Source: an uncultured Gammaproteobacteria bacterium (GTDB lineage: Bacteria; Patescibacteriota; Patescibacteriia; Veblenbacterales; UBA10138). Taken from it: a stretch of DNA of 64,000 nucleotides. A model generated the notes under the pieces. The model searched no databases, was not told the origin of the DNA, and saw nothing but the letters and a program-made list of their open reading frames with translations. Position 1 is the stretch's first letter, and every line of letters begins with the position of its first letter. Positions 1 to 64,000 of this stretch are shown here, piece by piece. Location: positions 16,945 through 80,944 of the forward strand of contig CAZMHN010000001.1 of NCBI GenBank assembly GCA_964566145.1. Reading direction: 5' to 3'. A program made the position numbers and the translations under genes.

Positions 1-762
1 CTTCAGCGTGGGCTTGAACACGTAGAACTCGTCCGGCGTGACCACGCCCTGAACGATGAAATCGCCCAGGCCATAGGAACTGTTGATGAGCACCACGTCC
101 CGGAACCCCGATTCGGTGTCGATGGTGAACATGACGCCGGAACAAGCCTTGTCCGAACGCACCATTTTTTGCACGGCGATGGACAGACCTATCTTGAAAT
201 GATCGAAGTGCTTGTCCACGCGATAGGAAATGGCGCGGTCGGTGAAGAGCGAAGCGAAACAGCGCTTGCACGCGTCCAGCAGGGCGTGCTCGCCGCGGAT
301 GTTCAGGTAGCTTTCCTGCTGTCCGGCGAACGAAGCGTCTGGCAGGTCCTCGGCCGTGGCGCTGGAACGCACGGCCACGTCCACGCTCGCGGCACCCAGG
401 CTCTTGGAAAGCTTTCGGTACGCCTCAACGATGGCCTGCTCGAGCTTAGGTGGGAACTTGGCGTGCAGTATCACCTGCCGCACCGCCTCGCCGCGCTTGG
501 CCAGGTCGGCGATGCTATGGGTGTCCAGCCCGCGCAGGAGCTTGCGTATGGATTGCTCGATGCCGGCTTCCTTCAAAAGATGGCGATAGGCGTAGGCGGT
601 CACGGCAAAACCGGGCGGCACTTTCACGCCGCGCTTAGTGAGCTTCTGGTACATCTCCCCTAAGGAAGCGTTCTTGCCGCCGACCAGGGGAATGTCGTGT
701 ATGGATATCTCGTCGAACAACAAGGTGAACTGTTTGCTGCGGGGGGCGGACGCTTTGGGCAT
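1..762 (-). CDS. ppsA: Phosphoenolpyruvate synthase (pyruvate, water dikinase), N-terminal part only; the 3' end runs off the window.
   Basis: Minus-strand translation from the ATG at 762: MPKASAPRSKQFTLLFDEISIHDIPLVGGKNASLGEMYQKLTKRGVKVPPGFAVTAYAY. The GGKNASLGEM motif and the PEP-utilising ATP-grasp N-domain match PpsA. Absent from the ORF track because there is no stop within the window. Confidence 0.85.
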   Translation of the reverse strand, partial: MPKASAPRSKQFTLLFDEISIHDIPLVGGKNASLGEMYQKLTKRGVKVPPGFAVTAYAYRHLLKEAGIEQSIRKLLRGLDTHSIADLAKRGEAVRQVILHAKFPPKLEQAIVEAYRKLSKSLGAASVDVAVRSSATAEDLPDASFAGQQESYLNIRGEHALLDACKRCFASLFTDRAISYRVDKHFDHFKIGLSIAVQKMVRSDKACSGVMFTIDTESGFRDVVLINSSYGLGDFIVQGVVTPDEFYVFKPTLK

Positions 763-890
763 AGGGCGACAGAAAAATGAAACTCAAATGAAGCGTCCTC
801 AGTATACCATGCGACGCGCGCCCTTCCTATGCTCGCCGCAATGAAATCCCGCCCCGCACAGTTGCGGGGCGGGACGCGTACAACCCGGAC

Positions 891-1229
891 CTAGAAATTG
901 AACTTCTTGGCGTACTCCGAGAGCCACGGCAGTTCCCAGTACTTGCCCTGGAGCGCGGCCAGCAGGCCCATGATGGACAGTACCAGGGCGGCCAGGCCGC
1001 CGACGAACGCCACGAACCATCCGATAACGGGTACGATGTTTATCACGAACAGGATTACCTCAGCGATGAAGAGCAGGAATCCCTGCCTGGAATGGAACTT
1101 CACGAACTCGCTCTTCCCCGGCTTGAGCAAGGGGATGAGCACCAGCACCCACAGGTACGACAGGGCGGCCATTACTTTGTCGTCCTGCGACACGTTCGGG
1201 GCCGATTGCCCCGGCATTGATTCAGACAT
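891..1229 (-). CDS. Small membrane protein, DUF4870/Tic20-like family.
   Basis: 112 aa with 2-3 hydrophobic helices (VMAALSYLWVLVLIPLL, IVPVIGWFVAFVGGLAALVL). Good coding composition. Confidence 0.6.
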   Translation of the reverse strand: MSESMPGQSAPNVSQDDKVMAALSYLWVLVLIPLLKPGKSEFVKFHSRQGFLLFIAEVILFVINIVPVIGWFVAFVGGLAALVLSIMGLLAALQGKYWELPWLSEYAKKFNF

Positions 1230-1265
1230 ACGTATGATTGGTTACAACTCTAAGAAAAACGCTGA

Positions 1266-1721
1266 TTAGGCTTCAGGTTGGAATACGGCGCGCAACCGGT
1301 TCACCAGGCGGGGAAGCTGGAAGAATCCGACTGTCGCCAGGCTCACGAACACGGCTAGGAACACGCTCCACACCGGCTCGGTCACAAGATTGAGCACGAG
1401 CCAGGGATACCAGAACCGCAACACGGCCCACAGGGCCGACACCGCCCCGCCGCCGAACGCCACAAACGCGCACACCGCCATGGTTTGGACCAGGGTGCTA
1501 GACAGCCGCACCCCGGTAAGATACGCCACGGCCACGCCGGCCGCAACCTGCAACATGAACACAAGCGGCGCCATCAGGGCAAGGTACGAAACTTCAAGCC
1601 AGAAGCTCCCGATGTACGCCGCGGTCACAACCAAGGACAGTGTTACGAAGGGCCACTCAGCCTGGTCCACGTACCACCGCACCGGCTTACCGAAGAATTC
1701 AGCGTTCACTGCCGTTGGCAT
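1266..1721 (-). CDS. Hypothetical polytopic membrane protein. Start moved to the internal ATG at 1721.
   Basis: The ORF extends to 1781, but a perfect hairpin terminator for groEL sits at 1741-1772. The ATG at 1721 is preceded by GGAGAG. Four or more TM helices. Confidence 0.5.
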   Translation of the reverse strand: MPTAVNAEFFGKPVRWYVDQAEWPFVTLSLVVTAAYIGSFWLEVSYLALMAPLVFMLQVAAGVAVAYLTGVRLSSTLVQTMAVCAFVAFGGGAVSALWAVLRFWYPWLVLNLVTEPVWSVFLAVFVSLATVGFFQLPRLVNRLRAVFQPEA

Positions 1722-1740
1722 ATCACTCTCCAGTATACAA

Positions 1741-1772
1741 AAACCCCGATGGAATATCCATCGGGGTTTTGC
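1741..1772 (-). terminator. Intrinsic terminator downstream of groEL (palindromic hairpin plus T-tract).
   Basis: aaaaccccgatgg-aatat-ccatcggggtttt is a perfect 11-bp stem with flanking A/T runs. Confidence 0.75.
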
Positions 1773-1780
1773 TGAATTCA

Positions 1781-3723
<1,943 letters not shown>

Positions 3724-3756
3724 AGGTGTATGAACTATTAATGCTATGGCGATAAA

Positions 3757-3783
3757 TTAGCACTCATACGTATAGAGTGCTAA
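3757..3783. promoter_or_regulatory. CIRCE operator (HrcA-binding inverted repeat) upstream of groES.
   Basis: TTAGCACTC-atacgtata-GAGTGCTAA matches the CIRCE consensus TTAGCACTC-N9-GAGTGCTAA exactly. It lies about 35 nt upstream of the groES start. Confidence 0.85.
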
Positions 3784-3811
3784 ACCCATTTTACCGGCCT
3801 TTTGAGGCCTG

Positions 3812-5068
3812 TCAAGACCCTGCTTCGCCTTCCGGGTGCAGAGCGGCTATGAGCCAGAACAGCAGGAGCATTGAGGCGCTTGTCCACCAGTAGTGATCGA
3901 AGAACGATGTCATGAGTACGGGCGGAAGCCAGAGCCAGGCCGAAGCCGATGCACGAAAGAACCGTTCTTTGACGAACCACAGGAACGCGGCCAGGCCGAG
4001 AATCCCGAGCTCCGCCAGAATAAGCAGGAACAGGTTGTGCACGGGCTGGTACCGATACGGACGCAGTCCCGGCGTACGCTGGGCCAGGGCCTTGGTGTAG
4101 TTGCCCAAGCCAACGCCGCGCCACCACGCCACCCTGGTCAGCGCCTGGCTCTCCTTTACCCCTGTCACGCGCTCTTCAACGGCCTGCTGTTCCAGGCGGC
4201 TGGCCGGCGCGCCTATGAGACGGGCTTTGGTAGGCTCCCACAAAATACTGCCGAACACCGCGAAGACCACGGCTGTCACGACGGCGATTTGCGTAACAGC
4301 GGAACGTAAGCTCTTCTCCCCTATCCACCACACAACCAGCGACGCACCCAACGCCAACCAGCCGGCGCGCGAGAACGCCACGAACAGCCCTCCGGCCTGC
4401 AGAATGCACAAAACGAGCAGGGCGTAACGTTCTGTCTTGGACGCGGAACGGGCCACGAGCCAAGCGCTGGCCAGCATGGTAATGGCGAGCAGGCCGCCCA
4501 GCACGTTCGGGTGAACCTGCCCGGCGTAGGCCCTCAGCCACCTGCCGCCCTCGTTCAAAAGCACAGACGAGCCGGCCACTTCCACCGCGTGCTCAGCCAC
4601 ACCCAGCCACTTGGAAGAGAACGTGGCCTGCAGAGCGAACTGCCCAAGTCCCCAAACAGCCTGGATGCTTCCGGCCAGCACGAGCGCCCAAAGCACATGC
4701 TTGAACTTAGGCTTCACGCTCCGCACCAAAAGCCACAGTACGCCGCCTTCCACAAGCCGCAAGCCCCAATACGAAACCAGGTACGACTTAGGTGCAGCCC
4801 ACGATGATACGAAGGCTAAAGCAACCAGCAGTACGTATGCCTGGAATGCGCGGTTTGATTTGAACAGAAAAATGAACTCCCGCCGCAAAGCGCCCAACGA
4901 CAGTAACGCAAGCGCAACCAACACAATGTCCCACGAGTACAAACTGATACGGCCGTACTCCCACACGCCGCCGAACAAAGGCGGGTCGTAGGCTATCCAC
5001 CTGGTCTGCCACGGAAGCAGGAACACCAGAAGGTACAGGCCGTAGCGCTTTATATCGTCAATCTTCAC
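3812..5068 (-). CDS. O-antigen ligase-like (Wzy_C/WaaL family) polytopic membrane protein.
   Basis: 418 aa with more than 10 TM helices. C-terminal signature YQPVHNLFLLILAELGILG matches the O-antigen ligase H-N..L...E.G..G motif. Confidence 0.65.
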   Translation of the reverse strand: MKIDDIKRYGLYLLVFLLPWQTRWIAYDPPLFGGVWEYGRISLYSWDIVLVALALLSLGALRREFIFLFKSNRAFQAYVLLVALAFVSSWAAPKSYLVSYWGLRLVEGGVLWLLVRSVKPKFKHVLWALVLAGSIQAVWGLGQFALQATFSSKWLGVAEHAVEVAGSSVLLNEGGRWLRAYAGQVHPNVLGGLLAITMLASAWLVARSASKTERYALLVLCILQAGGLFVAFSRAGWLALGASLVVWWIGEKSLRSAVTQIAVVTAVVFAVFGSILWEPTKARLIGAPASRLEQQAVEERVTGVKESQALTRVAWWRGVGLGNYTKALAQRTPGLRPYRYQPVHNLFLLILAELGILGLAAFLWFVKERFFRASASAWLWLPPVLMTSFFDHYWWTSASMLLLFWLIAALHPEGEAGS

Positions 5069-5298
5069 GCCTGCATTATCCCGCGCGTAAGGAACATTGA
5101 CAAATCAACGCACCCTGCTAAGCTTAGCTGTCAAAATCAAAACAATCCATTCACAATCAAAAGTAGACACCCATGGGCGGAAATAGGTTTGCCGCAATAC
5201 TCGGCGTCATCGCGTTATTGGGCCTAATAGCATTTGCCCTTTTCGAGCTGTTTTCTGGTGCGCCCCAATAACCCATCCACAACCAAACTGGAGACCTC

Positions 5299-5805
5299 AT
5301 GACTAGAAGAAAGACACTTATACTCTCGGCCATCTCAACTGTAGTAGGAGCTCTAGGCATATTGATAGGCTTATTAATCTCTATGCCGAAAAGCGAACAA
5401 CCTAATGCCATGCAGGCGCTGGCCGAGCGCGGTGATACTACGGCAATACAAGGGCCTTTCGAAGAGGGCAGTACTGTACCGGTGTTTCATCCAGTCAAAG
5501 TACTTGACCGGGGAGACATTGACCCGCGCGGTCGCTTGAGCTGGTGCAAAGTACTGTACGAGGTGTACCCCTACACTGACCCGCCCACCTACGAGCTACA
5601 ACCGTTATACGTTGTCGCCAGCAATGACGAATGGTACTGGCGCGACAGCCTGGCCTACGCTTTCTCGCGCACCATGCGCTCCAGGACCCACGGCGTCGAC
5701 CAAGTACAGTTCCTGATAGACGGATCCGTGGGCAGGCACATGCTCATGCAAAAAGAAGCTGTGGTCTACGGCGGACAACACAAACGCAGTGCGGAACCGT
5801 ACTGA
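5299..5805 (+). CDS. Hypothetical membrane-anchored protein.
   Basis: 168 aa. GGAG ribosome-binding site (RBS) upstream of the ATG. N-terminal TM helix ILSAISTVVGALGILIGLLI. Confidence 0.5.
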   Translation: MTRRKTLILSAISTVVGALGILIGLLISMPKSEQPNAMQALAERGDTTAIQGPFEEGSTVPVFHPVKVLDRGDIDPRGRLSWCKVLYEVYPYTDPPTYELQPLYVVASNDEWYWRDSLAYAFSRTMRSRTHGVDQVQFLIDGSVGRHMLMQKEAVVYGGQHKRSAEPY

Positions 5806-5927
5806 TGCTCACGTCCCTGATTCTGCTCACCACGCTCAACTGGATAATCCAGGCCATACTGTTCCTGACCATAGGCTGGCCGTTCGCGCTACTCATCCGA
5901 CTATCGCGCGACCGTGCGCTCAAGTAA
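5805..5927 (+). CDS. Small hydrophobic peptide (40 aa), translationally coupled to the upstream gene.
   Basis: TGATG stop/start overlap at 5803-5807. MLTSLILLTTLNWIIQAILFLTIGWPFALLIRL. Followed by an intrinsic terminator. Confidence 0.35.
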   Translation: MLTSLILLTTLNWIIQAILFLTIGWPFALLIRLSRDRALK

Positions 5928-5946
5928 AACCGAACATCATCGACAC

Positions 5947-5980
5947 GGGCAGTGCCAATGCGCACTGCCCTGTTTTTTTT
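5947..5980 (+). terminator. Rho-independent terminator.
   Basis: gggcagtgc-caatgc-gcactgccc hairpin followed by T8. Confidence 0.8.
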
Positions 5981-6041
5981 ACATTGACAACTGATGCCGA
6001 TTGGGGTTAGGTACAGGCAACACACGAATACGGAGGAAACA

Positions 6042-6248
6042 ATGAAACTACAAATACGGGTCGATGTGGTGCCGGAAGACGGCGAACAGGCGCTTTCGCC
6101 CAGCAATGCCGAGCAGGGCACTATATTCTCAGAACTCAGCCAGGCATCCAAACGTATCGCCAGCCACCTCGGCCTGCCCCCAGACACCAAACCGGAAATA
6201 CAGCTCCGCTTCGAACCCAGCACAATCGCACCAAAACCGCCGACGTAG
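6042..6248 (+). CDS. Small hypothetical protein (68 aa).
   Basis: Strong GGAGG 6 nt upstream of the ATG. MKLQIRVDVVPEDGEQ... Convergent with uvrA. Confidence 0.4.
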   Translation: MKLQIRVDVVPEDGEQALSPSNAEQGTIFSELSQASKRIASHLGLPPDTKPEIQLRFEPSTIAPKPPT

Positions 6249-6283
6249 TCCGCCGGCGGTTGTTACTTATCCAAACCGGAATT

Positions 6284-9187
6284 CTACAGCACCTTCTTGA
6301 GCCACTGGCCGGTGTAGCTCTGCTTCACCTTGGCCACGTCCTTCGGAGTCCCGACCGCCACCAACTGGCCGCCCTTGTCCCCGCCTTCCGGCCCCAGGTC
6401 GATAACCCAGTCCGCACACTTGATGACGTCCATGTTGTGCTCTATAACGAGCACGGTATTCCCCCGCTCCACCAGCTCGTTCAGGACGTGGAGCAGTTTC
6501 TTCACGTCCGCGAAGTGCAATCCGGTGGTGGGCTCGTCCAGAATGTACAGCGTCCGGCCGGTAGCGCGGCGCGACAGCTCGGTCGCCAGCTTGATGCGCT
6601 GGGCCTCGCCGCCGGAAAGCGTGGTGGCAGACTGCCCCAGGTGGATGTAGCCCAGACCGACCTCGCACAGCACCTTGAGCTTCTGGTGAATGGCCGGCAC
6701 ATTCTCAAAGAACGCCGCGGCTTCTTCGGCCGTCATCTCCAGCACGTCGGATATGTTCTTGCCCTTGTAATGTATTTCCAGCGCCTGCTGATTGTAGCGT
6801 TTGCCGTGGCATTCCTCGCACTCCACGTACACGTCCGGCAGGAAATGCATCTCGATGCGTACCAGACCGTCGCCCTCGCAGGCTTCACAGCGGCCGCCCT
6901 TCACGTTGAAACTGAACCGGCCCGGGTCATAACCCCGTATCTTGGCTTCGGGAAGCTCCGAGAACAGGTCGCGGATGGGAGTGAACACGCCCGTGTAGGT
7001 GGCGGGATTCGAACGCGGCGTGCGGCCGATGGGCGACTGGTCTATGGTAATCACCTTGTCTATGTGTTCCAAGCCCTTGATGCCGCGGTGCTTGCCAGGC
7101 AGGTCCTTGGAATTATAAAAGTGCTGGGATAGCGCGCGAGACAGGATGTCGGTGATGAGCGTGGATTTTCCCGAACCCGACACGCCGGTGATGACCACGA
7201 ACCTGCCCAGGGGGATGTCGACTGAAATGTTCTTGAGATTGAACTCCTGCGCCCCTTCAATGCGGAGCACCTTGCCGTTGCCCGGCCTGGACTTGGCCGG
7301 AGCCTCGATTACGAGCTTGCCCGACAGATACTGTCCGGTGAGCGAGGCTTTCACTTGGGCGACTTCCTGGGGCGTCCCCTGCGCCACCACCTCGCCGCCG
7401 TGCTTGCCGGCGCCGGGACCTATGTCTATGAGCTGATCCGCCGCTACCATGGTCTCGTGGTCGTGCTCTACCACGATAACCGTGTTCCCAAGGTCCCTAA
7501 GCCGCTTCAGAGTGGTGATAAGCTTGCTGTTGTCGCGCTGGTGCAATCCAATAGAGGGCTCGTCGAGAATGTAGATGACGCCGACTAACGATGAGCCTAT
7601 CTGCGTAGCTAAGCGGATGCGCTGAGCTTCGCCGCCCGAGAGCGTACTGGCGGCCCGGTCGAGTGTTAGGTAATCCAAGCCGACATCGGAAAGGAACGAC
7701 AGCCGCTCGCGTATCTCCTTCAGTATCTGCCTGGCTATCTTGAGCTCGCGCTCGGTAAGCTTGCTCTTTCCTTCCAGGGTGGCGAAGAATTCCCTGGCCT
7801 CGATAACGGACAGCTGAGCCACATCGGCTATGTTCTTTCCGGCCACGGTCACGCCCAGCACCTCGGGTTTCAGGCGCCTGCCCTGGCAGGTTGAGCACGG
7901 CCACACGCGCATGTACCGCTCTATCTCGCTACGCATGTAATCCGAATCGGTCTCGCGGTATCTGCGCTCAAGGTTCGGAATAACGCCCTCGTACGTAGTG
8001 TAGAACTCGCGCACCTTGCCGGTCTGGCCGGTACCTGCATTCACGTTGTAATTCCGGCTCCCAGTTCCGTAGAGCACTGTCTTGAGCTGGGCCGGGGTGA
8101 GCTTGGACACGGGCACGCTCAGCGAGAACCCGTGCTCCTTGGCCACCGCCTCCAGTATCCTGAAATACCATGTCTGGTTGGCGCTCGTGCGGCTCCACGG
8201 ACGAATGGCGCCTTCGGCCAGTGACAGCTTCTTGTTCGGCACGACCAGGTCGGGATCTATCTCTAGCCTGGTGCCCAAACCGGTGCAGGTCGGGCAGGCC
8301 CCGTGCGGCGAATTGAAGGAAAAACTCCTAGGCTCTATGTTCGGCAGATCGACGTGGCAGGCGGGACAGGAAAAGTGCTCGCTGAACAGCAAGTCATCAT
8401 GTCCTTCGCGTGACACTTTCACAATGCCGTCGCCCAGATCCAGAGCCGTTTCCAGGGAGTCATGGAGGCGAGTGATGTCGTCCGGCTCCTCGGACACGGT
8501 CAGCCGGTCCACCACCACGTCTAGGTTGTGCTTCTTCTGCTTGTCCACATTCATGTCCTCGGCTTCCTCCATGGACATCACCTTGCCGTCGAACCGCAAA
8601 CGCACGTAGCCTGCCTTTTTCAGCTCGGCCACGGTGTTCTTGTGTTCGCCTTTTTGGTCCCTCACGACGGAAGCCAAAAGCGAGAATGGCGTTCCCTTGC
8701 CGAGCTCTTGTATGCGCGAAACGATCTGGTCCACTGATTGCCTGGTCACGGGACGGCCGCACTGCGGACAGTGCGGAATGCCTATGCGCGCATAGAACAG
8801 GCGCATGTAATCGTACACTTCCGTCACGGTGCCAACCGTGGACCTGGGGTTGTGGGAGGTCGATTTTTGGTCTATGGAAATGGCCGGCGAAAGCCCGTCT
8901 ATCTGATCCACATCCGGCTTATCCATGATGCCCAGGAACTGTCTGGCATAGGCCGACAGCGATTCTATGTACCGGCGCTGGCCTTCGGCGTAGATGGTGT
9001 CGAAAGCCAGCGAAGACTTACCCGAGCCGGACAAACCGGTAATGACCACCAGCTGGTTTCGGGGTATGTCGAGCGAGATGTTCTTTAGATTGTGTACGCG
9101 CGCACCGCGGATCGAGATAACCTCGGCCGCGCCGCCGGTCTTTCCGTTCCCTCCGTTCGTCTTGCTGTTTCCGTTGGTTCTAGGCAT
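6284..9187 (-). CDS. uvrA: Excinuclease ABC subunit A.
   Basis: 967 aa. Two ABC ATPase modules ([23 protein letters not shown] and [10 protein letters not shown]). Zinc-finger Cys pairs present. Confidence 0.97.
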
Positions 9188-9246
9188 AGGCGCGCAAAAG
9201 TGGATACAGCGTACACCCTATGTCAAGAGCGGTCAAGGGATGGGGT

Positions 9247-9279
9247 AAAAAACGGGGCGTGCCTTATGGCACACCCCGT
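9247..9279 (-). terminator. Intrinsic terminator for the small gene at 9296-9532.
   Basis: Minus-strand hairpin acggggtgtgcc-ataa-ggcacgccccgt followed by T6. Confidence 0.65.
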
Positions 9280-9295
9280 ACGAATCGGTACCGCG

Positions 9296-9532
9296 CTAGC
9301 TGAGACGCAATGCAATCTGGTTGAGGACCGTAGCCTCAATAGCCGGATCAAGGTGCAATGCCGTGAGTCGCACCTGATACTGACTTTTGGCAGATTCCAT
9401 GCTTTCCGCCGGGGCCTGTCCTTCTTCGCGAATGACACCGTCGAATCCGAGCGATTTCAATGCCCGGGATATTTCTTTGATTTTCGCCATATTATCTGGC
9501 GACCCGTATAACAAGGAAGACTCCTTTTCCAT
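9296..9532 (-). CDS. Small hypothetical protein (78 aa).
   Basis: AGGAGGG RBS 6 nt upstream. Has its own terminator. No recognisable motif. Confidence 0.5.
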   Translation of the reverse strand: MEKESSLLYGSPDNMAKIKEISRALKSLGFDGVIREEGQAPAESMESAKSQYQVRLTALHLDPAIEATVLNQIALRLS

Positions 9533-9646
9533 GACAAACCCTCCTATTAATTTGTATTCTTGGCGGAAACTTAAGGTCCATTTTTGTGCACTGAACCTAC
9601 CAACCCCTCATCGTTCTGTCAATGATTGCAGTATACTTATACCACC

Positions 9647-11398
9647 ATGACAAACGTACTCCAGCGTCAGCTCCAACAGCTTCCGGCTAAGCCCGGCGTG
9701 TACCGATTCTTCAACGAGGCGGGCAGGCTTCTATACGTGGGCAAGGCCAAGTCCCTAAAAGACCGCGTCCGCTCCTACTTCCATGCGGGCACCGAGCTCT
9801 CCCCTGCCAAACAACTCATGGTACGCGGCATCCATCACGTGGAAACCAGCGTGATGTCGAACGAGGACGAAGCTCTCCTGTTGGAAGCCACGCTCATCAA
9901 ACAACACCAGCCGCCGTACAACATAGACCTGAAAGACGATAAGAACTGGATGTATTTTGCCATCGACCGCAGAGAGTCGTACCCGCGGGTTTCGCTGGAA
10001 CGCAAAACGGGTACAAGGGGCGTACGCTACTTCGGCCCGTACCCTTCGGCTGGCGCCGCGCGCGCCACTCTCCAGCTAATGAAAAAAACGCTCGGACTGC
10101 GCACCTGCCAGAACCCGCCGGGTAGGCCTTGCTTCGCGGCTGGCCTGGGAAGATGCCTGGGGCACGACCTTGGGCCAGGGAGCCGCGCCTCATACCGCAA
10201 ACAGCTTGCGCGCTTCGAGTGCGTACTCAAGGGCGAGGTGCGCGAAGCCGTGGCCGAACTCACAAAAGACATGGGTGCCGCCGCCCAAACCAAACAATAC
10301 GAACGCGCAGCCAGGCTTAGGGACCAATTGCGCTCATTGGAACGTTTGCTGATAAAACAGAACGTCGTGAGTGCGAACCGGGAATCTTTCGACTTATTTG
10401 CGGTCGCACGGGGCAGTTCTTCTGCGGCCGTGGCCAAACTTCCGGTCCGCAAAGGCGCGCTCCTGGAAACTGACCGGTTCCTGCTTGAGCACACCAACGG
10501 CCTTACCGAGTCCGAGGTGCTGTCCGGCTTTCTGGAGCAGTACTACGCCCAAGCCACCGACCGTCCGCGGCGGGCGTACGTTTCCGCACGGCTTCCTGAA
10601 AAGCGCATTGGCGTCACTGCGCTGGAAGTGCCGCAACGCGGCCGCAAGCGGCAGCTTCTGCGGCTGGCTCACAAAACGGCCGAATCGCACCTTACCCAGA
10701 GCGCGGCTTCATGGGAACGCCGCGAGGTGCGCGCCCAAACCGGCATGAAAGAACTCCAGGAACGGCTGGGGCTTCCCGCCCTGCCACAGCGCGTCGAAGG
10801 TTACGACATCTCGAACATTCAGGGCAAGGAAGCCGTCGGGGCCATGGTCGTGCTGACCAACGGCATGCCTGATCCCAAACACTACCGAAAGTTCCGCATC
10901 GACGGGTTCGGGGGATCGAACGACTTTGCCATGCTGGCGCACATGGTCGTAAGGCGCTTTACCAAAAACCGCGACTGGCCCAGGCCCGACCTGGTTATGC
11001 TGGACGGCGGCGCAGGCCAGCTGTCCGTGGTACAAAAAGCCCTGCGCGGCGCCAGAGTCCAGGTGCCGCTCGTAGCCTTGGCCAAGCGCGAGGAGCAACT
11101 GTACCTGCCCGGCCGCGCCAGGCCCCTCAAACTTCCCTCGAATAACTCCGGGCTCCTGTTGCTGATGGAGCTCAGGGACGAAGCCCACCGGTTCGGCATA
11201 ACGTTTTATCGCTCCCGCCACCGCAAAGCCAACGTGCGCTCCCAGTGGGACGAGCTCCCCGGCGTCGGGCCGGTGCTGAAGAAAAAGCTCAAGGCCGCCT
11301 TCGGCTCGCTGGCATCATTGAGGAAGGCTCAGGACAAGGACGTTGAGCTTATTGTCGGCAAAGAAAGGGCCCGTTCCATTCGCGAACGCCTAGGCTAA
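9647..11398 (+). CDS. uvrC: Excinuclease ABC subunit C.
   Basis: GIY-YIG N-terminus (PGVYRFFNEAGRLLYVGKAKSLKDRVRSYF). UvrC C-terminal HhH domain. The ORF-track start at 9626 is TTG; the ATG at 9647 is more likely. Confidence 0.95.
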   Translation: MTNVLQRQLQQLPAKPGVYRFFNEAGRLLYVGKAKSLKDRVRSYFHAGTELSPAKQLMVRGIHHVETSVMSNEDEALLLEATLIKQHQPPYNIDLKDDKNWMYFAIDRRESYPRVSLERKTGTRGVRYFGPYPSAGAARATLQLMKKTLGLRTCQNPPGRPCFAAGLGRCLGHDLGPGSRASYRKQLARFECVLKGEVREAVAELTKDMGAAAQTKQYERAARLRDQLRSLERLLIKQNVVSANRESFDLFAVARGSSSAAVAKLPVRKGALLETDRFLLEHTNGLTESEVLSGFLEQYYAQATDRPRRAYVSARLPEKRIGVTALEVPQRGRKRQLLRLAHKTAESHLTQSAASWERREVRAQTGMKELQERLGLPALPQRVEGYDISNIQGKEAVGAMVVLTNGMPDPKHYRKFRIDGFGGSNDFAMLAHMVVRRFTKNRDWPRPDLVMLDGGAGQLSVVQKALRGARVQVPLVALAKREEQLYLPGRARPLKLPSNNSGLLLLMELRDEAHRFGITFYRSRHRKANVRSQWDELPGVGPVLKKKLKAAFGSLASLRKAQDKDVELIVGKERARSIRERLG

Positions 11399-11411
11399 GC
11401 GTCCGCCTGTC

Positions 11412-11439
11412 TTGACAAACTCGCCTAAAAAGGTACACT
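11412..11439 (+). promoter_or_regulatory. Candidate sigma70-type promoter (TTGACA-N16-TACACT).
   Basis: TTGACA at 11412-11417 and TACACT at 11434-11439. About 50 nt upstream of a small ORF with a GAGGTG RBS. Confidence 0.4.
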
Positions 11440-11491
11440 AACCGGCTATTTTGAAAACCAAAGCAGTTCCACTCCCAAAAATGAGGTGCAA

Positions 11492-11623
11492 ATGAAAAAA
11501 GTCGCCATTGTTAGCATCATTGGCCTTGGCCTGTTCGGCTTCTTCTACCTGGCGGCAAAACGCCGCCGCATCAACAGCGTGCCTTCCGGCGAATGGGCAG
11601 AAGATTCCATCGGCGCGTGCTGA
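11492..11623 (+). CDS. Small membrane peptide (43 aa).
   Basis: MKKVAIVSIIGLGLFGFFYLAAKRRRINSVPSGEWAEDSIGAC. Has an RBS, a candidate promoter and a terminator at about 11640-11674. Confidence 0.35.
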   Translation: MKKVAIVSIIGLGLFGFFYLAAKRRRINSVPSGEWAEDSIGAC

Positions 11624-11639
11624 ACCGACACCATCCATG

Positions 11640-11674
11640 CCCCGTCCAAAACACCGGACGGGGCGCCTCTTTTT
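11640..11674 (+). terminator. Intrinsic terminator (ccccgtcc-loop-ggacgggg, then T-run).
   Basis: 8-bp GC stem followed by ttttt. Lies between the small ORF and the 3' end of uvrD. Confidence 0.6.
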
Positions 11675-13685
11675 ATACGGACACCACCCGGGATTCAAAC
11701 GTTTCGGCAGGGAGTTCGGACAAAAACCTGGAGGGCATGCCGGGCGCCGAGCTTCCGAACAGCCTGCGGTTCAGGGCGTACAAACAGTACACGCGCTCCT
11801 TGGCGCGGGTCAGGCCGACGTACATAAGCCTGCGCTCTTCCTCGAGCTCCAAGGGGTCGTCGAAAGATGAGGCATGCGGGAACAGACCCTCCTCCAGCCC
11901 CACCAGGAACACGTTGGTGAATTCCAAACCCTTGGCCGCGTGGAACGTCATGAGCGTCAGGCCGTTCCGGTTCGTCCGGTAGCTGTCCTGGTCCTGCCAC
12001 AAAGCGACCTCGGTCAGGAACTGTTCCAGGGGCTCCCTGCCCTTCCCGGGAGCTCGCTCCTCAGCCACGGTCTTGAGTTCTTGCACGTTCGCGAACCTGG
12101 CCTCGCCGTCCGCCGTGCCGTCCAACAGCTCATCTTTGTATCCGCTCTCCTCAAGCACCAGTTCAACGAGCTCGGACACGCTGGAATCCTGCACGTCCCG
12201 CTCCAGGCGTCCCATGAGGTCCGCGAACTCCTGAAGCGCACGGCCGCGGCTCCCGGACAACTGGGTGGTACGCGCCGCTTCGACGCTGCTCACGTCCCTG
12301 GCTTCGGCTTCGCGCAGAACGGCTTCGACCGCGGCCACGCCCAGCCCGCGCAAAGGAGCGAACACGGCTCGCCTGAAGCTGGCCCCGTCGTGCGGGTTCA
12401 CCAGCAACCTGAGGTACGCCAGCACGTCTTTTATCTCCCGCCGCTCGTAGAATCTGGTGCCGCCGATAAGCTGATAGGGCACGCCGGCCGTCAAACAGGC
12501 TTCTTCCAAAGCGCGGCTCTGCGCGTTCGTACGATAGAGCACCGCGGACTCCTTCAATTCCTCACCGGTGCCGTGGTATCTCACGAACGGCGTAACCTCC
12601 GGCAAAAGGCCTGTTTCCATGAGCGGCTCGTAAGTAAGCTCGCCTTCGCCCTGGCTCAGGCGCACCACTTCGCCTATAACGTACCGCGCCTCAGCGTTCT
12701 CATCCTCAACCGCCACCACCCGGATAGGCTCGCCTGCCGCATTCTCGGTCCACAGGGTTTTGTCCGCCTTGCGCTCGGCACGAGCCATAATGGCGTTGCC
12801 GGCCGCAATGATGACCTTGGTGGAGCGGTAGTTCTGTTCGAGCTTCACTATGCGCGCGTCGGGATAATCTTCATGAAACCGCAGAATGTTGCCGAAGTCG
12901 GCTCCGCGCCAGGAATAGATGGACTGCCAGTCGTCGCCGACCACGCACAGGTTCCGGCTGCCTTCGGCCAAGAGCCTAGCCCACAGGTACTGAACACGGT
13001 TCACATCCTGATACTCATCCACCAGGAGATAACGGAAACGCTGCTGGTACTGCTTCAGGAGCTCCGCGTCCTTCTGCCACAGCTCCACCATGCGCATCAA
13101 AAGATCATCAAAATCAAACGCCTTATCCCGGGCCAGGAAATCCTGGTACCTGGGGTAGAGTTCGGCCACCAGCCGGGTGAACGGCGTTTCGTCCTGCACC
13201 CATTCCGGGTACCCCTCCGGACCTATGAGCTCGGACTTGGCGCGTGAGACGGCCGAAAGCACGGCCTTGGGGCTTACGAGCCTCACCCCATAACCCTTTT
13301 CCTTCATAGCCTCTTTTATGAGCGCCAGCTGGTCGTCTTCGTCGTAGATGGAGAAGTGAGTCGGATACCCTAGGCGCGGCGCCTCCCGCCTGAGGAAGCG
13401 GGCGCTTATGGCATGGAACGTACCCACCGTGGGCTGCGGCGAAAGCGTCTTTCCCACCAACCTTTGTGTGCGTTCACGCATCTCTTTGGCCGCCTGATTC
13501 GTGAACGTTACCGCCAGGATAGAAGACGGCGCCGTGCCTTCATGGGCTATGAGGTAAGCCAAGCGGTGAACCAAAGTCTTGGTCTTGCCGCTACCCGCTC
13601 CGGCCAGAACCAGCAGAGGGCCTGCGGTAGTGACCACGGCCTGACGCTGTTCCGTATTAAGTCCTTGTAAGATGTCCTGGGGCAT
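11673..13685 (-). CDS. pcrA: ATP-dependent DNA helicase, UvrD/PcrA/Rep family.
   Basis: 670 aa. Walker A (LAGAGSGKTKTLVHR). UvrD-helicase motifs throughout. Confidence 0.9.
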   Translation of the reverse strand: MPQDILQGLNTEQRQAVVTTAGPLLVLAGAGSGKTKTLVHRLAYLIAHEGTAPSSILAVTFTNQAAKEMRERTQRLVGKTLSPQPTVGTFHAISARFLRREAPRLGYPTHFSIYDEDDQLALIKEAMKEKGYGVRLVSPKAVLSAVSRAKSELIGPEGYPEWVQDETPFTRLVAELYPRYQDFLARDKAFDFDDLLMRMVELWQKDAELLKQYQQRFRYLLVDEYQDVNRVQYLWARLLAEGSRNLCVVGDDWQSIYSWRGADFGNILRFHEDYPDARIVKLEQNYRSTKVIIAAGNAIMARAERKADKTLWTENAAGEPIRVVAVEDENAEARYVIGEVVRLSQGEGELTYEPLMETGLLPEVTPFVRYHGTGEELKESAVLYRTNAQSRALEEACLTAGVPYQLIGGTRFYERREIKDVLAYLRLLVNPHDGASFRRAVFAPLRGLGVAAVEAVLREAEARDVSSVEAARTTQLSGSRGRALQEFADLMGRLERDVQDSSVSELVELVLEESGYKDELLDGTADGEARFANVQELKTVAEERAPGKGREPLEQFLTEVALWQDQDSYRTNRNGLTLMTFHAAKGLEFTNVFLVGLEEGLFPHASSFDDPLELEEERRLMYVGLTRAKERVYCLYALNRRLFGSSAPGMPSRFLSELPAETFESRVVSV

Positions 13686-13775
13686 GGCGGTTGACAGATG
13701 AACTTTTACGTGGTACAGTGCTCGCTGTCATTTGGAGCTCAACCTAACACTACGAGCCCCTGTATCGTCCCTAAC

Positions 13776-13994
13776 ATGGAACACTATCTACAAATCGCCC
13801 AGATGTCCGTATCGGTCCTGCTTATAGCCGCCATACTCCTACAGAATCGCGGCGCGGGCCTGGGCGGCATATTCGGCGGCGAAGGCAACGTCTATCGTAC
13901 CAAACGCGGCTTCGAACGCATACTCTTCTGGGCGACCATAGTCTTAAGCGTCGCCTTCTTCGGTCTGGCGCTCGCCAGCCTAGTGCTCCCGTAA
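13776..13994 (+). CDS. secG: Preprotein translocase subunit SecG.
   Basis: MEHYLQIAQMSVSVLLIAAILLQNRGAGLGGIFGG...FWATIVLSVAFFGLAL. SecG signature with two TM helices. The ORF-track start at 13698 is probably too long. Confidence 0.8.
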   Translation: MEHYLQIAQMSVSVLLIAAILLQNRGAGLGGIFGGEGNVYRTKRGFERILFWATIVLSVAFFGLALASLVLP

Positions 13995-14055
13995 ACCAAG
14001 TTCGGCTATTCTCCGACAGCTCACGCGCAAACTGCACCATGCGATAGGTAAGCGC

Positions 14056-15816
14056 ATGGCTGTGGCGTGGAAGCTCCTGTACGGGAGCTCCGAAACCGCC
14101 ACCGACCACGCCTACCGTCACATACTCCGAGGATCACTGCCTACCGTGCGGCAATGGTCACTTTTGCCGCGCGTTCTGTCGCGTCAGGAACGCCGTACCG
14201 CCGGGGCCCTCCTTATCCTCGTTGCGGTAGTCCTCGCGCTGGCCGGCTGGCGGTGGTTCGAGCGGAATTCCGTACTGACGCCCCAGACGAACGGGGAATT
14301 CAACGAAGCCATTATCGGACAACCGACGACCGCCAACCCCCTCCTGGCCGTGACCGAGGCGGACCTGACTCTGGCCCAGCTCACGCATCGCGGCCTGTTC
14401 CGCGCGAACGGCCGGGGCGACATCGAGCCGGACCTGGCGGAATCATATTCGGTGGACGCGACACTGTCCACCTACCGAGTAACCCTCAGGCCCGCGCTTA
14501 CCTGGTCTGACGGCATGCCGATGACGGCAGATGACGTCGTGTTCACGGTTCAGGCCCTGCAGAACCCAAAGCTCATGAGTCCGTATGCAGTCACCATGAG
14601 TGACATTGCCGCAGAGCGCGAAGATGAGCGCACCGTACGCTTCACGCTCAAAGAGCCTTACGTGCCTTTCCCGTACGCCCTCACTTTCGGAGTGGTGCCG
14701 GCCCACGTCTGGCAAAACATCCCTTTTGAGCGCTGGGCTGACGCCGAAACCAACCTGCGCCCGGTAGGCAGCGGCCCGTATGCCTTTCGTTCACTGACGC
14801 GCGACGGCCAGGGAGTGGTACGGAACTACGTACTGGAACCCAACCCGCACACACATACGGCCGTGCCGTATCTAAAGCGCATAACCTTGCGGTTCTACCC
14901 GGACTACACCTCGGCCATAGACGGACTGCGGCAGGGCGCAGTGGACGGTGTCGGTGGCGTGTCACGCGCCGCGCTTGCCGGCCTCAGCAGCCGGAGGTTT
15001 GTAACCCATGACCTCACACTGCCGCAATACACCGCCGTGTTCTACAACCCGCGCACAAGCTCGATCTTGAAAGAACGCGGCATAAGGACAGGCTTGAGCT
15101 ATGCCATCAACCGCCCCTCGCTCATCCAGGAAGCCATCGGCGGCGCGGCCAAACCCGCCACCAGCATATTCACCTACGGAGAACTCAAGGTTAAAACAGC
15201 GCCGCAAGGCATAACCTACGACCCGACCAGAGCAGTGCAGCTTTTCGAAACCGCCGGGTTCAAACGGACTGACACAAACGCCCAGTTCACAAAAGGCGAT
15301 AACGCGCTCGGATTCACGCTCACGGTGCCGGACCACGAAGACCTTGTTCAGACGGCCGAAGCTCTAAGGCGTCAATGGGCCGAGGCCGGCGTCACGGTGA
15401 CCTTGGACATAGTATCGGCCGATTCCCTGGCTGAGGTGATACGGGGCCATGCCTACGAGGCCCTGCTCATGACCGAAATCCTCGGCCTCGACCCCGACCC
15501 CTATCCCTTCTGGCACTCATCACAGGCCGAACCCGGATTGAACGTAGCGCTGTTCCAGCATCGCGACGCGGACGAATTACTGTCACAGGCCCGGCGCGAG
15601 CCGGACGCGGCCAAACGCCAGGAGCTGTACGTGGCATTCCAGAACATACTCAACGAGTACCAGCCGGCCACCCTCCTATACAGCGCCACTTACAGCTACG
15701 TCATGGCCCGGGGACTTTCCGGATTCTCGACCGAAGTCATCGCCTCGCCGCCTGACCGGCTGCAGAGCCTGGGCTCCTGGTACCGTGCGACCGAGCGGCA
15801 CTGGAAAAATAATTAA
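14056..15816 (+). CDS. Extracellular solute-binding protein, family 5 (peptide/nickel ABC-type SBP). Membrane-anchored, with no adjacent permease genes.
   Basis: 586 aa. N-terminal TM anchor followed by an SBP_bac_5-like domain (LTWSDGMPMTADDVVFT...). Confidence 0.75.
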   Translation: MAVAWKLLYGSSETATDHAYRHILRGSLPTVRQWSLLPRVLSRQERRTAGALLILVAVVLALAGWRWFERNSVLTPQTNGEFNEAIIGQPTTANPLLAVTEADLTLAQLTHRGLFRANGRGDIEPDLAESYSVDATLSTYRVTLRPALTWSDGMPMTADDVVFTVQALQNPKLMSPYAVTMSDIAAEREDERTVRFTLKEPYVPFPYALTFGVVPAHVWQNIPFERWADAETNLRPVGSGPYAFRSLTRDGQGVVRNYVLEPNPHTHTAVPYLKRITLRFYPDYTSAIDGLRQGAVDGVGGVSRAALAGLSSRRFVTHDLTLPQYTAVFYNPRTSSILKERGIRTGLSYAINRPSLIQEAIGGAAKPATSIFTYGELKVKTAPQGITYDPTRAVQLFETAGFKRTDTNAQFTKGDNALGFTLTVPDHEDLVQTAEALRRQWAEAGVTVTLDIVSADSLAEVIRGHAYEALLMTEILGLDPDPYPFWHSSQAEPGLNVALFQHRDADELLSQARREPDAAKRQELYVAFQNILNEYQPATLLYSATYSYVMARGLSGFSTEVIASPPDRLQSLGSWYRATERHWKNN

Positions 15817-15892
15817 TTATGTAGTACCCTAAAGTACCGACGTTAGAAGCGCTCCGCAGGGCCTCACTTACACACCCTGCGGTACACATGGG

Positions 15893-15979
15893 GGGCGAGT
15901 GGCGGAATTGGTATACGCGTACGCTTCAGGAGCGTATGGCCGTAAGGTCGTGAGGGTTCAAGTCCCTCCTCGCCCACCA
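15893..15979 (+). tRNA. tRNA-Leu (anticodon CAG), type II with a long variable arm.
   Basis: Folded by hand. Acceptor GGGCGAG/CTCGCCC; 3-bp D-stem with 11-nt loop; anticodon loop TTCAGGA; 15-nt variable arm; T-loop TTCAAGT; discriminator A; CCA encoded. Confidence 0.9.
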
Positions 15980-16105
15980 CGTGTACTCACCTTGGCGCCC
16001 ATGTCCGTAGCGCCACAGGAATCCTACGACGACCTGCGCGAAACAGGTCACCTAATCTCAAGCCGCCTGGGAATTTAAACAACCCACCGCGGCATTCACT
16101 CACGT

Positions 16106-17980
16106 ATGCATCAACCAATCAACAAATATCCAGGTTCTCGACAGAACCCGCGGCACAGACGCCATTCACATGGCGGACGGCCGCAACCAACGAACGCCAT
16201 AGACGGCACTGGTGCCTGGCTGGCTTCGGACCCTTCGCGGGGAGGCGCTGAACAGCGAACCCCCCGCCTGCACCAATCATCGCCGCCCCAGCACCACGCC
16301 CATCCAGTAGGCGAGCCCCGCCTTCGGATAATCCCATTGGGCGGACAGGAGGAAGTGGGGCGCAACATGACCGTATTCGAATACGGCAACGACATAGTGG
16401 TCCTCGACATCGGACTTCAGTTCCCGGAAGAGGACATGCCGGGAGTTGACTACATCATCCCGGATACCAGGTACCTTGCGGGCAAGGAGAACCGCATCCG
16501 CGGCGTCATCCTGTCGCACGGCCACCTTGACCACATTGGCGCCGTGCCGCACATTCTGCCGAAGCTCGGCTGGCCTCCAGTATACGCCAGCAGGCTGACC
16601 ATGGCCCTGGTGCGCAAGCGCTTGGAAGAATCCAAGCTCACGCGATACCTCAAGGCCTATGAGATCAAATCGGAACACGAGCAGTTCACCTTCGGAAAGA
16701 TGCGCGTGTCGCTGTTCAACGTGACGCACAGCATCATGGACGCATTCGGCGTCGTCATCCAAACCCCGCACGCTAACGTAGTACACCTGGGGGACTGGAA
16801 GTACGACCTCGACCCTGTGAACGGCCGGCCCACCGACTTCTCGCATCTGGCGAAATGGAACACCCGAACCGCGCCCTCCATCCTCATGATGGAATCGCTG
16901 GGTTCCACCAGAGAGGGCTCTCAGCTCTCCGAGGTCGAGGTGTACAAGAACCTAAAGAGCATCATCGAAAAGGCCCCGGCCCGCATCATTGTGGCCACGT
17001 TCGCCTCCATGGTGGAACGCGTGGCGCAGATGGTCAGCATAGCCGAAGAACTTGGGAAAAAAGTAGCCTTAGACGGGTACTCCATGAAGATGAACATGGA
17101 GATAGCCAAGAAAATAGGCTATGTGAAATTCAAACCCACCACCCTGATAGACGTAAGACGCATCCATGACTACCCGCCGAACAAAGTCATCGTGATATGC
17201 ACCGGGGCGCAGGGCGAGGACCGGGCGGTGCTCATGCGCATAGCCACCGGCGCGCACAAGCACATTAAAGTTGAGAAGTCGGACACCATCGTTTTCTCCT
17301 CTTCGGTCATTCCTGGCAACGAACGCACGATCCAGCGCCTCAAGGATACTTTGTACCGACAGGGGGCAAATGTCATCCACAAGGAAATCATGGACGTACA
17401 CGGCGGCGGTCACGCTCTCATGGAAGACATCAAACTTCTCATCCGGCAGGTGAGGCCGAAATATCTGGTGCCGGTATACGCCAATCACTACCTGTTGCGC
17501 GAAGGCGGCAAGGTGGCCCAGAGCGTCGGCATGCCGCCACAGAACATCTTCTACCTGGACAACGGCAGCGTCCTTGAAGTCCTGCCGCAGGGGCCGCACG
17601 TGCTCAATGAAAAAGTGCCCATCGAATACGTGTTCGTGGACGGCCTGGGCGTGGGCGACGTGAGCCATGTGGTCATACGCGACCGGCAGATACTTTCGGC
17701 CGACGGGATGTTCGTCATTGTAGCCACAGTGGACGGCAAGACCGGCAAGCTGGTAAGCTCCCCGGACATCATCTCGCGCGGCTTCGTATACATGCGCGAC
17801 TCCAAAAAGCTCATCGACGAGACCAGGACAAAGATAAAACAAATCCTCGGCTCACAGAGCAAACAGCAGATTGCGGATGAAACCTACCTCAAGGATAAGA
17901 TAAGGAACGATATAGGCCAATTCCTGTTCCAGAGGACGGAACGTAGGCCCATGATCCTCCCCATCCTCATTACGGTGTAA
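16106..17980 (+). CDS. rnj: Ribonuclease J (metallo-beta-lactamase/beta-CASP RNase). Start is uncertain.
   Basis: Conserved core begins RIIPLGGQEEVGRNMTVFEY...HGHLDH. The open frame from 16106 adds a His/Arg/Pro-rich extension with lower GC3. The ATG at 16367 has an AGGAGG upstream. Confidence 0.9.
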   Translation: MHQPINKYPGSRQNPRHRRHSHGGRPQPTNAIDGTGAWLASDPSRGGAEQRTPRLHQSSPPQHHAHPVGEPRLRIIPLGGQEEVGRNMTVFEYGNDIVVLDIGLQFPEEDMPGVDYIIPDTRYLAGKENRIRGVILSHGHLDHIGAVPHILPKLGWPPVYASRLTMALVRKRLEESKLTRYLKAYEIKSEHEQFTFGKMRVSLFNVTHSIMDAFGVVIQTPHANVVHLGDWKYDLDPVNGRPTDFSHLAKWNTRTAPSILMMESLGSTREGSQLSEVEVYKNLKSIIEKAPARIIVATFASMVERVAQMVSIAEELGKKVALDGYSMKMNMEIAKKIGYVKFKPTTLIDVRRIHDYPPNKVIVICTGAQGEDRAVLMRIATGAHKHIKVEKSDTIVFSSSVIPGNERTIQRLKDTLYRQGANVIHKEIMDVHGGGHALMEDIKLLIRQVRPKYLVPVYANHYLLREGGKVAQSVGMPPQNIFYLDNGSVLEVLPQGPHVLNEKVPIEYVFVDGLGVGDVSHVVIRDRQILSADGMFVIVATVDGKTGKLVSSPDIISRGFVYMRDSKKLIDETRTKIKQILGSQSKQQIADETYLKDKIRNDIGQFLFQRTERRPMILPILITV

Positions 17981-17998
17981 ACTGTAGCTGAGACGCCT

Positions 17999-18991
17999 AT
18001 GGTACCAAAGAACAAAGCGATACTCTCCGGCATACAGCCCTCGGGTGCCTTGCACCTGGGAAACTACTTGGGAGCCCTAAAGAACTGGGTTCTGCTGCAG
18101 GAAGCCAACCGGTGCTTCTTCACCATTGTGGACCTGCACGCCATCACGGTGCCGTACGAACCCAAGGAACTCCCCAAACGGGTCATGGAAATGGCCGTGG
18201 ATTTTCTGGCCTCGGGCATAGACCCGGAAAAGAGCGTGCTCTTCGTTCAGTCCCATGTTCCGGAACATACCGAGCTTATGTGGCTGCTCAATACCATCAC
18301 CCCTTTGGGCGAGCTCGAGCGCATGACCCAGTTCAAGGACAAATCCGACCAACATCGCGAAGCTCTGAACGCCGGCCTCCTCAACTATCCCTTGCTGATG
18401 GCGGCCGACATTCTGCTATATCAGCCTGACCTTGTGCCGGTAGGCGAAGACCAGGTCCAGCATGTCGAGCTTACACGCGTGGTCGCACGCAAGTTCAACA
18501 GCACCTTCGGCGAGTACTTCAAGGAACCGAAGGTGTACGAAGCCCAGGTGCCCCGCGTCATGTCCTTGCTGGAACCTTCAAAGAAGATGTCTAAATCGTT
18601 CGGCGCAAACCACTGCCTGTTCCTGTCCGACGAACCCGACGTCATACGCAAGAAGATAGCCAAAGCTGTTACTGACGAGGGCGGGGGCACGGGTCAGCGG
18701 TTCTCCGGCGGCGCGAACCTCCTGCAACTGTTCAAGGTGCTGTCTGATGATAAACCGTTAAAACAGCAGTTCGACGAAGCCTACCGAGCGGGCGAACTGA
18801 AATACAGCGAATTCAAGCCTGTCCTGTCCGAAACCATTGTCAAAATCTTGGAACCCATTCGCGAAAAACGGAAAGAGCTACTGGCCAAACCCAAGCAGGT
18901 TGAAAAGACTTTACTGTCAGGCCGAGACGCCGCACGCGTAGTGGCAGGCAAGACCATCATGGAAGTGAAGGAAAGGATGGGGCTGACATAG
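17999..18991 (+). CDS. trpS: Tryptophanyl-tRNA synthetase.
   Basis: 330 aa. GIQPSGALHLGNYLGA (HIGH-type motif) and KMSKS present. Class I aaRS fold. Confidence 0.95.
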   Translation: MVPKNKAILSGIQPSGALHLGNYLGALKNWVLLQEANRCFFTIVDLHAITVPYEPKELPKRVMEMAVDFLASGIDPEKSVLFVQSHVPEHTELMWLLNTITPLGELERMTQFKDKSDQHREALNAGLLNYPLLMAADILLYQPDLVPVGEDQVQHVELTRVVARKFNSTFGEYFKEPKVYEAQVPRVMSLLEPSKKMSKSFGANHCLFLSDEPDVIRKKIAKAVTDEGGGTGQRFSGGANLLQLFKVLSDDKPLKQQFDEAYRAGELKYSEFKPVLSETIVKILEPIREKRKELLAKPKQVEKTLLSGRDAARVVAGKTIMEVKERMGLT

Positions 18992-19002
18992 CTGATACTA
19001 AA

Positions 19003-19035
19003 CCGCCCCGCCTGTCATAGGCGGGGCGGTTTTTG
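19003..19035 (+). terminator. Intrinsic terminator after trpS.
   Basis: ccgccccgcc-tgtcata-ggcggggcgg followed by ttttt. Confidence 0.85.
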
Positions 19036-19045
19036 TTTCATCCGG

Positions 19046-20050
19046 CTATGGCTTCACGACATTCATCGGCTTGCCGTCCAAAAATCCCTGTATGTTCTCT
19101 ACGGTCGTATCCAAAATCCGCCTGATAGCCTCCTGACTGTTGAAGGCGTTGTGCGGAGTGATGATGACGTCATCCCTAGACTGAAGCACGTGGTTGGCCA
19201 CCAGGTTCCGGTAGTCGACGGTTTTGTGGAACTCCGGGCTCAAAACCTGGCTCTCCTCGCGTATATTGGACTCCTCCTCCAGCACGTCCAACCCGGCACC
19301 GGAAAGCGTTCCGCTCTGGAGCGCGCGTACAAGAGCCTGCGTGTCCACCAAGCCGCCGCGCGCCGTATTCACCAGCACCGCGCCGCGTTTTATGAGCTTC
19401 ATGTTATCGGCGTTCAACAAATGATGCGTCGAGGGCAGGTAGGGAGCATGGAGCGTGATGACATCCGACTCCTTGAGAAGTGCGTCCAGTGAAACATACT
19501 CGAATTTGAGCGCCGCGGCCAGGTCAGGCTTGGGCTGAGGGTCGAACACAAGCACGCGCATCTCGAATGCCTTGGCGATACGAGCCACGTGTTGGCCAAT
19601 GTGCCCGCATCCGATAACACCCAAAGTCTTATCTTTGAGATCGAATCCTCTAAGGCTCTCGTCGATCTGGAAATTGCCCCGCTCGGTGCGCTCATATGAT
19701 TGGAATACCTTCCGTGACAGCGCCAGTATCAAAGCCCAGGTGTGCTCGGCCACCGTATTCTCGCCGTAGTGAGGCACGTTCGCTACGACCACTCCGCGAG
19801 CCTTAGCGGCGGCAAGGTCGACGTGGTCGAACCCAGTGGAGCGGGTAGCTACGAACTTCAGTGCGGGGAAGCGCTCGAGTTCGGCCTGACCTACGGGCGT
19901 GTAGATGAACGGCGAGAGCACTTCCGCCTCCGGGAACGCGTCGCCCGGCTCCAAGGGACGCGTAAGCAAGGATAACTCATGTCCTGCCAGGCGTTCTTTG
20001 AGATAGGGTTCTTCCCACCCCTCAAGCTCAGTGAATACGATGTGCGCCAT
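19046..20050 (-). CDS. D-isomer-specific 2-hydroxyacid dehydrogenase (D-lactate / phosphoglycerate dehydrogenase family).
   Basis: 334 aa. NAD-binding GVIGCGHIGQHVARIA. Catalytic His/Glu/Arg region as in D-2-hydroxyacid dehydrogenases. Confidence 0.85.
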   Translation of the reverse strand: MAHIVFTELEGWEEPYLKERLAGHELSLLTRPLEPGDAFPEAEVLSPFIYTPVGQAELERFPALKFVATRSTGFDHVDLAAAKARGVVVANVPHYGENTVAEHTWALILALSRKVFQSYERTERGNFQIDESLRGFDLKDKTLGVIGCGHIGQHVARIAKAFEMRVLVFDPQPKPDLAAALKFEYVSLDALLKESDVITLHAPYLPSTHHLLNADNMKLIKRGAVLVNTARGGLVDTQALVRALQSGTLSGAGLDVLEEESNIREESQVLSPEFHKTVDYRNLVANHVLQSRDDVIITPHNAFNSQEAIRRILDTTVENIQGFLDGKPMNVVKP

Positions 20051-20056
20051 AAGCCG

Positions 20057-20839
20057 CTAGAGCGTTACCTTCTCCACCTGAACGGTACGCCGGAGCCACT
20101 TCTGGGCGATTTCGACCGTATGTGGCGCCGCGTCAGTTAAACAGAACTCGCTCTCCCCCTCCGACAGCTTCTTGGCCTCGGACGGGTACTCCTGAAGCCA
20201 ATCGTAGAGCGCCTGGGCGGTTGCTTCGGCCGGGTCTATGAGGCGCGTACGTTTCGGGATCCTGGCCTGGATGACTTCCTTGAACAACGGGTAGTGCGTA
20301 CAGGCCAGGACCAGCGTATCGACCTGGGCCTGCTTGAACGGGGTGAGATACCGCTTGACTATGCGCTTGCTCTCCGGCTTGTCCACCCAGCCTTCCTCGG
20401 CCAGAGGCACCAGGAGAGGAGCGGCATGAGCGAACACCCGTATGTCCTTCTGGGCCGACAGTAACCTTTGGTATACGTTGCTGCCCACAAGCGCCCGCGT
20501 ACCCATGACGCCGACGCGCGCAACCTTGGGTAGCGCCCGCACGGCCGTCACCGCCGGGGTAATGACGTCGAAGAGCGGCACCTTGGGAAACTCGGCGCGC
20601 AAAGCCTCAAGACCTACGGCCGACACAGAATTACAAGCCACGACCAGCACCTTGGCGCCCGCACGCACCAGGAACCGCGCCGCCTCAACGCCATACTCAC
20701 TGACCACCTCGGGCGACTTATTGCCGTACGGCGTGCGGGCTGTATCGCCGAAATACAAAAGCTTCACCTTGGGCAAGCGCTTTGCCACTTCCCTAAGGAC
20801 CGTGAGCCCGCCAATGCCCGAATCAAACAATCCTATCAT
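20057..20839 (-). CDS. murI: Glutamate racemase.
   Basis: 260 aa. MIGLFDSGIGGLTVL...VVACNSVS...LACTHYP (two catalytic Cys motifs). Confidence 0.92.
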   Translation of the reverse strand: MIGLFDSGIGGLTVLREVAKRLPKVKLLYFGDTARTPYGNKSPEVVSEYGVEAARFLVRAGAKVLVVACNSVSAVGLEALRAEFPKVPLFDVITPAVTAVRALPKVARVGVMGTRALVGSNVYQRLLSAQKDIRVFAHAAPLLVPLAEEGWVDKPESKRIVKRYLTPFKQAQVDTLVLACTHYPLFKEVIQARIPKRTRLIDPAEATAQALYDWLQEYPSEAKKLSEGESEFCLTDAAPHTVEIAQKWLRRTVQVEKVTL

Positions 20840-22164
20840 ATGCCGTGTACCAGCTTCTGGAGCAAGTCCTGCTTCTCCCGTAACATAGCTTGATCTTTGG
20901 CCTCAATGGTCACGCGTATCAACGGCTCGGTATTGGATGGCCGCACATTGCACCACCAATCCGGGTAGGTAGCCGTAACCCCGTCCATCTCATCCTGCTC
21001 CGCGTCAGCGAACGTTTCCTTCACTTTTCGCAAGACCGCGTCCTTATCCTGCACTTCGAAGTTCATTTCCGGCGCCTTGGAGTACGGCGAGTACTCTTTT
21101 GTGAGCTCAGACAGAGGCCGGCCCAAACGCGACAGGGTCTCCAGGACCAAGAGGGCCGCTATCATGCCCGAATCCGCCGAAGCATTATCTTTGAACGAAT
21201 AGTGTGCCGAGAGCTCGCCTCCCATAACCGCGCCCTGGTGCAAAAGCGCCTGGCTCACGTTCACGTAGCCCACGGCCGTACGGATGGGCTTGCCTCCCCA
21301 CCGCGTGATGAATTCGGGCACGGCCCGGGAACAAATAAGATTGTAGGCTATGCCCGCGCCGGGCTGGCGCTCAAGCAGCTCGCGGGCCAGCAACAACAGC
21401 GTCACATCGGCAGGCACGAACTCGCCGCGCTCGTCCAAAAAGAAGATGCGGTCCGTATCGCCGTCAAACATAATACCGGCATCTGCGTGCACCTCCCGCA
21501 CTTTCTTAGAGCAAGCCTGCGACGCGCCCGGGGCCAGCGGATTCGACGGACGATTCGGGAACGAACCGTCAAGCTCGAAGTGCATAGACTCCACCTGAAA
21601 GGGCAATCCCTGAAAAAGCTGGGGTATGGCTTTTCCGGCCATGCCGTTGCCGGCGTCTATGACGATCTTCAGTGGCTTGAGAATCGATTCGTCAACGAAC
21701 GAACGAACGTGCGCCACGTATGACGGCCAAACGTCGAACGTGCTGAAACTGCCCGGCGGCCCCGCCTGTCTGCCGACCGAACGCACAACCTCGGCCAGTT
21801 CGCGTCCCCTGACCCACTGCGTATTCTTCCGCATGATTTTGAACCCGTTGTACTCGGGCGGATTGTGCGAGGCGGTCACCATCACACCTACGTCGTAGCC
21901 GTGCTTGGCCACGGCAAAATACATGGCGTCAATCGGCACCATCTCGATATCGTCCACTGCCAATCCTCCTTCACGCAGGCCGTCTATCAAAGCTTGGTGT
22001 AGCTGGGGGGACGACAGCCGCATATCCCTGCCGACCACGGCCCGGCCCGCACCTACAAACGACGCAACGGCCAGGCCGATGGAGCGGGCGGCCTCTTCAT
22101 CGAGCTCCGCAGGGTACACCCCGCGAATGTCATACGCCCTGAAGATGCTATAGTTGAGCGCCAT
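20836..22164 (-). CDS. Alpha-D-phosphohexomutase (phosphoglucosamine mutase / phosphomannomutase family).
   Basis: Active-site TASHNPPEYNGFK. Likely start at MALNYSIFRAYDIRG (22164) rather than the ORF-track 22230. Confidence 0.85.
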   Translation of the reverse strand: MALNYSIFRAYDIRGVYPAELDEEAARSIGLAVASFVGAGRAVVGRDMRLSSPQLHQALIDGLREGGLAVDDIEMVPIDAMYFAVAKHGYDVGVMVTASHNPPEYNGFKIMRKNTQWVRGRELAEVVRSVGRQAGPPGSFSTFDVWPSYVAHVRSFVDESILKPLKIVIDAGNGMAGKAIPQLFQGLPFQVESMHFELDGSFPNRPSNPLAPGASQACSKKVREVHADAGIMFDGDTDRIFFLDERGEFVPADVTLLLLARELLERQPGAGIAYNLICSRAVPEFITRWGGKPIRTAVGYVNVSQALLHQGAVMGGELSAHYSFKDNASADSGMIAALLVLETLSRLGRPLSELTKEYSPYSKAPEMNFEVQDKDAVLRKVKETFADAEQDEMDGVTATYPDWWCNVRPSNTEPLIRVTIEAKDQAMLREKQDLLQKLVHGI

Positions 22165-23281
22165 AGGTGGGGTTGGGGCGGCGGAACAGCTTCTGGACCA
22201 GCGCGCCGAGCGCGAACAGCGTTCCCACAAAACCGATGAGTCCCCCTATCATGGGTACGAACGTGATGACTTTGAACACGGCCACACCCATGACCACGGA
22301 TACGAACGGCGACAGTTTAGCGAATGCGCTTTGCGCCAACGACGGATGACGCGCAAGCTCAGCCACAGCCGCCCCGGCTATGACCGGGCTCAAAACGAAA
22401 CCAGCTACATACATAAGTCCCAGGAGAACGGCCAGAGGCAATCCGATGAGCGTTACGGCAAATATGATGGCTGCTATGGGCGCGGCCACGAGCCACAGGG
22501 CTCCCAGCCCCAAACTGGGAAGGGGCTGTTTCACCATCAGACCAACGGCACCCTGCAACCACTGCGGTACGAGTTTTACCATAACCATGGCCAGCACCAG
22601 GGCGCCGAACAGCGACACAAGGTGCCCGAACCAGTTGCCGGAGCTGCGCTTCGGAACCGGCAACGGATAACGCTGTGGTTGCTGGGAAAGCGTTGCCCGG
22701 GGGCTCACTAGGGCTTCCTGGTCTGAGTAGTACGTCAGGCCGTCACCAAAAGATGCGTTCTCGCGAATATCGAACACGCCTTGCCGGTCAAGCCACAGCG
22801 TAGCCGGCCCTTCGACCACCCCCGCCGCAGTGACCTGGCCTGCCGCGGCCAACAAGCTTCCGCCTATATGACCCCTTGCCTCGACAGTTCCTGCGGCTAC
22901 GGTCACGTGACCCTTGACGTCGGAACCGGCGGCGAACGTTAGCTCGCCTGCGGCTACGGTCACGTTGCGTTCCACGGTACCGGCCAGCTCCACTCTGCCG
23001 CCAAACACCCGTACGTTGCCCTGCACCTGACCAGTGATACGGACATTGCCCCCGACCGCTATCACATCCCCGCCGACGCTACCGGACACGATAACGTTGC
23101 CGCCTGCCGCGACAAGGTCGCTGGCTACGCTACCGGCCACTTCCACGCTCTCGCCTGCGGCGTAGTAGTTTCCCGACTTATGTTCGTCTGAAGGTATGTA
23201 CACTCGCTCCTGTCCCGCCTGTACCGGCAGTGACCAAGCTAAGGCGGCCAGGGTAGCTAACATGAGCAGGACTCGCTTCAT
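22148..23281 (-). CDS. Secreted bactofilin-like (polymer-forming beta-helix repeat) protein with a C-terminal polytopic membrane domain.
   Basis: Signal peptide MKRVLLMLATLAALAWSLPVQA. Tandem G-(N/D)-V-x-V-x-G repeats. Four or more C-terminal TM helices. Confidence 0.6.
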   Translation of the reverse strand: MKRVLLMLATLAALAWSLPVQAGQERVYIPSDEHKSGNYYAAGESVEVAGSVASDLVAAGGNVIVSGSVGGDVIAVGGNVRITGQVQGNVRVFGGRVELAGTVERNVTVAAGELTFAAGSDVKGHVTVAAGTVEARGHIGGSLLAAAGQVTAAGVVEGPATLWLDRQGVFDIRENASFGDGLTYYSDQEALVSPRATLSQQPQRYPLPVPKRSSGNWFGHLVSLFGALVLAMVMVKLVPQWLQGAVGLMVKQPLPSLGLGALWLVAAPIAAIIFAVTLIGLPLAVLLGLMYVAGFVLSPVIAGAAVAELARHPSLAQSAFAKLSPFVSVVMGVAVFKVITFVPMIGGLIGFVGTLFALGALVQKLFRRPNPTYGAQL

Positions 23282-23399
23282 AGGCCCGAGGGGAAAATAC
23301 TTATGTTATCACGCTCATAAGTGTACGATGCTTAGGGGCCACGCACAAGCACGCGACGGGTGGACATGGAGACCGGTTTGCGGCTACCATAGTGGCGCT

Positions 23400-24692
23400 A
23401 TGTACGAAGCCCTAACCGCCACAGACCCCGAAATAGCCCAGGCCGTACGGCGCGAACTTGAACGCCAGCGCCACGGACTTGAACTCATCCCGTCGGAGAA
23501 TTTCACCTCTCTGGCCGTCATGGAAGCTTTGGGCAGCGTACTTACGAACAAATACTCGGAAGGTTATCCCGGCAAGCGCTACTACGGGGGAAACGAGGTG
23601 ATAGACCAGGTGGAGGAACTGGCCCGGGAACGCGCCAAGGCTCTTTTCGGGGTGGAGCACGCCAACGTACAGCCGTATTCAGGGAGCCCGGCCAACCAGG
23701 CGGCGCTGTTCTCGCTGTTGGAACCAAACGACACGGTGTTGGGCATGGGATTGGCGACGGGCGGACACCTGACACACGGCTACAAACTCAACTTCTCCGG
23801 CCGCTACTACCGGGCCGTAAGCTATGGCGTTGACGAACACTCGCACCTGCTGGACTACGACGCCATCCTGGACGTCGCCCTACGGGAAAAGCCAAAAGCC
23901 ATCATCTGCGGCGCCACGGCTTATCCAAGGGCCATAGATTTCTCAGCCTTCCGCAAGATAGCGGATGAAGTAAGGGCCTACCTCATAGCCGATGTCTCCC
24001 ACATTGCCGGGCTTATCGTAGCGGGCGTACACCAATCCCCGGTGCCTTACGCCGATATTGTGACCACCACCACCCACAAAACGTTACGCGGCCCCAGGGG
24101 CGCCATGATACTGGTGCCCAAGGTGCAAGACCGATGGCATGACTTGTACCACCAAGACAGCAGACGCAATCTGGCGGAACGCGTGGATGCCGCCATCATC
24201 CCGGGACTCCAAGGCGGTCCGCACAACCACCAGACCGCGGCCATCGCCGTAGCGCTCAAAGAGGCCGCCACCGAGGAATTCAGGCTCTACGGCCGGCAGG
24301 TGGCGAAAAACGCCAAAGCCTTGGCTCAAACGCTCACGGAGCACGGGGCCAAGCTCATAAGCGGCGGCACGGACAACCATCTCATGCTCATGGACGTATC
24401 TCCGTTCGGCCTGAGCGGAAAAACGGCGGAACAGCTGTTGGATTCCGTGCGCGTGACCGTGAACAAGAACCTGATCCCGTTCGACTCGCGGCCGCCCTTG
24501 GACCCGTCGGGCATACGCCTGGGCACGCCGGCGGTAACGAGCCGGGGGTTCACCGAAGCCGACTGCAGTGAAGTCGGAGAACTTATCGCCGATGCCCTGG
24601 CCCACCCTGCAGACGCACGCGTACTGGCCGAAGCGGTGTCCTGGGTACAGCGGCTCACACAAGCCCATCCGCTCTACCCCGAGCTCAACTGA
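23400..24692 (+). CDS. glyA: Serine hydroxymethyltransferase.
   Basis: Start at MYEALTATDPEI (in-frame ATG at 23400). PLP-lysine motif TTTTHKTLRGPRG. Confidence 0.95.
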   Translation: MYEALTATDPEIAQAVRRELERQRHGLELIPSENFTSLAVMEALGSVLTNKYSEGYPGKRYYGGNEVIDQVEELARERAKALFGVEHANVQPYSGSPANQAALFSLLEPNDTVLGMGLATGGHLTHGYKLNFSGRYYRAVSYGVDEHSHLLDYDAILDVALREKPKAIICGATAYPRAIDFSAFRKIADEVRAYLIADVSHIAGLIVAGVHQSPVPYADIVTTTTHKTLRGPRGAMILVPKVQDRWHDLYHQDSRRNLAERVDAAIIPGLQGGPHNHQTAAIAVALKEAATEEFRLYGRQVAKNAKALAQTLTEHGAKLISGGTDNHLMLMDVSPFGLSGKTAEQLLDSVRVTVNKNLIPFDSRPPLDPSGIRLGTPAVTSRGFTEADCSEVGELIADALAHPADARVLAEAVSWVQRLTQAHPLYPELN

Positions 24693-24695
24693 CCC

Positions 24696-25532
24696 ATGGC
24701 TATTCTACTCTCTGGACGCGAACTGGCGCGTGAGGTAAGAAGCGAACTGGCCCAGCTCATCCGCGGACTGCCGAAGCGTCCTGTCTTGGGCGTAGTGCTG
24801 GTCGGGTCCGATCCGGCCTCACACCTATACGTAAAACTTAAGACCGAAGCGGCCGACGAGGTCGGCATTGTCGTTGAACTGCGGGAATTGCCCGATTCTG
24901 CCACCACCCATGACATCATGCGACGCGTGGAAGAGTTCAATCGGCGCGAAGACGTGAACGGCATTCTGATACAACTGCCTCTCCCTCCCCAAGCCGACGC
25001 CGCGCAAATCATAGCGGCCATGGACCCGGGAAAGGACGCCGACGGATTCCACCCCGCAAATCTCGCCGCGCTGGGACGCAACGAACGTGGAATCGTACCA
25101 GGCGTCAGCCAGGGCATCATGCGGCTCATCCGCGAAGCCGGCGTACCGCTAAAGGGCAAGCACGCCCTTCTGATGGTAAACAGCCAAGAATTCGCACTGC
25201 CGCTCGAACAGCTCCTCGCTGATGAAGGCGTTGTCTGTGAACGCTCTCACGATGCGGCAGAGAAGAAGCTCCGACACGCCGACATTGTAGTCAGCGCCCT
25301 GGGAAAGCCTCACAGCGTACCCGGGAACATGCTCAAAGACGGCGCCATAGCCATAGATGTGGGAACCACCAAGGTCGGCTCTCATGTCCTGGGTGACATT
25401 GATCCGACAGGCCTCACAGACCGGCCGGTGTACCTCACGCCAGTTCCCGGCGGCGTCGGTCCCATGACTGTAGCTATGCTGCTCATGAATGTATATCGCC
25501 TTGCTGCCAGAGGCGCGCAAACGGTATACTAG
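24696..25532 (+). CDS. folD: Bifunctional methylenetetrahydrofolate dehydrogenase/cyclohydrolase.
   Basis: 278 aa. Typical FolD N-terminus and Rossmann motif. Only 4 nt after glyA. Confidence 0.93.
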   Translation: MAILLSGRELAREVRSELAQLIRGLPKRPVLGVVLVGSDPASHLYVKLKTEAADEVGIVVELRELPDSATTHDIMRRVEEFNRREDVNGILIQLPLPPQADAAQIIAAMDPGKDADGFHPANLAALGRNERGIVPGVSQGIMRLIREAGVPLKGKHALLMVNSQEFALPLEQLLADEGVVCERSHDAAEKKLRHADIVVSALGKPHSVPGNMLKDGAIAIDVGTTKVGSHVLGDIDPTGLTDRPVYLTPVPGGVGPMTVAMLLMNVYRLAARGAQTVY

Positions 25533-25538
25533 TGCCAT

Positions 25539-26048
25539 ATGCCGGTGAACCTCAACCTGGAACCTGACGCGAACCTGGGCAAACAGGTCATGCGCTGGAA
25601 CTTCCGGGAGTTCAAACACATAATCCGCACTCGGAGTTGGTGGGCGGCCGCCATAGTGGTGGCCGGCGGACTGGTCATCTACGGCGCGATGAGCGGCAAC
25701 TTCCTATTCTCCCTCATCATCCTGCTTGTGGCGGCACTGTTCGTTATGGAAATGCAACGCCATCCCAGGACCATTGAGTGCCGCATCACCAATCTGGGCA
25801 TTGCCGTGGGTAAGAAGTTCTGGCGCTGGAGCGAGCTTATGAACTTCTGGATAGCCTACCACCCGCCCGAGGTCACGAATCTCTACCTCCTGCCCAAAGG
25901 ACCGCTGGACCCTCGCGTTACGGTACCGCTCGAGCACATGAACCCGCTGTCAGTAAGGGGCGCTCTCAAGCAACATCTGGAAGAGGACCTGACGCGGGAG
26001 GACGAACCGACTTCCGAGGCTCTCACCCGCCTTCTGCGGCTCCAGTAG
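25539..26048 (+). CDS. Hypothetical membrane protein (two TM helices).
   Basis: 169 aa. WWAAAIVVAGGLVIYG and LFSLIILLVAALFVM helices. Confidence 0.5.
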   Translation: MPVNLNLEPDANLGKQVMRWNFREFKHIIRTRSWWAAAIVVAGGLVIYGAMSGNFLFSLIILLVAALFVMEMQRHPRTIECRITNLGIAVGKKFWRWSELMNFWIAYHPPEVTNLYLLPKGPLDPRVTVPLEHMNPLSVRGALKQHLEEDLTREDEPTSEALTRLLRLQ

Positions 26049-26051
26049 GGC

Positions 26052-26080
26052 TTGCCTTCGACAGCGCCCTGCTCTATAGT
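26052..26080 (+). promoter_or_regulatory. Candidate sigma70-type promoter upstream of tRNA-Arg (TTGCCT-N17-TATAGT).
   Basis: TTGCCT at 26052-26057 and TATAGT at 26075-26080. A hairpin plus T-run at 26086-26115 may instead or also be the terminator of the upstream gene. Confidence 0.35.
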
Positions 26081-26134
26081 AAGGTGGCTCTGGTACGGTA
26101 CCGGGGCTATTTTTGAGAATTGAATACCGTTCAC

Positions 26135-26209
26135 GCCCTCGTAGTTCAATGGATAGAATGCGAGCTTGCGGAGCTTGTGATGCAGGTTCGATTCCTGCCG
26201 AGGGCACCA
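26135..26209 (+). tRNA. tRNA-Arg. Anticodon reads GCG; CCA is encoded.
   Basis: Folded by hand. 7-bp acceptor GCCCTCG/CGAGGGC; D-arm with A20; anticodon loop TTGCGGA; T-loop TTCGATT. Confidence 0.85.
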
Positions 26210-26277
26210 GGAATTTTGCTCCATCCCGCTTGTTAGGCGGGGTGGATTTTTAGCTGCAACAGCGCAATAATAGGGCC

Positions 26278-28329
26278 ATGCTCCAGCTCGAAGACGCTGT
26301 AACCGCGCTACCCGGGGTCGGTACGGCAATCCAGAAACGACTGCAACGCTTGGGCGTAAATTGCATCCGCGACCTCTTGTACCACTTTCCATCCCGGTAC
26401 GAGGATTTTTCCCGCCTCCTGCCGATACGCGAACTCAAGACCGGCGAACGCGTCACCATACACGGCAAGGTACAGCTAGTGAACAGCCGCCGCGCATTCA
26501 GGCGACGCCTCAACATTACCGAGGCGCTCATATCCGACGGTTCAGGCAGCGTGAAGGCCGTCTGGTTCAATCAGCCGTACCTGGCAAAACAGCTCGCACC
26601 CGGAACCGAGGTGCTGCTGGCGGGACAACTCGCTCACTCCAAATACGGGTTGCAACTTGAGCACCCGACGCTTGAGCTGGCGGAACGTGGAGGAATACAC
26701 ACAGGCCGGCTGGTACCTATTTACCCTACCGTAGCGGATTTGCCGCAACGTACTTTGCGTACGGTTATTGCCAGGATATTGCCCTTGGCCCAAAACCTTG
26801 CCGACTGGCTGCCGAAAGAAGTGCTCAGAGGGGCTTACCTGACCGGATTGGCGGAATCCGTGCGCCAACTCCACGCCCCGGAAACAGGCTCGGCTTTGGC
26901 CGGGGCCAGGCGACGGGTCGCTTTCGAGGAATTGTTCCTCATACACCTGGCATCTCGCCTGGCCCGACTGCCGCTGACACAGCGCACAGCGGCGGCCATA
27001 CCTTTCGACGAACGCACAAAAGAACTGGTTGCTTCCCTGCCGTGGCAGCTGACCCAGGGACAGCGGCTGTCCGCCTGGCAAATCATACAGGACATGGGCA
27101 AAGCCGTGCCCATGCTGCGGCTACTGGAGGGCGACGTCGGCAGCGGCAAAACTGTGGTAGCGGGCCTGGCCTGCTTCAATGCCTGCCTGGCGGGCTACCA
27201 AGCGGCCATCATGGCGCCGACCGAGATATTGGCCCAGCAACACTACGCCACGCTCACCAAGCTTTTCCGCAACTGGCCCATTAGATTGGGGCTGGTAACG
27301 CGGGGTAAATATTCCGCATCGGACGCGGACGAAGCATCCCCTGCCGTCGTAAAGCGCAGGGTAGCGAACGGCGACATAGGCCTCACCATAGGCACGCATG
27401 CGCTCCTGGAATCTTCAATCTCATTCGGGCGACTGGGCTTGATCGTGGTAGACGAACAGCACAGGTTCGGGGTGGAGCAAAGGAAACTGCTGACGGAACA
27501 GAGCGGCCTCACTCCCCACCTGCTGTCGCTATCGGCCACGCCCATACCGCGCTCGCTGGCCCTCACCATATTCGGAGACCTTGAGTTATCCGTGCTCAAA
27601 GACCTGCCCGCTGGACGGCGAACAATTGACACGCGCATCGTCCCGCCGGATAAACGGAACGAGGCATATGAACTCATCCGGCGCGAAGTGTCAGCTGGCA
27701 ACCGTGCTTTCATTGTGTGCCCGCTTATCGACGAATCGGACGCGCTGGGAGTGCGAGCGGCCACGGAAGAACATGAGCGCTTGTCACGCGAGGTGTTCCC
27801 CGATCTAAAACTTGGGCTGTTACACGGCAAGCTTACCTCCAAAGATAAAGCTGAGGCGCTGGAAAAGTTCAGGCGCGGTGAAACGCCAGTACTCGTATGC
27901 ACTTCCGTAATCGAGGTGGGGGTGGATGTACCCGAAGCCGCCGTTATGGCCATCGAGGGCGCCGACAGATTCGGAGTTGCCCAGCTCCATCAGTTCCGGG
28001 GCCGAGTTGGGCGGTCGGAACGGCAAAGCTATTGCCTGCTCGTTTCTGATTCGACCTCGCCGCGGGCGCTGGAACGCTTGAAGGCCCTGACCAAATTCTC
28101 GAACGGGTTCGAACTGGCCGAGTTCGACCTTTCACAGCGCGGGCCGGGCGACCTGCTCGGGGCCGCACAATCCGGCTTCTTCAAACTCAGGTTCGCCAAC
28201 CTGGCGGACGCCAAACTGCTCAACGAGGTCCGCCGGGCCGCCGACGCACTGCTGGAACAAGACCAGTCGCTCGCGCACTGGCCTGCGGTAAAACGCAAGC
28301 TTCAAGGAATCCTGGCTCACGGCGAATAA
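26278..28329 (+). CDS. recG: ATP-dependent DNA helicase RecG.
   Basis: 683 aa. Wedge domain followed by a helicase core (GDVGSGKT, DEQHRFG). Confidence 0.95.
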   Translation: MLQLEDAVTALPGVGTAIQKRLQRLGVNCIRDLLYHFPSRYEDFSRLLPIRELKTGERVTIHGKVQLVNSRRAFRRRLNITEALISDGSGSVKAVWFNQPYLAKQLAPGTEVLLAGQLAHSKYGLQLEHPTLELAERGGIHTGRLVPIYPTVADLPQRTLRTVIARILPLAQNLADWLPKEVLRGAYLTGLAESVRQLHAPETGSALAGARRRVAFEELFLIHLASRLARLPLTQRTAAAIPFDERTKELVASLPWQLTQGQRLSAWQIIQDMGKAVPMLRLLEGDVGSGKTVVAGLACFNACLAGYQAAIMAPTEILAQQHYATLTKLFRNWPIRLGLVTRGKYSASDADEASPAVVKRRVANGDIGLTIGTHALLESSISFGRLGLIVVDEQHRFGVEQRKLLTEQSGLTPHLLSLSATPIPRSLALTIFGDLELSVLKDLPAGRRTIDTRIVPPDKRNEAYELIRREVSAGNRAFIVCPLIDESDALGVRAATEEHERLSREVFPDLKLGLLHGKLTSKDKAEALEKFRRGETPVLVCTSVIEVGVDVPEAAVMAIEGADRFGVAQLHQFRGRVGRSERQSYCLLVSDSTSPRALERLKALTKFSNGFELAEFDLSQRGPGDLLGAAQSGFFKLRFANLADAKLLNEVRRAADALLEQDQSLAHWPAVKRKLQGILAHGE

Positions 28330-28331
28330 AC

Positions 28332-28360
28332 TTGACGGTTCGCCGCAAACAGGTACACTG
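28332..28360 (+). promoter_or_regulatory. Candidate promoter (TTGACG-N16-TACACT) immediately after recG.
   Basis: Same -10 hexamer (TACACT) as the candidate at 11434. Precedes a roughly 350-nt structured leader. Confidence 0.35.
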
Positions 28361-28693
28361 GCCTGTATTGAACGATTCGTTCTTTGACATTGATAAAGCT
28401 CGGCCGGGCTGCATAACCAACCCGGCACAACCGGGGTTTCAGGGCCCTTGTGCCCTACACTCGCTTCCCCGGAACATTATGATTCGGGTAACTAGGAGTG
28501 CAGCTCCGGCCTTATAATTTATTTTACCCCGGCATGATTCCAATCGGCCGGCCATACAACCAATCACTATCCATCACGCGGAGGAATCCATGCTCTTCGA
28601 CAGCAGCTAGCCGCATGACCTCACTGCCACCCTGTGTACGGCATTAATCCACGATCCAAACAAACCTACCCATGTAAAAAGCGAGAGCGATAT

Positions 28694-28963
28694 ATGAAGC
28701 AAAACACAAATGGCAACGGCGGCGGTTCAAGCTGGCGAGATATAGGTTGGTGGAAAAATCGAAAAAACCAACGTATACACCGCATCGTGGTGAATATGAG
28801 CAACTTGTGCGTCCAGGAGCCTGTTGGATGCGACAACAACATCTTCGCCATGGTGCGAGAACTTGCAGCGCGGGAACTTCCCCATAAGGTGGACCAACAG
28901 GTTTTGCAGGACTTGGGATTCAAACCTGTGTCGCCAACGCCGGAAACTGTTCTTTCCAAGTAA
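28694..28963 (+). CDS. Small hypothetical protein (about 89 aa) in a lower-GC pocket.
   Basis: MKQNTNGNGGGSSWRDIGWWKNRKNQ... Followed by a hairpin plus T-run at about 28975-29010. Coding status uncertain. Confidence 0.3.
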   Translation: MKQNTNGNGGGSSWRDIGWWKNRKNQRIHRIVVNMSNLCVQEPVGCDNNIFAMVRELAARELPHKVDQQVLQDLGFKPVSPTPETVLSK

Positions 28964-29033
28964 CCTTCACACCATTGTACCCCGGGGGCTAGTTCGCAAG
29001 AGCTGGCCCCTTTTCTTTTTGTCCGGACGTCCG

Positions 29034-30386
29034 CTAGTGCCTCACCCAGTCCACAGCCTCGGCCACAGTACGGACCGCTACCACTTGCATGTCTTTGGGT
29101 GGATGGATGTCGCCGGGCAACGTCGGCACCAACGCCTGCTTGAAACCAAGCCGCCCTGCCTCCATGAGGCGCTTGCCCATGCCCGTAACCGGACGCACTT
29201 CGCCGCCCAAGCCAACCTCGCCGAACACCATGAGATCCTGAGGCAAGGTCTTCTTTAGGGCGGCCGAGGCCACGGCCGCGCACACGGCCAGATCCAAAGC
29301 CGGCTCGCGGCTACGAAAGCCTCCGGCCAGGTTTATGTATACGTCGCTGAAGTTGAGCCTGACGCCGGCCCGCTCCCCCAGGACCGCCAGCAGAACCTGC
29401 AGACGGTTCGCGTCGAACCCAGTGGTGGCGCGCGTCGGCCTGGACTGATGCGCCCTAGTGACCAGGGCCTGAAGCTCTATGGCCAGGCTCCGCGAACCTT
29501 CCAGCACGCAAGTCACGCACGAACCTGCGCCGTGATGGCGTTCGCGCAGGAACAGCTCAGACGGATTTGCCACCTCCGCAAGTCCCCTGTCATCAATCTT
29601 GAACACCCCCACCTCATCGGTCGATCCGAAACGGTTCTTGGAAGCGCGTAAAAATCTCAGAGATTGATGCGGGTCGCCGTCCAGGGCCAACACCACGTCC
29701 ACCAGATGCTCCACAGTCTTGGGGCCGGCGGCTATGCCTTCCTTGGTCACATGCCCGACAATGGCAACGGGAACTCCGGTAGCCTTGGCTGTCTGCGCCA
29801 GCTCAGCGGCCACGGCCCGCACCTGGTTGGGCGAGCCCAGCGAGCCGTCCGTGCCTGGGTGCTGAAAAGTCTGCAAGCTGTCCACCACGGTAAGCTGAGG
29901 CAGGCGCTGTCTTATGGACGCCGTAAGCGCTAACACGTCGGTACTGGAAACGAACGCCAAAGACTCCCCTTTCAAACCAAGCCTGTGAAAACGTCCGGCT
30001 ACCTGTTCGGCGGATTCCTCACCCGAGGCATAGAGCGCCGACGCGGCTCTTCCGGCTATAGCCAGAAACAAAGTGGACTTGCCTACGCCAGGTTCGCCGG
30101 ACACCAACAATACGCTCCCCTTGGCCAGGCCGCCGCCCAGCACGCGGTCGGCCTCGGCAAAACCGGTTGCCGTCTTAGGCGCCTGCACCGCTCCCGCTTG
30201 CGACAAAGACACGGCCTCGGCCGGAACGCTCGACGGACCGACGGGCTTCCTGGCCGCTTGAATCGCGGCGCCTTCAGTCCCTATGGTGCCGAACTTGCCG
30301 CATTGCGAACACCGGCCAGTCCACTTCGGATACTGGGCGTCACAGTTTGAGCACGCATACACAATGGATACCTTGGCCATAACCAC
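29034..30386 (-). CDS. radA: DNA repair protein RadA/Sms.
   Basis: 450 aa. N-terminal C4 zinc finger (CSNCDAQYPKWTGRCSQCGKFG). RecA-like ATPase Walker A (GEPGVGKST). KNRFG motif. Lon-like C-domain. Confidence 0.95.
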   Translation of the reverse strand: MVMAKVSIVYACSNCDAQYPKWTGRCSQCGKFGTIGTEGAAIQAARKPVGPSSVPAEAVSLSQAGAVQAPKTATGFAEADRVLGGGLAKGSVLLVSGEPGVGKSTLFLAIAGRAASALYASGEESAEQVAGRFHRLGLKGESLAFVSSTDVLALTASIRQRLPQLTVVDSLQTFQHPGTDGSLGSPNQVRAVAAELAQTAKATGVPVAIVGHVTKEGIAAGPKTVEHLVDVVLALDGDPHQSLRFLRASKNRFGSTDEVGVFKIDDRGLAEVANPSELFLRERHHGAGSCVTCVLEGSRSLAIELQALVTRAHQSRPTRATTGFDANRLQVLLAVLGERAGVRLNFSDVYINLAGGFRSREPALDLAVCAAVASAALKKTLPQDLMVFGEVGLGGEVRPVTGMGKRLMEAGRLGFKQALVPTLPGDIHPPKDMQVVAVRTVAEAVDWVRH

Positions 30387-30401
30387 CGCGCCGGAAACAA
30401 A

Positions 30402-31754
30402 TCAGTTACAGCATGAGGACATCTTCGGCTTCTCAAAATGCCAGGGCTCGGAACACAGCTTACAAAAACCCTGGTCACGCATAGCTTGGATGACAGCCGC
30501 CATGGCCGTATTCTGTTCGCACAACGTCTTGTTCTTAAGGCACTCCTTCTGGGTGATGGCCTGCACGCTACCCATAGATGGCCATACGTCCACCGCCCGA
30601 CCGGTGGTATGCGGACAACTTATCGGCCCGTTGTTCATCATGCACGTAGTGGGACGGCCAGGCTTTGGATTGCATGATATAGGCGGGTTGCACGGCGGAC
30701 TGGCACACGGGGTATTCTGACAGTTCAGGGCAATAAGCTCGCGTTGCTTGGCTTCACTGCGGAGGCCAGAAGCAATGACCAGGCTAATCCCTTTGTTCTT
30801 GAGCGCGCTCGCCGCCTTTTCCAAGTCAATCGCGATTGAATAATCCACCCGCTGGCCCGAGCTGTTTATGATATTGTCACCGGACACTGCCCATGCCGTT
30901 GGCGAACTTTGAGTGGAGACGTCCTCACTTGATTCCAGCGTATCAAGACTGAACTCTATGCGGTCTATTGGCGTAATTGCATCCAGAGACTGCAAATCAA
31001 CCAACGCCGGATTCACGAGCGAAAGCAGAGAATAGGAAATAAGCGCAATGACCAATCCGGACAATGCACTAAAAATTGTGTCGTTGGCATCAGTTATCTT
31101 GGTGGGACTGCCTGCGGCTATGATGCGCTTGAAGCCGCCCCACATCACCATGACCACGGCGACCACGGCCAGCATGGCCACAAAAAAGCGGTAGAAAAGG
31201 GCGAAATAATGCACTGCGGTCGAAGCGGTAATGACTATTCCCTCGCCTGCCCGGACGGTAAAGTTGGCTCCTCCAATAGTAATGCTACCCGGAATAGTAA
31301 CCTGTGGTATGAAAGTAACCGAGCTGGCTGGCGATGGAGTTTCAGAATCAAGATCAAGCGGCAAGGTTGACGCCACGGTCGATGATACAACAACTGCGTC
31401 ATCGATAACATCTTGCTCACCCCCAGGCGCCGCCAGCATCACTGTCTTGACACAGGCATACTCCGCCTGATTCGTACCGATGGGGCGATAACAGCACACG
31501 TACCTGGGAACGCCCGGCATGGAACTGCCTTCTAGGCCCGGACACATAACCTCATTTCCAGTTATACCGCAGGTATCATCGCTGGGGTCGCCTACGTTAT
31601 TGGTATTGTAGGCTGTGAATGCGGCCGGTAAATAGGCGCTGTCAGCGACCTTGCACGCTTCCGCCGCGTCCTGACCAGTCTGGGCCATAGCCAGCATAGG
31701 CACCACCAATGCCGTTACGCACCATATGCCGGATAAAATCCACAGCCTGCTCAT
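30402..31754 (-). CDS. Secreted Cys-rich protein with a VirB2/TrbC-like two-helix membrane hairpin and a C-terminal LAS-superfamily M15 (VanY-like) peptidase domain.
   Basis: Signal peptide. Hairpin FYRFFVAMLAVVAVVMVMWGGFKRII...ALSGLVIALISYSLLSLVNP. C-terminal motifs SGLRS...Q..L, H...GRAVDVW and EPWHFE. Confidence 0.6.
   Translation of the reverse strand: MSRLWILSGIWCVTALVVPMLAMAQTGQDAAEACKVADSAYLPAAFTAYNTNNVGDPSDDTCGITGNEVMCPGLEGSSMPGVPRYVCCYRPIGTNQAEYACVKTVMLAAPGGEQDVIDDAVVVSSTVASTLPLDLDSETPSPASSVTFIPQVTIPGSITIGGANFTVRAGEGIVITASTAVHYFALFYRFFVAMLAVVAVVMVMWGGFKRIIAAGSPTKITDANDTIFSALSGLVIALISYSLLSLVNPALVDLQSLDAITPIDRIEFSLDTLESSEDVSTQSSPTAWAVSGDNIINSSGQRVDYSIAIDLEKAASALKNKGISLVIASGLRSEAKQRELIALNCQNTPCASPPCNPPISCNPKPGRPTTCMMNNGPISCPHTTGRAVDVWPSMGSVQAITQKECLKNKTLCEQNTAMAAVIQAMRDQGFCKLCSEPWHFEKPKMSSCCN
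31078..31181. repeat. Direct repeat copy 1 (about 104 nt, roughly 95% identical to 34626-34729).
   Basis: By-eye alignment of the two TM-hairpin coding cores. Only about 6 mismatches. Confidence 0.8.
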
Positions 31755-31773
31755 ATCTCAAGCATAAAGGTGC

Positions 31774-32424
31774 TTAGAGTTGCTGTCGAATTATGGCTTC
31801 CAGATCGGAAGCGGTAAGCAGGCCGCTCCACGCCTGGCCGTTGATTACAAAGTAGGGCGTCCCGTCGATGCCTATGGCGTCCCCCTCCCGCCGATTGCGT
31901 TCTACTATCGCCTGCGTCTCTTTGCCGTCCAGACACCTTATGAACTGCGGCAGCCTTAAACCCACCTCTCCCGCCAGCTCAACATAGGCATCGTTGCCCA
32001 AGCGTGCCTGTTCACGGAACAGGACGTCGTGGTACTGCCAGAATTTGCCCTGCTGATGCGCACACTGCGCCGCTATAGCCGCAGGCAGTGCTTCGTCGTG
32101 TCCAGGCACCGGGTAATCCTTCCATACCAGCCTGGCCTTGCCGCCGGAACTCTCAACCGCCTGCCTTGCCGCCGGAGCGGACTGGGCGCAATAGGGGCAC
32201 TGGAAGTCGCTGAACTCGACTATGGTGACATTGGCGGTGCCAGACCCCAGGCTGGGATCAGCCGCGAACACCTGCACTTGCGCAGGCAACTTATAATCCA
32301 ACGGCTCCTCGAGCGGCACTGGACCGGAAGAGCCCTTGGGCCAAGCTTTCACTGCTGCCATTGCCAGCACTATGCAACTCACGCCTAGAAGCCAGAGCAA
32401 TGGCGAACGAATCCACGCCGGCAT
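31774..32424 (-). CDS. DsbA-like thiol:disulfide oxidoreductase (thioredoxin fold).
   Basis: N-terminal anchor. CPYC active site. TPYFVING cis-Pro loop region. Confidence 0.8.
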   Translation of the reverse strand: MPAWIRSPLLWLLGVSCIVLAMAAVKAWPKGSSGPVPLEEPLDYKLPAQVQVFAADPSLGSGTANVTIVEFSDFQCPYCAQSAPAARQAVESSGGKARLVWKDYPVPGHDEALPAAIAAQCAHQQGKFWQYHDVLFREQARLGNDAYVELAGEVGLRLPQFIRCLDGKETQAIVERNRREGDAIGIDGTPYFVINGQAWSGLLTASDLEAIIRQQL

Positions 32425-32433
32425 AGCGAGTCA

Positions 32434-33663
32434 CTACTCCGATAACTGCATACTTCGCAATATGCCCGTAGCGTCATCCGTAAAATACAGGAACCGTCCG
32501 TCCCCGGAAACAGTCAGATTCCCTGTCGTAACGCCTTCTCCCCGCTCGTTGACCGGCGAACCCACCACCGTGGTACTGCCGGTCGTATAGTCGATGCGCC
32601 AAACGGTGTCTGGCACGCCCTGCGCCATCTCGCGCGCAAACCCGGCGCCAGCTGGAAGCTCCTGAGGCACGGCGCAATAGGCCGCCGAACCCGCGAAAGT
32701 ACATTTATCGGCCCAAGTGGACAGATTCAAAGTCTGGTGGTTTGAGCCCACCCGGTCAACCGAACCGTCCACCAGGTAAAGCATGGGCTTGTAGTCGGTC
32801 TGATCGCTGTACGCCGAATACAATATGCGCTGTCCGTCCGGAGTCCACTTGGGAGTAAAGCCCCGGCCTTCCACGTTCAGGGCTCGGTAATTCTCATCGT
32901 TGAAGCCTATGAGAAGAACTTGCTGTTCGAACACGCCCTGCGCCTCGCCGGTACGAGACAGCGCTACCACCTGGTTGTTCGGCGCCCATTCTACATCCAC
33001 CTTGTCCGCGTTGTCGCCCATAGGCTCTATGCCCCTGAGATTCGAGCCGTCCGGATTCACGGCCACTATCCAATTGTCAGCCGTACGGTCGCTCAGGAAC
33101 TTGCCGGCCAGCTCGCTACTGTCGTATGAAAAGGAAAACTCAGCCATCTCCTGGGGGAGCGTGTACTGCTTCTGCGTACGGAAATCGTACACGATGTTGG
33201 CGCCATCCGGGAACTCAAGCACGGCCTTGTCCTTGGAACCGGCCCAGGTAATATCCTGCACGTTGCAATACGTGGCCTCGGCCAGGCGGCTACGGTTGCC
33301 GCTCGCGTCCACCTCGTAGAACTGACACGTAGCCGCGTCGTAGTACCGCACCGTCCCGCTTGAAGTCACCTCCGGATCCAAGGCCGCGCCGCTGGTAAGG
33401 GCCGGTGAAGCGGTAAGGCCTCCGTCAGCTACGAGCGAAGCTTCCGGGAACACAGGCACTCCGATACCCGGCTCGTTCGTGCCTGGCGCAGGTCCGCCTT
33501 CATTCACGGCCGGAAAGCCTCCTGGCGGAGTTACGTTCACGTTAGTAGGCGGCTCAACCGGCTCCGGACGCCACACCAGGTACATAAGCCAGGCCAGCAC
33601 TATGATGCCAACGGCGACCACCGCCATCAAAATAAGCTTCCGTCTGTCCAAATTCTCAAGCAT
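32434..33663 (-). CDS. Membrane-anchored TolB-like beta-propeller protein.
   Basis: N-terminal TM helix, Pro-rich linker, repeated WxPDG-type blades (VAVNPDGSN, PKWTPDGQRILYSA, SGDGRFLYF). Confidence 0.6.
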   Translation of the reverse strand: MLENLDRRKLILMAVVAVGIIVLAWLMYLVWRPEPVEPPTNVNVTPPGGFPAVNEGGPAPGTNEPGIGVPVFPEASLVADGGLTASPALTSGAALDPEVTSSGTVRYYDAATCQFYEVDASGNRSRLAEATYCNVQDITWAGSKDKAVLEFPDGANIVYDFRTQKQYTLPQEMAEFSFSYDSSELAGKFLSDRTADNWIVAVNPDGSNLRGIEPMGDNADKVDVEWAPNNQVVALSRTGEAQGVFEQQVLLIGFNDENYRALNVEGRGFTPKWTPDGQRILYSAYSDQTDYKPMLYLVDGSVDRVGSNHQTLNLSTWADKCTFAGSAAYCAVPQELPAGAGFAREMAQGVPDTVWRIDYTTGSTTVVGSPVNERGEGVTTGNLTVSGDGRFLYFTDDATGILRSMQLSE

Positions 33664-33667
33664 ATGC

Positions 33668-35098
33668 CTAGCGGTCAGGGAAATTGGCCCGTGTAATGTT
33701 TAGATCGCACACGAACGGAGTCCTAATACTTCCATCCTGATTCAGTATCGCACTTTCCGGTATCAAACTGGAAGCGGGCACGGCACCCCAATCCAATCTG
33801 TCAACCGCCGCGGCCTTGGGGTCACTGGCACTGGGCGACGAACCGGAAATGTGCTTTGTTTCGCCGGCTTGACAAGAAGAAGCATCCACAGCATACCAGT
33901 CATCTGACCCGGAGCTTTCAACTTCGACTAAAAGTGCATAGCCCTTGCCTCCTCCTGATGAGGAACATAAGGCCGACGGTCGTAACGGCATATAGGAACG
34001 TTCTCCGGTCATTCCACCGCCCTGGCCCCAACAATTAGAAACGGCATAGGCTGATTTGCCCTCGACGTCAATGGTGCTGACATTAGGTGCATTTGGTTCG
34101 CTTACGCTACAATCAAAACCTGAAGCAGGGTTAGTATTATTACATATTATCTGTAAATCAATGTAATTAGTCTCGATTCCAGTGAGCTTACCCTGTATCA
34201 GATAATTACTACACGCATATTTCGGACTGTCGCTATAAAGATTTTCAAAACATCCTTGTCCGCCATCGCATTCTATCCCGATACATTCATTTCCATTGAC
34301 TACAAGTGTCCTTCCGCATGTCACTAATGGCCGCTGCGTTATAAGTTCAGCGCTGGAACCACCACACTGTCCACCGCCCGGACAATCTGAGTTCTGATAA
34401 CAATCCATCCTGTTGCGGTCTCCGCCTACACATTTGCCGGTTTTGTCATAGTATCCCACGCTATACAGCCCCGGATTCTCGCTGTACTTAGGACAGAAAC
34501 CGAAAAAATCCGGCTTGACCATTTCTATGGGCGGCAGGGTGTTCAAGACCAGTCTTGGGTTCACCAATGAAAGCAAAGAGTAGGACAAGAGCGCTATCAC
34601 CAGGCCTGAAATCGCACTGACAATCGTGTCGTTGGCATCAGTTATCTTGGCGGGACTGCCCGCGGCCATAATACGCTTGAAGCCGCCCCACATCACCATG
34701 ACCACGGCCACCACAGCCAGCATGGCCACGAAGAACTTGTAGAACGCCGCCAGGTATTGCGGGAATCCGCCCGTGACCTTGCTTCCGAAGCCGGGAATGG
34801 GCACCTGGAGGTCTATGTTCGTACTGCCTACAAAACAGCGGGCTGTTTCCACGTCAGCCGTACCCCGGCAGTTCTCCACGCTCCATTGGTCATTCTCCCC
34901 ATTTCCATACACCGGATTTCCGCGAAATACGTTTCCCTTGCCCCATATGCCCTTGGCCCCTTCGCAATCAGCTTCCAGCCAGCAACGCTTCTGCAACGCC
35001 TCATCCAATCCCGAATCGGCGGCCAACGCCGGCAGGGCCACCCACGGCAACACCAGCACCGCCAATGATACGAGTAAAATGAAAAATCTCCTGTTCAT
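33668..35098 (-). CDS. Paralog of 30402-31754: secreted Cys-rich protein with the same VirB2/TrbC-like membrane hairpin and a large Cys-rich C-terminal domain.
   Basis: Signal peptide. Hairpin FYKFFVAMLAVVAVVMVMWGGFKRIMAAGSPAKITDANDTIVSAISGLVIALLSYSLLSLVNP. About 25 Cys downstream. Confidence 0.6.
   Translation of the reverse strand: MNRRFFILLVSLAVLVLPWVALPALAADSGLDEALQKRCWLEADCEGAKGIWGKGNVFRGNPVYGNGENDQWSVENCRGTADVETARCFVGSTNIDLQVPIPGFGSKVTGGFPQYLAAFYKFFVAMLAVVAVVMVMWGGFKRIMAAGSPAKITDANDTIVSAISGLVIALLSYSLLSLVNPRLVLNTLPPIEMVKPDFFGFCPKYSENPGLYSVGYYDKTGKCVGGDRNRMDCYQNSDCPGGGQCGGSSAELITQRPLVTCGRTLVVNGNECIGIECDGGQGCFENLYSDSPKYACSNYLIQGKLTGIETNYIDLQIICNNTNPASGFDCSVSEPNAPNVSTIDVEGKSAYAVSNCWGQGGGMTGERSYMPLRPSALCSSSGGGKGYALLVEVESSGSDDWYAVDASSCQAGETKHISGSSPSASDPKAAAVDRLDWGAVPASSLIPESAILNQDGSIRTPFVCDLNITRANFPDR
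34626..34729. repeat. Direct repeat copy 2 (pairs with 31078-31181).
   Basis: See copy 1. Confidence 0.8.
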
Positions 35099-35099
35099 A

Positions 35100-35630
35100 C
35101 TATTGTGCTACCCACTTATACACCGTGCCCGCAAGCTCGCATCCGCCCACCTTGCCGAACAGACCCAAAACTGGCGATACGGCCGGGCCTAGGTTTTCGC
35201 ATGCCATGGCCGGGTCACTAACCAACGCGTAAACCACGCCGAACACTATAATCAGAATTGTAAGCGCAAAAAGCATTAATCCGTAATTGACCGCCTTTTC
35301 CCAGCCAGACTGTTTCCACCATGGTATAACGATTGGAAAAATTATTGTCTCTATAAACGACCAGGATAACAAGGCCCAGATGGAAATAAACACGTCGCCC
35401 AAGGATGTGGTGCCGAACGTCACTCCTTTTATCAGCCAACCTATCCTCTTCAGCTGTTTCAGTTTCTTGGCTAGACGTTCGACTGACTCTGCCTTACCCT
35501 GCAGAGCCGATGCCGCGGCTTTCCCAGCTACCCGCTTTGCCAATTCGCGCTCGGCCACCAAGGCTACCTGCGTCTCGCGTGCAACGGCCGCGCCCCTAAC
35601 CACGGCAGCGGCAATGGCAGGTAAGGGCAT
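35100..35630 (-). CDS. Hypothetical membrane protein (3 TM helices) in the T4SS-like operon.
   Basis: 176 aa. Charged N-terminus followed by hydrophobic helices. Confidence 0.5.
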   Translation of the reverse strand: MPLPAIAAAVVRGAAVARETQVALVAERELAKRVAGKAAASALQGKAESVERLAKKLKQLKRIGWLIKGVTFGTTSLGDVFISIWALLSWSFIETIIFPIVIPWWKQSGWEKAVNYGLMLFALTILIIVFGVVYALVSDPAMACENLGPAVSPVLGLFGKVGGCELAGTVYKWVAQ

Positions 35631-35633
35631 AGG

Positions 35634-36200
35634 CTACTGCTCCCACCTGGCGCTATCCACCAGCCACTGACCGCCGCTTAGCACCATGGACAACCTTAGT
35701 TTTTGATAAGACAGTCTGGGCGCCTCCTCGCGCGCAAAGCGCTCCTGCCGCTGTACTTGCACCCAAACTTCGGCCGAAATTTCCCCCTGCTGGATCACTT
35801 CTAGAACGAGCGCCCGCGAGGAAGAGCTGTAAAACGCCGCCGGTTCGCCCGCGCCCGAATCCATGGTTCGCTCGACCTGCCGGCGTAAGCCTTCGGTGTA
35901 GAACCGGTCGAGTGCTTTCAAATTTTCGAATGGCGCGTCTGTGGAGTAACTGCCGTACCCCTCGGCAAAGGCGTAAGCAGTCTGCTGAAGGCCCAGGGTG
36001 TTCGTGTCAACGGCCGGTTCGCCTGCGGGGGCCGGCTGAATCGGATCAGGAGCGGAGGCCTCGGGCGATTGTTCTGTTATGGGCGGTTGCTCTATCCGGC
36101 CGCTGGATGTGCGCGAGGACCACAGGCTCCACGCGGCTATGCCCAGGGCCGCTATCAGTGCTGCCGACAAGGAAATTATGATAAGCAGACGTCGGTTCAT
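35634..36200 (-). CDS. Bitopic membrane protein with an extracytoplasmic domain. Possible VirB8/TcpC-like (NTF2-fold) component.
   Basis: N-terminal TM helix followed by a roughly 150-aa domain with an alternating hydrophobic beta pattern. Placed immediately beside virB4. Confidence 0.4.
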   Translation of the reverse strand: MNRRLLIIISLSAALIAALGIAAWSLWSSRTSSGRIEQPPITEQSPEASAPDPIQPAPAGEPAVDTNTLGLQQTAYAFAEGYGSYSTDAPFENLKALDRFYTEGLRRQVERTMDSGAGEPAAFYSSSSRALVLEVIQQGEISAEVWVQVQRQERFAREEAPRLSYQKLRLSMVLSGGQWLVDSARWEQ

Positions 36201-36206
36201 GTCTTT

Positions 36207-38087
36207 CTACCCTATCTCCGGCTCCTGCAGGCTGGCCTCGAACTGTTTCTTGGCCTCTTCTATCTCCAGAAGCTGCCTGGGGTCGCTAGTTATGAGCTGA
36301 TCCTCGGTGTAGCTGGCCACCACCTTGATGGCGGCGTGCTTTGAGCCGGCGAAGAATATACCCTCGCCTACCCCGCACTCCAGCAATAAGTACTTCTCAC
36401 CCTCGGTCAGAAGGAAGGTCTTCACCACAATGTCGATGCCGGCTGACGACTGCTTCAACAGCAGTTGCAGGCTGGAATTCGTGACTATGGCCTGTCCGTA
36501 GGGGCTGGTCAGGAAATCGTTCACGTCTTGCGTAATTGTGGTAACGCCAAGGTAGTACTTGCGGCAACGTTTCACCAACGCGAAGATGAATTTGGCAGAG
36601 TCCTCGTGCTGCATCAGCCACCATGCCTCGTCGATGACCAAAATGCGTTTCTTCAATTGTGACCTGACCACGTTCCAGATGTAGTTCACGATGGTGTATA
36701 TGGCGATGGGCCTGAGCTCATCCTCCAAATCCCTGACCGAGAACACCACCAGCTGGTTCCGCACGTCAACGTTAGTGGGACTGTTGAACAATCCGGCAAA
36801 AGTACCCTCCGTATACTTTTTGAGCCGCAATACCAAATCCTCCCCGCCCTGCATGCCCGCCAGCACTTCTTCGAAATCCGCCATGACCGGCGACTCCGCC
36901 TTAGACAGGTCCGTAGTAGAGGTAATGTCCTTCTTGGCGTAGGTTTCAATGAGTGCGCGGTCGATGATGGAGTCCTCCTGATGTGTAAGGTTGCCCAGCA
37001 TCAGACGCATCAGGCCCTTCAGAGTGATGACGGCTGAACGTATAATGTCGCCGGTCTTCACGTCGCCTACCGGGCGCGGCAAATCAAACGGGTTTATCTT
37101 GGCGTCCGAATTCAGAGAAATATTCACGTAGGTCCCGCCCACGGCATCGCACAGGTGCTTGTACTCCATTTCCGGGTCAACAATGATGACGTCCGTACCC
37201 ATCATGAGCGAACGGAGCACCTCGAGCTTCACGGCGTAGCTCTTGCCAGCGCCCGATGTGGCGAACACCACCATATTGGCGTTCTGCAAGCTGAATCTGT
37301 CGAACAGAATGAGCGAATTATTGTGGCGGTTGATGCCGTACAGTATGCCGTTATCACTGGTCAGCTCGGCGGAGATGAAAGGGAAAGACGAGGCCACCGG
37401 CGACGTGTTCATGTTGAAGTAAATCTGCAGTTCGTCGTTGGCCAACGGCAAGGTGGAGTTGAATCCCTGTTCTCCCTGCCACAGCGCGCGTCGGGAGTAG
37501 ACCAGCTTGGAGCCGATGATGGATTCCACCTGTTCGGTAAGCTTGTCCAGCTCCTTTTTATCGTGGGAGTAAATGGTGGCATAAAGCGCGAACTGGAAGA
37601 AGCGCTCGATGCCTTGGGTCAGGTCGTCCCTAAGCTTCTCAATGTCCCTAAGGGCTGTTTCGCGTATGGGATCCCTGGGTGCGCCCTTGTCATGGTCAGC
37701 CACTATCTGCGCCTCCAGTGCGCCCACTTTGTTCCGGAGCTGCTTCAGGATGACTTCGGACGGCACCTGGTAGAAGAACATGCCCACGTCCAAGGTGGCG
37801 TTCAGGTTCACGATGGGGGCGAACCACCCCACGGATATGTACCTCGGGTACGACAGCACGAACAAGGTCCGGAGGTAGAGGTCGTTGAGCTCCACGTGAT
37901 CGGGCATGATGCGGAAACTGGCCGGCGCGATAAGGTCCCGTACGCGGACCGCCCCTTCCCGCAATATTCTTTCAGCCTCCAGTATCTCCTTTTGCGTGCC
38001 AGTCGGAATAACCTGCTCCGGGGGCGGAGCGGCCGTCTCCTTGAGCTGTTTCTGCACCTTGCTTTTCGTAAAAAGTCCCATAGTCAC
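36207..38087 (-). CDS. virB4: VirB4/TrbE/CagE-family type IV secretion ATPase, central and C-terminal ATPase portion.
   Basis: 626 aa. Walker A VVFATSGAGKSYAV. Walker B ILVIDEAWWLM. VirB4-type middle domain. Confidence 0.9.
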   Translation of the reverse strand: MTMGLFTKSKVQKQLKETAAPPPEQVIPTGTQKEILEAERILREGAVRVRDLIAPASFRIMPDHVELNDLYLRTLFVLSYPRYISVGWFAPIVNLNATLDVGMFFYQVPSEVILKQLRNKVGALEAQIVADHDKGAPRDPIRETALRDIEKLRDDLTQGIERFFQFALYATIYSHDKKELDKLTEQVESIIGSKLVYSRRALWQGEQGFNSTLPLANDELQIYFNMNTSPVASSFPFISAELTSDNGILYGINRHNNSLILFDRFSLQNANMVVFATSGAGKSYAVKLEVLRSLMMGTDVIIVDPEMEYKHLCDAVGGTYVNISLNSDAKINPFDLPRPVGDVKTGDIIRSAVITLKGLMRLMLGNLTHQEDSIIDRALIETYAKKDITSTTDLSKAESPVMADFEEVLAGMQGGEDLVLRLKKYTEGTFAGLFNSPTNVDVRNQLVVFSVRDLEDELRPIAIYTIVNYIWNVVRSQLKKRILVIDEAWWLMQHEDSAKFIFALVKRCRKYYLGVTTITQDVNDFLTSPYGQAIVTNSSLQLLLKQSSAGIDIVVKTFLLTEGEKYLLLECGVGEGIFFAGSKHAAIKVVASYTEDQLITSDPRQLLEIEEAKKQFEASLQEPEIG

Positions 38088-38092
38088 CCTGC

Positions 38093-38815
38093 CTATACGG
38101 GTTGCTCGTCAGGCAACACCGCAGTGGTCCGGTCAACCTGCAATTTATCTATGTCCGTCATGGGTTGCTGGCCCTTGAGCTCCGGGTTGTACGTGGCGTA
38201 GTACAGTTCAATCAGGCTTTGGGTATCCAGTCGAGCCACCTTCAGACTAATGGAGTTCAGTCCTGTGGCCACAAAATCACACCGCTTGGCCAGCTCATCC
38301 GCGTGATGCTCGAACTCCTGGCGGTTCAGACGCACGTGCTTGGCGGCGCTGAAGGCGGATAGGAACCGCGAGACAGGGCTCCGCTGTTTGTCGGATACCG
38401 GACTGTACGGCACCACCACGAAAAACCGCTTGGTCATGATGTCGCCCAGGCTGATAAGCTCCTTGATGTAGTTCAGATACTCGCTTATCTGCACCCGCAG
38501 AAGCTCGTTCGTTTGTTGCTTCTCCAGGTCGGCCAGGTTCTTGAGGTATGAGTCTATGTTGAGCTTCCTGGACTGAATGACTATCTGGAGCGGGAAGTCG
38601 AGCGAATTCAGGAACTGCATGTAGGCCTGGATGGTGGCCGTCTGCTCGTCCTCGCTCTTCAGGGCAAAATTTATGGATGAAGCCAAGAGCACGCCCCGGA
38701 GCGTTCCGTCGCGCATAATGACGCATCCGTCCCGCACCTCGGCGATGTCGAGATACGAAGACGTAGGCGGTCCGACTTTCGACTTGGCTAATACATTCCT
38801 AAGCGGCATAAACAA
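38093..38815 (-). CDS. virB4: VirB4 N-terminal domain encoded as a separate ORF (split gene or frameshift).
   Basis: LDIAEVRDGCVIMRDGTLRGVLLAS...EDEQTATIQAYMQFLNSLD follows the VirB4/TrbE N-domain pattern. TAG stop sits 5 nt before the GTG/ATG of the ATPase ORF, in a different frame. Confidence 0.7.
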   Translation of the reverse strand: MFMPLRNVLAKSKVGPPTSSYLDIAEVRDGCVIMRDGTLRGVLLASSINFALKSEDEQTATIQAYMQFLNSLDFPLQIVIQSRKLNIDSYLKNLADLEKQQTNELLRVQISEYLNYIKELISLGDIMTKRFFVVVPYSPVSDKQRSPVSRFLSAFSAAKHVRLNRQEFEHHADELAKRCDFVATGLNSISLKVARLDTQSLIELYYATYNPELKGQQPMTDIDKLQVDRTTAVLPDEQPV

Positions 38816-38818
38816 ATA

Positions 38819-39271
38819 TCACTCCTTGCTCTTGGCTCCAAACTCGTCTTCCGGCTGATACGCTCCTCCGGTATCCACGACCAACGACAACTCCTGTAGC
38901 CGGGAAGACGGGACGTAAGGCTTGGTGCGGTGAGTTTCCGGAACGGCCGTGGTGGCGCGGCCGCGCGCCGGAGCCACATCGGTAAGTTCAGTCGGCTTCT
39001 GCCACACCCGCACCTTGGGCGTGAAGAACGTAGCGAAAAAGTTGGACAGGAAGAAATGGAACGGCATCCCGTTCACTTTCATGAAAGCGAACAGCGCCGT
39101 CAGGAACACGGTCACCAACGCTTCTAAAATGAACAAGCCGAAATCAGCGAACTTGAACTCCAAGAACAGGAGGAATCCGGCCACCAACATAACTATGAAC
39201 TGACGGACGGTTACGGGGCCGATTATCTTATCCTCTACATCTATGAACTGCGGGACGACGAACTGTTGCAT
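38819..39271 (-). CDS. PrgI-family protein (VirB3 analogue of Gram-positive-type T4SS).
   Basis: MQQFVVPQFIDVEDKIIGPVTVRQFIVMLVAGFLLF... two TM helices, then KVNGMPF...VRVWQK. Matches the PrgI family signature. Confidence 0.75.
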   Translation of the reverse strand: MQQFVVPQFIDVEDKIIGPVTVRQFIVMLVAGFLLFLEFKFADFGLFILEALVTVFLTALFAFMKVNGMPFHFFLSNFFATFFTPKVRVWQKPTELTDVAPARGRATTAVPETHRTKPYVPSSRLQELSLVVDTGGAYQPEDEFGAKSKE

Positions 39272-39298
39272 ATAAAGTAAGTGTACCACGCGCCCGGT

Positions 39299-41254
39299 CT
39301 AGAATCTGAGCTTACTATTAAAATCGACTACGGCATTGAACTCAGCCTCGGTCAGCACCTTCTCCCCAAGGCTCTGGTGTGCCGTGATGACCTGCGCCAC
39401 GGGCTTTTCCTGTTCTATGCTCTCCCGCCCGAGGGCAATGTACTGGCGATAGACCGGGCTCATGTGCCAAGCCTTCACCGCCTCAATGCGCCTGGCGATC
39501 GACGTTTCCCCGATGAGATCTATCTTGGCGCGTACCTTACGGAATGCCTCGGTCGGCGTGGCGCCCAGACGGCGGAAATCGACCAATGAAAGCGTCATGA
39601 GCTCATCGAGAGGACCCACCACCTTAGGCGGGGCTTTCACGTCCATAAGCTGAGGACGCACCGTCTCGCGCGTCGAGGCGGCTACCGCAGGCGCTTTGGT
39701 CTGTAGCTCCCTGAGCATCTGCTGGCGCCACTCCTCGGCCTTCCCGGCATCGAAAGCCGGCGCGGACGGCCTCTGCGGGGGCGCGGATGCGCCCAGCGGC
39801 GGGCGGGGGGGCAACGGAGCGCCTGCTGGCGGGGCTACCGGCTCCGCCTGCGGCTTCACTTCGCCCCTTGTCAAGCGTTCGCCGAATTCGCGCTTGGCCG
39901 ATTCCATTATGCCTATGACCTGCTCAGCCTTGCTTGATTCCAGAGCCAAGCCGCCGGTCTCGGCCGGCTTCAACAGCGCCTCGCGCACCTCCACAGTCCC
40001 GCGGACATCTTTGAGGCGCGACACGAACAGCTGAATGAACCGCCGCTTATTCACGTCATCCTTGAAAGCCAGGCTGTTCTTCTGTATCACTTCATCGGCA
40101 TAGCGCCGCAACTCCTGTTCCAATGTCAAAGACCCCTCCGTCTTCTCACGGTGCTTATCAGCCTCGCGCTCATCCTCCAGGTCGAAGAAGAACGCCGGTC
40201 GGGCCGTCTTCATGGCCTGTGGCGTGGGCTGAAGCGGCACAATAGGCAAGGTTTCCGGAGGCGGCACGAACTTGGTCGGCACTACGGGCTGGGGAGAGGG
40301 TATGCCTCCCTCCGTCTGTTCAGCCGGCTGGCTGGGTGCGGGAGGAGCCAACGACAAAGATGTTCTCTCCTCGACCAGCTCTCGCTCGGTCATCGGAATA
40401 ACAGGTTGTCGTGTTTGGCTCACTGGCGGAACTTGCACACCGATAGTCTGTTCCTGTTCTTCTCCCGGCGTCTCAGCCGCGCTCCGCGCTCCGCCGGCAT
40501 TCCTTATCTTATCAATTATGTCGTCCGGTTCTTTAGGCAGAGTGCGCACCTGGCCTTTGTCTAAAATCACCTTTTCCCCCTGATTCACGAAGGTAACGCG
40601 CTCCTCGAGCCCCTCTGGCGTAAGCGACGACAATTGCAAGTAGTCAAACAAACCCAGCAGAGAACGCAAAACTGCACGCTGTGCGCCATCTAGCGCCATA
40701 ACGGCGGAGTTCTGGCTCAAATACTGCCCGCGCTTATAGGCGTCGATGGTGCTGGCGCCGGCGAAGTTCCTGTAATCGCGCAACCAATCTCCTACGGTGC
40801 GCACCGCTTGAGATTCATTCGTCTTGTCGCCAAGCGATTCCACGTTTTCCATGAGGGCTTGGACCAGCTGTTTCTTGTGCGCATCGCGCTGTTCATGCAG
40901 AATAATCCCGACCAGCCTGGCTTCCACCTTATCCTGCACATCCATATCAACATCCGTCAGGCCCGTCAGCGCTCCGTCACGGAAAAGCTCTACGGCATCT
41001 TTATCCAACAGAAAAGGCAGGCATAAAAATCCAAGCCGCTTTCTGAGTTTCTGATAGGTCATCCACAGCGACTGCTCCTGCTTTAGGCCTGTTGCCCCAG
41101 CCAAAGCTTGCGAAAGCGCCTTCCATAACTCATACCCCTTCGCCATGTCGCCCTGGCCGACGACAAAATCAACGTATCGGCCCAACAGATCGCAAAAATC
41201 CGTTGAGGATAAACGCTGAGCCAGTGCTTGGCTTGAAAAATTATCCTCCGGCAT
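39299..41254 (-). CDS. Hypothetical soluble protein with Pro-rich linkers in the T4SS-like operon.
   Basis: 651 aa. No TM helix and no Walker motifs. Two PxxP-rich low-complexity stretches. Confidence 0.5.
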   Translation of the reverse strand: MPEDNFSSQALAQRLSSTDFCDLLGRYVDFVVGQGDMAKGYELWKALSQALAGATGLKQEQSLWMTYQKLRKRLGFLCLPFLLDKDAVELFRDGALTGLTDVDMDVQDKVEARLVGIILHEQRDAHKKQLVQALMENVESLGDKTNESQAVRTVGDWLRDYRNFAGASTIDAYKRGQYLSQNSAVMALDGAQRAVLRSLLGLFDYLQLSSLTPEGLEERVTFVNQGEKVILDKGQVRTLPKEPDDIIDKIRNAGGARSAAETPGEEQEQTIGVQVPPVSQTRQPVIPMTERELVEERTSLSLAPPAPSQPAEQTEGGIPSPQPVVPTKFVPPPETLPIVPLQPTPQAMKTARPAFFFDLEDEREADKHREKTEGSLTLEQELRRYADEVIQKNSLAFKDDVNKRRFIQLFVSRLKDVRGTVEVREALLKPAETGGLALESSKAEQVIGIMESAKREFGERLTRGEVKPQAEPVAPPAGAPLPPRPPLGASAPPQRPSAPAFDAGKAEEWRQQMLRELQTKAPAVAASTRETVRPQLMDVKAPPKVVGPLDELMTLSLVDFRRLGATPTEAFRKVRAKIDLIGETSIARRIEAVKAWHMSPVYRQYIALGRESIEQEKPVAQVITAHQSLGEKVLTEAEFNAVVDFNSKLRF

Positions 41255-41255
41255 A

Positions 41256-44200
41256 CTAAACGGACCTACCTTTCATAATATTCTCAATGTTCGCAAACGC
41301 GCCTTCGCCTTCTCCAGTGCCTGCGAATTCCTTCAGCTCATCCAAAAATTCCCCGTATTCTTTCAACTTATCCGGACTCACAAAACCCTTCCGCGCAAGC
41401 TCCTCAAGCTGTTGCACGTTGTCGCCTGACGTCAGGTTGACCGCCAGGTTCACATTGAAGCGCTCTTTCTTCAATTGCTCCCGCATGCCCTCCCATTTCT
41501 CTACGAAATAGGCCTTGCCGAAATCATTTATCTGAAAGCCCCTCTGTCCGCTCACGGCGTACGCCTTGGCGCGCTCTTCGGCTGAGACATCAGGCGGCAG
41601 GTCAGGGGCCGGAGTTTCTGAACCCCAGGCCAGCCTGTTGGCTTCGCGCAAGAACCTTTCAAAGTCCACCTTGCGAACTTCGGCGAGGACCTCCTTCATC
41701 CTGTCGCCTTCATCCTGCCACTCCATTTTTCCGTTCTCTACTTTCACAGCCCTGGCGGCGCCCCAGTGCTTCACGCCCTCCGCTATATAGCTCGCGTCAC
41801 TGCCTATGGAAAGCGCCTGTTCTCGAGCCATGCCCAATTTCTTGATGAATATCTCCTCAATGAACTGGCGCATGCCGGTGGCGTCCGATTTGAAACCGAA
41901 TTCGTTCTGTATCTCATTCTCGTTCCCATACTTGGTGGCCTTCAGGTATGCGGCCGCGGCCCTGGTTGTATCGCCGACTTCAATCGCGTCTCTCATTATT
42001 TTATGGAGCTCCTGCCAGTTGTCAGTCTGCATCTCGCTCATCTCTTTGTTGATCTCAGTCCGCTGCTCACGGCGAATCTCATAATCGGTCGCCGGGGCGT
42101 ACTCGTTGGCTTGCCGCAATTCTTCCTGCATCTCTTCATTGAGTTTGGCGATGCGTCCGGCCGCAGCCGCCCTGTCCACCTCGCTCGTGTATGAACTTTT
42201 TGCATCCGCCTCGGCCTCGTCTGCCTCATGGCGCAGCTTCGTCACCCGCGCCGCCTTATCCGATTTTTCTTCGGCCGAAAGCCCAGGATGCTGAAGGCCT
42301 CCTATGAGCGCTTCCACTCGGCGTATCTCTTTGTCATCTCCTGCCAAAGCCTCTTGTTGTTGTTTAGGCAACAGCCCTTGAATCCTCAGCTGCCTCGCCT
42401 TAGCCTCGCGCGCCTGTTGCAGGCTAACGAGTTTCTGCGTGAGTTCCTCAAGCCGCTTGTTGCGGGTTTCCATTTGATCAGGCAACAAACCCTTATTATC
42501 GGAAATGGCTTTGGCCTGCTGGCGCTTGCTCATGGCCAGCCCCACCAAGCGCTCCCGCTCCATCCGCTCGACCTCTGCGGGACTCTTGCCCTCATACTGG
42601 CTGAAGCTCGCAGCGTACTGCTGTTTCTTCTTTTCGACTGCTTTCTGGATTTCATCTGCTTCTTTCATCAGCTTGGTCTTCGCTTTCGTATCATCCGTAG
42701 CCCCGGCCAACTCCACCTTTTTCCCGTACTCTTTTTCCAATCTAGCAATGTCTTTCTTCTCGCGTTCCATCTTCTGGAAAATCACATCAGACTTGTTCGG
42801 CTTTGCCTTGCCGGAAAGAGCCGCCATTTGCTGCCTTATCTCGTCGGCGCGTTGTTTGTGCCTGAGGTATGTCTTTCCGGTAATATCCCCTGCTCGGAAT
42901 GAGGCGACCTTGCCCAAATTCTTCAGATTCCACTGATGGGTAAACAGATGGGCGGGCGAGCCAAGCGCCTGCAGTACCCTGCCCTTCTCCACCCTGTCCA
43001 AATACACCGACTGCTGTCTGGTCACGCGGTCGGAGGCGCGCTTGGCCACGCCCTTTTGCCAGCCCTCCTTCCATTTCTTGAGCGATCCCTCAACACCCAA
43101 TCGCGATGTGGCCTCTTCCCACAAGAACTTGCCAGTACCCTTCGCCCCCTTGCCGGCCAACACGGCCGCCCCGCCAGCCAGTCTCAATGGCGCCTTGGCA
43201 ATTGAGGCTCCGGCGCCTTGAATCTTGGCCATGGCCTTGCCCGCCAGCTGACCGCCCATCACTCCCAACTGCTGGGTCATCCACAAGCCGCCCATCAGAA
43301 GGATTATGTTGACGATGAAAGACAGCAGCACTTCGGACTGTCCAATCTCAGTTATGGCCGCCGCGGGAATGCTAAGGTCATCCACTCCCGCGGCCTGATT
43401 GGCCGTGAAATCCCCGAGAGCATTAGTGCTGAACTGCATCACTGCCAAAGACAGCCACAGGAAGAATGCCAGAATCGGTCCGGTCGAAGCGTACCTGCCA
43501 AACTGATCCCACCACATTGATGAGTACTTCTTGGCGTCGCCCGGGAAAGCCGAGAGTACGTAAGCTATGGGTGAGACAATGACGAGGAACCACAGCGCCA
43601 CGATGCGGATTAGGAACACCATGAGATACACCGCCACCACAACAGTGGTGATGATTATGGTGATAAGCGCCAGCATGGCGGCAAACAAGAACGACTCGCC
43701 GCTCGCCTCGGACGTTCCCTGCTCCGCGAATTTGAATATCTCGGCCAAGTGGAACCCCTGTACAAAGTTGCCTGCGGCGGCCTCCTTGAACCCGTTCACG
43801 AAAGTGAGCATGACCACCTGGGCCACGTCGATGAAGAAACCCGTGATAGCCTTGGAGAAATTTACCAGCACGGCCATGATGAGGAGCTTGCCCAGGAGCT
43901 TCTTGTACTGGTACTCCTCGATGCGGAACACACTGCCAAAGGCGATAAGCAGCAGAATGACGACGAAGAACATGTTGGATATGTCCCTCACGATGACCCA
44001 TCCCTTCTTCACCGCCTCGGCGTTGATGAAATCGTTGTATTGCGCCACCTCTATGAGGAGCCCAATGAGCGTGAGGGTGAGCTTGCCCAAAAAGCTGGCA
44101 ATGGCCAAAATGATGCCTGCAAAAAATCCCGCCACCGCACTGGCGATTTGAGCATTGGCCGCCACGGGAACGAGCGCCGCCAGCACCGCAAGCACCGCCA

Positions 44201-44273
44201 TGGCGGTAAGCCAGGCGGGTCGGTGCGCTATGCGGCGAGCGTATGCTGCCAATCGGGCGAATGTACTGCCCAT
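41256..44273 (-). CDS. VirB6/TrbL-like polytopic membrane protein with a roughly 600-aa charged coiled-coil C-terminal extension.
   Basis: 1005 aa. Signal/TM, then about 8 TM helices in the first 400 aa. K/E/Q/R-rich heptad-like tail. Confidence 0.7.
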   Translation of the reverse strand: MGSTFARLAAYARRIAHRPAWLTAMAVLAVLAALVPVAANAQIASAVAGFFAGIILAIASFLGKLTLTLIGLLIEVAQYNDFINAEAVKKGWVIVRDISNMFFVVILLLIAFGSVFRIEEYQYKKLLGKLLIMAVLVNFSKAITGFFIDVAQVVMLTFVNGFKEAAAGNFVQGFHLAEIFKFAEQGTSEASGESFLFAAMLALITIIITTVVVAVYLMVFLIRIVALWFLVIVSPIAYVLSAFPGDAKKYSSMWWDQFGRYASTGPILAFFLWLSLAVMQFSTNALGDFTANQAAGVDDLSIPAAAITEIGQSEVLLSFIVNIILLMGGLWMTQQLGVMGGQLAGKAMAKIQGAGASIAKAPLRLAGGAAVLAGKGAKGTGKFLWEEATSRLGVEGSLKKWKEGWQKGVAKRASDRVTRQQSVYLDRVEKGRVLQALGSPAHLFTHQWNLKNLGKVASFRAGDITGKTYLRHKQRADEIRQQMAALSGKAKPNKSDVIFQKMEREKKDIARLEKEYGKKVELAGATDDTKAKTKLMKEADEIQKAVEKKKQQYAASFSQYEGKSPAEVERMERERLVGLAMSKRQQAKAISDNKGLLPDQMETRNKRLEELTQKLVSLQQAREAKARQLRIQGLLPKQQQEALAGDDKEIRRVEALIGGLQHPGLSAEEKSDKAARVTKLRHEADEAEADAKSSYTSEVDRAAAAGRIAKLNEEMQEELRQANEYAPATDYEIRREQRTEINKEMSEMQTDNWQELHKIMRDAIEVGDTTRAAAAYLKATKYGNENEIQNEFGFKSDATGMRQFIEEIFIKKLGMAREQALSIGSDASYIAEGVKHWGAARAVKVENGKMEWQDEGDRMKEVLAEVRKVDFERFLREANRLAWGSETPAPDLPPDVSAEERAKAYAVSGQRGFQINDFGKAYFVEKWEGMREQLKKERFNVNLAVNLTSGDNVQQLEELARKGFVSPDKLKEYGEFLDELKEFAGTGEGEGAFANIENIMKGRSV

Positions 44274-44419
44274 GGGGTTCGTTTTAGATGGGACGGCCGA
44301 TAATTCTAACGGCCAATGTATTACGTGGCTAAATCCTAAGGAATTTTATCACGTTCATGCCTAAAAAGATATATATATTATAGCATAAATTACTCCTTTG
44401 TGCAAGAATACATAAATCA

Positions 44420-44448
44420 TTGACAGCTATTCGTCGAGGCCATAGGCT
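44420..44448 (+). promoter_or_regulatory. Candidate promoter (TTGACA-N17-TAGGCT) in an AT-rich divergent regulatory region.
   Basis: Within the 44274-44496 AT-rich spacer. The downstream gene has an AAAGGAGG RBS. Confidence 0.4.
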
Positions 44449-44496
44449 TGAGGCAAACTAAAACCAACAACAGTAATTTAACAAAAGGAGGCGCCT

Positions 44497-45255
44497 ATGG
44501 AACGCCGCATGATTTGCATGCTTATGGCATGTCTCACTGCACTGGCAATCGCCGCAGGCGGATGCGGCAAAGACGGCGACGGCCCGACCGACCCCTCGCC
44601 GACCCCTGAAAAGCCGGTGCCAGCATCCATTTCATTCTTGGACGAGGGCCCGAACCTTGTCTACTACCGCAACGGCAACTCCATTACCATCAAGGAGCGC
44701 GACAGCATGTACTTCCGCTGCTTCTCATACGATGCCAGCGGAAACATCACCCGGGATACGGTATTCAACGTACTTACATCATCGAACGCCCCCTGCGCCA
44801 TCTACTCCAGGCGTGATTACTACAACTGGCCGTACAAGGTCATGATAACCGGCTCGCTCCCGAGCAGTGCACTCTTGGCAAATACGGCTATCTTATCTGA
44901 AGTACATACTCCGAACAAACAGCCTGTGTCCCACACGCTCAACATTACCGTTACCAAGCGATACATAACCTCGGATACGGAAGTTTGGGGCTTCTCGTCC
45001 TTTCCCTACACCTACGAATCGACCATGTACTTTTTCCAAATCGGCGATTCATTGATATGTGTCGACCGTAACCCTACTGGCAAGGGGCGCGTACAGCAGG
45101 GCCTGCTCCGCTTTGACTGCTCGTTTCCACATCAGCCACCGAGGTCTGACGACATCAAATACTTCGTTGTCAGGTTCACGAACATGAATCAGGCCAACGG
45201 CATGGCCTACAGATTCAACGGCGATTCAATACAAGTCAAGCTGACCCGCAGATAA
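44497..45255 (+). CDS. Lipoprotein, hypothetical.
   Basis: Lipobox LAIAAGGC. 252 aa. It is the only plus-strand gene inside the locus. Confidence 0.6.
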   Translation: MERRMICMLMACLTALAIAAGGCGKDGDGPTDPSPTPEKPVPASISFLDEGPNLVYYRNGNSITIKERDSMYFRCFSYDASGNITRDTVFNVLTSSNAPCAIYSRRDYYNWPYKVMITGSLPSSALLANTAILSEVHTPNKQPVSHTLNITVTKRYITSDTEVWGFSSFPYTYESTMYFFQIGDSLICVDRNPTGKGRVQQGLLRFDCSFPHQPPRSDDIKYFVVRFTNMNQANGMAYRFNGDSIQVKLTRR

Positions 45256-45260
45256 CGAAC

Positions 45261-45300
45261 CCCCGTCCCATCGCACGCGATGGGACGGGGTATTTTATTT
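45261..45300 (+). terminator. Intrinsic terminator after the lipoprotein gene.
   Basis: ccccgtcccatcgc-ac-gcgatgggacgggg hairpin followed by tattttattt. Confidence 0.8.
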
Positions 45301-45310
45301 CTTAGACAAT

Positions 45311-48300
45311 CTACGAACCTGTGTTGTCTATGGTAATGGTTCCCCCGAATGGCAGCCAAGCGCCGATATTGCTCAGCTCACAGTCGTTCTTCCACATACC
45401 GCCCGCTCCCCCTCGGCACCACTCCCAGTTGTCCTGAACCAGCACCTTAGGCGCGAACGTGCACGTTTCGCCTGACGGGCAGACGTAAACCTTGGTGAAG
45501 TTGAAATAACCGGTAACCGCAGACGTATCCTCAATGCACGCGCGCGGATCATCGCCCCAGTTATAACCAGCTTCTTCCGGTTCTTTGCAGTCATGCTTCC
45601 TGTTCTTGAATTTGCCCTGCGAGCCGGACAAAGGCGAGCCGTCGTCCCAATCCACCAGCACTCTATTCAAAGGCATTTGTTCTCCGTTCGGATTGTAGGC
45701 GTAGAACGCCACCGACACGCCGTCGCCTGAGTCAATGGTCAAGTTACTGCCTGGCGCGTAAGCCCTGCCGCCGGAAACTATGGTGAACCCAGCCCCTCCT
45801 CCCTCGCCTGTGGGGCGGCCAAGATTATCGAACAATACCGGCTTTATCTCCGGGGCCGCCGGCACGCCAGGGGCCAAGGACCCCAGGGCACTGCCGCTGA
45901 CGTCGCTATCGGTCATGAGCCTGTCCCACCGGTTGTCCTGGTACCTGTACCTATTGAATTCCTTGGCAAAAATCTCGTTCAAACTCTCGCGCCCGGCCGT
46001 CCCGGTGTTGGAATTCATGCCGGTCAAATTCTCGCATGTCCCGCCTCCGGAACAGCTGGAATTATTGAGACAGCTCTCCCCGTCGCGCGCACCGCCGTTG
46101 CATATGCCGCTGAAGTAACCCATGCATATGCCGGAGTTATAAGTGTCGCTACAGTAAGATGAATTGTCGCAATTCTGGTACAGCCTGTCCGCTCGGCCGG
46201 CAATGCACATGCCGGCGTTACCCGTACCTGTCGGCGGCACGCACGTTCCGGTGGACGGAGGAGCTACGGTACAGCTGGTATAGGCAGGCGTGGCGCAGTC
46301 ACTGTTTATCTCGCAGGGTGCACCGCCGGCCGTACATTGGCCCCAGACGCCATTACCAGGGTCTTCGCCCTCGCATGTATTCGCCGGACAATCAGAATCA
46401 GCCTGACAGCTTGCCCCTCCCACATTGCATGAGCCACCCAACTGAATAGTACACTCCGCATCGTCAACACAAGACCTGCCTATGGAATTACTGCAGGTGC
46501 CGGCGTTGCTTGCCGCGACCGTACCGCAATTCCCAGAGCAAGAATACGGCGTGGAAATCTTCAGCACCTGCCTGCCTCCTATGGAAACCTGCTGATTGCT
46601 GTCTGTCACGTACATGAGCTGGCCGGTAGGCGTGCCGCTCAAAGGAAGCTTGCCGTAGAAAGCGTCCGGACGGTAGTTCCAGAAGTTCAATGTGCTGGGC
46701 GGCACGTTGTAATCCGTGCGCCTGAGCACTCTGTCGGTCCAGGCTTTGTCAGACACGTTGGTAGAGGTCTGAACTGTTTCAGTGCAGTACTCCCTTAGCC
46801 TAATACCTGTAGTCATCGTGGCGCCGCCTGAGTCACCCGAACCGTCACCCACCATGACGTTGTAGCCTAGGAAGGCCTTAGTAGCCGCATTGAAAACTGC
46901 TTTGATAACGGCATAGTCATCCGGACCGCCGATACAGCTACTAGGGCCTGCTGGAGCCTGCAAAGCATCACCGCTAAGGCTGTTGCAAGCCGCGGTCACT
47001 GACGGGGTTCCGCTGGAACCGCCGCCGCACCAGCTGCTATCCTCATCCAATTGGAAATTACCATTGATGTACTGCCCGCCGCCCAGGCCGCTACCGTAAT
47101 ATCCAACCATGTGCACGTCTATGCTTTCAACATCAGACAGAACTATGCCTTGCTCGCTGGTCTCTGCCGGCACATTGAACAACGCACAAGTGTTCACCGC
47201 GCCCGCAATTGTAAATCCTTCACCCGCGCAGTACCAGTTATCCCCGCCCACTACCCCCCATCGGCCTGACGGACATAGCTGGCCGTTATGTGCGCCCACG
47301 AGATAAGCTGATGTCCCTCCTTTCCGGTTGCCCTTGGCCTCACTGCAGTAGTAAGTACTGCCGCCCTGGTACCCGGCTTCGGGCGAGTAATCGTACACGG
47401 AGATCTCGCCCCCGACGGCGTCTGTCGGGTACCATGTCAAGCAGGCATAGTCCGTAGCGCTCCCGGCGTTGATGACGCGGGAAGTGTCTTTCTCGACGCA
47501 ATACCCGCTCTGGCCGTAGGCTATGTCACGCCGCTTTATTCTGCTCATGAGCGGGGCGCCGTCTATCCCTTCGTCCACCGCCACCATCTCGTCCACCTGG
47601 CTGGAACTTATGCTGTAGAACACCTGTTCTCCGCCTGAATAGGCCACACGCTGGTACGAACACTCGCACACCTCGCCAGGCTGGCACACGTTCGCCTGCG
47701 AGAACCCACTGGCCAGCCTCTCGGGCAACTCTATGTAATAATCGTCGCCTGGATTTGGACAGACGCCGCCCTGGCAAGGCGATTTCCATTCGCTGGCAAT
47801 GGCCGCGGGGAAAGGCGCGTCGGCCTGGGGATAAATACGGCACTGCCTGGGCGCCACATTATCCAGGAATTCACCCGGCCCTTCGCCGTTTATGCCCCTA
47901 TCGCGATACTCGCAGTAAGTGCCGTCGCTGCACCTGGACCCTAGCGTACTGCACTCCCGGCCAGCGACAGCCAAACCGTTGCAATACAGCCCGCCTGTCC
48001 TGTCCTGATAGGTCACCTTGTAATCCGGTCCCTGCTGGTCAGTGGAATAGTTCTTCTGCGTCAAGGCATCCAACGGGTACACGTTAGCCATTGAGTAGCC
48101 CGAATACTCTGGGTCGTCCCAGTTCCTGGGTTGGCGCTGATACCAAGCCAAACTATGGACCTGCGGGGTGGAATCATTCGGCTGCCAGCTTCCGCTGAGC
48201 CAGTTGCCGCACCGCGCAGATGATCCGGTGCCGGTGCCTGCCAGGCTGTTGCAGGCGCCCAGGCTGTAGCAAATGCTGTCGAAAGTGTTGGATTGCGGGT

Positions 48301-51300
48301 TCAGACGGGCCTGCTCGCTTTGGCAGGAAAGCCACTCGCCGCAAGTGCGGTCGCGGCGCACCTTGAGAACCACGTTGGAATCCGCATCGCCCGAGGCCTG
48401 CCCTACGCAAGTATCGACGCAGTCGGCATTGCCGGTGCAGGTCTGTCCCGGGATGTTACTGCAGGCCCTGCCTGTGGTAACCACCTGGTTGCAAGTGGGA
48501 GCCGAAGGCACGCACTCCAAAGACTGAGCCGAAGGCGTAGTGCAGGTCTGCAGCGGGTTATTGGAACAGCGGTTCACGTTGGTGTCCTCACACACAGGCT
48601 GGGGGGCCGTCCCGGAGTAGCAAATGTAAGGCACTGTTCCGCCGCACCGCGCCGTGTCTATTTGACAAGAGCACTGCGGGTACCTCCTGCAGTCAGCCTC
48701 GGTCGCAAAACACTGCGGTATGGACATTTGGAACGTGGGCAGGGACGACTTCGCCAGCGTATTGCAATCGCTGTTCGTTGTGCACATCTGCGTCGCGTCG
48801 TTGCTGCATACTCCGCGGTTAGCCAGGCACGACGGAGCGTTATTAACGCAGTCTATGGCAGTAGCGCACGTCCTGGCCCTGTCGTTGGAACAATAACCCT
48901 GAGTGGCGCTTCCCGTACTCTGGCATATGCCGCCGCAGTCAGCGTCGGCCTGACAGCTGGTCGCCGTGTTCCGACTGCATGTCCCTAAGGTGCCGGAGCC
49001 GGACGATACCGGGCTTACCAGCTGGTTGTTTTGATTGCGGCTGGCCGTGTAGGTCAAGCCGCTGCTCCAAATTGGGGCGGAACTCTTGGACAGATCATTA
49101 AACAGCACGCAACCTTCTTTCTCGCTCACCCTGCCGCTGCACGTGGTGGCGTCTATCCGTTCGTCATTCAGATAGTAATAGGTCTTCTTGGTCAGCCCGC
49201 CGTCGTAGAACGCAGTGCAACCGGCCTGGTCCGAAGGGCAAAGGTAGGCGTAGTCAATTGTTGACTGTTGCAGCGCCTCGTAATCGGTAAGCGTGCCCGG
49301 CAACTCCAGAATGCGCACGTCGTCCATGAGTATCTCCTGATTGGCCACGCAGGGTACGGCGGTACAACTTGGACGGTTATTGGTGACTAGCCCGACAGAC
49401 AATGAATCCACCCCCGGCTCGTCAACGCGTATGACGTAGCTCAGCGTTACCCATTGATCGCGCAAGGGATTGCGGGTCAGGGCCTTCACGCCCCCCACGA
49501 ACGTGTAGTGGTGACACGTACCGCCGGAACACGCACCGTTGACATACGCATGGTTCTCCACTGACCAAGGGTCTTCGGCTTCCGCATCAGCAGGCACCCA
49601 GACGCGCGCCGATATGGCGAAGAATCTGCGGCTATTCTCGCTCGAAGGCAAGGGTATATTGCTGGACCAGATACCCGAGTACTGCACATCCGCACTGCGG
49701 ACGCGCACTACAGTGCCTCCCCAATACCGGCCGTTCAACGAGTGCTCTGCGAACAGCTCCCCCACGTTGCTGTTTCTGGACCAGCTCGCGAATGAGTCGG
49801 GTTCACCGTCGCTCAGGCCCCCATCGTAGTTCTCGAAACTCGGGTTAGCCACCAAATTGCACGGCACGTCCGTGCCCTTCTTATACCAATCGTACCCGCG
49901 CTGTGTGTCGACTATCTTATATTCGCACAAGCGCTCCTTTGGGTCCTTGAAGTAATGGCTGGCTCCGGATGTGTCAGTGTACTCTTCGCACCCGTCCTGG
50001 CTCACGTCGCACAGCGGGCTTACTGGATTTGCAGCGTCGAACGTGTCGGGGTCAAGACGCATGAACACGTCGCTCCACTGAGTTATGTCGCCGCTTGCGT
50101 CCATGGTCGGATCGCCCACGCGGCGGCACCCGGCGTAACCCGCACTGCATATTTTTTTGCTGTCATACACGCGGTAAGCCACTTGGTCGGCCGGTACGCT
50201 CACGGATTGCCCTCCCACAGTGAATGTTTGTTCGCGCGGCGAGGAAGAATTCTGGGTGTTCACCAGCGCCTCACAGCCCGCGACTTCGTTGCGGCATATG
50301 CGCGAGAACCCCGTAAGCGCGACTTGCTGATTGCTCCTGGTACGGTAAGCACTGCACCGCAGGTGCAGGTTGGCATCGCAAGCCGACGGCATGTTCCATG
50401 AATTCTTACGCACGAAGAAGCTGTCCTGCACTTCGCGGAATTGTATGTTATCTATGTAGAACGGATCACCGTCGGAAGACCTGATCTCGAGCACCGCGTT
50501 CCCGGCGCTGGCCGAAACCTCGATTGGCCCAAGCGAGAAGAGCTGCCACTCGGTATAGTCCACCGGCACCTGAGCAAAGGCCCCTACTATGTTACCGTTG
50601 GAGGTTTGGAGCTCGGCGCCGACGTAGCCCGGCCCTGAATTGCGCCGTATCCAGAAAGTCAGCGTGTACTGCCTGCCCTGCTCCACCAGGCTTACGGGAT
50701 GGGTCATGGTGCCGTTGTAAGCGTCGTATGAGTGCCCGAACGCCGTGGTTGATTCGTTGGAGTTGGATCCCCCGGTCCATCCGGATGTCGGGCTGGAATC
50801 AGCGTTCACTCCCGCCTCCCTGTCGCCGAATGTTGACACCGGGAACACAAACCGCACATTGGAAGCGGTAGGACCCCTGAATTCGCGGCAACCTACAAAT
50901 TGCGCCGCGCACACCTTGCCTTGGGAAGGGATGGCGCGGTAGAAACAGAAATTGCCTTCCACGCTGCCGCCTGACGACGTACAGTCATTGGCCTCGAAGT
51001 TAACGCCTACCGTACCGGTACGGCGGTAACGGTTGCACTGCTCGGAGGCTGAGCGTGTTTTGGTGAAGAACCGGTAATGAGGATTCCCGTTCTGATCGTA
51101 GAACTCCTTGCAGTCCGGGTCCGAGGTCGGGTACGCTCCGCCCACTCGGCAGTCGCCGGAACCGTCCGTAGTGACCGGAGGCTGGCTCGCCCCTCCCTCG
51201 AGCTGCCAGGTTTTTAGCTGATACCCGGTAAGGTCGCTTCCCACCCAGGTATAGTAAGTGGCATCGCTCTCGCCGGGGCGTACGCACTGCCGGAGCTCTG

Positions 51301-53791
51301 AATAGTACTCCCGGCGCTCGTTCTGCTCCACATTCGTGAACTCCTCGCAACCGACGTATTGGGCCGAACACTGCAAGGCGGTCGAGGGGATGAAACGGTG
51401 AGTTGGCGGGGTAGGCGCGGGCTCGAAAAAGCTGGGTTGTTGCCCGTACTCATTCAGGCCGACGCATGCTTGCGGACAGATATTGTCAGTGGTGGCAATG
51501 CCAGGCACGGCCGGCGAGCCGTCGGCCGGAGTGTAGAGTTCGCACCCGACCTCGTCGGCGGAACAGGACAAGGCGTAGCTCTTGCACTCGGGTGCGTCGT
51601 TCGACGGATCGATATCATAGCAATTCAGATAGGCCGGCGCCTCCTTCATGGTGACGGACTGCACCTGCGCGTATTGCTCGTAGGTATTGGTGGAGCCTGA
51701 AGCGGCGACATTGCTCACGGCCGCGGCTACGAGCTGGGCCTGGGTGCCGTTGGGCACACCCAACGCATTGCCGTCGACGCTGGACAGGCGCAGAAACTCG
51801 GTACAGCCCTCTTCCTTGCTAGTACAGCGATAACGCTCCGCCTCCTTGAGGTACAGCTTGGGGGCCGTAGCCGCGGTCGGCGTGAAATTCACAGTGTTCA
51901 CGTCCGACGGTATGCCTGATATGCGGTACCGGTCAGCCCCGGAACTGGATGAACTGTTAAGCGAAGCCGAATACCACTTGCACCCCACAGCCGAACTGCA
52001 CAATCCGTCATCGAAGTTCATGAGCGAACTTCGGAGATACGAAGCTGTCTTTCCGCTTCGGTTCGTAAATGTCTGGCAAGTGCTGTACGGACTGTACCCG
52101 GAACCCTGGGGGAATTCACAGCTTTGTCCTGCGAACCGCCAAGTGTTCTTCTCTTCCGTACAGTAGCCCCAAGCCAAGCACGAACCGTCCGGACGCTCGG
52201 CTATGCACTGCTGCGCGTCCACGCAGGTTTGTGCGCGGTTCGGGCTCTCGGATTCAAGCAGCTGACCGTAGCCTAAAATGCGGCACTGCTGGGCCGGGGC
52301 TTTCAGCACCCAATTCGGATCTATAAGCCCGCAGAAATTATACCCATCAGGACCCACCACGTCGTCGGATGTACCGCATCGCTGATCCGGACCGGTGCTG
52401 TTGAAACCGTCGCTGTAGCCGGGCTTGGTGCCAATGACTTTCTGAAGAGTTACGTTGGTGCCGGAAAAAGCCTGGGCCGCCAGTTCCCACCCCAAGGACA
52501 CAATGCGAGCCTTTCTGAGCTTCTTGATATCTGACAGATACCAGTACTTGGACGGCGCGCGCGAATCATCGCTGGTGCGCACCAGCGCAAAACGCAACTC
52601 GCCGTTTATGAAGCCTCCGTCGATTGCTTCCTGTAGGGTCATGGGCTGGCCCTCGTCAGCCTTCCGCAAAGCTGCGGCAAAACGTTCCGTAACGGTGCAG
52701 TTATTCACCGAAGCGTACCTGACATCCTGAGGACAGGTCGAATACTCGCTTATCACATCCATATCCTGACCGCCGACGATCTGTGGACTGGCTATGAGGG
52801 TATTCACCTGCACCGCATAATCCACCCCCGCTTTTTGTCCGGGCTGAGTCAGACCGAATTGCCTGGATTCAAGACGGCTTGGATTCGGGATGTCGCCCTG
52901 GAGCAGACGCTTCATAAGCCTGGCCGCCAAAGTATTGGTGAATACGCCAAGCGCGTCCGCCAATATGTCTCCGGTATAGGTGCTGAAATCCTGGGCCGCT
53001 ACTTCCTGGGATGTCTCGGCTTGGTTGCGGACGCGCGAAGCCGGAGTTTTGATAAAACCGGTAATGTCCTCGGTTATATCCTTGAATCCTTGGTTGAATC
53101 CCTGTTCCAGCACAGCCATCTGCTGTTTGGTGGCGGCGTCCTGAATAAGGGTCTGCTGTAAGTGCAGGGCCACGCCCAGCTCGTTCTGTTTGGGGTCGAA
53201 TACGACCCCTACCCGGTCCAGGAACTGCTCGGGGTTTTGCCGATAGCGGTCTATATTCCTTTCAATGTCAGACAGAGTGCACCGCGGGCGCCTAGGCTGG
53301 ATTTCCTGGAACAGCGCCGAATTAACCACTAAACGGAAATCGAATCCGACCGGCTTGCACAATCCCAGCCGTATGAAACCGTTGCTGGTATCCAGGGTAT
53401 CCAAAAAATCCCCGGCGGCGTCGTCGTACGCTCGGGTGGCCGATTCGCCCAAAGAGCGCCAGGATAGAAGCGGGGTCTGTCCCCTGCCGCCCGACGCCAA
53501 CATGACAGCTGTGTCATAAGCCATGCGCTGGGTGAAAGTACGCAAGGCATTCTTGAACGCCAGAGCGGCGCCGTGATCCATAGCCCAACGCAACCCGTCT
53601 TGCGCTTTCTCCCAAATGAACGTGGCCAGCTGGTTCACTTCAAAGCTGATATCTCCCACGCCAAATATAGCCTGGGCCGGCTGTGGCCTAAGCAGAACAG
53701 TCCCCGTGGTGGTGACTACGACCAAAATACCGCACAGCGCCAAAAGTACGCGCTGAGTGAGTGAGGCTGTGGCTTTATGCCGCTTACGCAT
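45311..53791 (-). CDS. Giant secreted cysteine-rich multidomain surface protein (2826 aa) with CBM-like beta-sandwich modules.
   Basis: Single 8.5-kb ORF. N-terminal signal/TM. More than 200 Cys in CxxxxC/GxC-type repeats. Two NPSFE...W jelly-roll-like segments. Confidence 0.8.
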   Translation of the reverse strand: MRKRHKATASLTQRVLLALCGILVVVTTTGTVLLRPQPAQAIFGVGDISFEVNQLATFIWEKAQDGLRWAMDHGAALAFKNALRTFTQRMAYDTAVMLASGGRGQTPLLSWRSLGESATRAYDDAAGDFLDTLDTSNGFIRLGLCKPVGFDFRLVVNSALFQEIQPRRPRCTLSDIERNIDRYRQNPEQFLDRVGVVFDPKQNELGVALHLQQTLIQDAATKQQMAVLEQGFNQGFKDITEDITGFIKTPASRVRNQAETSQEVAAQDFSTYTGDILADALGVFTNTLAARLMKRLLQGDIPNPSRLESRQFGLTQPGQKAGVDYAVQVNTLIASPQIVGGQDMDVISEYSTCPQDVRYASVNNCTVTERFAAALRKADEGQPMTLQEAIDGGFINGELRFALVRTSDDSRAPSKYWYLSDIKKLRKARIVSLGWELAAQAFSGTNVTLQKVIGTKPGYSDGFNSTGPDQRCGTSDDVVGPDGYNFCGLIDPNWVLKAPAQQCRILGYGQLLESESPNRAQTCVDAQQCIAERPDGSCLAWGYCTEEKNTWRFAGQSCEFPQGSGYSPYSTCQTFTNRSGKTASYLRSSLMNFDDGLCSSAVGCKWYSASLNSSSSSGADRYRISGIPSDVNTVNFTPTAATAPKLYLKEAERYRCTSKEEGCTEFLRLSSVDGNALGVPNGTQAQLVAAAVSNVAASGSTNTYEQYAQVQSVTMKEAPAYLNCYDIDPSNDAPECKSYALSCSADEVGCELYTPADGSPAVPGIATTDNICPQACVGLNEYGQQPSFFEPAPTPPTHRFIPSTALQCSAQYVGCEEFTNVEQNERREYYSELRQCVRPGESDATYYTWVGSDLTGYQLKTWQLEGGASQPPVTTDGSGDCRVGGAYPTSDPDCKEFYDQNGNPHYRFFTKTRSASEQCNRYRRTGTVGVNFEANDCTSSGGSVEGNFCFYRAIPSQGKVCAAQFVGCREFRGPTASNVRFVFPVSTFGDREAGVNADSSPTSGWTGGSNSNESTTAFGHSYDAYNGTMTHPVSLVEQGRQYTLTFWIRRNSGPGYVGAELQTSNGNIVGAFAQVPVDYTEWQLFSLGPIEVSASAGNAVLEIRSSDGDPFYIDNIQFREVQDSFFVRKNSWNMPSACDANLHLRCSAYRTRSNQQVALTGFSRICRNEVAGCEALVNTQNSSSPREQTFTVGGQSVSVPADQVAYRVYDSKKICSAGYAGCRRVGDPTMDASGDITQWSDVFMRLDPDTFDAANPVSPLCDVSQDGCEEYTDTSGASHYFKDPKERLCEYKIVDTQRGYDWYKKGTDVPCNLVANPSFENYDGGLSDGEPDSFASWSRNSNVGELFAEHSLNGRYWGGTVVRVRSADVQYSGIWSSNIPLPSSENSRRFFAISARVWVPADAEAEDPWSVENHAYVNGACSGGTCHHYTFVGGVKALTRNPLRDQWVTLSYVIRVDEPGVDSLSVGLVTNNRPSCTAVPCVANQEILMDDVRILELPGTLTDYEALQQSTIDYAYLCPSDQAGCTAFYDGGLTKKTYYYLNDERIDATTCSGRVSEKEGCVLFNDLSKSSAPIWSSGLTYTASRNQNNQLVSPVSSGSGTLGTCSRNTATSCQADADCGGICQSTGSATQGYCSNDRARTCATAIDCVNNAPSCLANRGVCSNDATQMCTTNSDCNTLAKSSLPTFQMSIPQCFATEADCRRYPQCSCQIDTARCGGTVPYICYSGTAPQPVCEDTNVNRCSNNPLQTCTTPSAQSLECVPSAPTCNQVVTTGRACSNIPGQTCTGNADCVDTCVGQASGDADSNVVLKVRRDRTCGEWLSCQSEQARLNPQSNTFDSICYSLGACNSLAGTGTGSSARCGNWLSGSWQPNDSTPQVHSLAWYQRQPRNWDDPEYSGYSMANVYPLDALTQKNYSTDQQGPDYKVTYQDRTGGLYCNGLAVAGRECSTLGSRCSDGTYCEYRDRGINGEGPGEFLDNVAPRQCRIYPQADAPFPAAIASEWKSPCQGGVCPNPGDDYYIELPERLASGFSQANVCQPGEVCECSYQRVAYSGGEQVFYSISSSQVDEMVAVDEGIDGAPLMSRIKRRDIAYGQSGYCVEKDTSRVINAGSATDYACLTWYPTDAVGGEISVYDYSPEAGYQGGSTYYCSEAKGNRKGGTSAYLVGAHNGQLCPSGRWGVVGGDNWYCAGEGFTIAGAVNTCALFNVPAETSEQGIVLSDVESIDVHMVGYYGSGLGGGQYINGNFQLDEDSSWCGGGSSGTPSVTAACNSLSGDALQAPAGPSSCIGGPDDYAVIKAVFNAATKAFLGYNVMVGDGSGDSGGATMTTGIRLREYCTETVQTSTNVSDKAWTDRVLRRTDYNVPPSTLNFWNYRPDAFYGKLPLSGTPTGQLMYVTDSNQQVSIGGRQVLKISTPYSCSGNCGTVAASNAGTCSNSIGRSCVDDAECTIQLGGSCNVGGASCQADSDCPANTCEGEDPGNGVWGQCTAGGAPCEINSDCATPAYTSCTVAPPSTGTCVPPTGTGNAGMCIAGRADRLYQNCDNSSYCSDTYNSGICMGYFSGICNGGARDGESCLNNSSCSGGGTCENLTGMNSNTGTAGRESLNEIFAKEFNRYRYQDNRWDRLMTDSDVSGSALGSLAPGVPAAPEIKPVLFDNLGRPTGEGGGAGFTIVSGGRAYAPGSNLTIDSGDGVSVAFYAYNPNGEQMPLNRVLVDWDDGSPLSGSQGKFKNRKHDCKEPEEAGYNWGDDPRACIEDTSAVTGYFNFTKVYVCPSGETCTFAPKVLVQDNWEWCRGGAGGMWKNDCELSNIGAWLPFGGTITIDNTGS

Positions 53792-53812
53792 GGGTTGTCT
53801 TTTTGTGGTGGC

Positions 53813-54553
53813 TCAAAGGCCGAGCGACTGCAAGACTATGCTCTTCAAAGTGGTATCATCGAACTTTGAAACGACTTCGCTGTCGGCACCGCCCTGAATG
53901 AGGAACTGCCTGAGTTCCTGCCCGGTCATGTTCCCAATGAGTTCTTTCTGCTCGGGTGTAAGCGTGCTCGAATTTGAATCGGTAGTTTCGTTGCCGCCAG
54001 CATCCGTGCCTGCGGACTGCTCCTCGAACGTCACCTCCTGGTACAACTGTAACAGGCTGGCGTCGTCGTACTGGGACAGCTGTTCGTCCGTAGCCCCCTG
54101 CTGCCGCAACAGCGCCCGGATTTCGTCTGCGGTCGGCGCGACCGCTCCTTCCTGCTCAATTATGCTCCCCCCTTCCACCGGAGCCTGGCGCAGACACTCC
54201 TGGCCTTTCGGACACAAGGGGTCATTGCCGCTTTCCACCTCGACTCCGTCCTCATACCCGTCCGAATCCGTATCTTTCAGGTATGCGCTGGTACGGTACA
54301 GGTACTGCTCGTCATAATCGCTCAAACCGTCGCCGTCACTGTCCCTGGCCTGGAGTTCGGCCGCCTCCGCTTCAGCGGGGTCTTCGGCTTCCGTTTCCGT
54401 ATCCGCCGGCTTAGGCAGGGCCAGGGTTAGGTTCAGCGATGTCCGTATCTGCCATGCGCCTATGACAAGCGCGGCTATGGCAACCATGCCGAGAGCGAGC
54501 CGTGCCTGCTCTGGCTTGCTGATAAAGGCTTGAAACTTAGAAAGCACGGCCAT
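53813..54553 (-). CDS. Membrane-anchored acidic protein with calcium-binding-like Asp repeats.
   Basis: TM helix followed by DSDGDGLSDYDE and DTDSDGYEDGVE (thrombospondin-type-3-like DxDxDG motifs). Confidence 0.5.
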   Translation of the reverse strand: MAVLSKFQAFISKPEQARLALGMVAIAALVIGAWQIRTSLNLTLALPKPADTETEAEDPAEAEAAELQARDSDGDGLSDYDEQYLYRTSAYLKDTDSDGYEDGVEVESGNDPLCPKGQECLRQAPVEGGSIIEQEGAVAPTADEIRALLRQQGATDEQLSQYDDASLLQLYQEVTFEEQSAGTDAGGNETTDSNSSTLTPEQKELIGNMTGQELRQFLIQGGADSEVVSKFDDTTLKSIVLQSLGL

Positions 54554-54647
54554 GGTGCGAGCCCGCCTGATGACGGACTGATAGCCAATGTTAAGGGCGA
54601 ATTCGCTGTAAAAATCTTTTCAATTATATCAAGAAACCATCCAAAAG

Positions 54648-55565
54648 TCAAAGTGAATTCTTATCAGGTTCGCTCAGTATCCCTAAACGGCCGGCTACGG
54701 CGGCCAGAGTGCGCCATTCGCCGACCGAAAGCTCCTGCGCCCGGGCCGTAGGGCCCAAGCCGGCTTCGCGCAACAGGCGCGAAATGTCGTCCCGGCGGCC
54801 TTGGAACGCCGAAGCCAGGTTGTTGGCCAGAAGCTTCCGGCGCGAAGCAAAGCCGACGCGCGCCAGGCGCCAGATGTTGCCCTCGAACGCCGGCGACGGA
54901 ATCAAGCCGGCGATCTCCGCGGCAGTCTTCACGTTCAGGCGCACCAGCGCCGAAGTGACTTTAGGGGCGGGCCAGAATGCGCCCGGCGGAACCAGCCGCA
55001 CCACCTCAACGTCAGCATACAATTGGACCATGAGCCACAGCAGGCTCCCTTGCCCTGGCTTGGCCGAAATCCGTTCGGCCACCTCTTTCTGCAACAGCAC
55101 GGTCAGGCGGGCGGGTTTCATGGGGCCGGACACGAACCGCTTCAGGAACGCGCCTGATATCTCATACGGCAGGTTGGCCGCAATTACAAACTCTTCGCGC
55201 GGCCCGAGCTCTAGTACGCGCCGCAGCTCGCCGTCAGACAGGCGCAAAATGTCGCCTTCTACCACAGCCAGCCTCCCGTCAATGTCCAGCTTGCGCAAGC
55301 CTGCGGCCAGGCGCGGGTCCAGTTCGACCGTCACCACCTTTTTGGCGCGCTCCAACAGCGCCAAAGTCAGTACGCCCAAGCCTCCCCCGACCTCGAGTAC
55401 GGTGGCGCTTGGCGTGAGGCCGGCCGCCCCGGCTACCGCTTCCACCACCGAACGGTCAATCAAAAAATGCTGTCCCAGGCGTTCCCCGGCGCGTATCCCG
55501 TACCTTGCCACCAGCGCCTTAGTCCAAGCCCGCAGGTCGCGGGGAATGTTCGAGTCGTGATTCAT
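54648..55565 (-). CDS. rsmA: 16S rRNA (adenine1518/1519-N6)-dimethyltransferase.
   Basis: LGQHFLID...VLEVGGGLGVLT SAM-binding motif. Start taken at the internal Met at 55565. Confidence 0.9.
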   Translation of the reverse strand: MNHDSNIPRDLRAWTKALVARYGIRAGERLGQHFLIDRSVVEAVAGAAGLTPSATVLEVGGGLGVLTLALLERAKKVVTVELDPRLAAGLRKLDIDGRLAVVEGDILRLSDGELRRVLELGPREEFVIAANLPYEISGAFLKRFVSGPMKPARLTVLLQKEVAERISAKPGQGSLLWLMVQLYADVEVVRLVPPGAFWPAPKVTSALVRLNVKTAAEIAGLIPSPAFEGNIWRLARVGFASRRKLLANNLASAFQGRRDDISRLLREAGLGPTARAQELSVGEWRTLAAVAGRLGILSEPDKNSL

Positions 55566-55603
55566 GAGCGTTACTTCCCGGTTCGCCGGACCCACGGCGC
55601 GCC

Positions 55604-56782
55604 TCACACTAACACGTACAACAGCGTCATGAGCGCGGCGACAACCCACGCCGTGTTCCATGTGGCGGCCAAGGTCATGCTCCCTATTACGGTGAATACG
55701 GCCAACAGCACGGCGATGGCCACTATCTTGCCGACGACCAAACTCATTTCAAAGGCAACGACTGTATCCATGACTGAGCGCGCCTTAGCCCGTTCGTATG
55801 TGATGGCCGTCAGGGGAACAGCCACGATGTTTTTGGTCAGCCTGGACCAAGAGTCGAGCAGGAAGACTCCCACCGGATTCTGGACGAAGATGCGCATGAG
55901 CCATCCGAACGCGTAAAGCAGGGTGGAAAACTTCAAAACCGAATGTTTATTATGCTCGTCCGTGAGCTTACCGATGTACAAGGTGGCCAACGCCGTAATA
56001 AGCGTGGCTCCGGCGGCTACGGCGCCGATCTCGACGTAGGCCGTAACCACCGTGGAAATGAAAATAGGCCATAGCACGAGCACGACGAGCTCCTCGCCGA
56101 ACCCCATGTACCCCAAAAGCGCGCGGCGATTATCCGGATCCAAAAGCCTGCGGTACGTGTCCGCATAGGGGAACTCGCGCGGCGTGAACTGTTCGGCCGT
56201 GCGCATAAGCGGCCAGTTGGACAGCAGGATGATAACGCAGCCAAATCCGAACAGAAGCGCCCACGACCCTGTCAGGGTCAGAATGGCTCCCGCCAGCAAC
56301 GGTCCGGCCACGTACACGAGCGACAGGCCTACCGTCATGCCGCTTACCTCCTTGCCTTCCTCAGTGGGATCGGAGTACCTGGCGAAGTCGGCGTGGTAAG
56401 CAGGCCAGTACAATGCTTTCTGCGCGGCATAGAGGCCCGCCGCCGGCACGGCCCAGCGCCAGTCGTAAGCTATGAGGTACAGCGCCGCGTAGTAAGCCAC
56501 CTGCGCAAACGTGGATACGAGCATGGAATGTTCGTATCCGAACCGGGTGGCGAATTTCGCACCCAAAGGCATGACAAAAAGATACGCCACATACACGCCC
56601 AGGAAGAACCACAAGATCACAGCGACAGAAAACCCCTGGCGCCAAAGGTAGATGGGCTCGAACAGGAGCAGCATGGCCAGCGCCAGGTTCTGCAGCAACG
56701 CGGAGGCGTACAGTTCCTTGACCTGGGAAGCCAGGTGGTGCGGCAGTACGCCGCCCAAAGAGTAGAAGAATTTGCCGTTCAT
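55604..56782 (-). CDS. MFS-type transporter (12 TM helices).
   Basis: 392 aa. Two 6-helix halves. Typical MFS loop charge pattern. Confidence 0.6.
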   Translation of the reverse strand: MNGKFFYSLGGVLPHHLASQVKELYASALLQNLALAMLLLFEPIYLWRQGFSVAVILWFFLGVYVAYLFVMPLGAKFATRFGYEHSMLVSTFAQVAYYAALYLIAYDWRWAVPAAGLYAAQKALYWPAYHADFARYSDPTEEGKEVSGMTVGLSLVYVAGPLLAGAILTLTGSWALLFGFGCVIILLSNWPLMRTAEQFTPREFPYADTYRRLLDPDNRRALLGYMGFGEELVVLVLWPIFISTVVTAYVEIGAVAAGATLITALATLYIGKLTDEHNKHSVLKFSTLLYAFGWLMRIFVQNPVGVFLLDSWSRLTKNIVAVPLTAITYERAKARSVMDTVVAFEMSLVVGKIVAIAVLLAVFTVIGSMTLAATWNTAWVVAALMTLLYVLV

Positions 56783-56788
56783 ATGCGT

Positions 56789-57421
56789 CTAGGAGCGTAG
56801 CATGCGCTCCAGCTTCCGGCGAGGAATCGCTCCGTCGCGCAACACCGTGAGCCGGGCGCGCTCCACCTTCACGACTGTGGATGTCGGCCGCCGCCTGAGC
56901 TTGCCGCCGTCCACCATGTAACTCAAGCCGCGCCGGACCAATGCCCGCGTGACTTGCGCCGCGGAATACGGCGTAGATTTCCCGGTGACGTTCGCGGACG
57001 TAGCTACGAGCGGCCCGCCGGCCCCCCGTGCCAATTTACGAAGCCAGACACTGCCAGGAATGCGGATGCCCACTGTGCCGTCAGCGGCGCGCACTGCCTT
57101 GAGCAGTTTGCCATTGGCTGTAAGTACGAGCGTTAACGGACCAGGCCAGAACCTCCTGGCCAGTCCGGCTTCGACCGTATTCATACGGCAGTATTTGCGC
57201 ACCATGTTCATGTCCGAAGCCACCAAAGGCATGGCTTTGGGGTCGCGCCGACCCTTTAGCCGCGCCACAGCCCGCACTGCGCTTGCATTCGCGGCATCGG
57301 CAAACAGGCCGTACGCCGTTTCGGACGGCCCTGCCACCACCTTGCCTGCTTTCAGCACGGCAACCACTGCGGCCAGGCTCCGATTCGTACGGGGATATAC
57401 GGTTATGGTACGGTTGCTCAC
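56789..57421 (-). CDS. tsaC: L-threonylcarbamoyladenylate synthase (YrdC/Sua5 domain).
   Basis: 210 aa. YrdC fold motifs (PSETAYGL, PGPLTLVL). Overlaps the leuS stop by 4 nt. Confidence 0.85.
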   Translation of the reverse strand: MSNRTITVYPRTNRSLAAVVAVLKAGKVVAGPSETAYGLFADAANASAVRAVARLKGRRDPKAMPLVASDMNMVRKYCRMNTVEAGLARRFWPGPLTLVLTANGKLLKAVRAADGTVGIRIPGSVWLRKLARGAGGPLVATSANVTGKSTPYSAAQVTRALVRRGLSYMVDGGKLRRRPTSTVVKVERARLTVLRDGAIPRRKLERMLRS

Positions 57422-60282
57422 GAAACCACGAAATTCACCAATCTTCCCGGAACATACACTGTCCGCACGGTCTGCTTGCCAGCTATGTGCCTGGTTACTC
57501 CTGCTTCCGCTCGCGCCGCTGTAACCACCTCGCTCTCGGAAGCGCCGGACGGTACCTGCACCGAACCCCTGACCTTGCCGTTCACCTGCACGGTCACGGT
57601 CACTGAATCCTCCTTGAGTGCGGCTTCGTCATAGTCTGGCCAACCTTGCTCCCACACCTGTCCGCCGAATTTCAATCGCCCCCACAGTTCGCTCGTAACG
57701 TGCGGCGCGAACGGATACAGAAGCAACAGCAGTTTGCGGTAGGCCTCCGCTTTCGCCTGCATCTTAACCTCGCGCATTTGCGAGAGCGCATTGGTGAGTT
57801 CCATCATGGAAGCTATTGACGTATTCAAATTCAATTGCTCAATGCCCTCCGTTACTTTCTTTGTTACGCGCGCCGTTTCGCGCGACAGGAACTTAGCCTG
57901 TTCCGGAGAGCCGGCTCCCCCGCCTTCCATAATGGTCTCTGACAAAAACCAGACCCTTTCCAAGAACCTGCGCACGCCGATGATGGAAGACGTGTTCCAC
58001 GGCTTGGCGTCTTCCAATGGCCCCATGAACATTTCGTACAGCCTTAGTGTGTCGGCGCCGTGCTCTTTCACGATTTCATCCGGGTTCACCACATTGCCGC
58101 GGGACTTGGACATCTTCTGCCCGTCCTCGCCCAGAATAAGCCCCTGGTTCCTGAGTTTCAGGAACGGCTCTCCGAACTCCACATACTTAGCGTCTTGCAA
58201 AAACTTGGTAAAGAACCTGGCATATAAAAGGTGTAACACCGCGTGCTCGGCCCCACCCACGTACAGGTTCACGGGACACCACGAGCTCACTTTTTTCTTA
58301 TCGAACGCTTCCTGCTCGTTCTTCGGGTCGCAGTACCTAAGGAAGTACCAGGAAGAATCCACGAACGTGTCCATGGTGTCGCTTTCCCGCCGCGCGGCCT
58401 TGCCGCACGTGGGGCACGTCACATTGTGGAAAATCTTTGAACGCTGAAGCGGTGATTCGCCCTGCGGCCTGAAATCCACGTCCTCGGGCAACGCCACGGG
58501 TAAATCTTTTTCCCGGACCGGCACTTCGCCGCACGTTTCACAGTAGATGATAGGTATGGGGGCTCCCCAGTACCTCTGGCGCGAAATTAGCCAATCACGC
58601 AGACGGTATTGGGTCTTAAGCTCAGCACCTATATATTTGGCGATGGCCGGAATGGCCGCGGCCGAATCCATGCCAGAGAACTTACCCGATTGCGCCAAAA
58701 TGCCCTCACCTGTATAAAAGGTTTCTCCGTTCTGCAACACTGACCACAAGTACCGATGCGGTTCCGGTAGCTTGAACCTATTCATCTCTTCTTGGGTAAG
58801 CCACACTACGTCATGCATCTCACCCTCGCCTTGCGCAAGGTCCTGGCGAGCGTCATTTTCAAGCTGAAAGAAAAAGTTATGGAAGTGCGCAAAGCGATTC
58901 TCATTCTTCGGCACATGAAAGAACCTGCTGTGTTCCATGCCGAATGTTTGCACCAGTTTGGGATTGAGGTATCCGGTCTCCTCTATTATCTCCGCCTTGG
59001 CCGCCTGCTCAGGTGTTTGGCCTGCTTCCACTCCGCCGGTTATAAACGTGTCCCAATCCACTTTCTTCCATTTGAGCCCTATGTACTTATCCTCTGACCA
59101 ATGTTTGACGATGGCGGTGATGGCCTGACGCTCAACGAAAGGCAAGCCCTGACGCACCGCGCCCGGTTCGGTCTTCTGGACAAAACAAGGCTCAATCACC
59201 TGGCGTATGGCCAATCCGAACTTTTTGGCGAACTCGAAATCCCTTTCGTCGTGCGCCGGCACGGCCATGATGGCGCCGGTGCCGTACGAAGTGAGAACGT
59301 AATCAGCGATGAACACCGGGACATGCTCATGGTTGGCTGGGTTCACGGCTTCTACCCCTTCGAGCCTGACGCCTGTCTTGCTCTTTTCCTCGACTTTGCG
59401 CTCGAGCTCGGTTTTCTTCTCCGATTGCTCCGCGTACGCCTGCACCTCCGGCCAGTTGGTTATTTTGTCCTTCAGCTTACGAACCAACTCGTGCTCCGGC
59501 GCCAGCACCATGTAGGTGGCGCCGAAAATAGTATCCAGGCGCGTGGTGAAGATACGCACCTTGTGCTCGCTACCCGCGATTGGGAAATCCACTTCGGCGC
59601 CCTCGCTCTTCCCGATCCAGTTCGCCTGCATGTCCATGATGGGCTTGGGCCAGTCCAGTCCCTTGAGCTCATCCAGCAAACGCTCGGCGTAGGCCGTGGT
59701 CTTGAAGAACCACTGTTTCATGTTCCGCTGTTCCACATTGCTGTGACAGCGCTCGCATTCCCCGTTCACCACCTGTTCGTTCGCCAGCACTGTCTGGCAC
59801 GAAGGACACCAATTGACCGGCGCTTCTTTGCGATAGGCCAAGCCCTTCTCATACAGTTTCAGGAAAAGCCATTGCGTCCAGCGGTAGTACGCCGGGTCAG
59901 CCGTATTCACCTCCCTGGACCAATCATAGGAAAACCCCAGCGATTGTATCTGCCTGCGGAAGTTGTCTATGTTCTCCCAGGTGACCTCCTTGGGGTGGCG
60001 TCCGGTCTTGATGGCATAGTTCTCGGCCGGGAGCCCGAACGCGTCCCACCCCATGGGGTGGAGCACGTTCACGCCCTTCATCCGGAGGTAGCGGCAGTAG
60101 ATGTCGGTCGCAGTGTAGCCTTCGGGGTGCCCCACGTGCAAACCCTGGGCCGAAGGGTACGGGAACATGTCGAGCACGTACGCCCGCTCACCTTTGGCCT
60201 TGTCGTCTGCCGCGAACGTGACGCTGTTACGCCAGTATTCCTGCCACTTCCACTCTAACTTTTTATGATCGTATGGTTCCAT
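57418..60282 (-). CDS. leuS: Leucyl-tRNA synthetase carrying an inserted Nudix-like domain within the CP1/editing region.
   Basis: HVGHPEGY (HIGH motif). TTRLDTIFGATY and VPAHDERDFEFA editing motifs. YRLRDWLISRQRYWG. KMSKS. 954 aa. Confidence 0.95.
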   Translation of the reverse strand: MEPYDHKKLEWKWQEYWRNSVTFAADDKAKGERAYVLDMFPYPSAQGLHVGHPEGYTATDIYCRYLRMKGVNVLHPMGWDAFGLPAENYAIKTGRHPKEVTWENIDNFRRQIQSLGFSYDWSREVNTADPAYYRWTQWLFLKLYEKGLAYRKEAPVNWCPSCQTVLANEQVVNGECERCHSNVEQRNMKQWFFKTTAYAERLLDELKGLDWPKPIMDMQANWIGKSEGAEVDFPIAGSEHKVRIFTTRLDTIFGATYMVLAPEHELVRKLKDKITNWPEVQAYAEQSEKKTELERKVEEKSKTGVRLEGVEAVNPANHEHVPVFIADYVLTSYGTGAIMAVPAHDERDFEFAKKFGLAIRQVIEPCFVQKTEPGAVRQGLPFVERQAITAIVKHWSEDKYIGLKWKKVDWDTFITGGVEAGQTPEQAAKAEIIEETGYLNPKLVQTFGMEHSRFFHVPKNENRFAHFHNFFFQLENDARQDLAQGEGEMHDVVWLTQEEMNRFKLPEPHRYLWSVLQNGETFYTGEGILAQSGKFSGMDSAAAIPAIAKYIGAELKTQYRLRDWLISRQRYWGAPIPIIYCETCGEVPVREKDLPVALPEDVDFRPQGESPLQRSKIFHNVTCPTCGKAARRESDTMDTFVDSSWYFLRYCDPKNEQEAFDKKKVSSWCPVNLYVGGAEHAVLHLLYARFFTKFLQDAKYVEFGEPFLKLRNQGLILGEDGQKMSKSRGNVVNPDEIVKEHGADTLRLYEMFMGPLEDAKPWNTSSIIGVRRFLERVWFLSETIMEGGGAGSPEQAKFLSRETARVTKKVTEGIEQLNLNTSIASMMELTNALSQMREVKMQAKAEAYRKLLLLLYPFAPHVTSELWGRLKFGGQVWEQGWPDYDEAALKEDSVTVTVQVNGKVRGSVQVPSGASESEVVTAARAEAGVTRHIAGKQTVRTVYVPGRLVNFVVS

Positions 60283-60424
60283 AGGTACGAAAAATCGGGG
60301 CTACTCCCCTCCCCGTATGCTAGCACCGACGGTATACTTACTACAACCGCTTAGGACGATTGACCATGACACCTGTGAATGGTAGCCTTAGAAACGCTTT
60401 TCTGATGCCGGAAGGCCGCGTGAC

Positions 60425-61762
60425 TTGAAGCTCGAACGCATAAGAAACCAGACTATTCGCAAACCGCTTCCCATTCCTTTGGTACGCCTATTGCTCGCCG
60501 CCGTACGCGGCGGCAAATGGCTGTGGTCGCGGGTTACCCTGACGGGAGGCCTGGCGGGACGCTTACTGGCGCCCGTTGCCGGCCTGTTCTTCCATGTATT
60601 CGTCGTCCGCCCCTACGGCGTATACGTACGCATGCGCCGAGGTGTGCAACACCTTGCGGGCACTACTTCGGCGTCGCAACTCTTGAGGCACCACCAGAGC
60701 ATCTTGTACCTGGTGGTGGCCGCGGCCGCCGTTGTCAGCCTGAACAGCTGGCGCGTCAGTCAGGCCGCGGCCGAGGACTTCGGCCAGCACAACCTGCTCT
60801 TCCCGCTTATCAAGCAGGACTTCGAACTTCTGGTTACCGAAAGCGGCTCCTATCTCCCGCCTGACGGAACTACGGACACGACCGGAACGACCCAGGACGA
60901 AGCGGCCGAGACCCTGCCCACGACCGTGCCGGTCACCGTGGCGAGCGGCGGTGCCTCGGTCTTGAAGCCGTACCTAGTCACCTCGCTTCCGGGCACGGCG
61001 GCCAGAACGCGAGTGGAAACGTACCGGGTGGAATCCGGAGATACCGTAACCGGCATCGCCCAGCGCTTCGGACTGAACATCACCACCATCTTGTGGGCCA
61101 ACAACCTGTCAGCTTACAGCCTCCTGCGCATTGGACAGGAACTGGCCATACCGCCGGTCAACGGAGTTCTGCACAAGATCGCGAAGGGCGATACGGTGAA
61201 CAAGATAGCCTCGCGCTACCGGGCTAATACCGCGGACATACTTGCCTTCAACCAGGTAGACGAGGCTGACGAACTCAAGGTGGGCGATCAGCTGGTAGTG
61301 CCGGGCGGCAGGCCGCCCGCGGCTGTGCCGACTCCGCGGCCGTCAACGTCGGGCACCCCATCTGCGCCGGACACGCGCGGCCCGGCCTTCGCCGGAGGCA
61401 AGCTCCTGTGGCCCACGGCCGCCAAACGCATCACCCAGTACTACACCTGGCGCCACACCGGCGTCGATATCGCCGACAAGACCGGTACGCCTATCTACGC
61501 CGCCGAAGACGGAGTGGTGGCCAAAGCCATGGGCTCCGGATACAACGGCGGTTACGGCAAATACGTTATTATCGACCACGGCAACGGACTGACCACGCTC
61601 TACGGCCACGCGTCCAAGCTCTACGTTTCGGTCGGCGACCGGGTGGAGCGCGGCCAGCAGATAGCCGACATCGGAAACACGGGCCGCTCCACCGGGCCGC
61701 ACCTGCACTTCGAGGTGCGCATAAGCAGCCGCCGCGTAAACCCCCTGAGCTACATCCGCTAA
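60425..61762 (+). CDS. LysM-domain M23 family metallopeptidase.
   Basis: Two LysM repeats (YRVESGDTVTGIAQRFG and HKIAKGDTVNKIASRY). M23 motifs HTGVDIA and HGNGLTTLYGH...GPHLHFEV. Confidence 0.9.
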   Translation: MKLERIRNQTIRKPLPIPLVRLLLAAVRGGKWLWSRVTLTGGLAGRLLAPVAGLFFHVFVVRPYGVYVRMRRGVQHLAGTTSASQLLRHHQSILYLVVAAAAVVSLNSWRVSQAAAEDFGQHNLLFPLIKQDFELLVTESGSYLPPDGTTDTTGTTQDEAAETLPTTVPVTVASGGASVLKPYLVTSLPGTAARTRVETYRVESGDTVTGIAQRFGLNITTILWANNLSAYSLLRIGQELAIPPVNGVLHKIAKGDTVNKIASRYRANTADILAFNQVDEADELKVGDQLVVPGGRPPAAVPTPRPSTSGTPSAPDTRGPAFAGGKLLWPTAAKRITQYYTWRHTGVDIADKTGTPIYAAEDGVVAKAMGSGYNGGYGKYVIIDHGNGLTTLYGHASKLYVSVGDRVERGQQIADIGNTGRSTGPHLHFEVRISSRRVNPLSYIR

Positions 61763-63276
61763 CCCTCGCTTACGCGCGGCCGGTATTGGAGCGCTTCAGC
61801 CACGTGCGTAACAATGACGTCATCCGCACCTGCTAGATCGGCTATGGTGCGCGCGATTTTCAGTACGCGGTGGTACACGCGCGCGGACAAATGGTACTGG
61901 TTCACGGCCTGGCGCAACAGCTCCGTGGCGGCCTCGGGCAGTACCACGTGGCTCTTGAGGTCCAGTGCGTGCATGGCCGCGTTGAGGCGCGGCCCGCCGA
62001 ACCGCGAGCGCTGACGTTCCCGAGCCGCCACTACCCGCTCCCGTACGGCGCCGGAAGGCTCGCCTCCTGAACCCTGCAACTTCTCGAACGGCAGACGGGG
62101 AACGTGCACATGCAGATCGAAACGATCGAGGAGCGGACCCGAAAGCTTGCGCTGATATCTGTACACCATGCCGGGGGTGCAAGTACAAGGACGCACCGGG
62201 TCGCCGGCAAATCCGCACGGGCACGGGTTCATAGCGCCCACCAGTATGAACCGCGCCGGATAGGAAAGCGTGGCCGCCGCACGGGCCACCGTGATGACGC
62301 CGTCCTCCAGCGGCTGACGCAGGCTTTCCAGAACCCCGCGCGGAAATTCTGCCAGCTCATCCATGAACAGAACTCCCCGGTGCGCCAGGCTGATTTCCCC
62401 CGGCCGCGGATTCGAACCTCCGCCCACGAGCGAAACCTCGGAAGCAGTATGGTGCGGGGAACGGAACGGACGCTCCCGCACCAAGGGCTGTTCGGACGAA
62501 AGCAGTCCGGCGACGCTGTAGAGCTCGGTTACTTCCAACACTTCATCCCGCGACAACGAAGGCAGCAACGAAGCCAATGCGCGGGCCAGCAGCGTCTTAC
62601 CGCTCCCCGGCGGACCGGACATAAGCAGGTTATGACCGCCGGCGGCCGCTATCTCAAGCGCGCGCTTGGCATGCTCCTGGCCTTGGATGTGTGCAAGGTC
62701 ATGTTCGGGCATGCCCACCCCCGCTTCCGGCAACGGCGTAGCCGACACGGGCGTCAGAGGGATGCGGCCTGTCAAGTGTTCAAGGAGCTCTTTCAGATCA
62801 TGAGGCGCGTACACCGAAAGGCCTTCGACCAGCGCCGCTTCGGCCGCATTGTCATTAGGCACGTAGAGCTCCCGGAATCCCAAGCGCCTGGCCGCACGGG
62901 CCGCCACTAGCACGCCCGGCACCGGCCGCAAGCTTCCTTCAAGCGAAAGCTCGCCCAAAAACAATGCCTTGGACCAATCGGCGGGCGAACGCAGCTGCCG
63001 GCTGGCCAAAAGCAGTGCCAGGGCTATGGGCAGGTCGTAAGCCGAGCCCTCTTTCTTGAGATCGGCCGGCGCCAGATTCACTGTAACCTTGGTGCGCGGA
63101 AACTCACAATCAGAGTTTTTGAGGGCGGCGCGCACGCGCTCCCTGGCCTCTTCCACGGCCTTATCCGGAAGCCCAACGATGAATATGCCCGGCAACTGCG
63201 AAGATACGTCGGCCTCAACCTCGATGGGAATACCATGAAGGCCGAACACGCCGCACGTCATGACCTTGGCAGACAT
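61759..63276 (-). CDS. comM: Mg-chelatase-like AAA+ ATPase YifB/ComM.
   Basis: N-terminal Lon-like domain, then Walker A LMSGPPGSGKT and Walker B LFMDEL, then a C-terminal ChlI-like zinc ribbon. Start taken at the internal Met. Confidence 0.9.
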   Translation of the reverse strand: MSAKVMTCGVFGLHGIPIEVEADVSSQLPGIFIVGLPDKAVEEARERVRAALKNSDCEFPRTKVTVNLAPADLKKEGSAYDLPIALALLLASRQLRSPADWSKALFLGELSLEGSLRPVPGVLVAARAARRLGFRELYVPNDNAAEAALVEGLSVYAPHDLKELLEHLTGRIPLTPVSATPLPEAGVGMPEHDLAHIQGQEHAKRALEIAAAGGHNLLMSGPPGSGKTLLARALASLLPSLSRDEVLEVTELYSVAGLLSSEQPLVRERPFRSPHHTASEVSLVGGGSNPRPGEISLAHRGVLFMDELAEFPRGVLESLRQPLEDGVITVARAAATLSYPARFILVGAMNPCPCGFAGDPVRPCTCTPGMVYRYQRKLSGPLLDRFDLHVHVPRLPFEKLQGSGGEPSGAVRERVVAARERQRSRFGGPRLNAAMHALDLKSHVVLPEAATELLRQAVNQYHLSARVYHRVLKIARTIADLAGADDVIVTHVAEALQYRPRVSEG

Positions 63277-63326
63277 ACCAATACAAACCCCTCGCTCTGA
63301 ATTGTACTCGCGGCCGCGGATATCCG

Positions 63327-63760
63327 CTATGGCCGGCCTGGGCGCCGCGAAGCCGCCCAGGCGACCGCTACACCGATCAACAGGTACGCGTCCGCCAGAT
63401 TGAAGGTGAGCCCGCCTGCGAAATAGAACACGTCCGCGACGCCGCCGCGCCACAGCCGGTCGAGCAGATTGCTAACGCCGCCCACGAACATGAGTGCAAG
63501 GCCGAAGGCAACGGCCGGATTGCCGCGCTCCCAGCTCCGTAAGATCAGATGCACGATGAGCGCGGCGGCGACAACCCCCGCCGCAAGCAGCAGCGCAGGC
63601 GGGAACGGGAGGCTGAACGGACCTTGTGCGTTCAGATGATACGACAAAGAAAACCATCCGGAATCCGGAGATGCCTGGCGCACGTACCACTTGAGCGCGC
63701 GGTCCAGCACGAACAACGCGACAGGAATCGCGCCGTACCGCCACGCCTGAATTCGGCCTA
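63327..63760 (-). CDS. lspA: Lipoprotein signal peptidase II. Start is approximate.
   Basis: Conserved LspA blocks GGVSNLLDRL and GLTFNLADAYLLIG. The open frame continues upstream but overlaps the zinc-finger gene. Confidence 0.8.
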
Positions 63761-64000
63761 AGCCCGCTGAAGCCGCTCCGTCTTGCACTTCACGCACGAG
63801 CTGGACTCCGGGCGCGCTCGCAGACGCCGCTTGTCTATTTCCTCGCCGCAGTACCGGCACACGCCGTACGTTCCCTTGGCTATCCGCTCCAGGGACTTGT
63901 TCACGTCGTCGAGCGTACCCTCAAGCGTATGCTCCAGCGCCAGGTTGTCGGTGAAGGTTGCGACCTCGGTGGCGTTGTCGTCTTCTTTGTCCCCGAACTC
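63758..64000 (-). CDS. DksA/TraR-family C4 zinc-finger protein; C-terminal part only. The 5' end lies beyond the window.
   Basis: Minus-strand frame ending at the TAG at 63758: ...GVCRYCGEEIDKRRLRARPESSSCVKCKTE, i.e. CxxC-N17-CxxC. Confidence 0.65.
   Translation of the reverse strand, partial: EFGDKEDDNATEVATFTDNLALEHTLEGTLDDVNKSLERIAKGTYGVCRYCGEEIDKRRLRARPESSSCVKCKTERLQRA

Follow-up and report, generated by a model that had tools for sequence, protein, structure and literature searches.

A chromosomal T4SS-like gene block in a Patescibacteria genome, its hairpin proteins and its candidate role in host contact

The 64-kb window, that is, the whole stretch of DNA analysed, carries a block of type IV secretion system (T4SS)-like genes, and the question raised by this locus is whether the block is a mobile conjugation module, a DNA-uptake machine or a resident apparatus for exchange with another cell.

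Layout of the block and its core genes

The block at 30402-44273 consisted of 11 genes (A to K), all on the minus strand, with internal gaps of 1-19 nt. The first-pass annotation had counted thirteen ORFs with gaps of 15 nt or less; the count was 11 in the interval, or 12 with radA, and the largest internal gap was 19 nt. Its description of a co-directional block with radA directly downstream was correct, as radA (450 aa, 29034..30386, minus strand; Pfam AAA_25, KaiC, ChlI and Lon_C) lies 15 nt beyond gene K in the same orientation. Divergent from radA is recG (26278..28329, plus strand; Pfam RecG_wedge, DEAD and Helicase_C), a conserved neighbour present in 26-28 of 80 related loci. The flanking genes were of the housekeeping type (GroEL, UvrA/C/D, RNase J, TrpRS, SHMT, FolD, RecG, KsgA, LeuRS and ComM), with ComM at 61759-63453, about 18 kb from the block, and a tRNA-Arg was located 4 kb from the block. 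The best sigma-70-like promoter candidate (44377..44404, minus strand; TGCACA-16-TATAAT plus an upstream TG) lies ~100 nt ahead of gene A. Its support is limited to consensus similarity, and promoter-like sites were no more numerous in this region than expected from shuffled sequence. A strong, bidirectional terminator-like hairpin at 45261..45290 (13-bp stem, 10 G-C pairs) lies between the putative operon and two further genes, the giant gene O upstream and gene N on the plus strand.

Gene E (626 aa, 624 aa in the database entry; 36207..38087) is a VirB4-family ATPase, as first annotated. It matched the NCBIfam model conju_CD1110 at 351.8 bits (cutoff 325; profile positions 180-730 of 752), the Pfam TraG P-loop (1e-30) and, in the PDB, the VirB4 C-terminal domain 4ag5 (1e-48) and TrwK (1e-5). 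The Walker A motif was SGAGKS and the Walker B motif ILVIDE at residue 482. The extreme N-terminal VirB4 segment was absent from E and was carried instead by gene D (240 aa, 38093..38815), a soluble TrsD-like protein. D matched the N-terminal part of VirB4 in three NCBIfam models, namely VirB4_plasma (positions 130-235 of 894, E 6.8e-10), TrsD (E 1.2e-5) and conju_CD1110 (positions 12-100 of 752, E 1.7e-4); all scores fell under the whole-protein cutoffs, as expected since D is a fragment. At this locus VirB4 is encoded in two parts, the TrsD-like N-terminal segment in D and the main ATPase in E. D was found directly upstream of VirB4 in all 80 related loci, and neither these loci nor the window contained a second VirB4-like ATPase.

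Gene C (156 aa, 38819..39289) was confirmed as a membrane hairpin of the PrgI family, the VirB3 analogue (Pfam PF12666, E 3.1e-7, 31.3 bits, cutoff 27), and is homologous to a 116-aa protein of the Pontibacillus cluster. Gene A (1005 aa, 41256..44273) had been labelled VirB6/TrbL-like. This label is weakly supported: the window protein had no Pfam or NCBIfam match, and a profile search gave no PDB sequence match; among its orthologues, 7 of 39 matched Pfam TrbL/VirB6 (best E 1.6e-4). The TM scan gave a polytopic N-terminal membrane domain of ~6-7 segments (residues ~20-335), followed by a hydrophilic, E/A/K-rich and probably coiled-coil C-terminal domain of ~625 aa; the protein has no Cys. Gene A, which in 41 of 80 loci keeps its fixed place ahead of B-C-D-E, may tentatively be regarded as a candidate 'extended' VirB6.

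Gene F (188 aa, 35634..36200) encodes a bitopic protein whose N-terminal TM helix is joined by a linker to an extracytoplasmic NTF2-like domain; F directly follows VirB4 in 63-68 of 80 loci. Its AlphaFold2 model (59-sequence alignment) had a pLDDT of 91.7. The top Foldseek match in the PDB was CagV (6iqt, E 1.3e-4), and other top matches were TcpC (3ub1), PrgL (7aed), R388 VirB8 (8rtd_Y), VirB8 (2cc3), TraM, TraH and OrfG, with generic NTF2 folds intermixed. The modelled fold supports the earlier suggestion that F is a VirB8-like protein, and VirB8 homologues are nearly confined to the class ABY1 in Patescibacteria (PMC12102498).

Two genes had no recognisable family. Gene B (651 aa, 39299..41254) has no TM segment or signal peptide and is therefore predicted to be cytoplasmic; it had no homologue in Pfam, NCBIfam or the PDB, whether searched as a single sequence or as a profile, and its AlphaFold model was unusable (pLDDT 44). 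It is nevertheless conserved in 71-73 of 80 loci, every time between A and C, and has three conserved helical regions (1-237, 345-460 and 534-651) with Pro-rich linkers between them. Gene G (176 aa, 35100..35630) encodes a small membrane protein whose N-terminus is amphipathic and which has 2-3 TM segments. It had no Pfam or NCBIfam match and was poorly conserved (tblastn match in only 2 of 80 loci); gene calling on independent Logan contigs gave the same length of 176 aa.

Hairpin proteins, hydrolase fusions and extracytoplasmic accessories

Both proteins first described as pilin-like hairpins matched Pfam T4SS_pilin (PF18895). Gene H (476 aa, 33668..35098; E 1.3e-6, 28.8 bits, cutoff 26.6; NCBIfam Mbov_0395 pilin-like, E 5e-5) encodes a signal peptide, a Cys-containing N-terminal ectodomain, a VirB2-like TM hairpin (~113-184) and a Cys-rich C-terminal ectodomain. 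Gene K (450 aa, 30402..31754; E 5.7e-4) likewise has a signal peptide, a Cys-containing N-terminal ectodomain and a VirB2-like hairpin (~182-252), followed by a VanY/M15 peptidase domain (~303-440; Pfam VanY 27.1 bits, cutoff 25). The catalytic motifs SGLRS329, HTTGRAVD382 and EPWH436 are present, so K is apparently an active peptidoglycan peptidase, the activity first proposed for it. Each hairpin is flanked on both sides by ectodomains of 90-300 aa, which may sterically bar close packing into a VirB2-type filament; the hairpin might serve solely as a membrane anchor.

The hairpins of H and K are 74% identical over 86 aa, and a 188-nt DNA repeat common to the two genes is 83% identical. The median hairpin identity was 83% within a genome versus 42% between genomes. 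The hairpins show concerted evolution within a genome, and their similarity there is a hint that they may be co-assembled. The hairpin-VanY fusion was present in 109 of the best 150 representatives (clustered at 50% identity), making it a populous family, and the VanY motifs were kept in 99-108 of these 109. Other ABY1 hairpin proteins carried SLT, M15, M23 or 3D domains. In ABY1 loci, the 10 kb flanking virB4 on each side showed no small pilin encoded on its own.

Gene J (216 aa, 31774..32424) encodes a membrane-anchored DsbA-type thiol-disulfide oxidoreductase, as originally called, with an N-terminal anchor and CPYC at residue 76 (Pfam Thioredoxin_4 2.5e-26, DSBA 2.8e-20). It was found in 26 of 80 loci, and in many of these the next gene downstream was radA. 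Cysteines numbered 20 in H (4 N-terminal, 16 C-terminal) and 19 in K (7 N-terminal, 12 C-terminal), with none in either hairpin, and 0-3 in cytoplasmic parts. Gene I (409 aa, 32434..33663) encodes an N-terminal membrane anchor and an extracytoplasmic TolB-like PD40 beta-propeller (Pfam PD40 24 bits, cutoff 20.9; NCBIfam TolB propeller E 6.7e-7, under cutoff) and was found in 16-18 of 80 loci. The particular component set of this locus had been put forward as undescribed; the DsbA, propeller and hairpin proteins recur in related loci, as does the fusion among its representatives, so the accessory set is not particular to this genome.

Conservation, base composition and mobility

The VirB4 was 72-89% identical to Patescibacteria proteins across orders (Veblen-, Kerfeld-, Falkow- and Uhrbacteria), in keeping with the initial reading of a chromosomal T4SS-like apparatus of Patescibacteria/CPR. 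Among the matches listed, 120 homologues were 75-89% identical and every named one was from Patescibacteria. This very high identity would place the VirB4 in the Patescibacteria clade, which is nested in MPF_FATA according to a survey of 3,035 Patescibacteria genomes (Quinonero-Coronel et al. 2025, Microb Genom, PMC12102498). In the 80 related genomes compared for synteny, as the first-pass annotation had proposed, VirB4 was 72-87% identical and the order A-B-C-D-E-F was fixed (D and E in 80 loci, C in 78, B in 71, F in 63 and A in 41). The module of H, I, J, K, radA and recG was either downstream or inverted nearby.

An active or decaying integrated conjugative element (ICE), or a plasmid-derived conjugation module, could have its relaxase, coupling protein and integrase beyond the window. 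Such an origin would fit the membership of VirB4 in the CD1110 conjugative family and the tRNA-Arg near the block. The counterparts of C, D and E presumably follow the same gene order in pGO1 and pIP501. C-D-E also match the VirB3, TrsD and VirB4 assignments given to TrsC, TrsD and TrsE of the pGO1 subclass (PMC12102498). Base composition had been described as the same as in the flanks; this held for GC3 of the core genes (0.68-0.77, inside the flank range), but GC was 0.561 in the block against 0.591 in the remaining window, ~3 points lower, and GC3 was lower (0.55-0.60) in genes H, K and G.

Against this origin, no Pfam match to a relaxase, T4CP (VirD4) or integrase was obtained in ~45 ORFs of at least 150 aa in the window, as first stated, and relaxases are rare among the 3,035 genomes surveyed (PMC12102498). 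A relaxase, or a T4CP, which is common in Patescibacteria (PMC12102498), may still lie elsewhere in the genome. Housekeeping genes lie on both sides, the same radA and recG neighbourhood recurs in dozens of related genomes, and VirB4 is strongly conserved across orders. A plasmid copy of the block, which would have told against the first-pass annotation, was not found in any close form: plasmid VirB4 matches were all <60% identical. Because no att-like direct repeats flank the block, synteny is class-wide and the best plasmid match to VirB4 reaches only 35.6% identity, the comparisons support the earlier view that the block is not an ICE; the mobile-module alternative is largely refuted already and highly improbable.

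Predicted function and comparison with described systems

A second alternative is a DNA-uptake machine like the H. pylori ComB T4SS or archaeal Ced, passing environmental or host DNA to RadA (co-transcribed), RecG (divergent) and ComM. ComB and Ced also lack a coupling protein and relaxase. In 29-32 of 80 loci, radA was no more than 10 kb from virB4; the gene directly preceding radA was almost always a hairpin gene or dsbA, and this junction was kept even in inverted modules. In ABY1, the T4SS locus is commonly found together with comF, recG and radA, and functional coordination has been suggested (PMC12102498). VirB4 also showed weak similarity to CedB (E 5.7e-14); however, at 51.6 bits this was far under both the cutoff of 700 and the conjugative VirB4 match (352 bits). 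Furthermore, radA, recG and comM are each single genes of the housekeeping type, and their position may be mere inherited synteny; no ssDNA-binding or DprA-like gene lies within the operon. In Southlakia, competence relies on type IV pili and ComEC, and comEC deletion is viable whereas the T4SS is essential, so transformation is not what makes the T4SS essential in that organism (PMC12857230). DNA uptake is judged unlikely. The radA gene is best treated as a conserved neighbour whose membership of the machine is at most putative.

The preferred reading, with a probability of roughly 0.78, is a chromosomal, vertically inherited, non-conjugative Patescibacteria T4SS, derived from monoderm MPF_FATA machinery and arranged as is typical of ABY1. 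For ABY1 we infer operon structure, pilus formation and host contact. At the membrane, D and E would dock onto C and A, and F would scaffold the wall zone. K peptidase, in a VirB1 role, would open peptidoglycan of its own cell or of the host, and J would introduce disulfides into the ectodomains of H and K. The ATPase would pull the hairpins of these two proteins, which are nearly identical, out of the membrane and assemble them on the VirB6 platform, giving a short pilus or stalk-like host-contact structure. In model T4SSs, VirD4 is dispensable for pilus biogenesis, and the missing coupling protein therefore fits a pilus.

The first-pass annotation had considered this not to be a described system. 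The apparatus is of an already described kind, the relaxase-free chromosomal T4SS found in most Patescibacteria, and is ordinary for the ABY1 lineage, including its radA/recG linkage (PMC10633639, PMC12102498 and a 2025 FEMS review, PMC12857230); TrsD, PrgI/VirB3, VirB6 and VirB2-like (PF18895) genes are reported near virB4 in Patescibacteria (PMC12102498). The accessories (DsbA, propeller, hairpin proteins and hairpin-VanY fusion) are not discussed in the main texts searched. A homologous core cluster was also observed in a Bacillota megaplasmid. That cluster, recurrent fusions of pilin hairpins to cell-wall hydrolases and concerted evolution of hairpins within a genome were not found in Wang 2023, Quinonero-Coronel 2025 or the FEMS review. 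The closest functional comparison is Southlakia, whose T4SS includes pilin genes and lacks any recognisable relaxase or coupling protein (Wang et al. 2023, Cell, PMC10633639). By analogy with this orthologous system, which is essential for epibiotic growth, contact-dependent exchange between the bacterium and a host cell probably takes place through the ABY1 structure.

Layout of the putative operon, conservation and the mobile-element question

The block consists of eleven ORFs of 156–1005 aa on the minus strand (30402–44273), spaced 1–19 nt apart and designated here genes A (first, 41256–44273) to K (last, 30402–31754). The first-pass annotation had described thirteen ORFs whose gaps did not exceed 15 nt; the co-directional block was retained, but the count fell to 11 and the largest gap rose to 19 nt. 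As it had also stated, radA (29034–30386, minus strand) is immediately downstream in the same orientation, 15 nt 3′ of the last gene. radA adjoins the divergently oriented recG (26278–28329, plus strand). KsgA is encoded at 54648–55661, and no comF was identified in the 64-kb window. The best sigma-70-like match of the region (44404–44377, minus strand) lies ~100 nt 5′ of gene A, and a strong bidirectional, terminator-like hairpin (45261–45290) separates the operon from a giant upstream gene. Both are consensus matches only; promoter and terminator counts in the region were not above shuffled expectation, and the strongest single sites are weak evidence. The GC content was 0.561 in the block compared to 0.591 in the rest of the window. 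Base composition had been thought to equal that of the flanks, and this was true of the core genes, whose GC3 (0.68–0.77) was within the range of flanking housekeeping genes, but not of the block as a whole nor of genes G, H and K, which showed a lower GC3 of 0.55–0.60.

The genome belongs to a lineage that we take to be part of the GTDB class ABY1, in which the Veblen-, Kerfeld-, Falkow- and Uhrbacteria orders are placed; NCBI files Veblenbacteria under the Parcubacteria group. With the VirB4 protein (gene E) as query, 8000 candidates were scored at E≤1e-10, and the 120 homologues listed were 75–89% identical. The named ones among the matches listed were from Veblenbacteria, Kerfeldbacteria, Buchananbacteria and 'Patescibacteria group', that is, all Patescibacteria. 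With each GTDB species represented by a single genome, a scan yielded 80 VirB4 loci (L001–L080) with 72–87% identity, in which the informative titles were Patescibacteria and many others carried generic or evidently wrong submitter labels. Many of the closest records (L001, L008, L009, L011 and others) bear the title 'uncultured Gammaproteobacteria bacterium', and for one it is 'Nanoarchaeota archaeon'. Since the VirB4 loci of these records are syntenic with Patescibacteria loci, the taxonomic labels of these MAG submissions are probably wrong or were entered as placeholders.

Synteny with related genomes was compared by tblastn and ORF mapping, and the arrangement was conserved. Across the 80 loci the order A-B-C-D-E-F was fixed, with D and E present in 80/80, C in 78, B in 71–73, F in 63–68 and A in 41. 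The module of H, I, J, K, radA and recG was either downstream, as in the window, or inverted a few kb away, and a hairpin gene or dsbA almost always directly preceded radA.

A Pfam scan of ~45 ORFs in the 64 kb identified GroEL, UvrA/C/D, RNase J, TrpRS, SHMT, FolD, RecG, RadA, KsgA, Sua5, LeuRS and ComM, among others. DNA-recombination genes (ComM, radA, recG and uvrD) are plentiful in the region. No relaxase, coupling protein or integrase was matched among these ORFs (≥150 aa), consistent with the earlier statement that VirD4, relaxase and integrase are lacking in the window. Using phmmer with the VirB4 query, which has limited sensitivity for VirD4, no second VirB4-related ATPase was found in the window or within 10 kb on either side of the 80 loci. 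A search for att-like direct repeats around the block returned just one genuine repeat, internal to the operon, between the hairpin regions of H and K. The presence of the same block on plasmids, which had been named as evidence against a chromosomal system, was looked for in PLSDB; no close copy was found, every VirB4 match being below 60% identity (best 35.6%). Taken together, the lack of relaxase, coupling protein and integrase in the window, of att-like repeats and of a close plasmid copy, and the conserved chromosomal synteny, argue against an integrative conjugative element, in line with the initial view that the block does not look like one.

Core and hairpin components

Gene E (36207–38087, minus strand) encodes the VirB4 ATPase. 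It scored 351.8 bits against NCBIfam conju_CD1110 (cutoff 325), covering only profile positions 180–730 of 752, and matched the Pfam TraG P-loop domain at 1e-30. In the PDB, matches were obtained to 4ag5, the VirB4 C-terminal domain (1e-48), and to R388 TrwK (1e-5). The E protein contains Walker A (SGAGKS) and Walker B (ILVIDE) motifs. Gene D (38093–38815, minus strand) gave partial-profile matches in NCBIfam to VirB4_plasma (positions 130–235 of 894, E=6.8e-10), TrsD (1.2e-5) and CD1110 (positions 12–100). Because D matches the N-terminal profile positions that E leaves uncovered, the two look like a split VirB4, D providing the missing N-terminus of E and being the equivalent of the TrsD found beside VirB4. 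In all 80 loci D was directly 5′ of virB4. Gene C matched PrgI/VirB3 (Pfam PF12666, 31.3 bits; cutoff 27). The initial assignments of a VirB4 ATPase and a PrgI (VirB3-analogue) protein were therefore both upheld by family scores above cutoff, with the PDB matches in further support of the former.

The product of gene F (188 aa) had no sequence-family match. Its AlphaFold2 model, built from a 59-sequence alignment, had a pLDDT of 91.7 and showed an alpha+beta cone joined by a linker to a TM helix. The best PDB matches in Foldseek were the VirB8-family proteins CagV, TcpC, PrgL, R388 VirB8, A. tumefaciens VirB8, TraM, TraH and OrfG, with generic NTF2 folds interspersed among them. Based on these fold matches, the bitopic topology and the position directly after VirB4, F was accepted as VirB8-like, and the predicted structure bears out the earlier suggestion of a possible VirB8-like bitopic protein.

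Gene A encodes 1005 aa with ~6–7 TM segments followed by a 625-aa tail rich in E, A and K. It had no direct family match, and a PDB-sequence profile search was also empty. Seven of 39 A orthologues matched Pfam TrbL/VirB6 (best E=1.6e-4), which marks A as a weakly supported candidate for an 'extended VirB6'. The orphan gene B (39299–41254, minus strand; 651 aa) is predicted to be cytoplasmic, with three conserved helical regions (1–237, 345–460 and 534–651) joined by Pro-rich linkers. Searches of Pfam, NCBIfam and the PDB, those with a profile included, detected no homologue. A B profile recovered 2 proteins only from a 5.8-billion-protein set, where low-complexity words probably swamped the candidate list, and the AlphaFold2 model from the 2-sequence alignment had a pLDDT of 44.3. 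In every locus where it was found, B lay between the VirB6 candidate and PrgI, and it may be a cytoplasmic T4SS subunit specific to this lineage. Gene G encodes a small, poorly conserved membrane protein.

In the products of genes H and K, a signal peptide is followed by two ectodomains with a VirB2-like hairpin (PF18895) between them. H scored 28.8 bits against PF18895 (cutoff 26.6) and K matched at E=5.7e-4, under the cutoff. Of the two pilin-like hairpin proteins originally called, H is thus supported above the cutoff and K as a hairpin below it. The second ectodomain of K is a VanY/M15 peptidase with SxxRS, HxxGxAxD and ExWH motifs, which bears out the peptidoglycan peptidase of the first-pass annotation. 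J, which carries a CPYC motif and a membrane anchor, is the DsbA that had been called, and I is an anchored TolB-like propeller. H contains 20 Cys and K 19, none of them within the hairpins, compared to 0–3 in the cytoplasmic components. With Cys concentrated in these two proteins and outside their hairpins, H and K would be the obvious DsbA clients.

The same hairpin was found in 36 proteins from the ABY1 loci, all of which matched PF18895 (best E=2.7e-12). All 36 were large (275–705 aa), with the hairpin embedded between ectodomains. This locus and its ABY1 relatives have 1–3 such proteins, and the 10 kb to either side examined in the ABY1 loci contained no small stand-alone pilin. The mycoplasma ICE family NF045849 ('Mbov_0395 pilin-like') was matched by 25 of the 36. 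The domains fused to these hairpins (loci L002–L080, alignment A5) were often cell-wall hydrolases, with VanY matched by 5 members, Peptidase_M15_4 by 2, Peptidase_M15 by 2, SLT by 4 (best E=3e-20), 3D by 1 and M23 by 1; these are members matching each family, and the counts may overlap. A GDSL lipase was fused once. The hairpin-VanY fusion family gave 8,421 matches at E≤1e-3 and 78 at ≤1e-30 among 1.84 billion representatives. Both hairpin and VanY were present in 109 of the best 150 representatives, with conserved catalytic motifs and ~4% Cys.

The hairpins of K and H are encoded by a 188-nt direct repeat of 83% identity (31009–31196 and 34557–34744). Across 13 paralogue pairs, from loci including L003, L005, L007, L011 and L077, the median identity between hairpins of the same genome was 83% (85% in the window), compared with 42% for hairpins of different genomes. 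The window hairpins are nearer to each other than to any orthologue (orthologue maxima 81% and 75%). This pattern suggests gene conversion or co-assembly constraints acting on the hairpins while the ectodomains diverge. The apparent homogenisation of paralogue hairpins within genomes argues for co-assembly or for a common docking site.

Neighbouring genes and proposed function

Just 5′ of the operon, beyond the terminator-like hairpin, is a giant secreted protein of 2826 aa with 131 Cys (4.6%; 45311–53791, minus strand). Self-BLAST revealed no internal repeats and the family searches only a weak CBM_4_9 match. Homologues were found 5′ of gene A in 8–10 related loci, and the protein could be a T4SS-associated adhesin and DsbA client. 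The giant gene is flanked by a lipoprotein-like ORF of 252 aa with 7 Cys (44497–45255, plus strand) and by a TSP3-repeat protein of 246 aa (53813–54553, minus strand). The LeuRS ORF (57418–60282, minus strand) carries an unusual insertion, a NUDIX match (Pfam PF00293, E=9e-13) at residues 409–511, after the editing domain (Pfam match 221–366) and before the rest of the synthetase. A LysM-M23 peptidase (60425–61762, plus strand) and a ComM/YifB-type Mg-chelatase-like ATPase of a competence-associated helicase family (61759–63453, minus strand) are ~17–19 kb from the operon.

In established T4SSs, pilin extraction is driven by VirB4, which docks on VirB3 and VirB6; VirB8 acts as a scaffold for assembly, the wall is opened by hydrolases of the VirB1 type, and pili are built even without VirD4. 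From this biology, and starting from the computed component identities, predicted topologies, Cys distribution and synteny, we infer a possible mechanism. D and E would energise assembly at a membrane platform of C, A and F. K, and the other hydrolase fusions in relatives, would cleave peptidoglycan, J would oxidise the ectodomains, and the hairpins of H and K would be assembled into a host-contact structure. The large ectodomains may be poorly compatible with a canonical VirB2 filament.

The main rival is a ComB/Ced-like machine that would import DNA in concert with RadA, RecG and ComM. What makes import attractive is the conserved linkage, but these neighbours are of the housekeeping type, and in Southlakia comEC is dispensable and the T4SS essential. 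A more far-reaching reading, with a probability of about one in five, is that the ABY1 T4SS is a distinct sub-architecture. In this proposal, hairpins homogenised by concerted evolution would act as a common assembly module, through which the VirB4 machine would present interchangeable ectodomains stabilised by disulfides, among them Cys-rich binders, a lipase and M15, SLT and M23 hydrolases, on an organelle that resembles a pilus or stalk and is directed at the host wall. The DsbA and the TolB-like propeller would serve as assembly factors, and a coupling to RadA-dependent processing of imported DNA would be a further possibility.

Comparison with known systems

H. pylori ComB, archaeal Ced, Bordetella Ptl and Brucella VirB likewise work without VirD4 and relaxase, and the first two are tied to the acquisition of DNA by recombination. 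All but Ced are diderm systems that include VirB7, VirB9 and VirB10, unlike the window, where no VirB7-, VirB9- or VirB10-like matches were obtained. Similarity to CedB was marginal (51.6 bits; cutoff 700), CedD gave 21 bits, and no CedA-like gene was recognised. No homologue of CedA, CedB or ComB2–10 was thus identified at the family level.

More is shared with the MPF_FATA conjugative systems (pGO1 trs, pIP501 tra, pCF10 prg and CTn2/CD1110), namely the VirB4 above the NCBIfam CD1110 cutoff, a VirB8-like NTF2 protein with a PrgL/TraM/TcpC-like fold, a membrane-tethered peptidoglycan hydrolase and the lack of an outer-membrane core. C, D and E correspond to TrsC, TrsD and TrsE of the pGO1 subclass, which have the roles of VirB3, TrsD and VirB4, respectively, and the gene order of pGO1-type plasmids is collinear with the PrgI, TrsD-like and VirB4 series. 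Unlike MPF_FATA systems, the window has no relaxase, oriT, coupling protein, topoisomerase or PrgB-type adhesin and is not on a mobile element; the block has VirB2-like hairpin proteins, and its hydrolase is an M15 peptidase, not SLT/CHAP.

The closest plasmid VirB4 was on the megaplasmid of Pontibacillus sp. ALD_SL1 (NZ_CP062975.1, 351.8–361.4 kb; L083, locus 7486–17039). Two hairpin pilin-like proteins of this cluster matched the ABY1 hairpin HMM (E=2e-16 and 3e-15), and the cluster also encodes a PrgI-like protein (4.6e-7), a TrsD-like protein (2.7e-25) and a short VirB4 (8e-123; 35.6% by tblastn). On these matches, the cluster is homologous to the C-D-E core and hairpins of the window. Its hydrolase is a 1050-aa M23 peptidase, and no relaxase is annotated within 12 kb. 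In contrast to H and K, its pilin-like proteins are small (145–151 aa) and have no fused ectodomains; its 779-aa membrane protein has no detectable kinship to A. Homologues of B, F, DsbA and the propeller are lacking, and the cluster is plasmid-borne and adjoins flagellar genes. As hairpins, a TrsD-like protein and a short VirB4 co-occur in a Bacillota megaplasmid, and given the likeness of the hairpins to mycoplasma ICE genes of the Mbov_0395/0397 type, the hairpin component probably derives from the monoderm ancestry of the system. This suggests a pilin-like component inherited with the monoderm ancestor, not one recruited from diderm systems.

The closest correspondence is with the T4SS already described in Patescibacteria, of which the block is one further instance. 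Its VirB4 probably falls within the monophyletic Patescibacteria clade of MPF_FATA, for which the high identities to Patescibacteria proteins, the CD1110 score and the mere 35.6% identity of the best non-CPR plasmid match are strong proxies. Wang et al. (2023, Cell; PMC10633639) found the T4SS of Southlakia to be essential; it has pilin genes, and neither a coupling protein nor a relaxase could be recognised in it. A requirement for epibiotic growth was shown only for this system, in Southlakia epibionticum of the class Saccharimonadia. Quinonero-Coronel et al. (2025, Microb Genom; PMC12102498) found VirB4 in 2,417 of 3,035 Patescibacteria genomes, as a clade nested in MPF_FATA, with TrsD, PrgI/VirB3, VirB6 and PF18895 pilins near virB4, relaxases almost absent and T4CPs mostly distant. 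In the same study VirB8 homologues were almost confined to ABY1, whose loci were linked to comF, recG and radA. A 2025 FEMS review (PMC12857230) lists such systems as the newest members of the superfamily. The first-pass annotation was therefore right as to the kind of machinery, and its observation was largely confirmed, but its view that this is not a described system was not supported, as these three papers describe a T4SS of this kind.

With S. epibionticum (SEML1_0006–0019) and the Patescibacteria clade the window shares a chromosomal location, a close VirB4 and a TrsD directly 5′ of it. PrgI/VirB3, a VirB6 candidate, PF18895 hairpin genes and a peptidoglycan hydrolase in the cluster are likewise common to both, as is the lack of a relaxase and of a local coupling protein. 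Its neighbours recG and radA, with KsgA nearby, and its VirB8-like protein, reported mainly for ABY1, correspond to the ABY1 form. Saccharimonadia differ in having arrays of 2–11 small, highly divergent pilins (average 25% identity), whereas the hairpins of the window and of ABY1 are near-identical within a genome and set between Cys-rich or enzymatic ectodomains. The locus is one more case of a system nearly universal in Patescibacteria and essential in the sole tractable species, and leaves that picture unchanged.

The 'missing VirB1' of ABY1 appears to be supplied by wall-hydrolase domains fused onto the VirB2-like hairpin, and such fusions may account for published Patescibacteria loci seeming to have no VirB1 close to virB4. 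Three by-products, the hydrolase fusions, the homogenised hairpins and the Bacillota cluster, may help specialists and are testable with existing genome collections and structure prediction. The window operon differs from the published descriptions of the clade in its dedicated DsbA and TolB-like propeller. These two, and large-ectodomain hairpins, are undiscussed in the main texts on Patescibacteria T4SS, and VanY, DsbA and PD40 did not occur in the PMC12102498 supplement as searched, which was possibly incomplete. The hydrolase fusions, the VanY-fusion family, the within-genome likeness of the hairpins and the likeness to the mycoplasma ICE and Pontibacillus proteins likewise seem not to be covered in that literature.

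Follow-up and report, generated by a model that had tools for sequence, protein, structure and literature searches.

Classical T4SSs use lytic transglycosylases of the VirB1 type, and monoderm systems add CHAP domains. VirB1, PrgK, TraG of pIP501 and TcpG belong to the lytic transglycosylases or the muramidases, some of them with an added CHAP amidase/endopeptidase, and those of monoderms are often anchored in the membrane. A different chemistry is found in the peptidases of family M15. VanX, VanXY, VanY and LdcB are di-, exo- or carboxypeptidases, which trim stem peptides and do not cut cross-links; Ply500 and LysB4, both phage endolysins, are L-Ala-D-Glu endopeptidases.

In a survey of 3,035 Patescibacteria genomes, no VirB1 homologue was found in the majority of those that encode VirB2-like pilins, and substitute enzymes have been suggested with reference to the essential "peptidase and lysozyme homologues" beside virB4 in Southlakia (PMC12102498). 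The VirB2-like pilins described so far measure about 90-150 aa (PMC12102498, PMC10633639), and the paralogues within arrays are divergent, with an average identity of 25% and a maximum of 54% (PMC12102498). The T4SS is essential for epibiotic growth in Southlakia, the sole system tested (PMC10633639, PMC12857230). SEML1_0007, an essential gene of Southlakia epibionticum ML1, adjoins the VirB4-like SEML1_0008 (Wang et al. 2023, PMC10633639). Its product carries a C-terminal "Hedgehog/DD-peptidase", for which the top structural hit is a "Peptidase M15B domain-containing protein" (PMC10633639, Table S2). Therefore, an M15/LAS-type peptidase in a patescibacterial T4SS cluster has a precedent.

The protein described here resembles SEML1_0007, with which it was compared by description only, in being a T4SS-cluster protein with a C-terminal LAS-type domain. 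It differs in carrying a pilin hairpin, which is not annotated in SEML1_0007, the product of a 3342-bp gene (about 1113 aa). The initial annotation regarded a VanY-type peptidase fused to a pilin-like module as an unusual solution for opening the cell wall. This holds for the fusion to the pilin module, which is the unusual part; an M15-type domain in a T4SS cluster was already known in the phylum. With a probability of roughly 0.6, judged from sequence, the fusion would be a surface-exposed, disulfide-stabilised M15 peptidase of murein stem peptides, tethered by its pilin hairpin and acting locally at the T4SS.

Gene organization of the locus

The window, that is, the whole stretch of DNA that was analysed, is 64,000 nucleotides long and comes from an uncultivated bacterium of the ultra-small Patescibacteria. 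All genes from 44273 down to 29034 lie on the minus strand, and downstream of the VirB4 gene they are separated by gaps of 1-19 bp. From the first gene of the run onwards, these are:

41256..44273, minus strand: VirB6-like candidate of 1005 aa with seven predicted TM segments, from hydropathy, position and topology
Second in the run, before PrgI/VirB3: protein of 651 aa
38819..39289, minus strand: PrgI/VirB3-like protein (Pfam PrgI, 31.3 bits)
Between PrgI/VirB3 and the VirB4-like ATPase: protein of 240 aa
36207..38087, minus strand: VirB4-like T4SS ATPase (Pfam TraG P-loop, 1.3e-30, and AAA_10)
Between the VirB4-like ATPase and the second pilin-hairpin protein: two small membrane proteins
33668..35098, minus strand: second pilin-hairpin protein of 476 aa (T4SS_pilin, 28.8 bits), with a hairpin nearly identical to that of the fusion
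32434..33663, minus strand: membrane-anchored PD40 protein (TolB-like beta-propeller; Pfam PD40), a syntenic partner
31774..32424, minus strand: DsbA-like thiol-disulfide oxidoreductase with an N-terminal anchor (Pfam Thioredoxin_4 and DSBA)
30402..31754, minus strand: fusion gene, 450 aa plus stop (open reading frame list; Pfam VanY and T4SS_pilin; AlphaFold model)
29034..30386, minus strand: radA, 15 bp downstream of the fusion gene (Pfam), a conserved neighbour

The T4SS context that had been proposed for the fusion is borne out by the VirB4-like ATPase, the PrgI/VirB3-like protein and the VirB6-like protein with its seven TM segments, all in the same gene run. The 1005-aa candidate gave no match in Pfam. 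The ATPase is 68-84% identical to its orthologues in related loci. The gene recG lies in the window on the opposite strand, and this arrangement agrees with T4SS loci of ABY1-class Patescibacteria, which commonly include recG and radA (PMC12102498). Scans of the region for promoters and terminators showed no enrichment over shuffled sequence, so the extent of the operon was judged from the spacing and strand of the genes alone.

Among the 16 genes scanned in its surroundings, no lytic-transglycosylase or CHAP domain was detected. The fusion itself has no SLT, lysozyme or CHAP match in Pfam at E<=0.1, and likewise none in NCBIfam. It is thus comparable to the VirB1-class hydrolases as a predicted peptidoglycan-active enzyme encoded in a T4SS gene cluster, but it differs from them in the lack of a glycosidase or CHAP domain, in its zinc-peptidase chemistry and in its pilin-hairpin anchor.

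Architecture of the fusion protein

From the N- to the C-terminus, the fusion consists of a signal peptide, an N-terminal ectodomain, a pilin-type hairpin, a linker and an M15 peptidase, all encoded on the minus strand:

31683..31754, minus strand: predicted signal peptide, aa 1-24, ending in VVPMLAMA and followed by QTG; hydrophobic from aa 6, with a model helix at 4-24
31227..31682, minus strand: variable N-terminal ectodomain, aa 25-176, with six Cys
31014..31226, minus strand: T4SS_pilin/VirB2-type two-helix membrane hairpin, aa 177-247
30870..31013, minus strand: acidic, Ser/Thr-rich linker, aa 248-295, with low AlphaFold confidence at about aa 260-280
30405..30869, minus strand: M15 (VanX/VanY-type, LAS) zinc peptidase domain, aa 296-450, with 12 Cys
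30729..30770, minus strand: motif 1, SGLRSEAKQRELIA, aa 329-342, with R332 (VanX R71) and Q337, invariant in the family
30582..30611, minus strand: motif 2, HTTGRAVDVW, aa 382-391, with the zinc ligands H382 and D389 (VanX H116 and D123)
30432..30449, minus strand: motif 3, EPWHFE, aa 436-441, with the base E436 and the zinc ligand H439 (VanX E181 and H184)

An AlphaFold2 model of the fusion was built with the 124-sequence family alignment as input. Its pLDDT exceeds 90 over aa 290-450 and over the hairpin, and confidence is low over aa 23-137 of the N-terminal ectodomain. Beta strands precede the hairpin at aa 146-175, where P155 is 80% conserved across the family. Residues 177-212 and 217-247 form the long helices of the hairpin itself, and KRIIAAGSPTK makes the short loop between them.

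The signal peptide is probably cleaved after AMA. Since a cleaved signal peptide is combined with two TM helices, both the N-terminal ectodomain and the peptidase should be extracytoplasmic. The number of Cys in the C-terminal domain is even in 110 of the 124 family members, and the DsbA-like gene lies directly upstream of the fusion, an arrangement that is syntenic in at least 14 related loci. Even Cys counts and this neighbouring gene fit an oxidised, extracytoplasmic peptidase.

The peptidase domain

The assignment of the C-terminal domain to the M15/LAS enzymes, originally made from sequence motifs, is confirmed by profile searches. Residues 303-440 match PF02557 (VanY) with 27.1 bits (E 3.9e-06), above the gathering cut-off of 25, and among 124 homologues VanY is matched in 87 and Peptidase_M15 in 60. 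No peptidase family model of NCBIfam matched the fusion. As a single query against PDB sequences, the fusion gave no significant match (E 0.9-1.3 for VanY), and significance was reached only with a profile of the 124-sequence alignment. With this family profile, the E values are 2.3e-08 for VanX, 3.2e-08 for Ply500, 6.8e-08 for LysB4, 3.8e-07 for LdcB/YodJ and 1.6e-06 for VanYB. The predicted domain adopts the LAS (Hedgehog/DD-peptidase) fold, with a Foldseek probability of 1.00.

In the profile alignment, R71, H116, D123, E181 and H184 of VanX pair with R332, H382, D389, E436 and H439 of the fusion. In VanX, R71 is the transition-state Arg, H116, D123 and H184 are the zinc ligands and E181 is the catalytic Glu. 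R332 of the fusion is thus the Arg of an S-x-x-R motif, and E436 the Glu of an E-x-x-H motif. R332, Q337, H382 and D389 are invariant among the 124 homologues; E436 is conserved in 98%, H439 in 99% and W438 in 98-99%. The three motifs of the initial annotation are all present, but the spacing given for the second, H-x3-G, was wrong: the sequence reads H-x2-GRAVD, which corresponds to the classical H-x6-D. The His/Asp/His triad, the loss of which would have pointed to an inactive or unrelated domain, is retained as H382, D389 and H439. By each feature checked, the domain belongs to M15, and with all catalytic residues intact it is apparently an active zinc peptidase. A chance match of motifs and an inactive pseudo-enzyme were rejected on the conservation of the catalytic residues throughout the family.

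The domain also has characteristics of its own. Motifs 1 and 2 are separated by an insert of some 40 residues with a high content of Cys and Pro, which sets the family apart from the solved M15 enzymes. Six Cys (C345, C361, C371, C380, C431 and C449) are conserved in 96-99% of the 124 homologues. In comparison to VanX, VanXY, VanY and LdcB (MEROPS M15), the distinguishing features are this insert, the six near-invariant Cys, the position C-terminal to a pilin hairpin and the lack of a van-operon context. With the family profile, the family is about equidistant from dipeptidases, DD-/LD-carboxypeptidases and L-Ala-D-Glu endolysins, so that the sequence points to no particular bond as the one cleaved. 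Matches of the fusion to endolysins in PHROGs are weak (E about 1e-3) and give no help on specificity.

The pilin-type hairpin and the extent of the family

The hairpin was recognised initially as T4SS pilin-like, and this has been upheld by the family as a whole. For the fusion alone, PF18895 (T4SS_pilin) scores 20.3 bits over aa 190-241, under the Pfam cut-off of 26.6, which counts against a T4SS-associated peptidase; the 476-aa paralogue reaches 28.8 bits. PF18895 is matched in 110 of the 124 family members, and TrbC also in five. A profile made from 23 hairpins retrieved 506 proteins, with E values down to 3e-22. The best 120 of these 506 are 88-128 aa long and nearly all match PF18895, many of them also PF04956; some among these best 120 are named "pilin [Patescibacteria group bacterium]".

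Like the VirB2-like pilins of Patescibacteria (PF18895/TrbC PF04956), the fusion has a signal peptide followed by a profile-homologous hairpin of two hydrophobic helices with a short loop, it lies beside VirB4, PrgI and VirB6-like genes, and there is more than one paralogue in the locus. Unlike the described pilins, the two window proteins are 450 and 476 aa long, with large ectodomains at both ends and hairpins that are 86% identical. A small subunit would be below about 130 aa; the fusion has some 150 aa of ectodomain before the hairpin and some 200 aa after it. Therefore, it is pilin-like in the hairpin only. Pilins known to polymerise are all much smaller than 450 aa, which likewise speaks against a T4SS-associated peptidase. 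The hairpin proteins of the ABY1-like loci all measure 280-560 aa and no small pilin gene was found in the window. A thin pilus of the classical kind appears improbable for this lineage. The lack of a small pilin in the window is a further point against linking the peptidase to the T4SS.

A profile of the C-terminal domain was run exhaustively with HMMER against 1.84 billion cluster representatives; 239 of them matched at E<=1e-3, 111 of these also at E<=1e-10. Judged by its members' sequences, the pilin-peptidase fusion is a conserved family and not a singular event. A word-index homologue search retrieved only two relatives with the peptidase domain and none with the hairpin of this genome. 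Related loci were scanned with one genome per species and a 3-sequence alignment as query; the 23 loci obtained (numbered with the prefix L) are a sample of relatives carrying EPWHFEK or PKMSS[TC]CN, not a census. The nearest is L003, with 84% identity for VirB4 and 50% for the fusion.

Neither a fusion of pilin and peptidase nor the matching of hairpins was found described in the literature searched, and a VanY or carboxypeptidase fused to a pilin is mentioned in neither PMC12102498 nor PMC10633639. Both the family and the within-genome matching of hairpins, which follows, appear to be undescribed.

Matching of hairpins within genomes

Over 86 aa, the fusion and the 476-aa paralogue in the window have 74% of their residues in common, and over the core of the hairpin 86%. 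Elsewhere they are unrelated, the paralogue having a Cys-rich C-terminal ectodomain of 290 aa that has no relation to the fusion. Comparison of fusion and pilin paralogue hairpins within other genomes gave the following identities:

Within L003: 84-86%
Within L013: 93%
Within L019: 83%
Within L004 and L005: 57-61%
Within Saccharibacteria loci: about 30%
Orthologous fusion hairpins between genomes: median 37%, maximum 72%

Identities of 83-93% are thus found in the core of the window pair and in L003, L013 and L019, with lower values in L004, L005 and the Saccharibacteria loci. This within-genome matching appears to be a new observation.

A recent duplication alone is unlikely to lie behind the matching hairpins. 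In the window, their DNA is only 81% identical, the codons differ for 21 of the 57 residues that are conserved, and the domains on either side show no relation. It follows from the DNA identity and the codon differences that the match is kept at the protein level and does not merely reflect a very recent copy. On the simplest reading, both proteins must fit a common partner, which could be each other or the T4SS machine. The matching argues against the hairpin as an arbitrary anchor, and the sequences suggest that fusion and paralogue are handled by the same machine.

Neighbourhoods of the fusion in related loci

The order PD40-DsbA-fusion-radA(-recG) is kept in at least 14 of the 23 related loci, synteny inside one lineage amounting to few independent observations. 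VirB4 lies at most 10 kb from the fusion in L003, L004, L008, L010, L019 and L021; L013 is a further probable case. It is lacking within 10 kb in L005, L006 and L009, though the synteny is kept there. In L007, L017, L023 and L024, which are the Moranbacteria-like and Saccharibacteria loci with enough flanking sequence, no VirB4 was found within 10 kb either, and this speaks against a peptidase of the T4SS. Moranbacteria-like loci have the fusion behind a PD40-like gene, with dnaA, yidC, Wzy and glycosyltransferase genes in the vicinity and no virB4 nearby. Each of the two Saccharibacteria loci continues after the fusion with small pilin genes, of which L022 has three and L023 has two.

These neighbourhoods raise the question of a housekeeping carboxypeptidase or dipeptidase that trims the wall during growth and division or takes part in recycling. 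The hairpin would then be a borrowed anchor, and proximity to the T4SS would reflect the gene order of the lineage. Several loci do have housekeeping neighbours, such as radA, recG, dnaA and glycosyltransferases, which weighs against a T4SS peptidase. As neighbours of the fusion, PD40, DsbA, radA and recG are better conserved than virB4, the copies of Moranbacteria-like loci lie among the genes just named, the three loci that are syntenic without a nearby virB4 would fit as well, and the closest solved relatives of the family are VanX, VanXY, VanY and LdcB. A plain anchor, however, would not need 83-93% identity to a paralogue while the orthologues drift to about 37%. Nor would it explain that the hairpin is kept in so many members across classes of the phylum, or that in the Saccharibacteria loci the fusion stands first in a row of small pilin genes. 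On balance, a housekeeping role is rather unlikely.

Possible mode of action at the secretion system

The preferred reading, a tethered peptidase acting at the T4SS, can be worked out as follows. The signal peptide would direct export of the fusion, upon which the hairpin helices would insert with their short basic loop in the cytoplasm, leaving the N-terminal ectodomain and the C-terminal peptidase outside. In this manner, a hairpin of the VirB2/T4SS_pilin type would hold the peptidase at the outer face of the cytoplasmic membrane, where the neighbouring DsbA may oxidise the 12 cysteines of the peptidase domain. By virtue of their nearly matching hairpins, the fusion and the other pilin-like protein could enter a single pilin pool served by one VirB4/VirB3/VirB6-like machine. 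The peptidase would thereby be placed at the T4SS site, or on a fibre or surface array built by the machine, and could there hydrolyse D-Ala- or D-Glu-containing murein peptide bonds locally. The target wall may be either that of the cell itself, in a VirB1-like role, or that of a host bacterium.

A role in wall opening for the T4SS is plausible as a hypothesis. It counts against this that the closest enzymes to have been characterised are trimmers of stem peptides, which leave the sacculus closed. The fusion family is a candidate for the wall enzyme that the survey left open (PMC12102498). Furthermore, it suggests that patescibacterial "pilins" may act as carriers of surface enzymes.

As a special case of this reading, the fusion might be a lytic effector directed against the host, presented by the T4SS to the wall of a bacterial host, which it would breach or remodel during epibiotic attachment. 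F-pilin with a peptide added at its C-terminus displays that peptide at the surface of the pilus. The family is no further from Ply500 and LysB4 than from VanY, there are the weak endolysin matches in PHROGs, and the paralogues have one common hairpin with differing ectodomains. Southlakia, moreover, cannot grow epibiotically without the T4SS and its pilin array, and this T4SS has no recognisable coupling protein or relaxase (PMC10633639, PMC12857230). Set against this, no immunity gene was identified, the cell's own wall is equally possible as a target, and subunits of this size are not known to polymerise. A host-directed effector must be considered quite unlikely.

It could also be imagined that the VirB2-type hairpin of Patescibacteria is a modular carrier, by which the T4SS displays various ectodomains, and that the peptidase on a pilus or fibre cuts the host wall. 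The T4SS would extract hairpin subunits from the membrane, and within-genome matching of the hairpins may permit their co-assembly. This more speculative idea is unlikely; if true, it would provide a concrete molecular activity for a T4SS that is essential to epibiotic growth in the phylum.

Naming of family members

Given the Pfam VanY match, the label to be expected from automated surveys of resistance genes in CPR is that of a VanY-type determinant of glycopeptide resistance. A preprint (10.1101/2021.07.02.450847) lists van-type genes in CPR genomes. When ten family clusters were looked up in a public collection, nine were unnamed and one was called "D-alanyl-D-alanine dipeptidase". Nevertheless, genes resembling vanH/vanA/vanX and vanR/vanS are absent among the 16 scanned neighbours; the pilin hairpin, the Cys-rich insert and the T4SS context are unlike van operons; and the family is no closer to VanX or VanY than to LdcB or the endolysins. 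We consider glycopeptide resistance highly improbable, and a vancomycin-resistance VanY was rejected on the context of the 16 scanned neighbours. The genes of this family are at risk of being mislabelled as vancomycin-resistance VanY/VanX in surveys of resistance genes.

Most record titles of the 23 related loci name Uhrbacteria, Moranbacteria, Magasanikbacteria, Parcubacteria or Saccharibacteria. A few TPA records among them are titled Gammaproteobacteria or Bdellovibrionales, yet have the identical gene order.

Hairpin proteins and partners of the fusion

A small pilin gene (about 100-130 aa) was looked for in the window between 28000 and 45000, and none is present there; likewise, such a gene is absent from the related loci L003-L006, L008-L010, L012-L014, L018, L019 and L021, which resemble the T4SS loci of ABY1-class Patescibacteria. 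The hairpin proteins found in this part of the window and in these ABY1-like loci all measure 280-560 aa. In the two Saccharibacteria loci, L022 and L023, arrays of pilins of 100-147 aa lie 3' of the fusion. Three further genes of the region are listed here.

32434-33663, minus strand: membrane-anchored PD40 (TolB-like) beta-propeller gene, 5' of the fusion
33668-35098, minus strand: second pilin-hairpin protein, sharing 86% hairpin identity with the peptidase fusion
35100-35630, minus strand: 176-aa protein, encoded immediately 3' of the VirB4 region

The second pilin-hairpin protein carries a C-terminal ectodomain of 290 aa with 16 cysteines, for which no match was found in Pfam, NCBIfam or PHROGs. 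The 176-aa protein has two hydrophobic segments separated by 39 residues, which is the spacing of the pilin hairpin, and it was not matched by the hairpin HMM. The PD40 gene is also seen 5' of the fusion in ABY1-like loci and in the Moranbacteria-like locus L017 (8117-9244), and its product is a possible conserved partner of the fusion.

Titles and integrity of the related loci

Five of the related loci (L003, L008, L015, L017 and L021) come from TPA metagenome-assembled genomes titled 'uncultured Gammaproteobacteria' or 'Bdellovibrionales', and these titles are probably wrong. L003, L008 and L021 display the Patescibacteria-type order PD40-DsbA-fusion-radA-recG with virB4 at most 10 kb away; of the Patescibacteria-type features, L015 and L017 have the pilin-peptidase fusion only. 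In a further locus, L024, identical hairpin sequences occur in two ORFs (7432-8358 and 9536-10189) and the peptidase match is limited to the last 53 residues (10269-10427), which suggests that a copy has been frameshifted or was duplicated recently.

Other genes in the window

45311-53791, minus strand: giant ORF encoding 2826 aa, 131 of them cysteines, with a single N-terminal TM segment
57418-60282, minus strand: leucyl-tRNA synthetase, with a NUDIX domain (PF00293) at aa 409-511 (E 9e-13)
60425-61762, plus strand: LysM-Peptidase_M23 protein (E 6.5e-36), a separate gene about 30 kb from the fusion

The LysM-Peptidase_M23 protein is a conventional cell-wall endopeptidase, and it could also serve the T4SS. 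M23 and LysM domains were noted among the VirB1-like hits in a survey of Patescibacteria T4SS (PMC12102498).

The giant ORF is situated a short distance upstream of the T4SS gene run; between the two lie a small ORF on the opposite strand and a strong hairpin with a 13-bp stem (45261-45290). Among protein families the giant ORF matches CBM_4_9 alone, and that weakly; its product may be a surface adhesin.

Finally, the NUDIX domain of the leucyl-tRNA synthetase is an insertion that follows the editing domain; LeuRS does not usually have this architecture.

Follow-up and report, generated by a model that had tools for sequence, protein, structure and literature searches.

The window, that is, the whole stretch of 64,000 nucleotides that was analysed, carries on its minus strand a leuS gene, and a Nudix domain is nested in the leucyl-tRNA synthetase (LeuRS) that it encodes. 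The features of the gene are given below by their positions in the window. Tt denotes T. thermophilus LeuRS, and A2 denotes the alignment of 66 LeuRS sequences used for motif conservation.

57418-60282, minus strand: leuS, bacterial-type LeuRS of 954 aa with the nested Nudix domain, a single uninterrupted ORF
59188-60282, minus strand: LeuRS aa 1-365, containing the N-terminal half of the catalytic core, the ZN1 module and the greater part of CP1 (= Tt 1-364)
60127-60138, minus strand: HIGH signature HVGH, aa 49-52 (H49, G51 and H52 invariant in A2)
59530-59547, minus strand: editing-site threonine-rich motif TTRLDT, aa 246-251 (T246, T247, R248, D250 and T251 invariant in A2)
59239-59265, minus strand: editing-site motif AVPAHDERD, aa 340-348, including Asp345 (V341, P342, H344, D345, R347 and D348 invariant in A2)
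58726-59187, minus strand: nested Nudix domain of type I, aa 366-519, in place of the CP1 loop Tt 365-373
58969-59037, minus strand: Nudix box GGVEAGQTPEQAAKAEIIEETGY, aa 416-438 (from the translation and from conservation in type I and type II)
58894-58911, minus strand: hairpin-tip motif PKNENR, aa 458-463 (from the conservation table)
58801-58827, minus strand: motif E486...H490...W494 (from the conservation table)
57421-58725, minus strand: LeuRS aa 520-954, end of CP1, YRLRDWLISRQRYWG, second half of the catalytic core, anticodon-binding and C-terminal domains (= Tt 374-582 and 637-876)
58102-58116, minus strand: KMSKS, aa 723-727 (invariant in A2)

The leuS reading frame is open throughout, without frameshift or internal stop. 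In the profile search, the protein matched TIGR00396 (leuS_bact) with 1050.8 bits (cut-off 548.4) in two stretches with the insert between them, and Pfam PF13603 matched aa 221-366 over model positions 2-143 with 208 bits. The full set of catalytic and editing motifs of LeuRS is present and is invariant across the 66 relatives in A2. The identity to canonical LeuRS is approximately 40% for Thermus (1H3N/2BYT/2BTE) and 35% for E. coli (4AQ7), and the TM scores to these structures are 0.83-0.87 (target-normalised). HIGH, KMSKS, ZN1 and the CP1 editing motifs, together with the anticodon-binding and C-terminal domains, are common to the window protein and canonical LeuRS, whereas the region of approximately Tt 583-636, taken as the leucine-specific domain, is without counterpart in the window LeuRS. 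The LeuRS fold was kept in the full-length AF2 model (pLDDT 89.6), with pLDDT of 88-93 at the Nudix/LeuRS junctions and of at least 50 in every linker. Aminoacylation and post-transfer editing would be expected to proceed as in ordinary LeuRS. The nearest named relatives of the window LeuRS were from Kerfeldbacteria, Adlerbacteria, Campbellbacteria and Paceibacterota. Promoter-like and terminator-like sites at leuS showed no excess over the shuffled expectation.

By alignment to T. thermophilus LeuRS (1H3N), residues 1-365 and 520-721 of the window protein correspond to Tt 1-364 and Tt 374-582, respectively. The canonical Thermus enzyme has a CP1 loop of nine residues (Tt 365-373) between these segments, whereas the window protein has 154 residues there, located between the editing motif AVPAHDERD and YRLRDW. 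This agrees with the initial annotation, which had placed a Nudix-like domain of about 150 extra residues between the same motifs (58720-59187). Pfam NUDIX (PF00293, gathering score 21.1) matched aa 409-511 of the full protein with 48.8 bits (E 9e-13) and, when residues 366-521 were searched alone as had been proposed, the score was 53.3 bits (E 3.7e-14). The structure prediction, proposed there as a further check, gave the alpha/beta/alpha sandwich with the loop-helix-loop Nudix box that characterizes the superfamily, with strands at 441-456 and 461-474. The 'beta-grasp' context of the same annotation has to be replaced by this sandwich. Since the HMM score, the predicted fold and the insertion-point alignment all agree, the structural reading is fully supported, and a real Nudix fold is almost certainly nested in a functional LeuRS. 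The attachment of the Nudix domain to LeuRS is physical.

The Nudix box string GGVEAGQTPEQAAKAEIIEETGY was found as annotated, with the span corrected from 58972-59037 to 58969-59037 (23 residues). It departs from the consensus Gx5Ex7REUxEExGU at positions 7 and 15, where Gln422 stands instead of the Gx5E glutamate and Ala430 instead of the arginine, respectively; the arginine replacement had been recognized before, but it is not the sole change. Replacement of these two canonical residues means that the activity could be altered or lost. The REUxEE metal-binding/catalytic glutamates (E431, E434 and E435) and G416, G417 and G437 are all present in the insert. Conservation was calculated for 145 domains in a joint alignment, 54 of them of type I and 91 of type II, the two sister subtypes of the clade (the window insert belongs to type I). 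E431, E435, G416 and G437 were 100% conserved in both types, G417 97-100% and E434 85-100%, and R385, K459, N462, L474 and W494 reached at least 92% in both. At the hairpin tip, K459 and N462 were conserved at 97% or more in both subtypes, and R463 at 98% in type I and 84% in type II. E486, H490 and W494 were 100% conserved in type I, and the corresponding values in type II were 78%, 79% and 98%, respectively. The clade signature R385 / K459..N462-R463 / E486...H490...W494 is complete in the window insert. The type I box reads GGxExGQ...(R/K)AE..EETGY; its Gln at position 7 is invariant in alignment A1 and position 15 varies within type I, while the type II box is fully canonical. Among type-I-bearing LeuRS, the mean identity to the window was 55.8% for the insert and 54.5% for the LeuRS body, and purifying selection on the insert is indicated by its being as conserved as the body.

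The Nudix clade is almost confined to genomes labelled Patescibacteria and is mostly found inside LeuRS. A Nudix domain occupies the same LeuRS loop in more than 100 protein clusters (50% identity) and in roughly 86% of the 120 LeuRS relatives with the highest scores, and approximately 105 domains were located at this site in representative proteins. At least 129 species-representative genomes encode type I, and almost all of them bear the label Patescibacteria. Of 80 genome loci from species representatives, 66 had their best type I copy in an open frame of at least 800 aa, flanked by LeuRS sequence. The entries for these LeuRS in the search database already list Pfam NUDIX hits. Type II often shares a protein with type I, so that both occur within single LeuRS proteins, with tandem type II-type I arrangements at the same loop in L016, L026, L028, L061 and L074. 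In close LeuRS relatives, the CP1 loop is either empty or occupied by a serine hydrolase or a different Nudix type, and a Ham1/ITPase-like, HAD or serine-hydrolase module was seen in further LeuRS of this group. The CP1 loop is a permissive hot-spot. The Ham1/ITPase-like, HAD and serine-hydrolase modules fit a nucleotide- or metabolite-cleaning theme; on the other hand, the presence of unrelated hydrolases in the same loop of close relatives suggests that the link to LeuRS may be no more than a carrier relationship.

GC3 was approximately 0.60-0.63 over the insert versus 0.73 over the remaining gene, and the insert and the LeuRS body were discordant. These observations are compatible with a recent horizontal acquisition of the insert, and differential loss from an ancestor with a tandem type II-type I arrangement at the same loop accounts for the pattern equally well. 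The repeat search around the insert gave no mobile-element signature: a single direct repeat pair of 13 nt, located within the insert, and inverted pairs of 14 nt with 86% complementarity were treated as chance, there being no convincing flanking repeats. No type I relative was found in IMG/VR viral contigs, and there was accordingly no sign of a phage-borne module.

For the comparison with characterized proteins, the insert was set against solved structures and curated family models. The identity to solved structures was 9-21%, and the best fold match was 2AZW, an E. faecalis MutT/Nudix protein without assigned function. Compared with free-standing Nudix proteins (2AZW, the T. thermophilus Ndx1 Ap6A hydrolase 1VC8, M. 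tuberculosis Rv2985 9CXX, NudI 6DT3 and MutT), to which it is 17-21% identical, the insert differs by the Gln/Ala box variant, by its own K..NR and E...H...W motifs and by being nested in another enzyme. Its scores were far below every cut-off of the substrate-specific family models searched (MutT, RppH, NudI, ADPRase and others), including those for the MutT 8-oxo-dGTP diphosphatase (NF008044, 20.0 versus 148 bits; TIGR00586, 16.4 versus 97.9) and RppH (NF001935, 21.0 versus 259 bits; related models, 14-18 versus 116-241). A precedent is NadM-Nudix (NMN adenylyltransferase plus ADP-ribose pyrophosphatase), in which an adenylyl-transfer enzyme is fused to a Nudix domain that removes a related nucleotide by-product. 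The corresponding model (NF003786) gave a weak match at the Nudix level (E 0.031), with 13.5 bits against a cut-off of 397, and NadM-Nudix is an end-to-end fusion with a different partner enzyme, whereas the window Nudix is a nested insertion. IleRS with an N-acetyltransferase domain (NF040702, ileS_w_GNAT) is a curated bacterial class Ia synthetase with an extra enzymatic domain, but both synthetase and module differ from the LeuRS and Nudix of the window, and the score of 71.5 bits against a cut-off of 1999 reflects shared class I synthetase homology only.

Taken as a whole, the protein is probably an otherwise complete LeuRS with a genuine, independently folding Nudix domain in a CP1 surface loop, acting as a Mg2+-dependent pyrophosphate hydrolase on a small nucleotide-type substrate; being so nested, the domain would make the protein bifunctional. 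The Nudix domain is likely to be catalytically active. E431, E434 and E435, together with the Gly416/417 loop, would bind Mg2+, and the domain would then cleave a pyrophosphate bond in the small nucleotide-type substrate, with R385, K459, N462, R463, E486 and H490 probably shaping the pocket for phosphate and base. With a pI of 5.4-6 and a net charge of -5 to -8, the domain is acidic in the manner of small-molecule Nudix enzymes. A free nucleotide polyphosphate of the ApnA or NTP class is favoured as substrate by a narrow balance. Our best guess is a small-molecule nucleotide pyrophosphohydrolase for dinucleoside polyphosphates or aberrant NTPs, the likeliest substrates being dinucleoside or nucleoside polyphosphates such as Ap4A (as a by-product of the synthetase) or non-canonical NTPs in a 'house-cleaning' role. 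ApnA in particular is a doubtful choice, and LeuRS is not known to rank with the strongest producers of Ap4A, which counts against the Ap4A-type reading.

The replaced box residues raise the question of whether hydrolysis was lost through the Glu-to-Gln and Arg-to-Ala changes, leaving a nucleotide-binding sensor or structural brace through which aminoacylation, editing or the movement of CP1 would be modulated. This is improbable given that conservation of the glycine loop and of the three metal-binding glutamates is 85-100% over the 145 domains of both types, and that the box is fully canonical in the sister type II, which often occurs in the same protein; moreover, the Gx5E glutamate adds little to catalysis according to the MutT mutagenesis literature. 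A different substrate, the tRNA bound by LeuRS, would be suggested by the nesting of the domain in CP1, the binder of the CCA end, by the RppH structures among the fold matches of the insert and by the occurrence of type I almost exclusively in or beside LeuRS. The domain would then remove a 5'-triphosphate or nucleotide cap in the manner of RppH/NudC, or a toxin-installed 3'-pyrophosphate on the CCA end. Its negative charge, the free-standing copies far from leuS and the low RppH model scores given above (14-21 bits against cut-offs of 116-259) make such a tRNA-end enzyme unlikely. With similarly low probability, two CP1-associated loops of Patescibacteria LeuRS form a docking platform for interchangeable hydrolases (two Nudix subtypes, Ham1-like, serine hydrolase and HAD) that act on LeuRS-bound tRNA or LeuRS-directed toxins. 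Such hydrolases might clear the acceptor end of tRNA(Leu) of a pyrophosphate or cap installed by a toxin, or destroy adenylate-mimic antibiotics.

That these modules confer immunity by destroying leucyl-adenylate-mimicking or other LeuRS-targeting nucleotide antibiotics would be in line with the several unrelated small-molecule hydrolases in the same LeuRS loops, with the GNAT-containing IleRS in NCBIfam as a precedent of a class I synthetase with an embedded enzyme, and with the life of Patescibacteria as epibionts in competitive settings. It is nevertheless a remote prospect: the known LeuRS-directed adenylate mimics, such as the toxic moiety of agrocin 84, are phosphoramidates and not pyrophosphates, no genomic association with toxin or immunity genes was seen, and PADLOC gave no meaningful defence-system match. 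Hydrolysis of misactivated aminoacyl-adenylates, the second suggestion of the initial annotation, has the location within the editing domain as the sole point in its favour and is very unlikely, because Nudix enzymes cleave the pyrophosphate bond of NDP-X and aa-AMP has none; the normal editing motifs are also all kept, and free-standing copies exist. Finally, the GC3 dip over the insert could point to a chimeric assembly or a mis-called gene. Against this stand the continuous open frame, the recurrence of the architecture across the independent protein clusters counted above and at the majority of the 80 genome loci, and a 954-aa protein (P0190) that is identical to the window LeuRS and whose source is given as NCBI in the search database. 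Recurrence in independent assemblies refutes an artefact, and its probability is negligible.

Aminoacyl-tRNA synthetases are among the most conserved enzymes, and to our knowledge catalytic domains nested in the proofreading domain of a bacterial synthetase are essentially undescribed. The rarity implied in the initial annotation is wrong, the LeuRS-Nudix architecture being widespread in LeuRS of Patescibacteria; the full-text literature search nevertheless found no description of it. The nested domain is common across the sampled genomes of this group, exists as two conserved paralogous subtypes and alternates with other hydrolases. Were it to act on tRNA ends or on synthetase by-products such as Ap4A, nucleotide surveillance would be coupled to translation in a new way, which would be notable in organisms whose genomes are very small and which have to scavenge nucleotides. 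If the docking-platform reading were true, the insert would serve a previously unknown synthetase-embedded repair or immunity function rather than being a passive fusion with a housekeeping enzyme. Even as a mere passenger, it shows that the CP1 loop tolerates whole-enzyme insertions, which is useful in protein engineering and helps to understand how functions are packaged in reduced genomes.

Type I also occurs in Patescibacteria as free-standing proteins of approximately 160 aa (P0001-P0037), encoded by separate genes, whereas type I of the window is nested in LeuRS. They are 47-62% identical to the insert over alignment A1 (by BLASTP, P0001 had the top figure of 65%). The box variant is common to them and the insert, as are 26 invariant positions with the N-terminal EPxF strand among them. 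A lead to a NADAR fusion came from P0039, in which a weak NADAR tail follows a truncated Nudix; it was seen on one Logan contig only and was judged an artefact or pseudogene. In L002/L013 and L015, the free-standing type I gene is the immediate upstream neighbour of a leuS with type II. Other free-standing type I genes lie away from leuS and adjoin a HAD or serine-hydrolase gene. The HAD gene beside the free-standing Nudix in L085 had no detectable similarity to the HAD module in the LeuRS P0212, and the serine hydrolase near L087 was homologous to the insert of P0194, with just 28% identity.

An uninterrupted open reading frame of 954 aa (57418-60282, minus strand) scored 1050.8 bits with the bacterial LeuRS model TIGR00396 (leuS_bact; cut-off 548.4) and 208 bits with the LeuRS editing domain model PF13603 of Pfam, both matches being split into two stretches. 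The product is a bacterial-type leucyl-tRNA synthetase. The following motifs, all encoded on the minus strand, were located in it and were invariant in the alignment of 66 LeuRS relatives:

aa 49-52, class I signature HVGH
aa 246-251, editing-site motif TTRLDT
Asp at aa 345, editing-site motif AVPAHD345
aa 723-727, class I signature KMSKS

In the alignment to the T. thermophilus LeuRS (1H3N, hereafter Tt), residues 1-365 corresponded to Tt 1-364 and residues 520-721 to Tt 374-582, and therefore the nine-residue loop Tt 365-373 was replaced by 154 residues. This loop is inside the CP1 domain (PF13603 model positions about 143-147), and the insertion point proposed in the initial annotation was thereby verified; the inserted segment does not correspond to the ordinary C-terminal portion of CP1. 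Roughly Tt 583-636, which we interpret as the leucine-specific domain in the Thermus enzyme, was found to have no equivalent, since the alignment passed from Tt 582 to Tt 637 over two residues (aa 721-723; 58102-58125 region). The full-length model (pLDDT 89.6, pTM 0.78) was superimposed on the E. coli and Thermus LeuRS with target-normalised TM-scores of 0.83-0.87.

The Nudix box was confirmed in the translation as follows:

58969-59037, minus strand, Nudix box GGVEAGQTPEQAAKAEIIEETGY

The string was thus as first read, and its true span is three bases longer than initially annotated. NUDIX (PF00293, gathering score 21.1) was matched by Pfam at aa 409-511 of the full protein with 48.8 bits (E 9e-13), and by aa 366-521 alone with 53.3 bits. 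Because these scores exceed the gathering score and the box string was found, the Nudix segment in LeuRS is confirmed, far above chance. The AlphaFold2 model of aa 359-521, built with 37 homologues, had the expected strand-helix-strand order (pLDDT 94.6, pTM 0.88). In the full-length model both junctions with LeuRS were confident (pLDDT 88-93), no disordered linker was seen at either of them, and the strand 'VIEPCF' passed directly from CP1 into the Nudix sheet. None of the substrate-specific NCBIfam models came near its cut-off with this domain (MutT, 20 bits against 148; RppH, 21 against 259).

For the distribution of the arrangement, an exhaustive HMMER search over 1.84 billion cluster representatives was done with the junction-spanning aa 340-560, and 533 proteins were returned at E ≤ 1e-3, with a bias toward LeuRS-embedded copies from the LeuRS flanks in the query. 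Among the best 150 of these, 147 were newly returned, and LeuRS sequence was detected by BLAST in 124 of the 147, a further 6 being LeuRS fragments by Pfam. Nudix domains were placed relative to LeuRS landmarks: about 105 lay between AVPAHD and YRLRDW (site B, that of the window enzyme), 13 to 16 just before CP1 (site A) and 54 within free-standing proteins, and two or three were present in some single LeuRS. A protein identical to the window LeuRS (P0190, source NCBI) was in the search database. The source-given names were all of Patescibacteria/CPR, including Saccharimonadales, Paceibacterota, Moranbacteria, Campbellbacteria, Adlerbacteria (a UniRef entry) and Kerfeldbacteria.

The domains were divided into two subtypes. 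Type I, to which the window insert belongs, has the box GGxExGQTxExAA(R/K)AEIxEETGY, with Gln at box position 7 (invariant in the alignment of 38 type I sequences and present in most genome copies) and a variable residue instead of the canonical Arg at position 15 (Ala430 in the window); type II, the majority of site-B inserts, has a fully canonical box. Across 145 analysed domains, the metal-binding positions E431, E435, G416 and G437 were conserved at 100%, G417 at 97-100% and E434 at 85-100%. R385, K459, N462, L474 and W494 were each at least 92% conserved in both types; for R463, E486 and H490 the conservation was 98-100% among type I domains and 78-84% among those of type II. Since residues outside the box are common to both, the two types are, as judged from sequence, sister lineages of one clade. 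They occurred together within single proteins, either with types I and II at sites A and B, respectively, or as a II-I tandem at site B, and within single loci (L002/L013 and L015), where leuS bearing type II comes after a free type I gene; this co-occurrence suggests that they are not redundant.

The same picture as in the representative search was obtained by a genome scan with a Nudix-only alignment, covering one genome per GTDB species. Type I Nudix was encoded by at least 129 genomes, nearly all labelled Patescibacteria, the copies in the few labelled otherwise lying on short contigs. In 66 of the 80 loci kept, an open frame of 800 aa or longer with flanking LeuRS sequence contained the best type I copy, and in 7 this copy was in a shorter or cut frame, also LeuRS-flanked; the other 7 copies were free-standing (2 directly upstream of leuS, 1 at 2.4 kb from it and 4 with no leuS within 5 kb). 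Nudix-bearing LeuRS thus recurs in related genomes. Two free-standing type I proteins of 157 aa (P0016 and P0017) bear the name 'leuS' in NCBI records, presumably by transfer from Nudix-bearing LeuRS, which is an annotation trap. In one protein of the representative search (P0179, 251 aa), a domain of the same Nudix clade was accompanied by a weak HGTP_anticodon hit that scored 18.9 bits, under the cut-off of 21; P0179 may be part of a fusion between a class II synthetase and Nudix.

An ordinary bacterial LeuRS is host here to a divergent Nudix-superfamily domain; unusual are the nesting of one enzyme in the CP1 domain of another and the clade-wide conservation of that layout. Precedents of a different kind are NadM-Nudix fusions, which are end-to-end rather than nested, IleRS with a GNAT domain (NCBIfam-curated) and eukaryotic synthetases with accessory domains. 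No description of the LeuRS-Nudix architecture was found in a full-text search of about 8 million papers and preprints, a collection of incomplete coverage. The combination is already visible in the automatic Pfam annotation of public proteins, a PF00293 match being recorded for about 103 of the 120 best-scoring relatives of the window LeuRS; the window leuS is one member of a large, apparently unstudied family.

The nearest relatives, ranked by LeuRS-body identity to the window enzyme, differed in the contents of site B:

P0194, 84% identity in the N-terminal part, PF06821 serine hydrolase (aa 372-546)
P0196 and P0198, body identity 72-73%, nothing
P0191, body identity 70%, type II Nudix whose identity to the window insert was only 37-38%
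P0192, body identity 69%, type I Nudix, 56% identical to the window insert

The best N-terminal LeuRS similarity was thus to the serine-hydrolase version. The insert had its best matches elsewhere: identity reached 65% with free-standing proteins and 67% with the inserts of LeuRS labelled Saccharimonadales or Saccharibacteria, and the bodies of those LeuRS were only about 45-55% identical to the window LeuRS body. Type I inserts were conserved relative to the window to the same degree as the LeuRS bodies around them (mean identity 55.8% versus 54.5%), and in a neighbour-joining tree the embedded type I copies had free-standing ones nested among them at several points. These comparisons would fit a permissive loop with repeated swapping or re-insertion, and also differential loss from an ancestor having a tandem II-I insert. 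GC3 over the insert (58720-59187) was about 0.60-0.63; the remainder of leuS had 0.73, and the 5' end of the gene about 0.80. The dip is compatible with later acquisition and not decisive. A 14-nt inverted repeat (86% complementary; 58687-58700 and 59223-59236) brackets the insert; being short and imperfect, it is probably due to chance.

An intact LeuRS bears a well-folded Nudix domain with strongly conserved metal-binding residues. We infer that the domain would be an active Mg2+-dependent pyrophosphohydrolase on a small nucleotide-type substrate, working beside aminoacylation and editing and not in their place. As putative substrates we favour nucleoside or dinucleoside polyphosphates, for example Ap4A-type by-products of the synthetase, or aberrant NTPs, because the domain surface is acidic (pI of the domains 5.4-6), the basic residues R385, K459 and R463 are conserved, ApnA hydrolases are among the top fold neighbours, and Ham1 and HAD modules keep company with it. 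The hydrolysis of misactivated aminoacyl-adenylates, which was also suggested initially, is unlikely on chemical grounds, since Nudix enzymes cleave pyrophosphate bonds. Alternatively, the domain may be a non-catalytic sensor, may act on tRNA ends, or may detoxify LeuRS-directed antibiotics.

Other enzyme modules were found in LeuRS of Patescibacteria and near free-standing type I genes. A Ham1/ITPase-like module was at site A of the relative P0272 (aa 252-394), and a HAD_2 module at a third site of P0212 (aa 997-1151). Next to free-standing type I Nudix genes, a HAD_2 gene ended 4 nt upstream in one locus (L085:4400-5486) and a PF06821 serine-hydrolase gene lay about 1 kb away in another (L087:3321-5489), and both neighbours belong to families that also occur as inserted modules in other LeuRS. 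Identity between the serine hydrolase of L087 and the P0194 insert was 28%, and no similarity was detectable between the HAD of L085 and the HAD module of P0212. In some relatives (P0044 and P0065), an extra insertion of about 100-130 aa follows YRLRDW...RYWGEPIP and lies between the CxxC zinc-knuckle region and 'LP..LP'; in P0065 it had no Pfam match. In the window, leuS is followed by a Sua5/YciO/YrdC (TsaC-like) ORF (56789-57421, minus strand), the earliest potential start of which overlaps with the stop codon of leuS. A Sua5-family gene also adjoins a free-standing type I Nudix (L001:5310-6474), and this is a hint that synteny was conserved after fission or fusion. The window that encodes this LeuRS also carries genes for tRNA-Leu(CAG) at 15893-15979 and tRNA-Arg(GCG) at 26135-26209.
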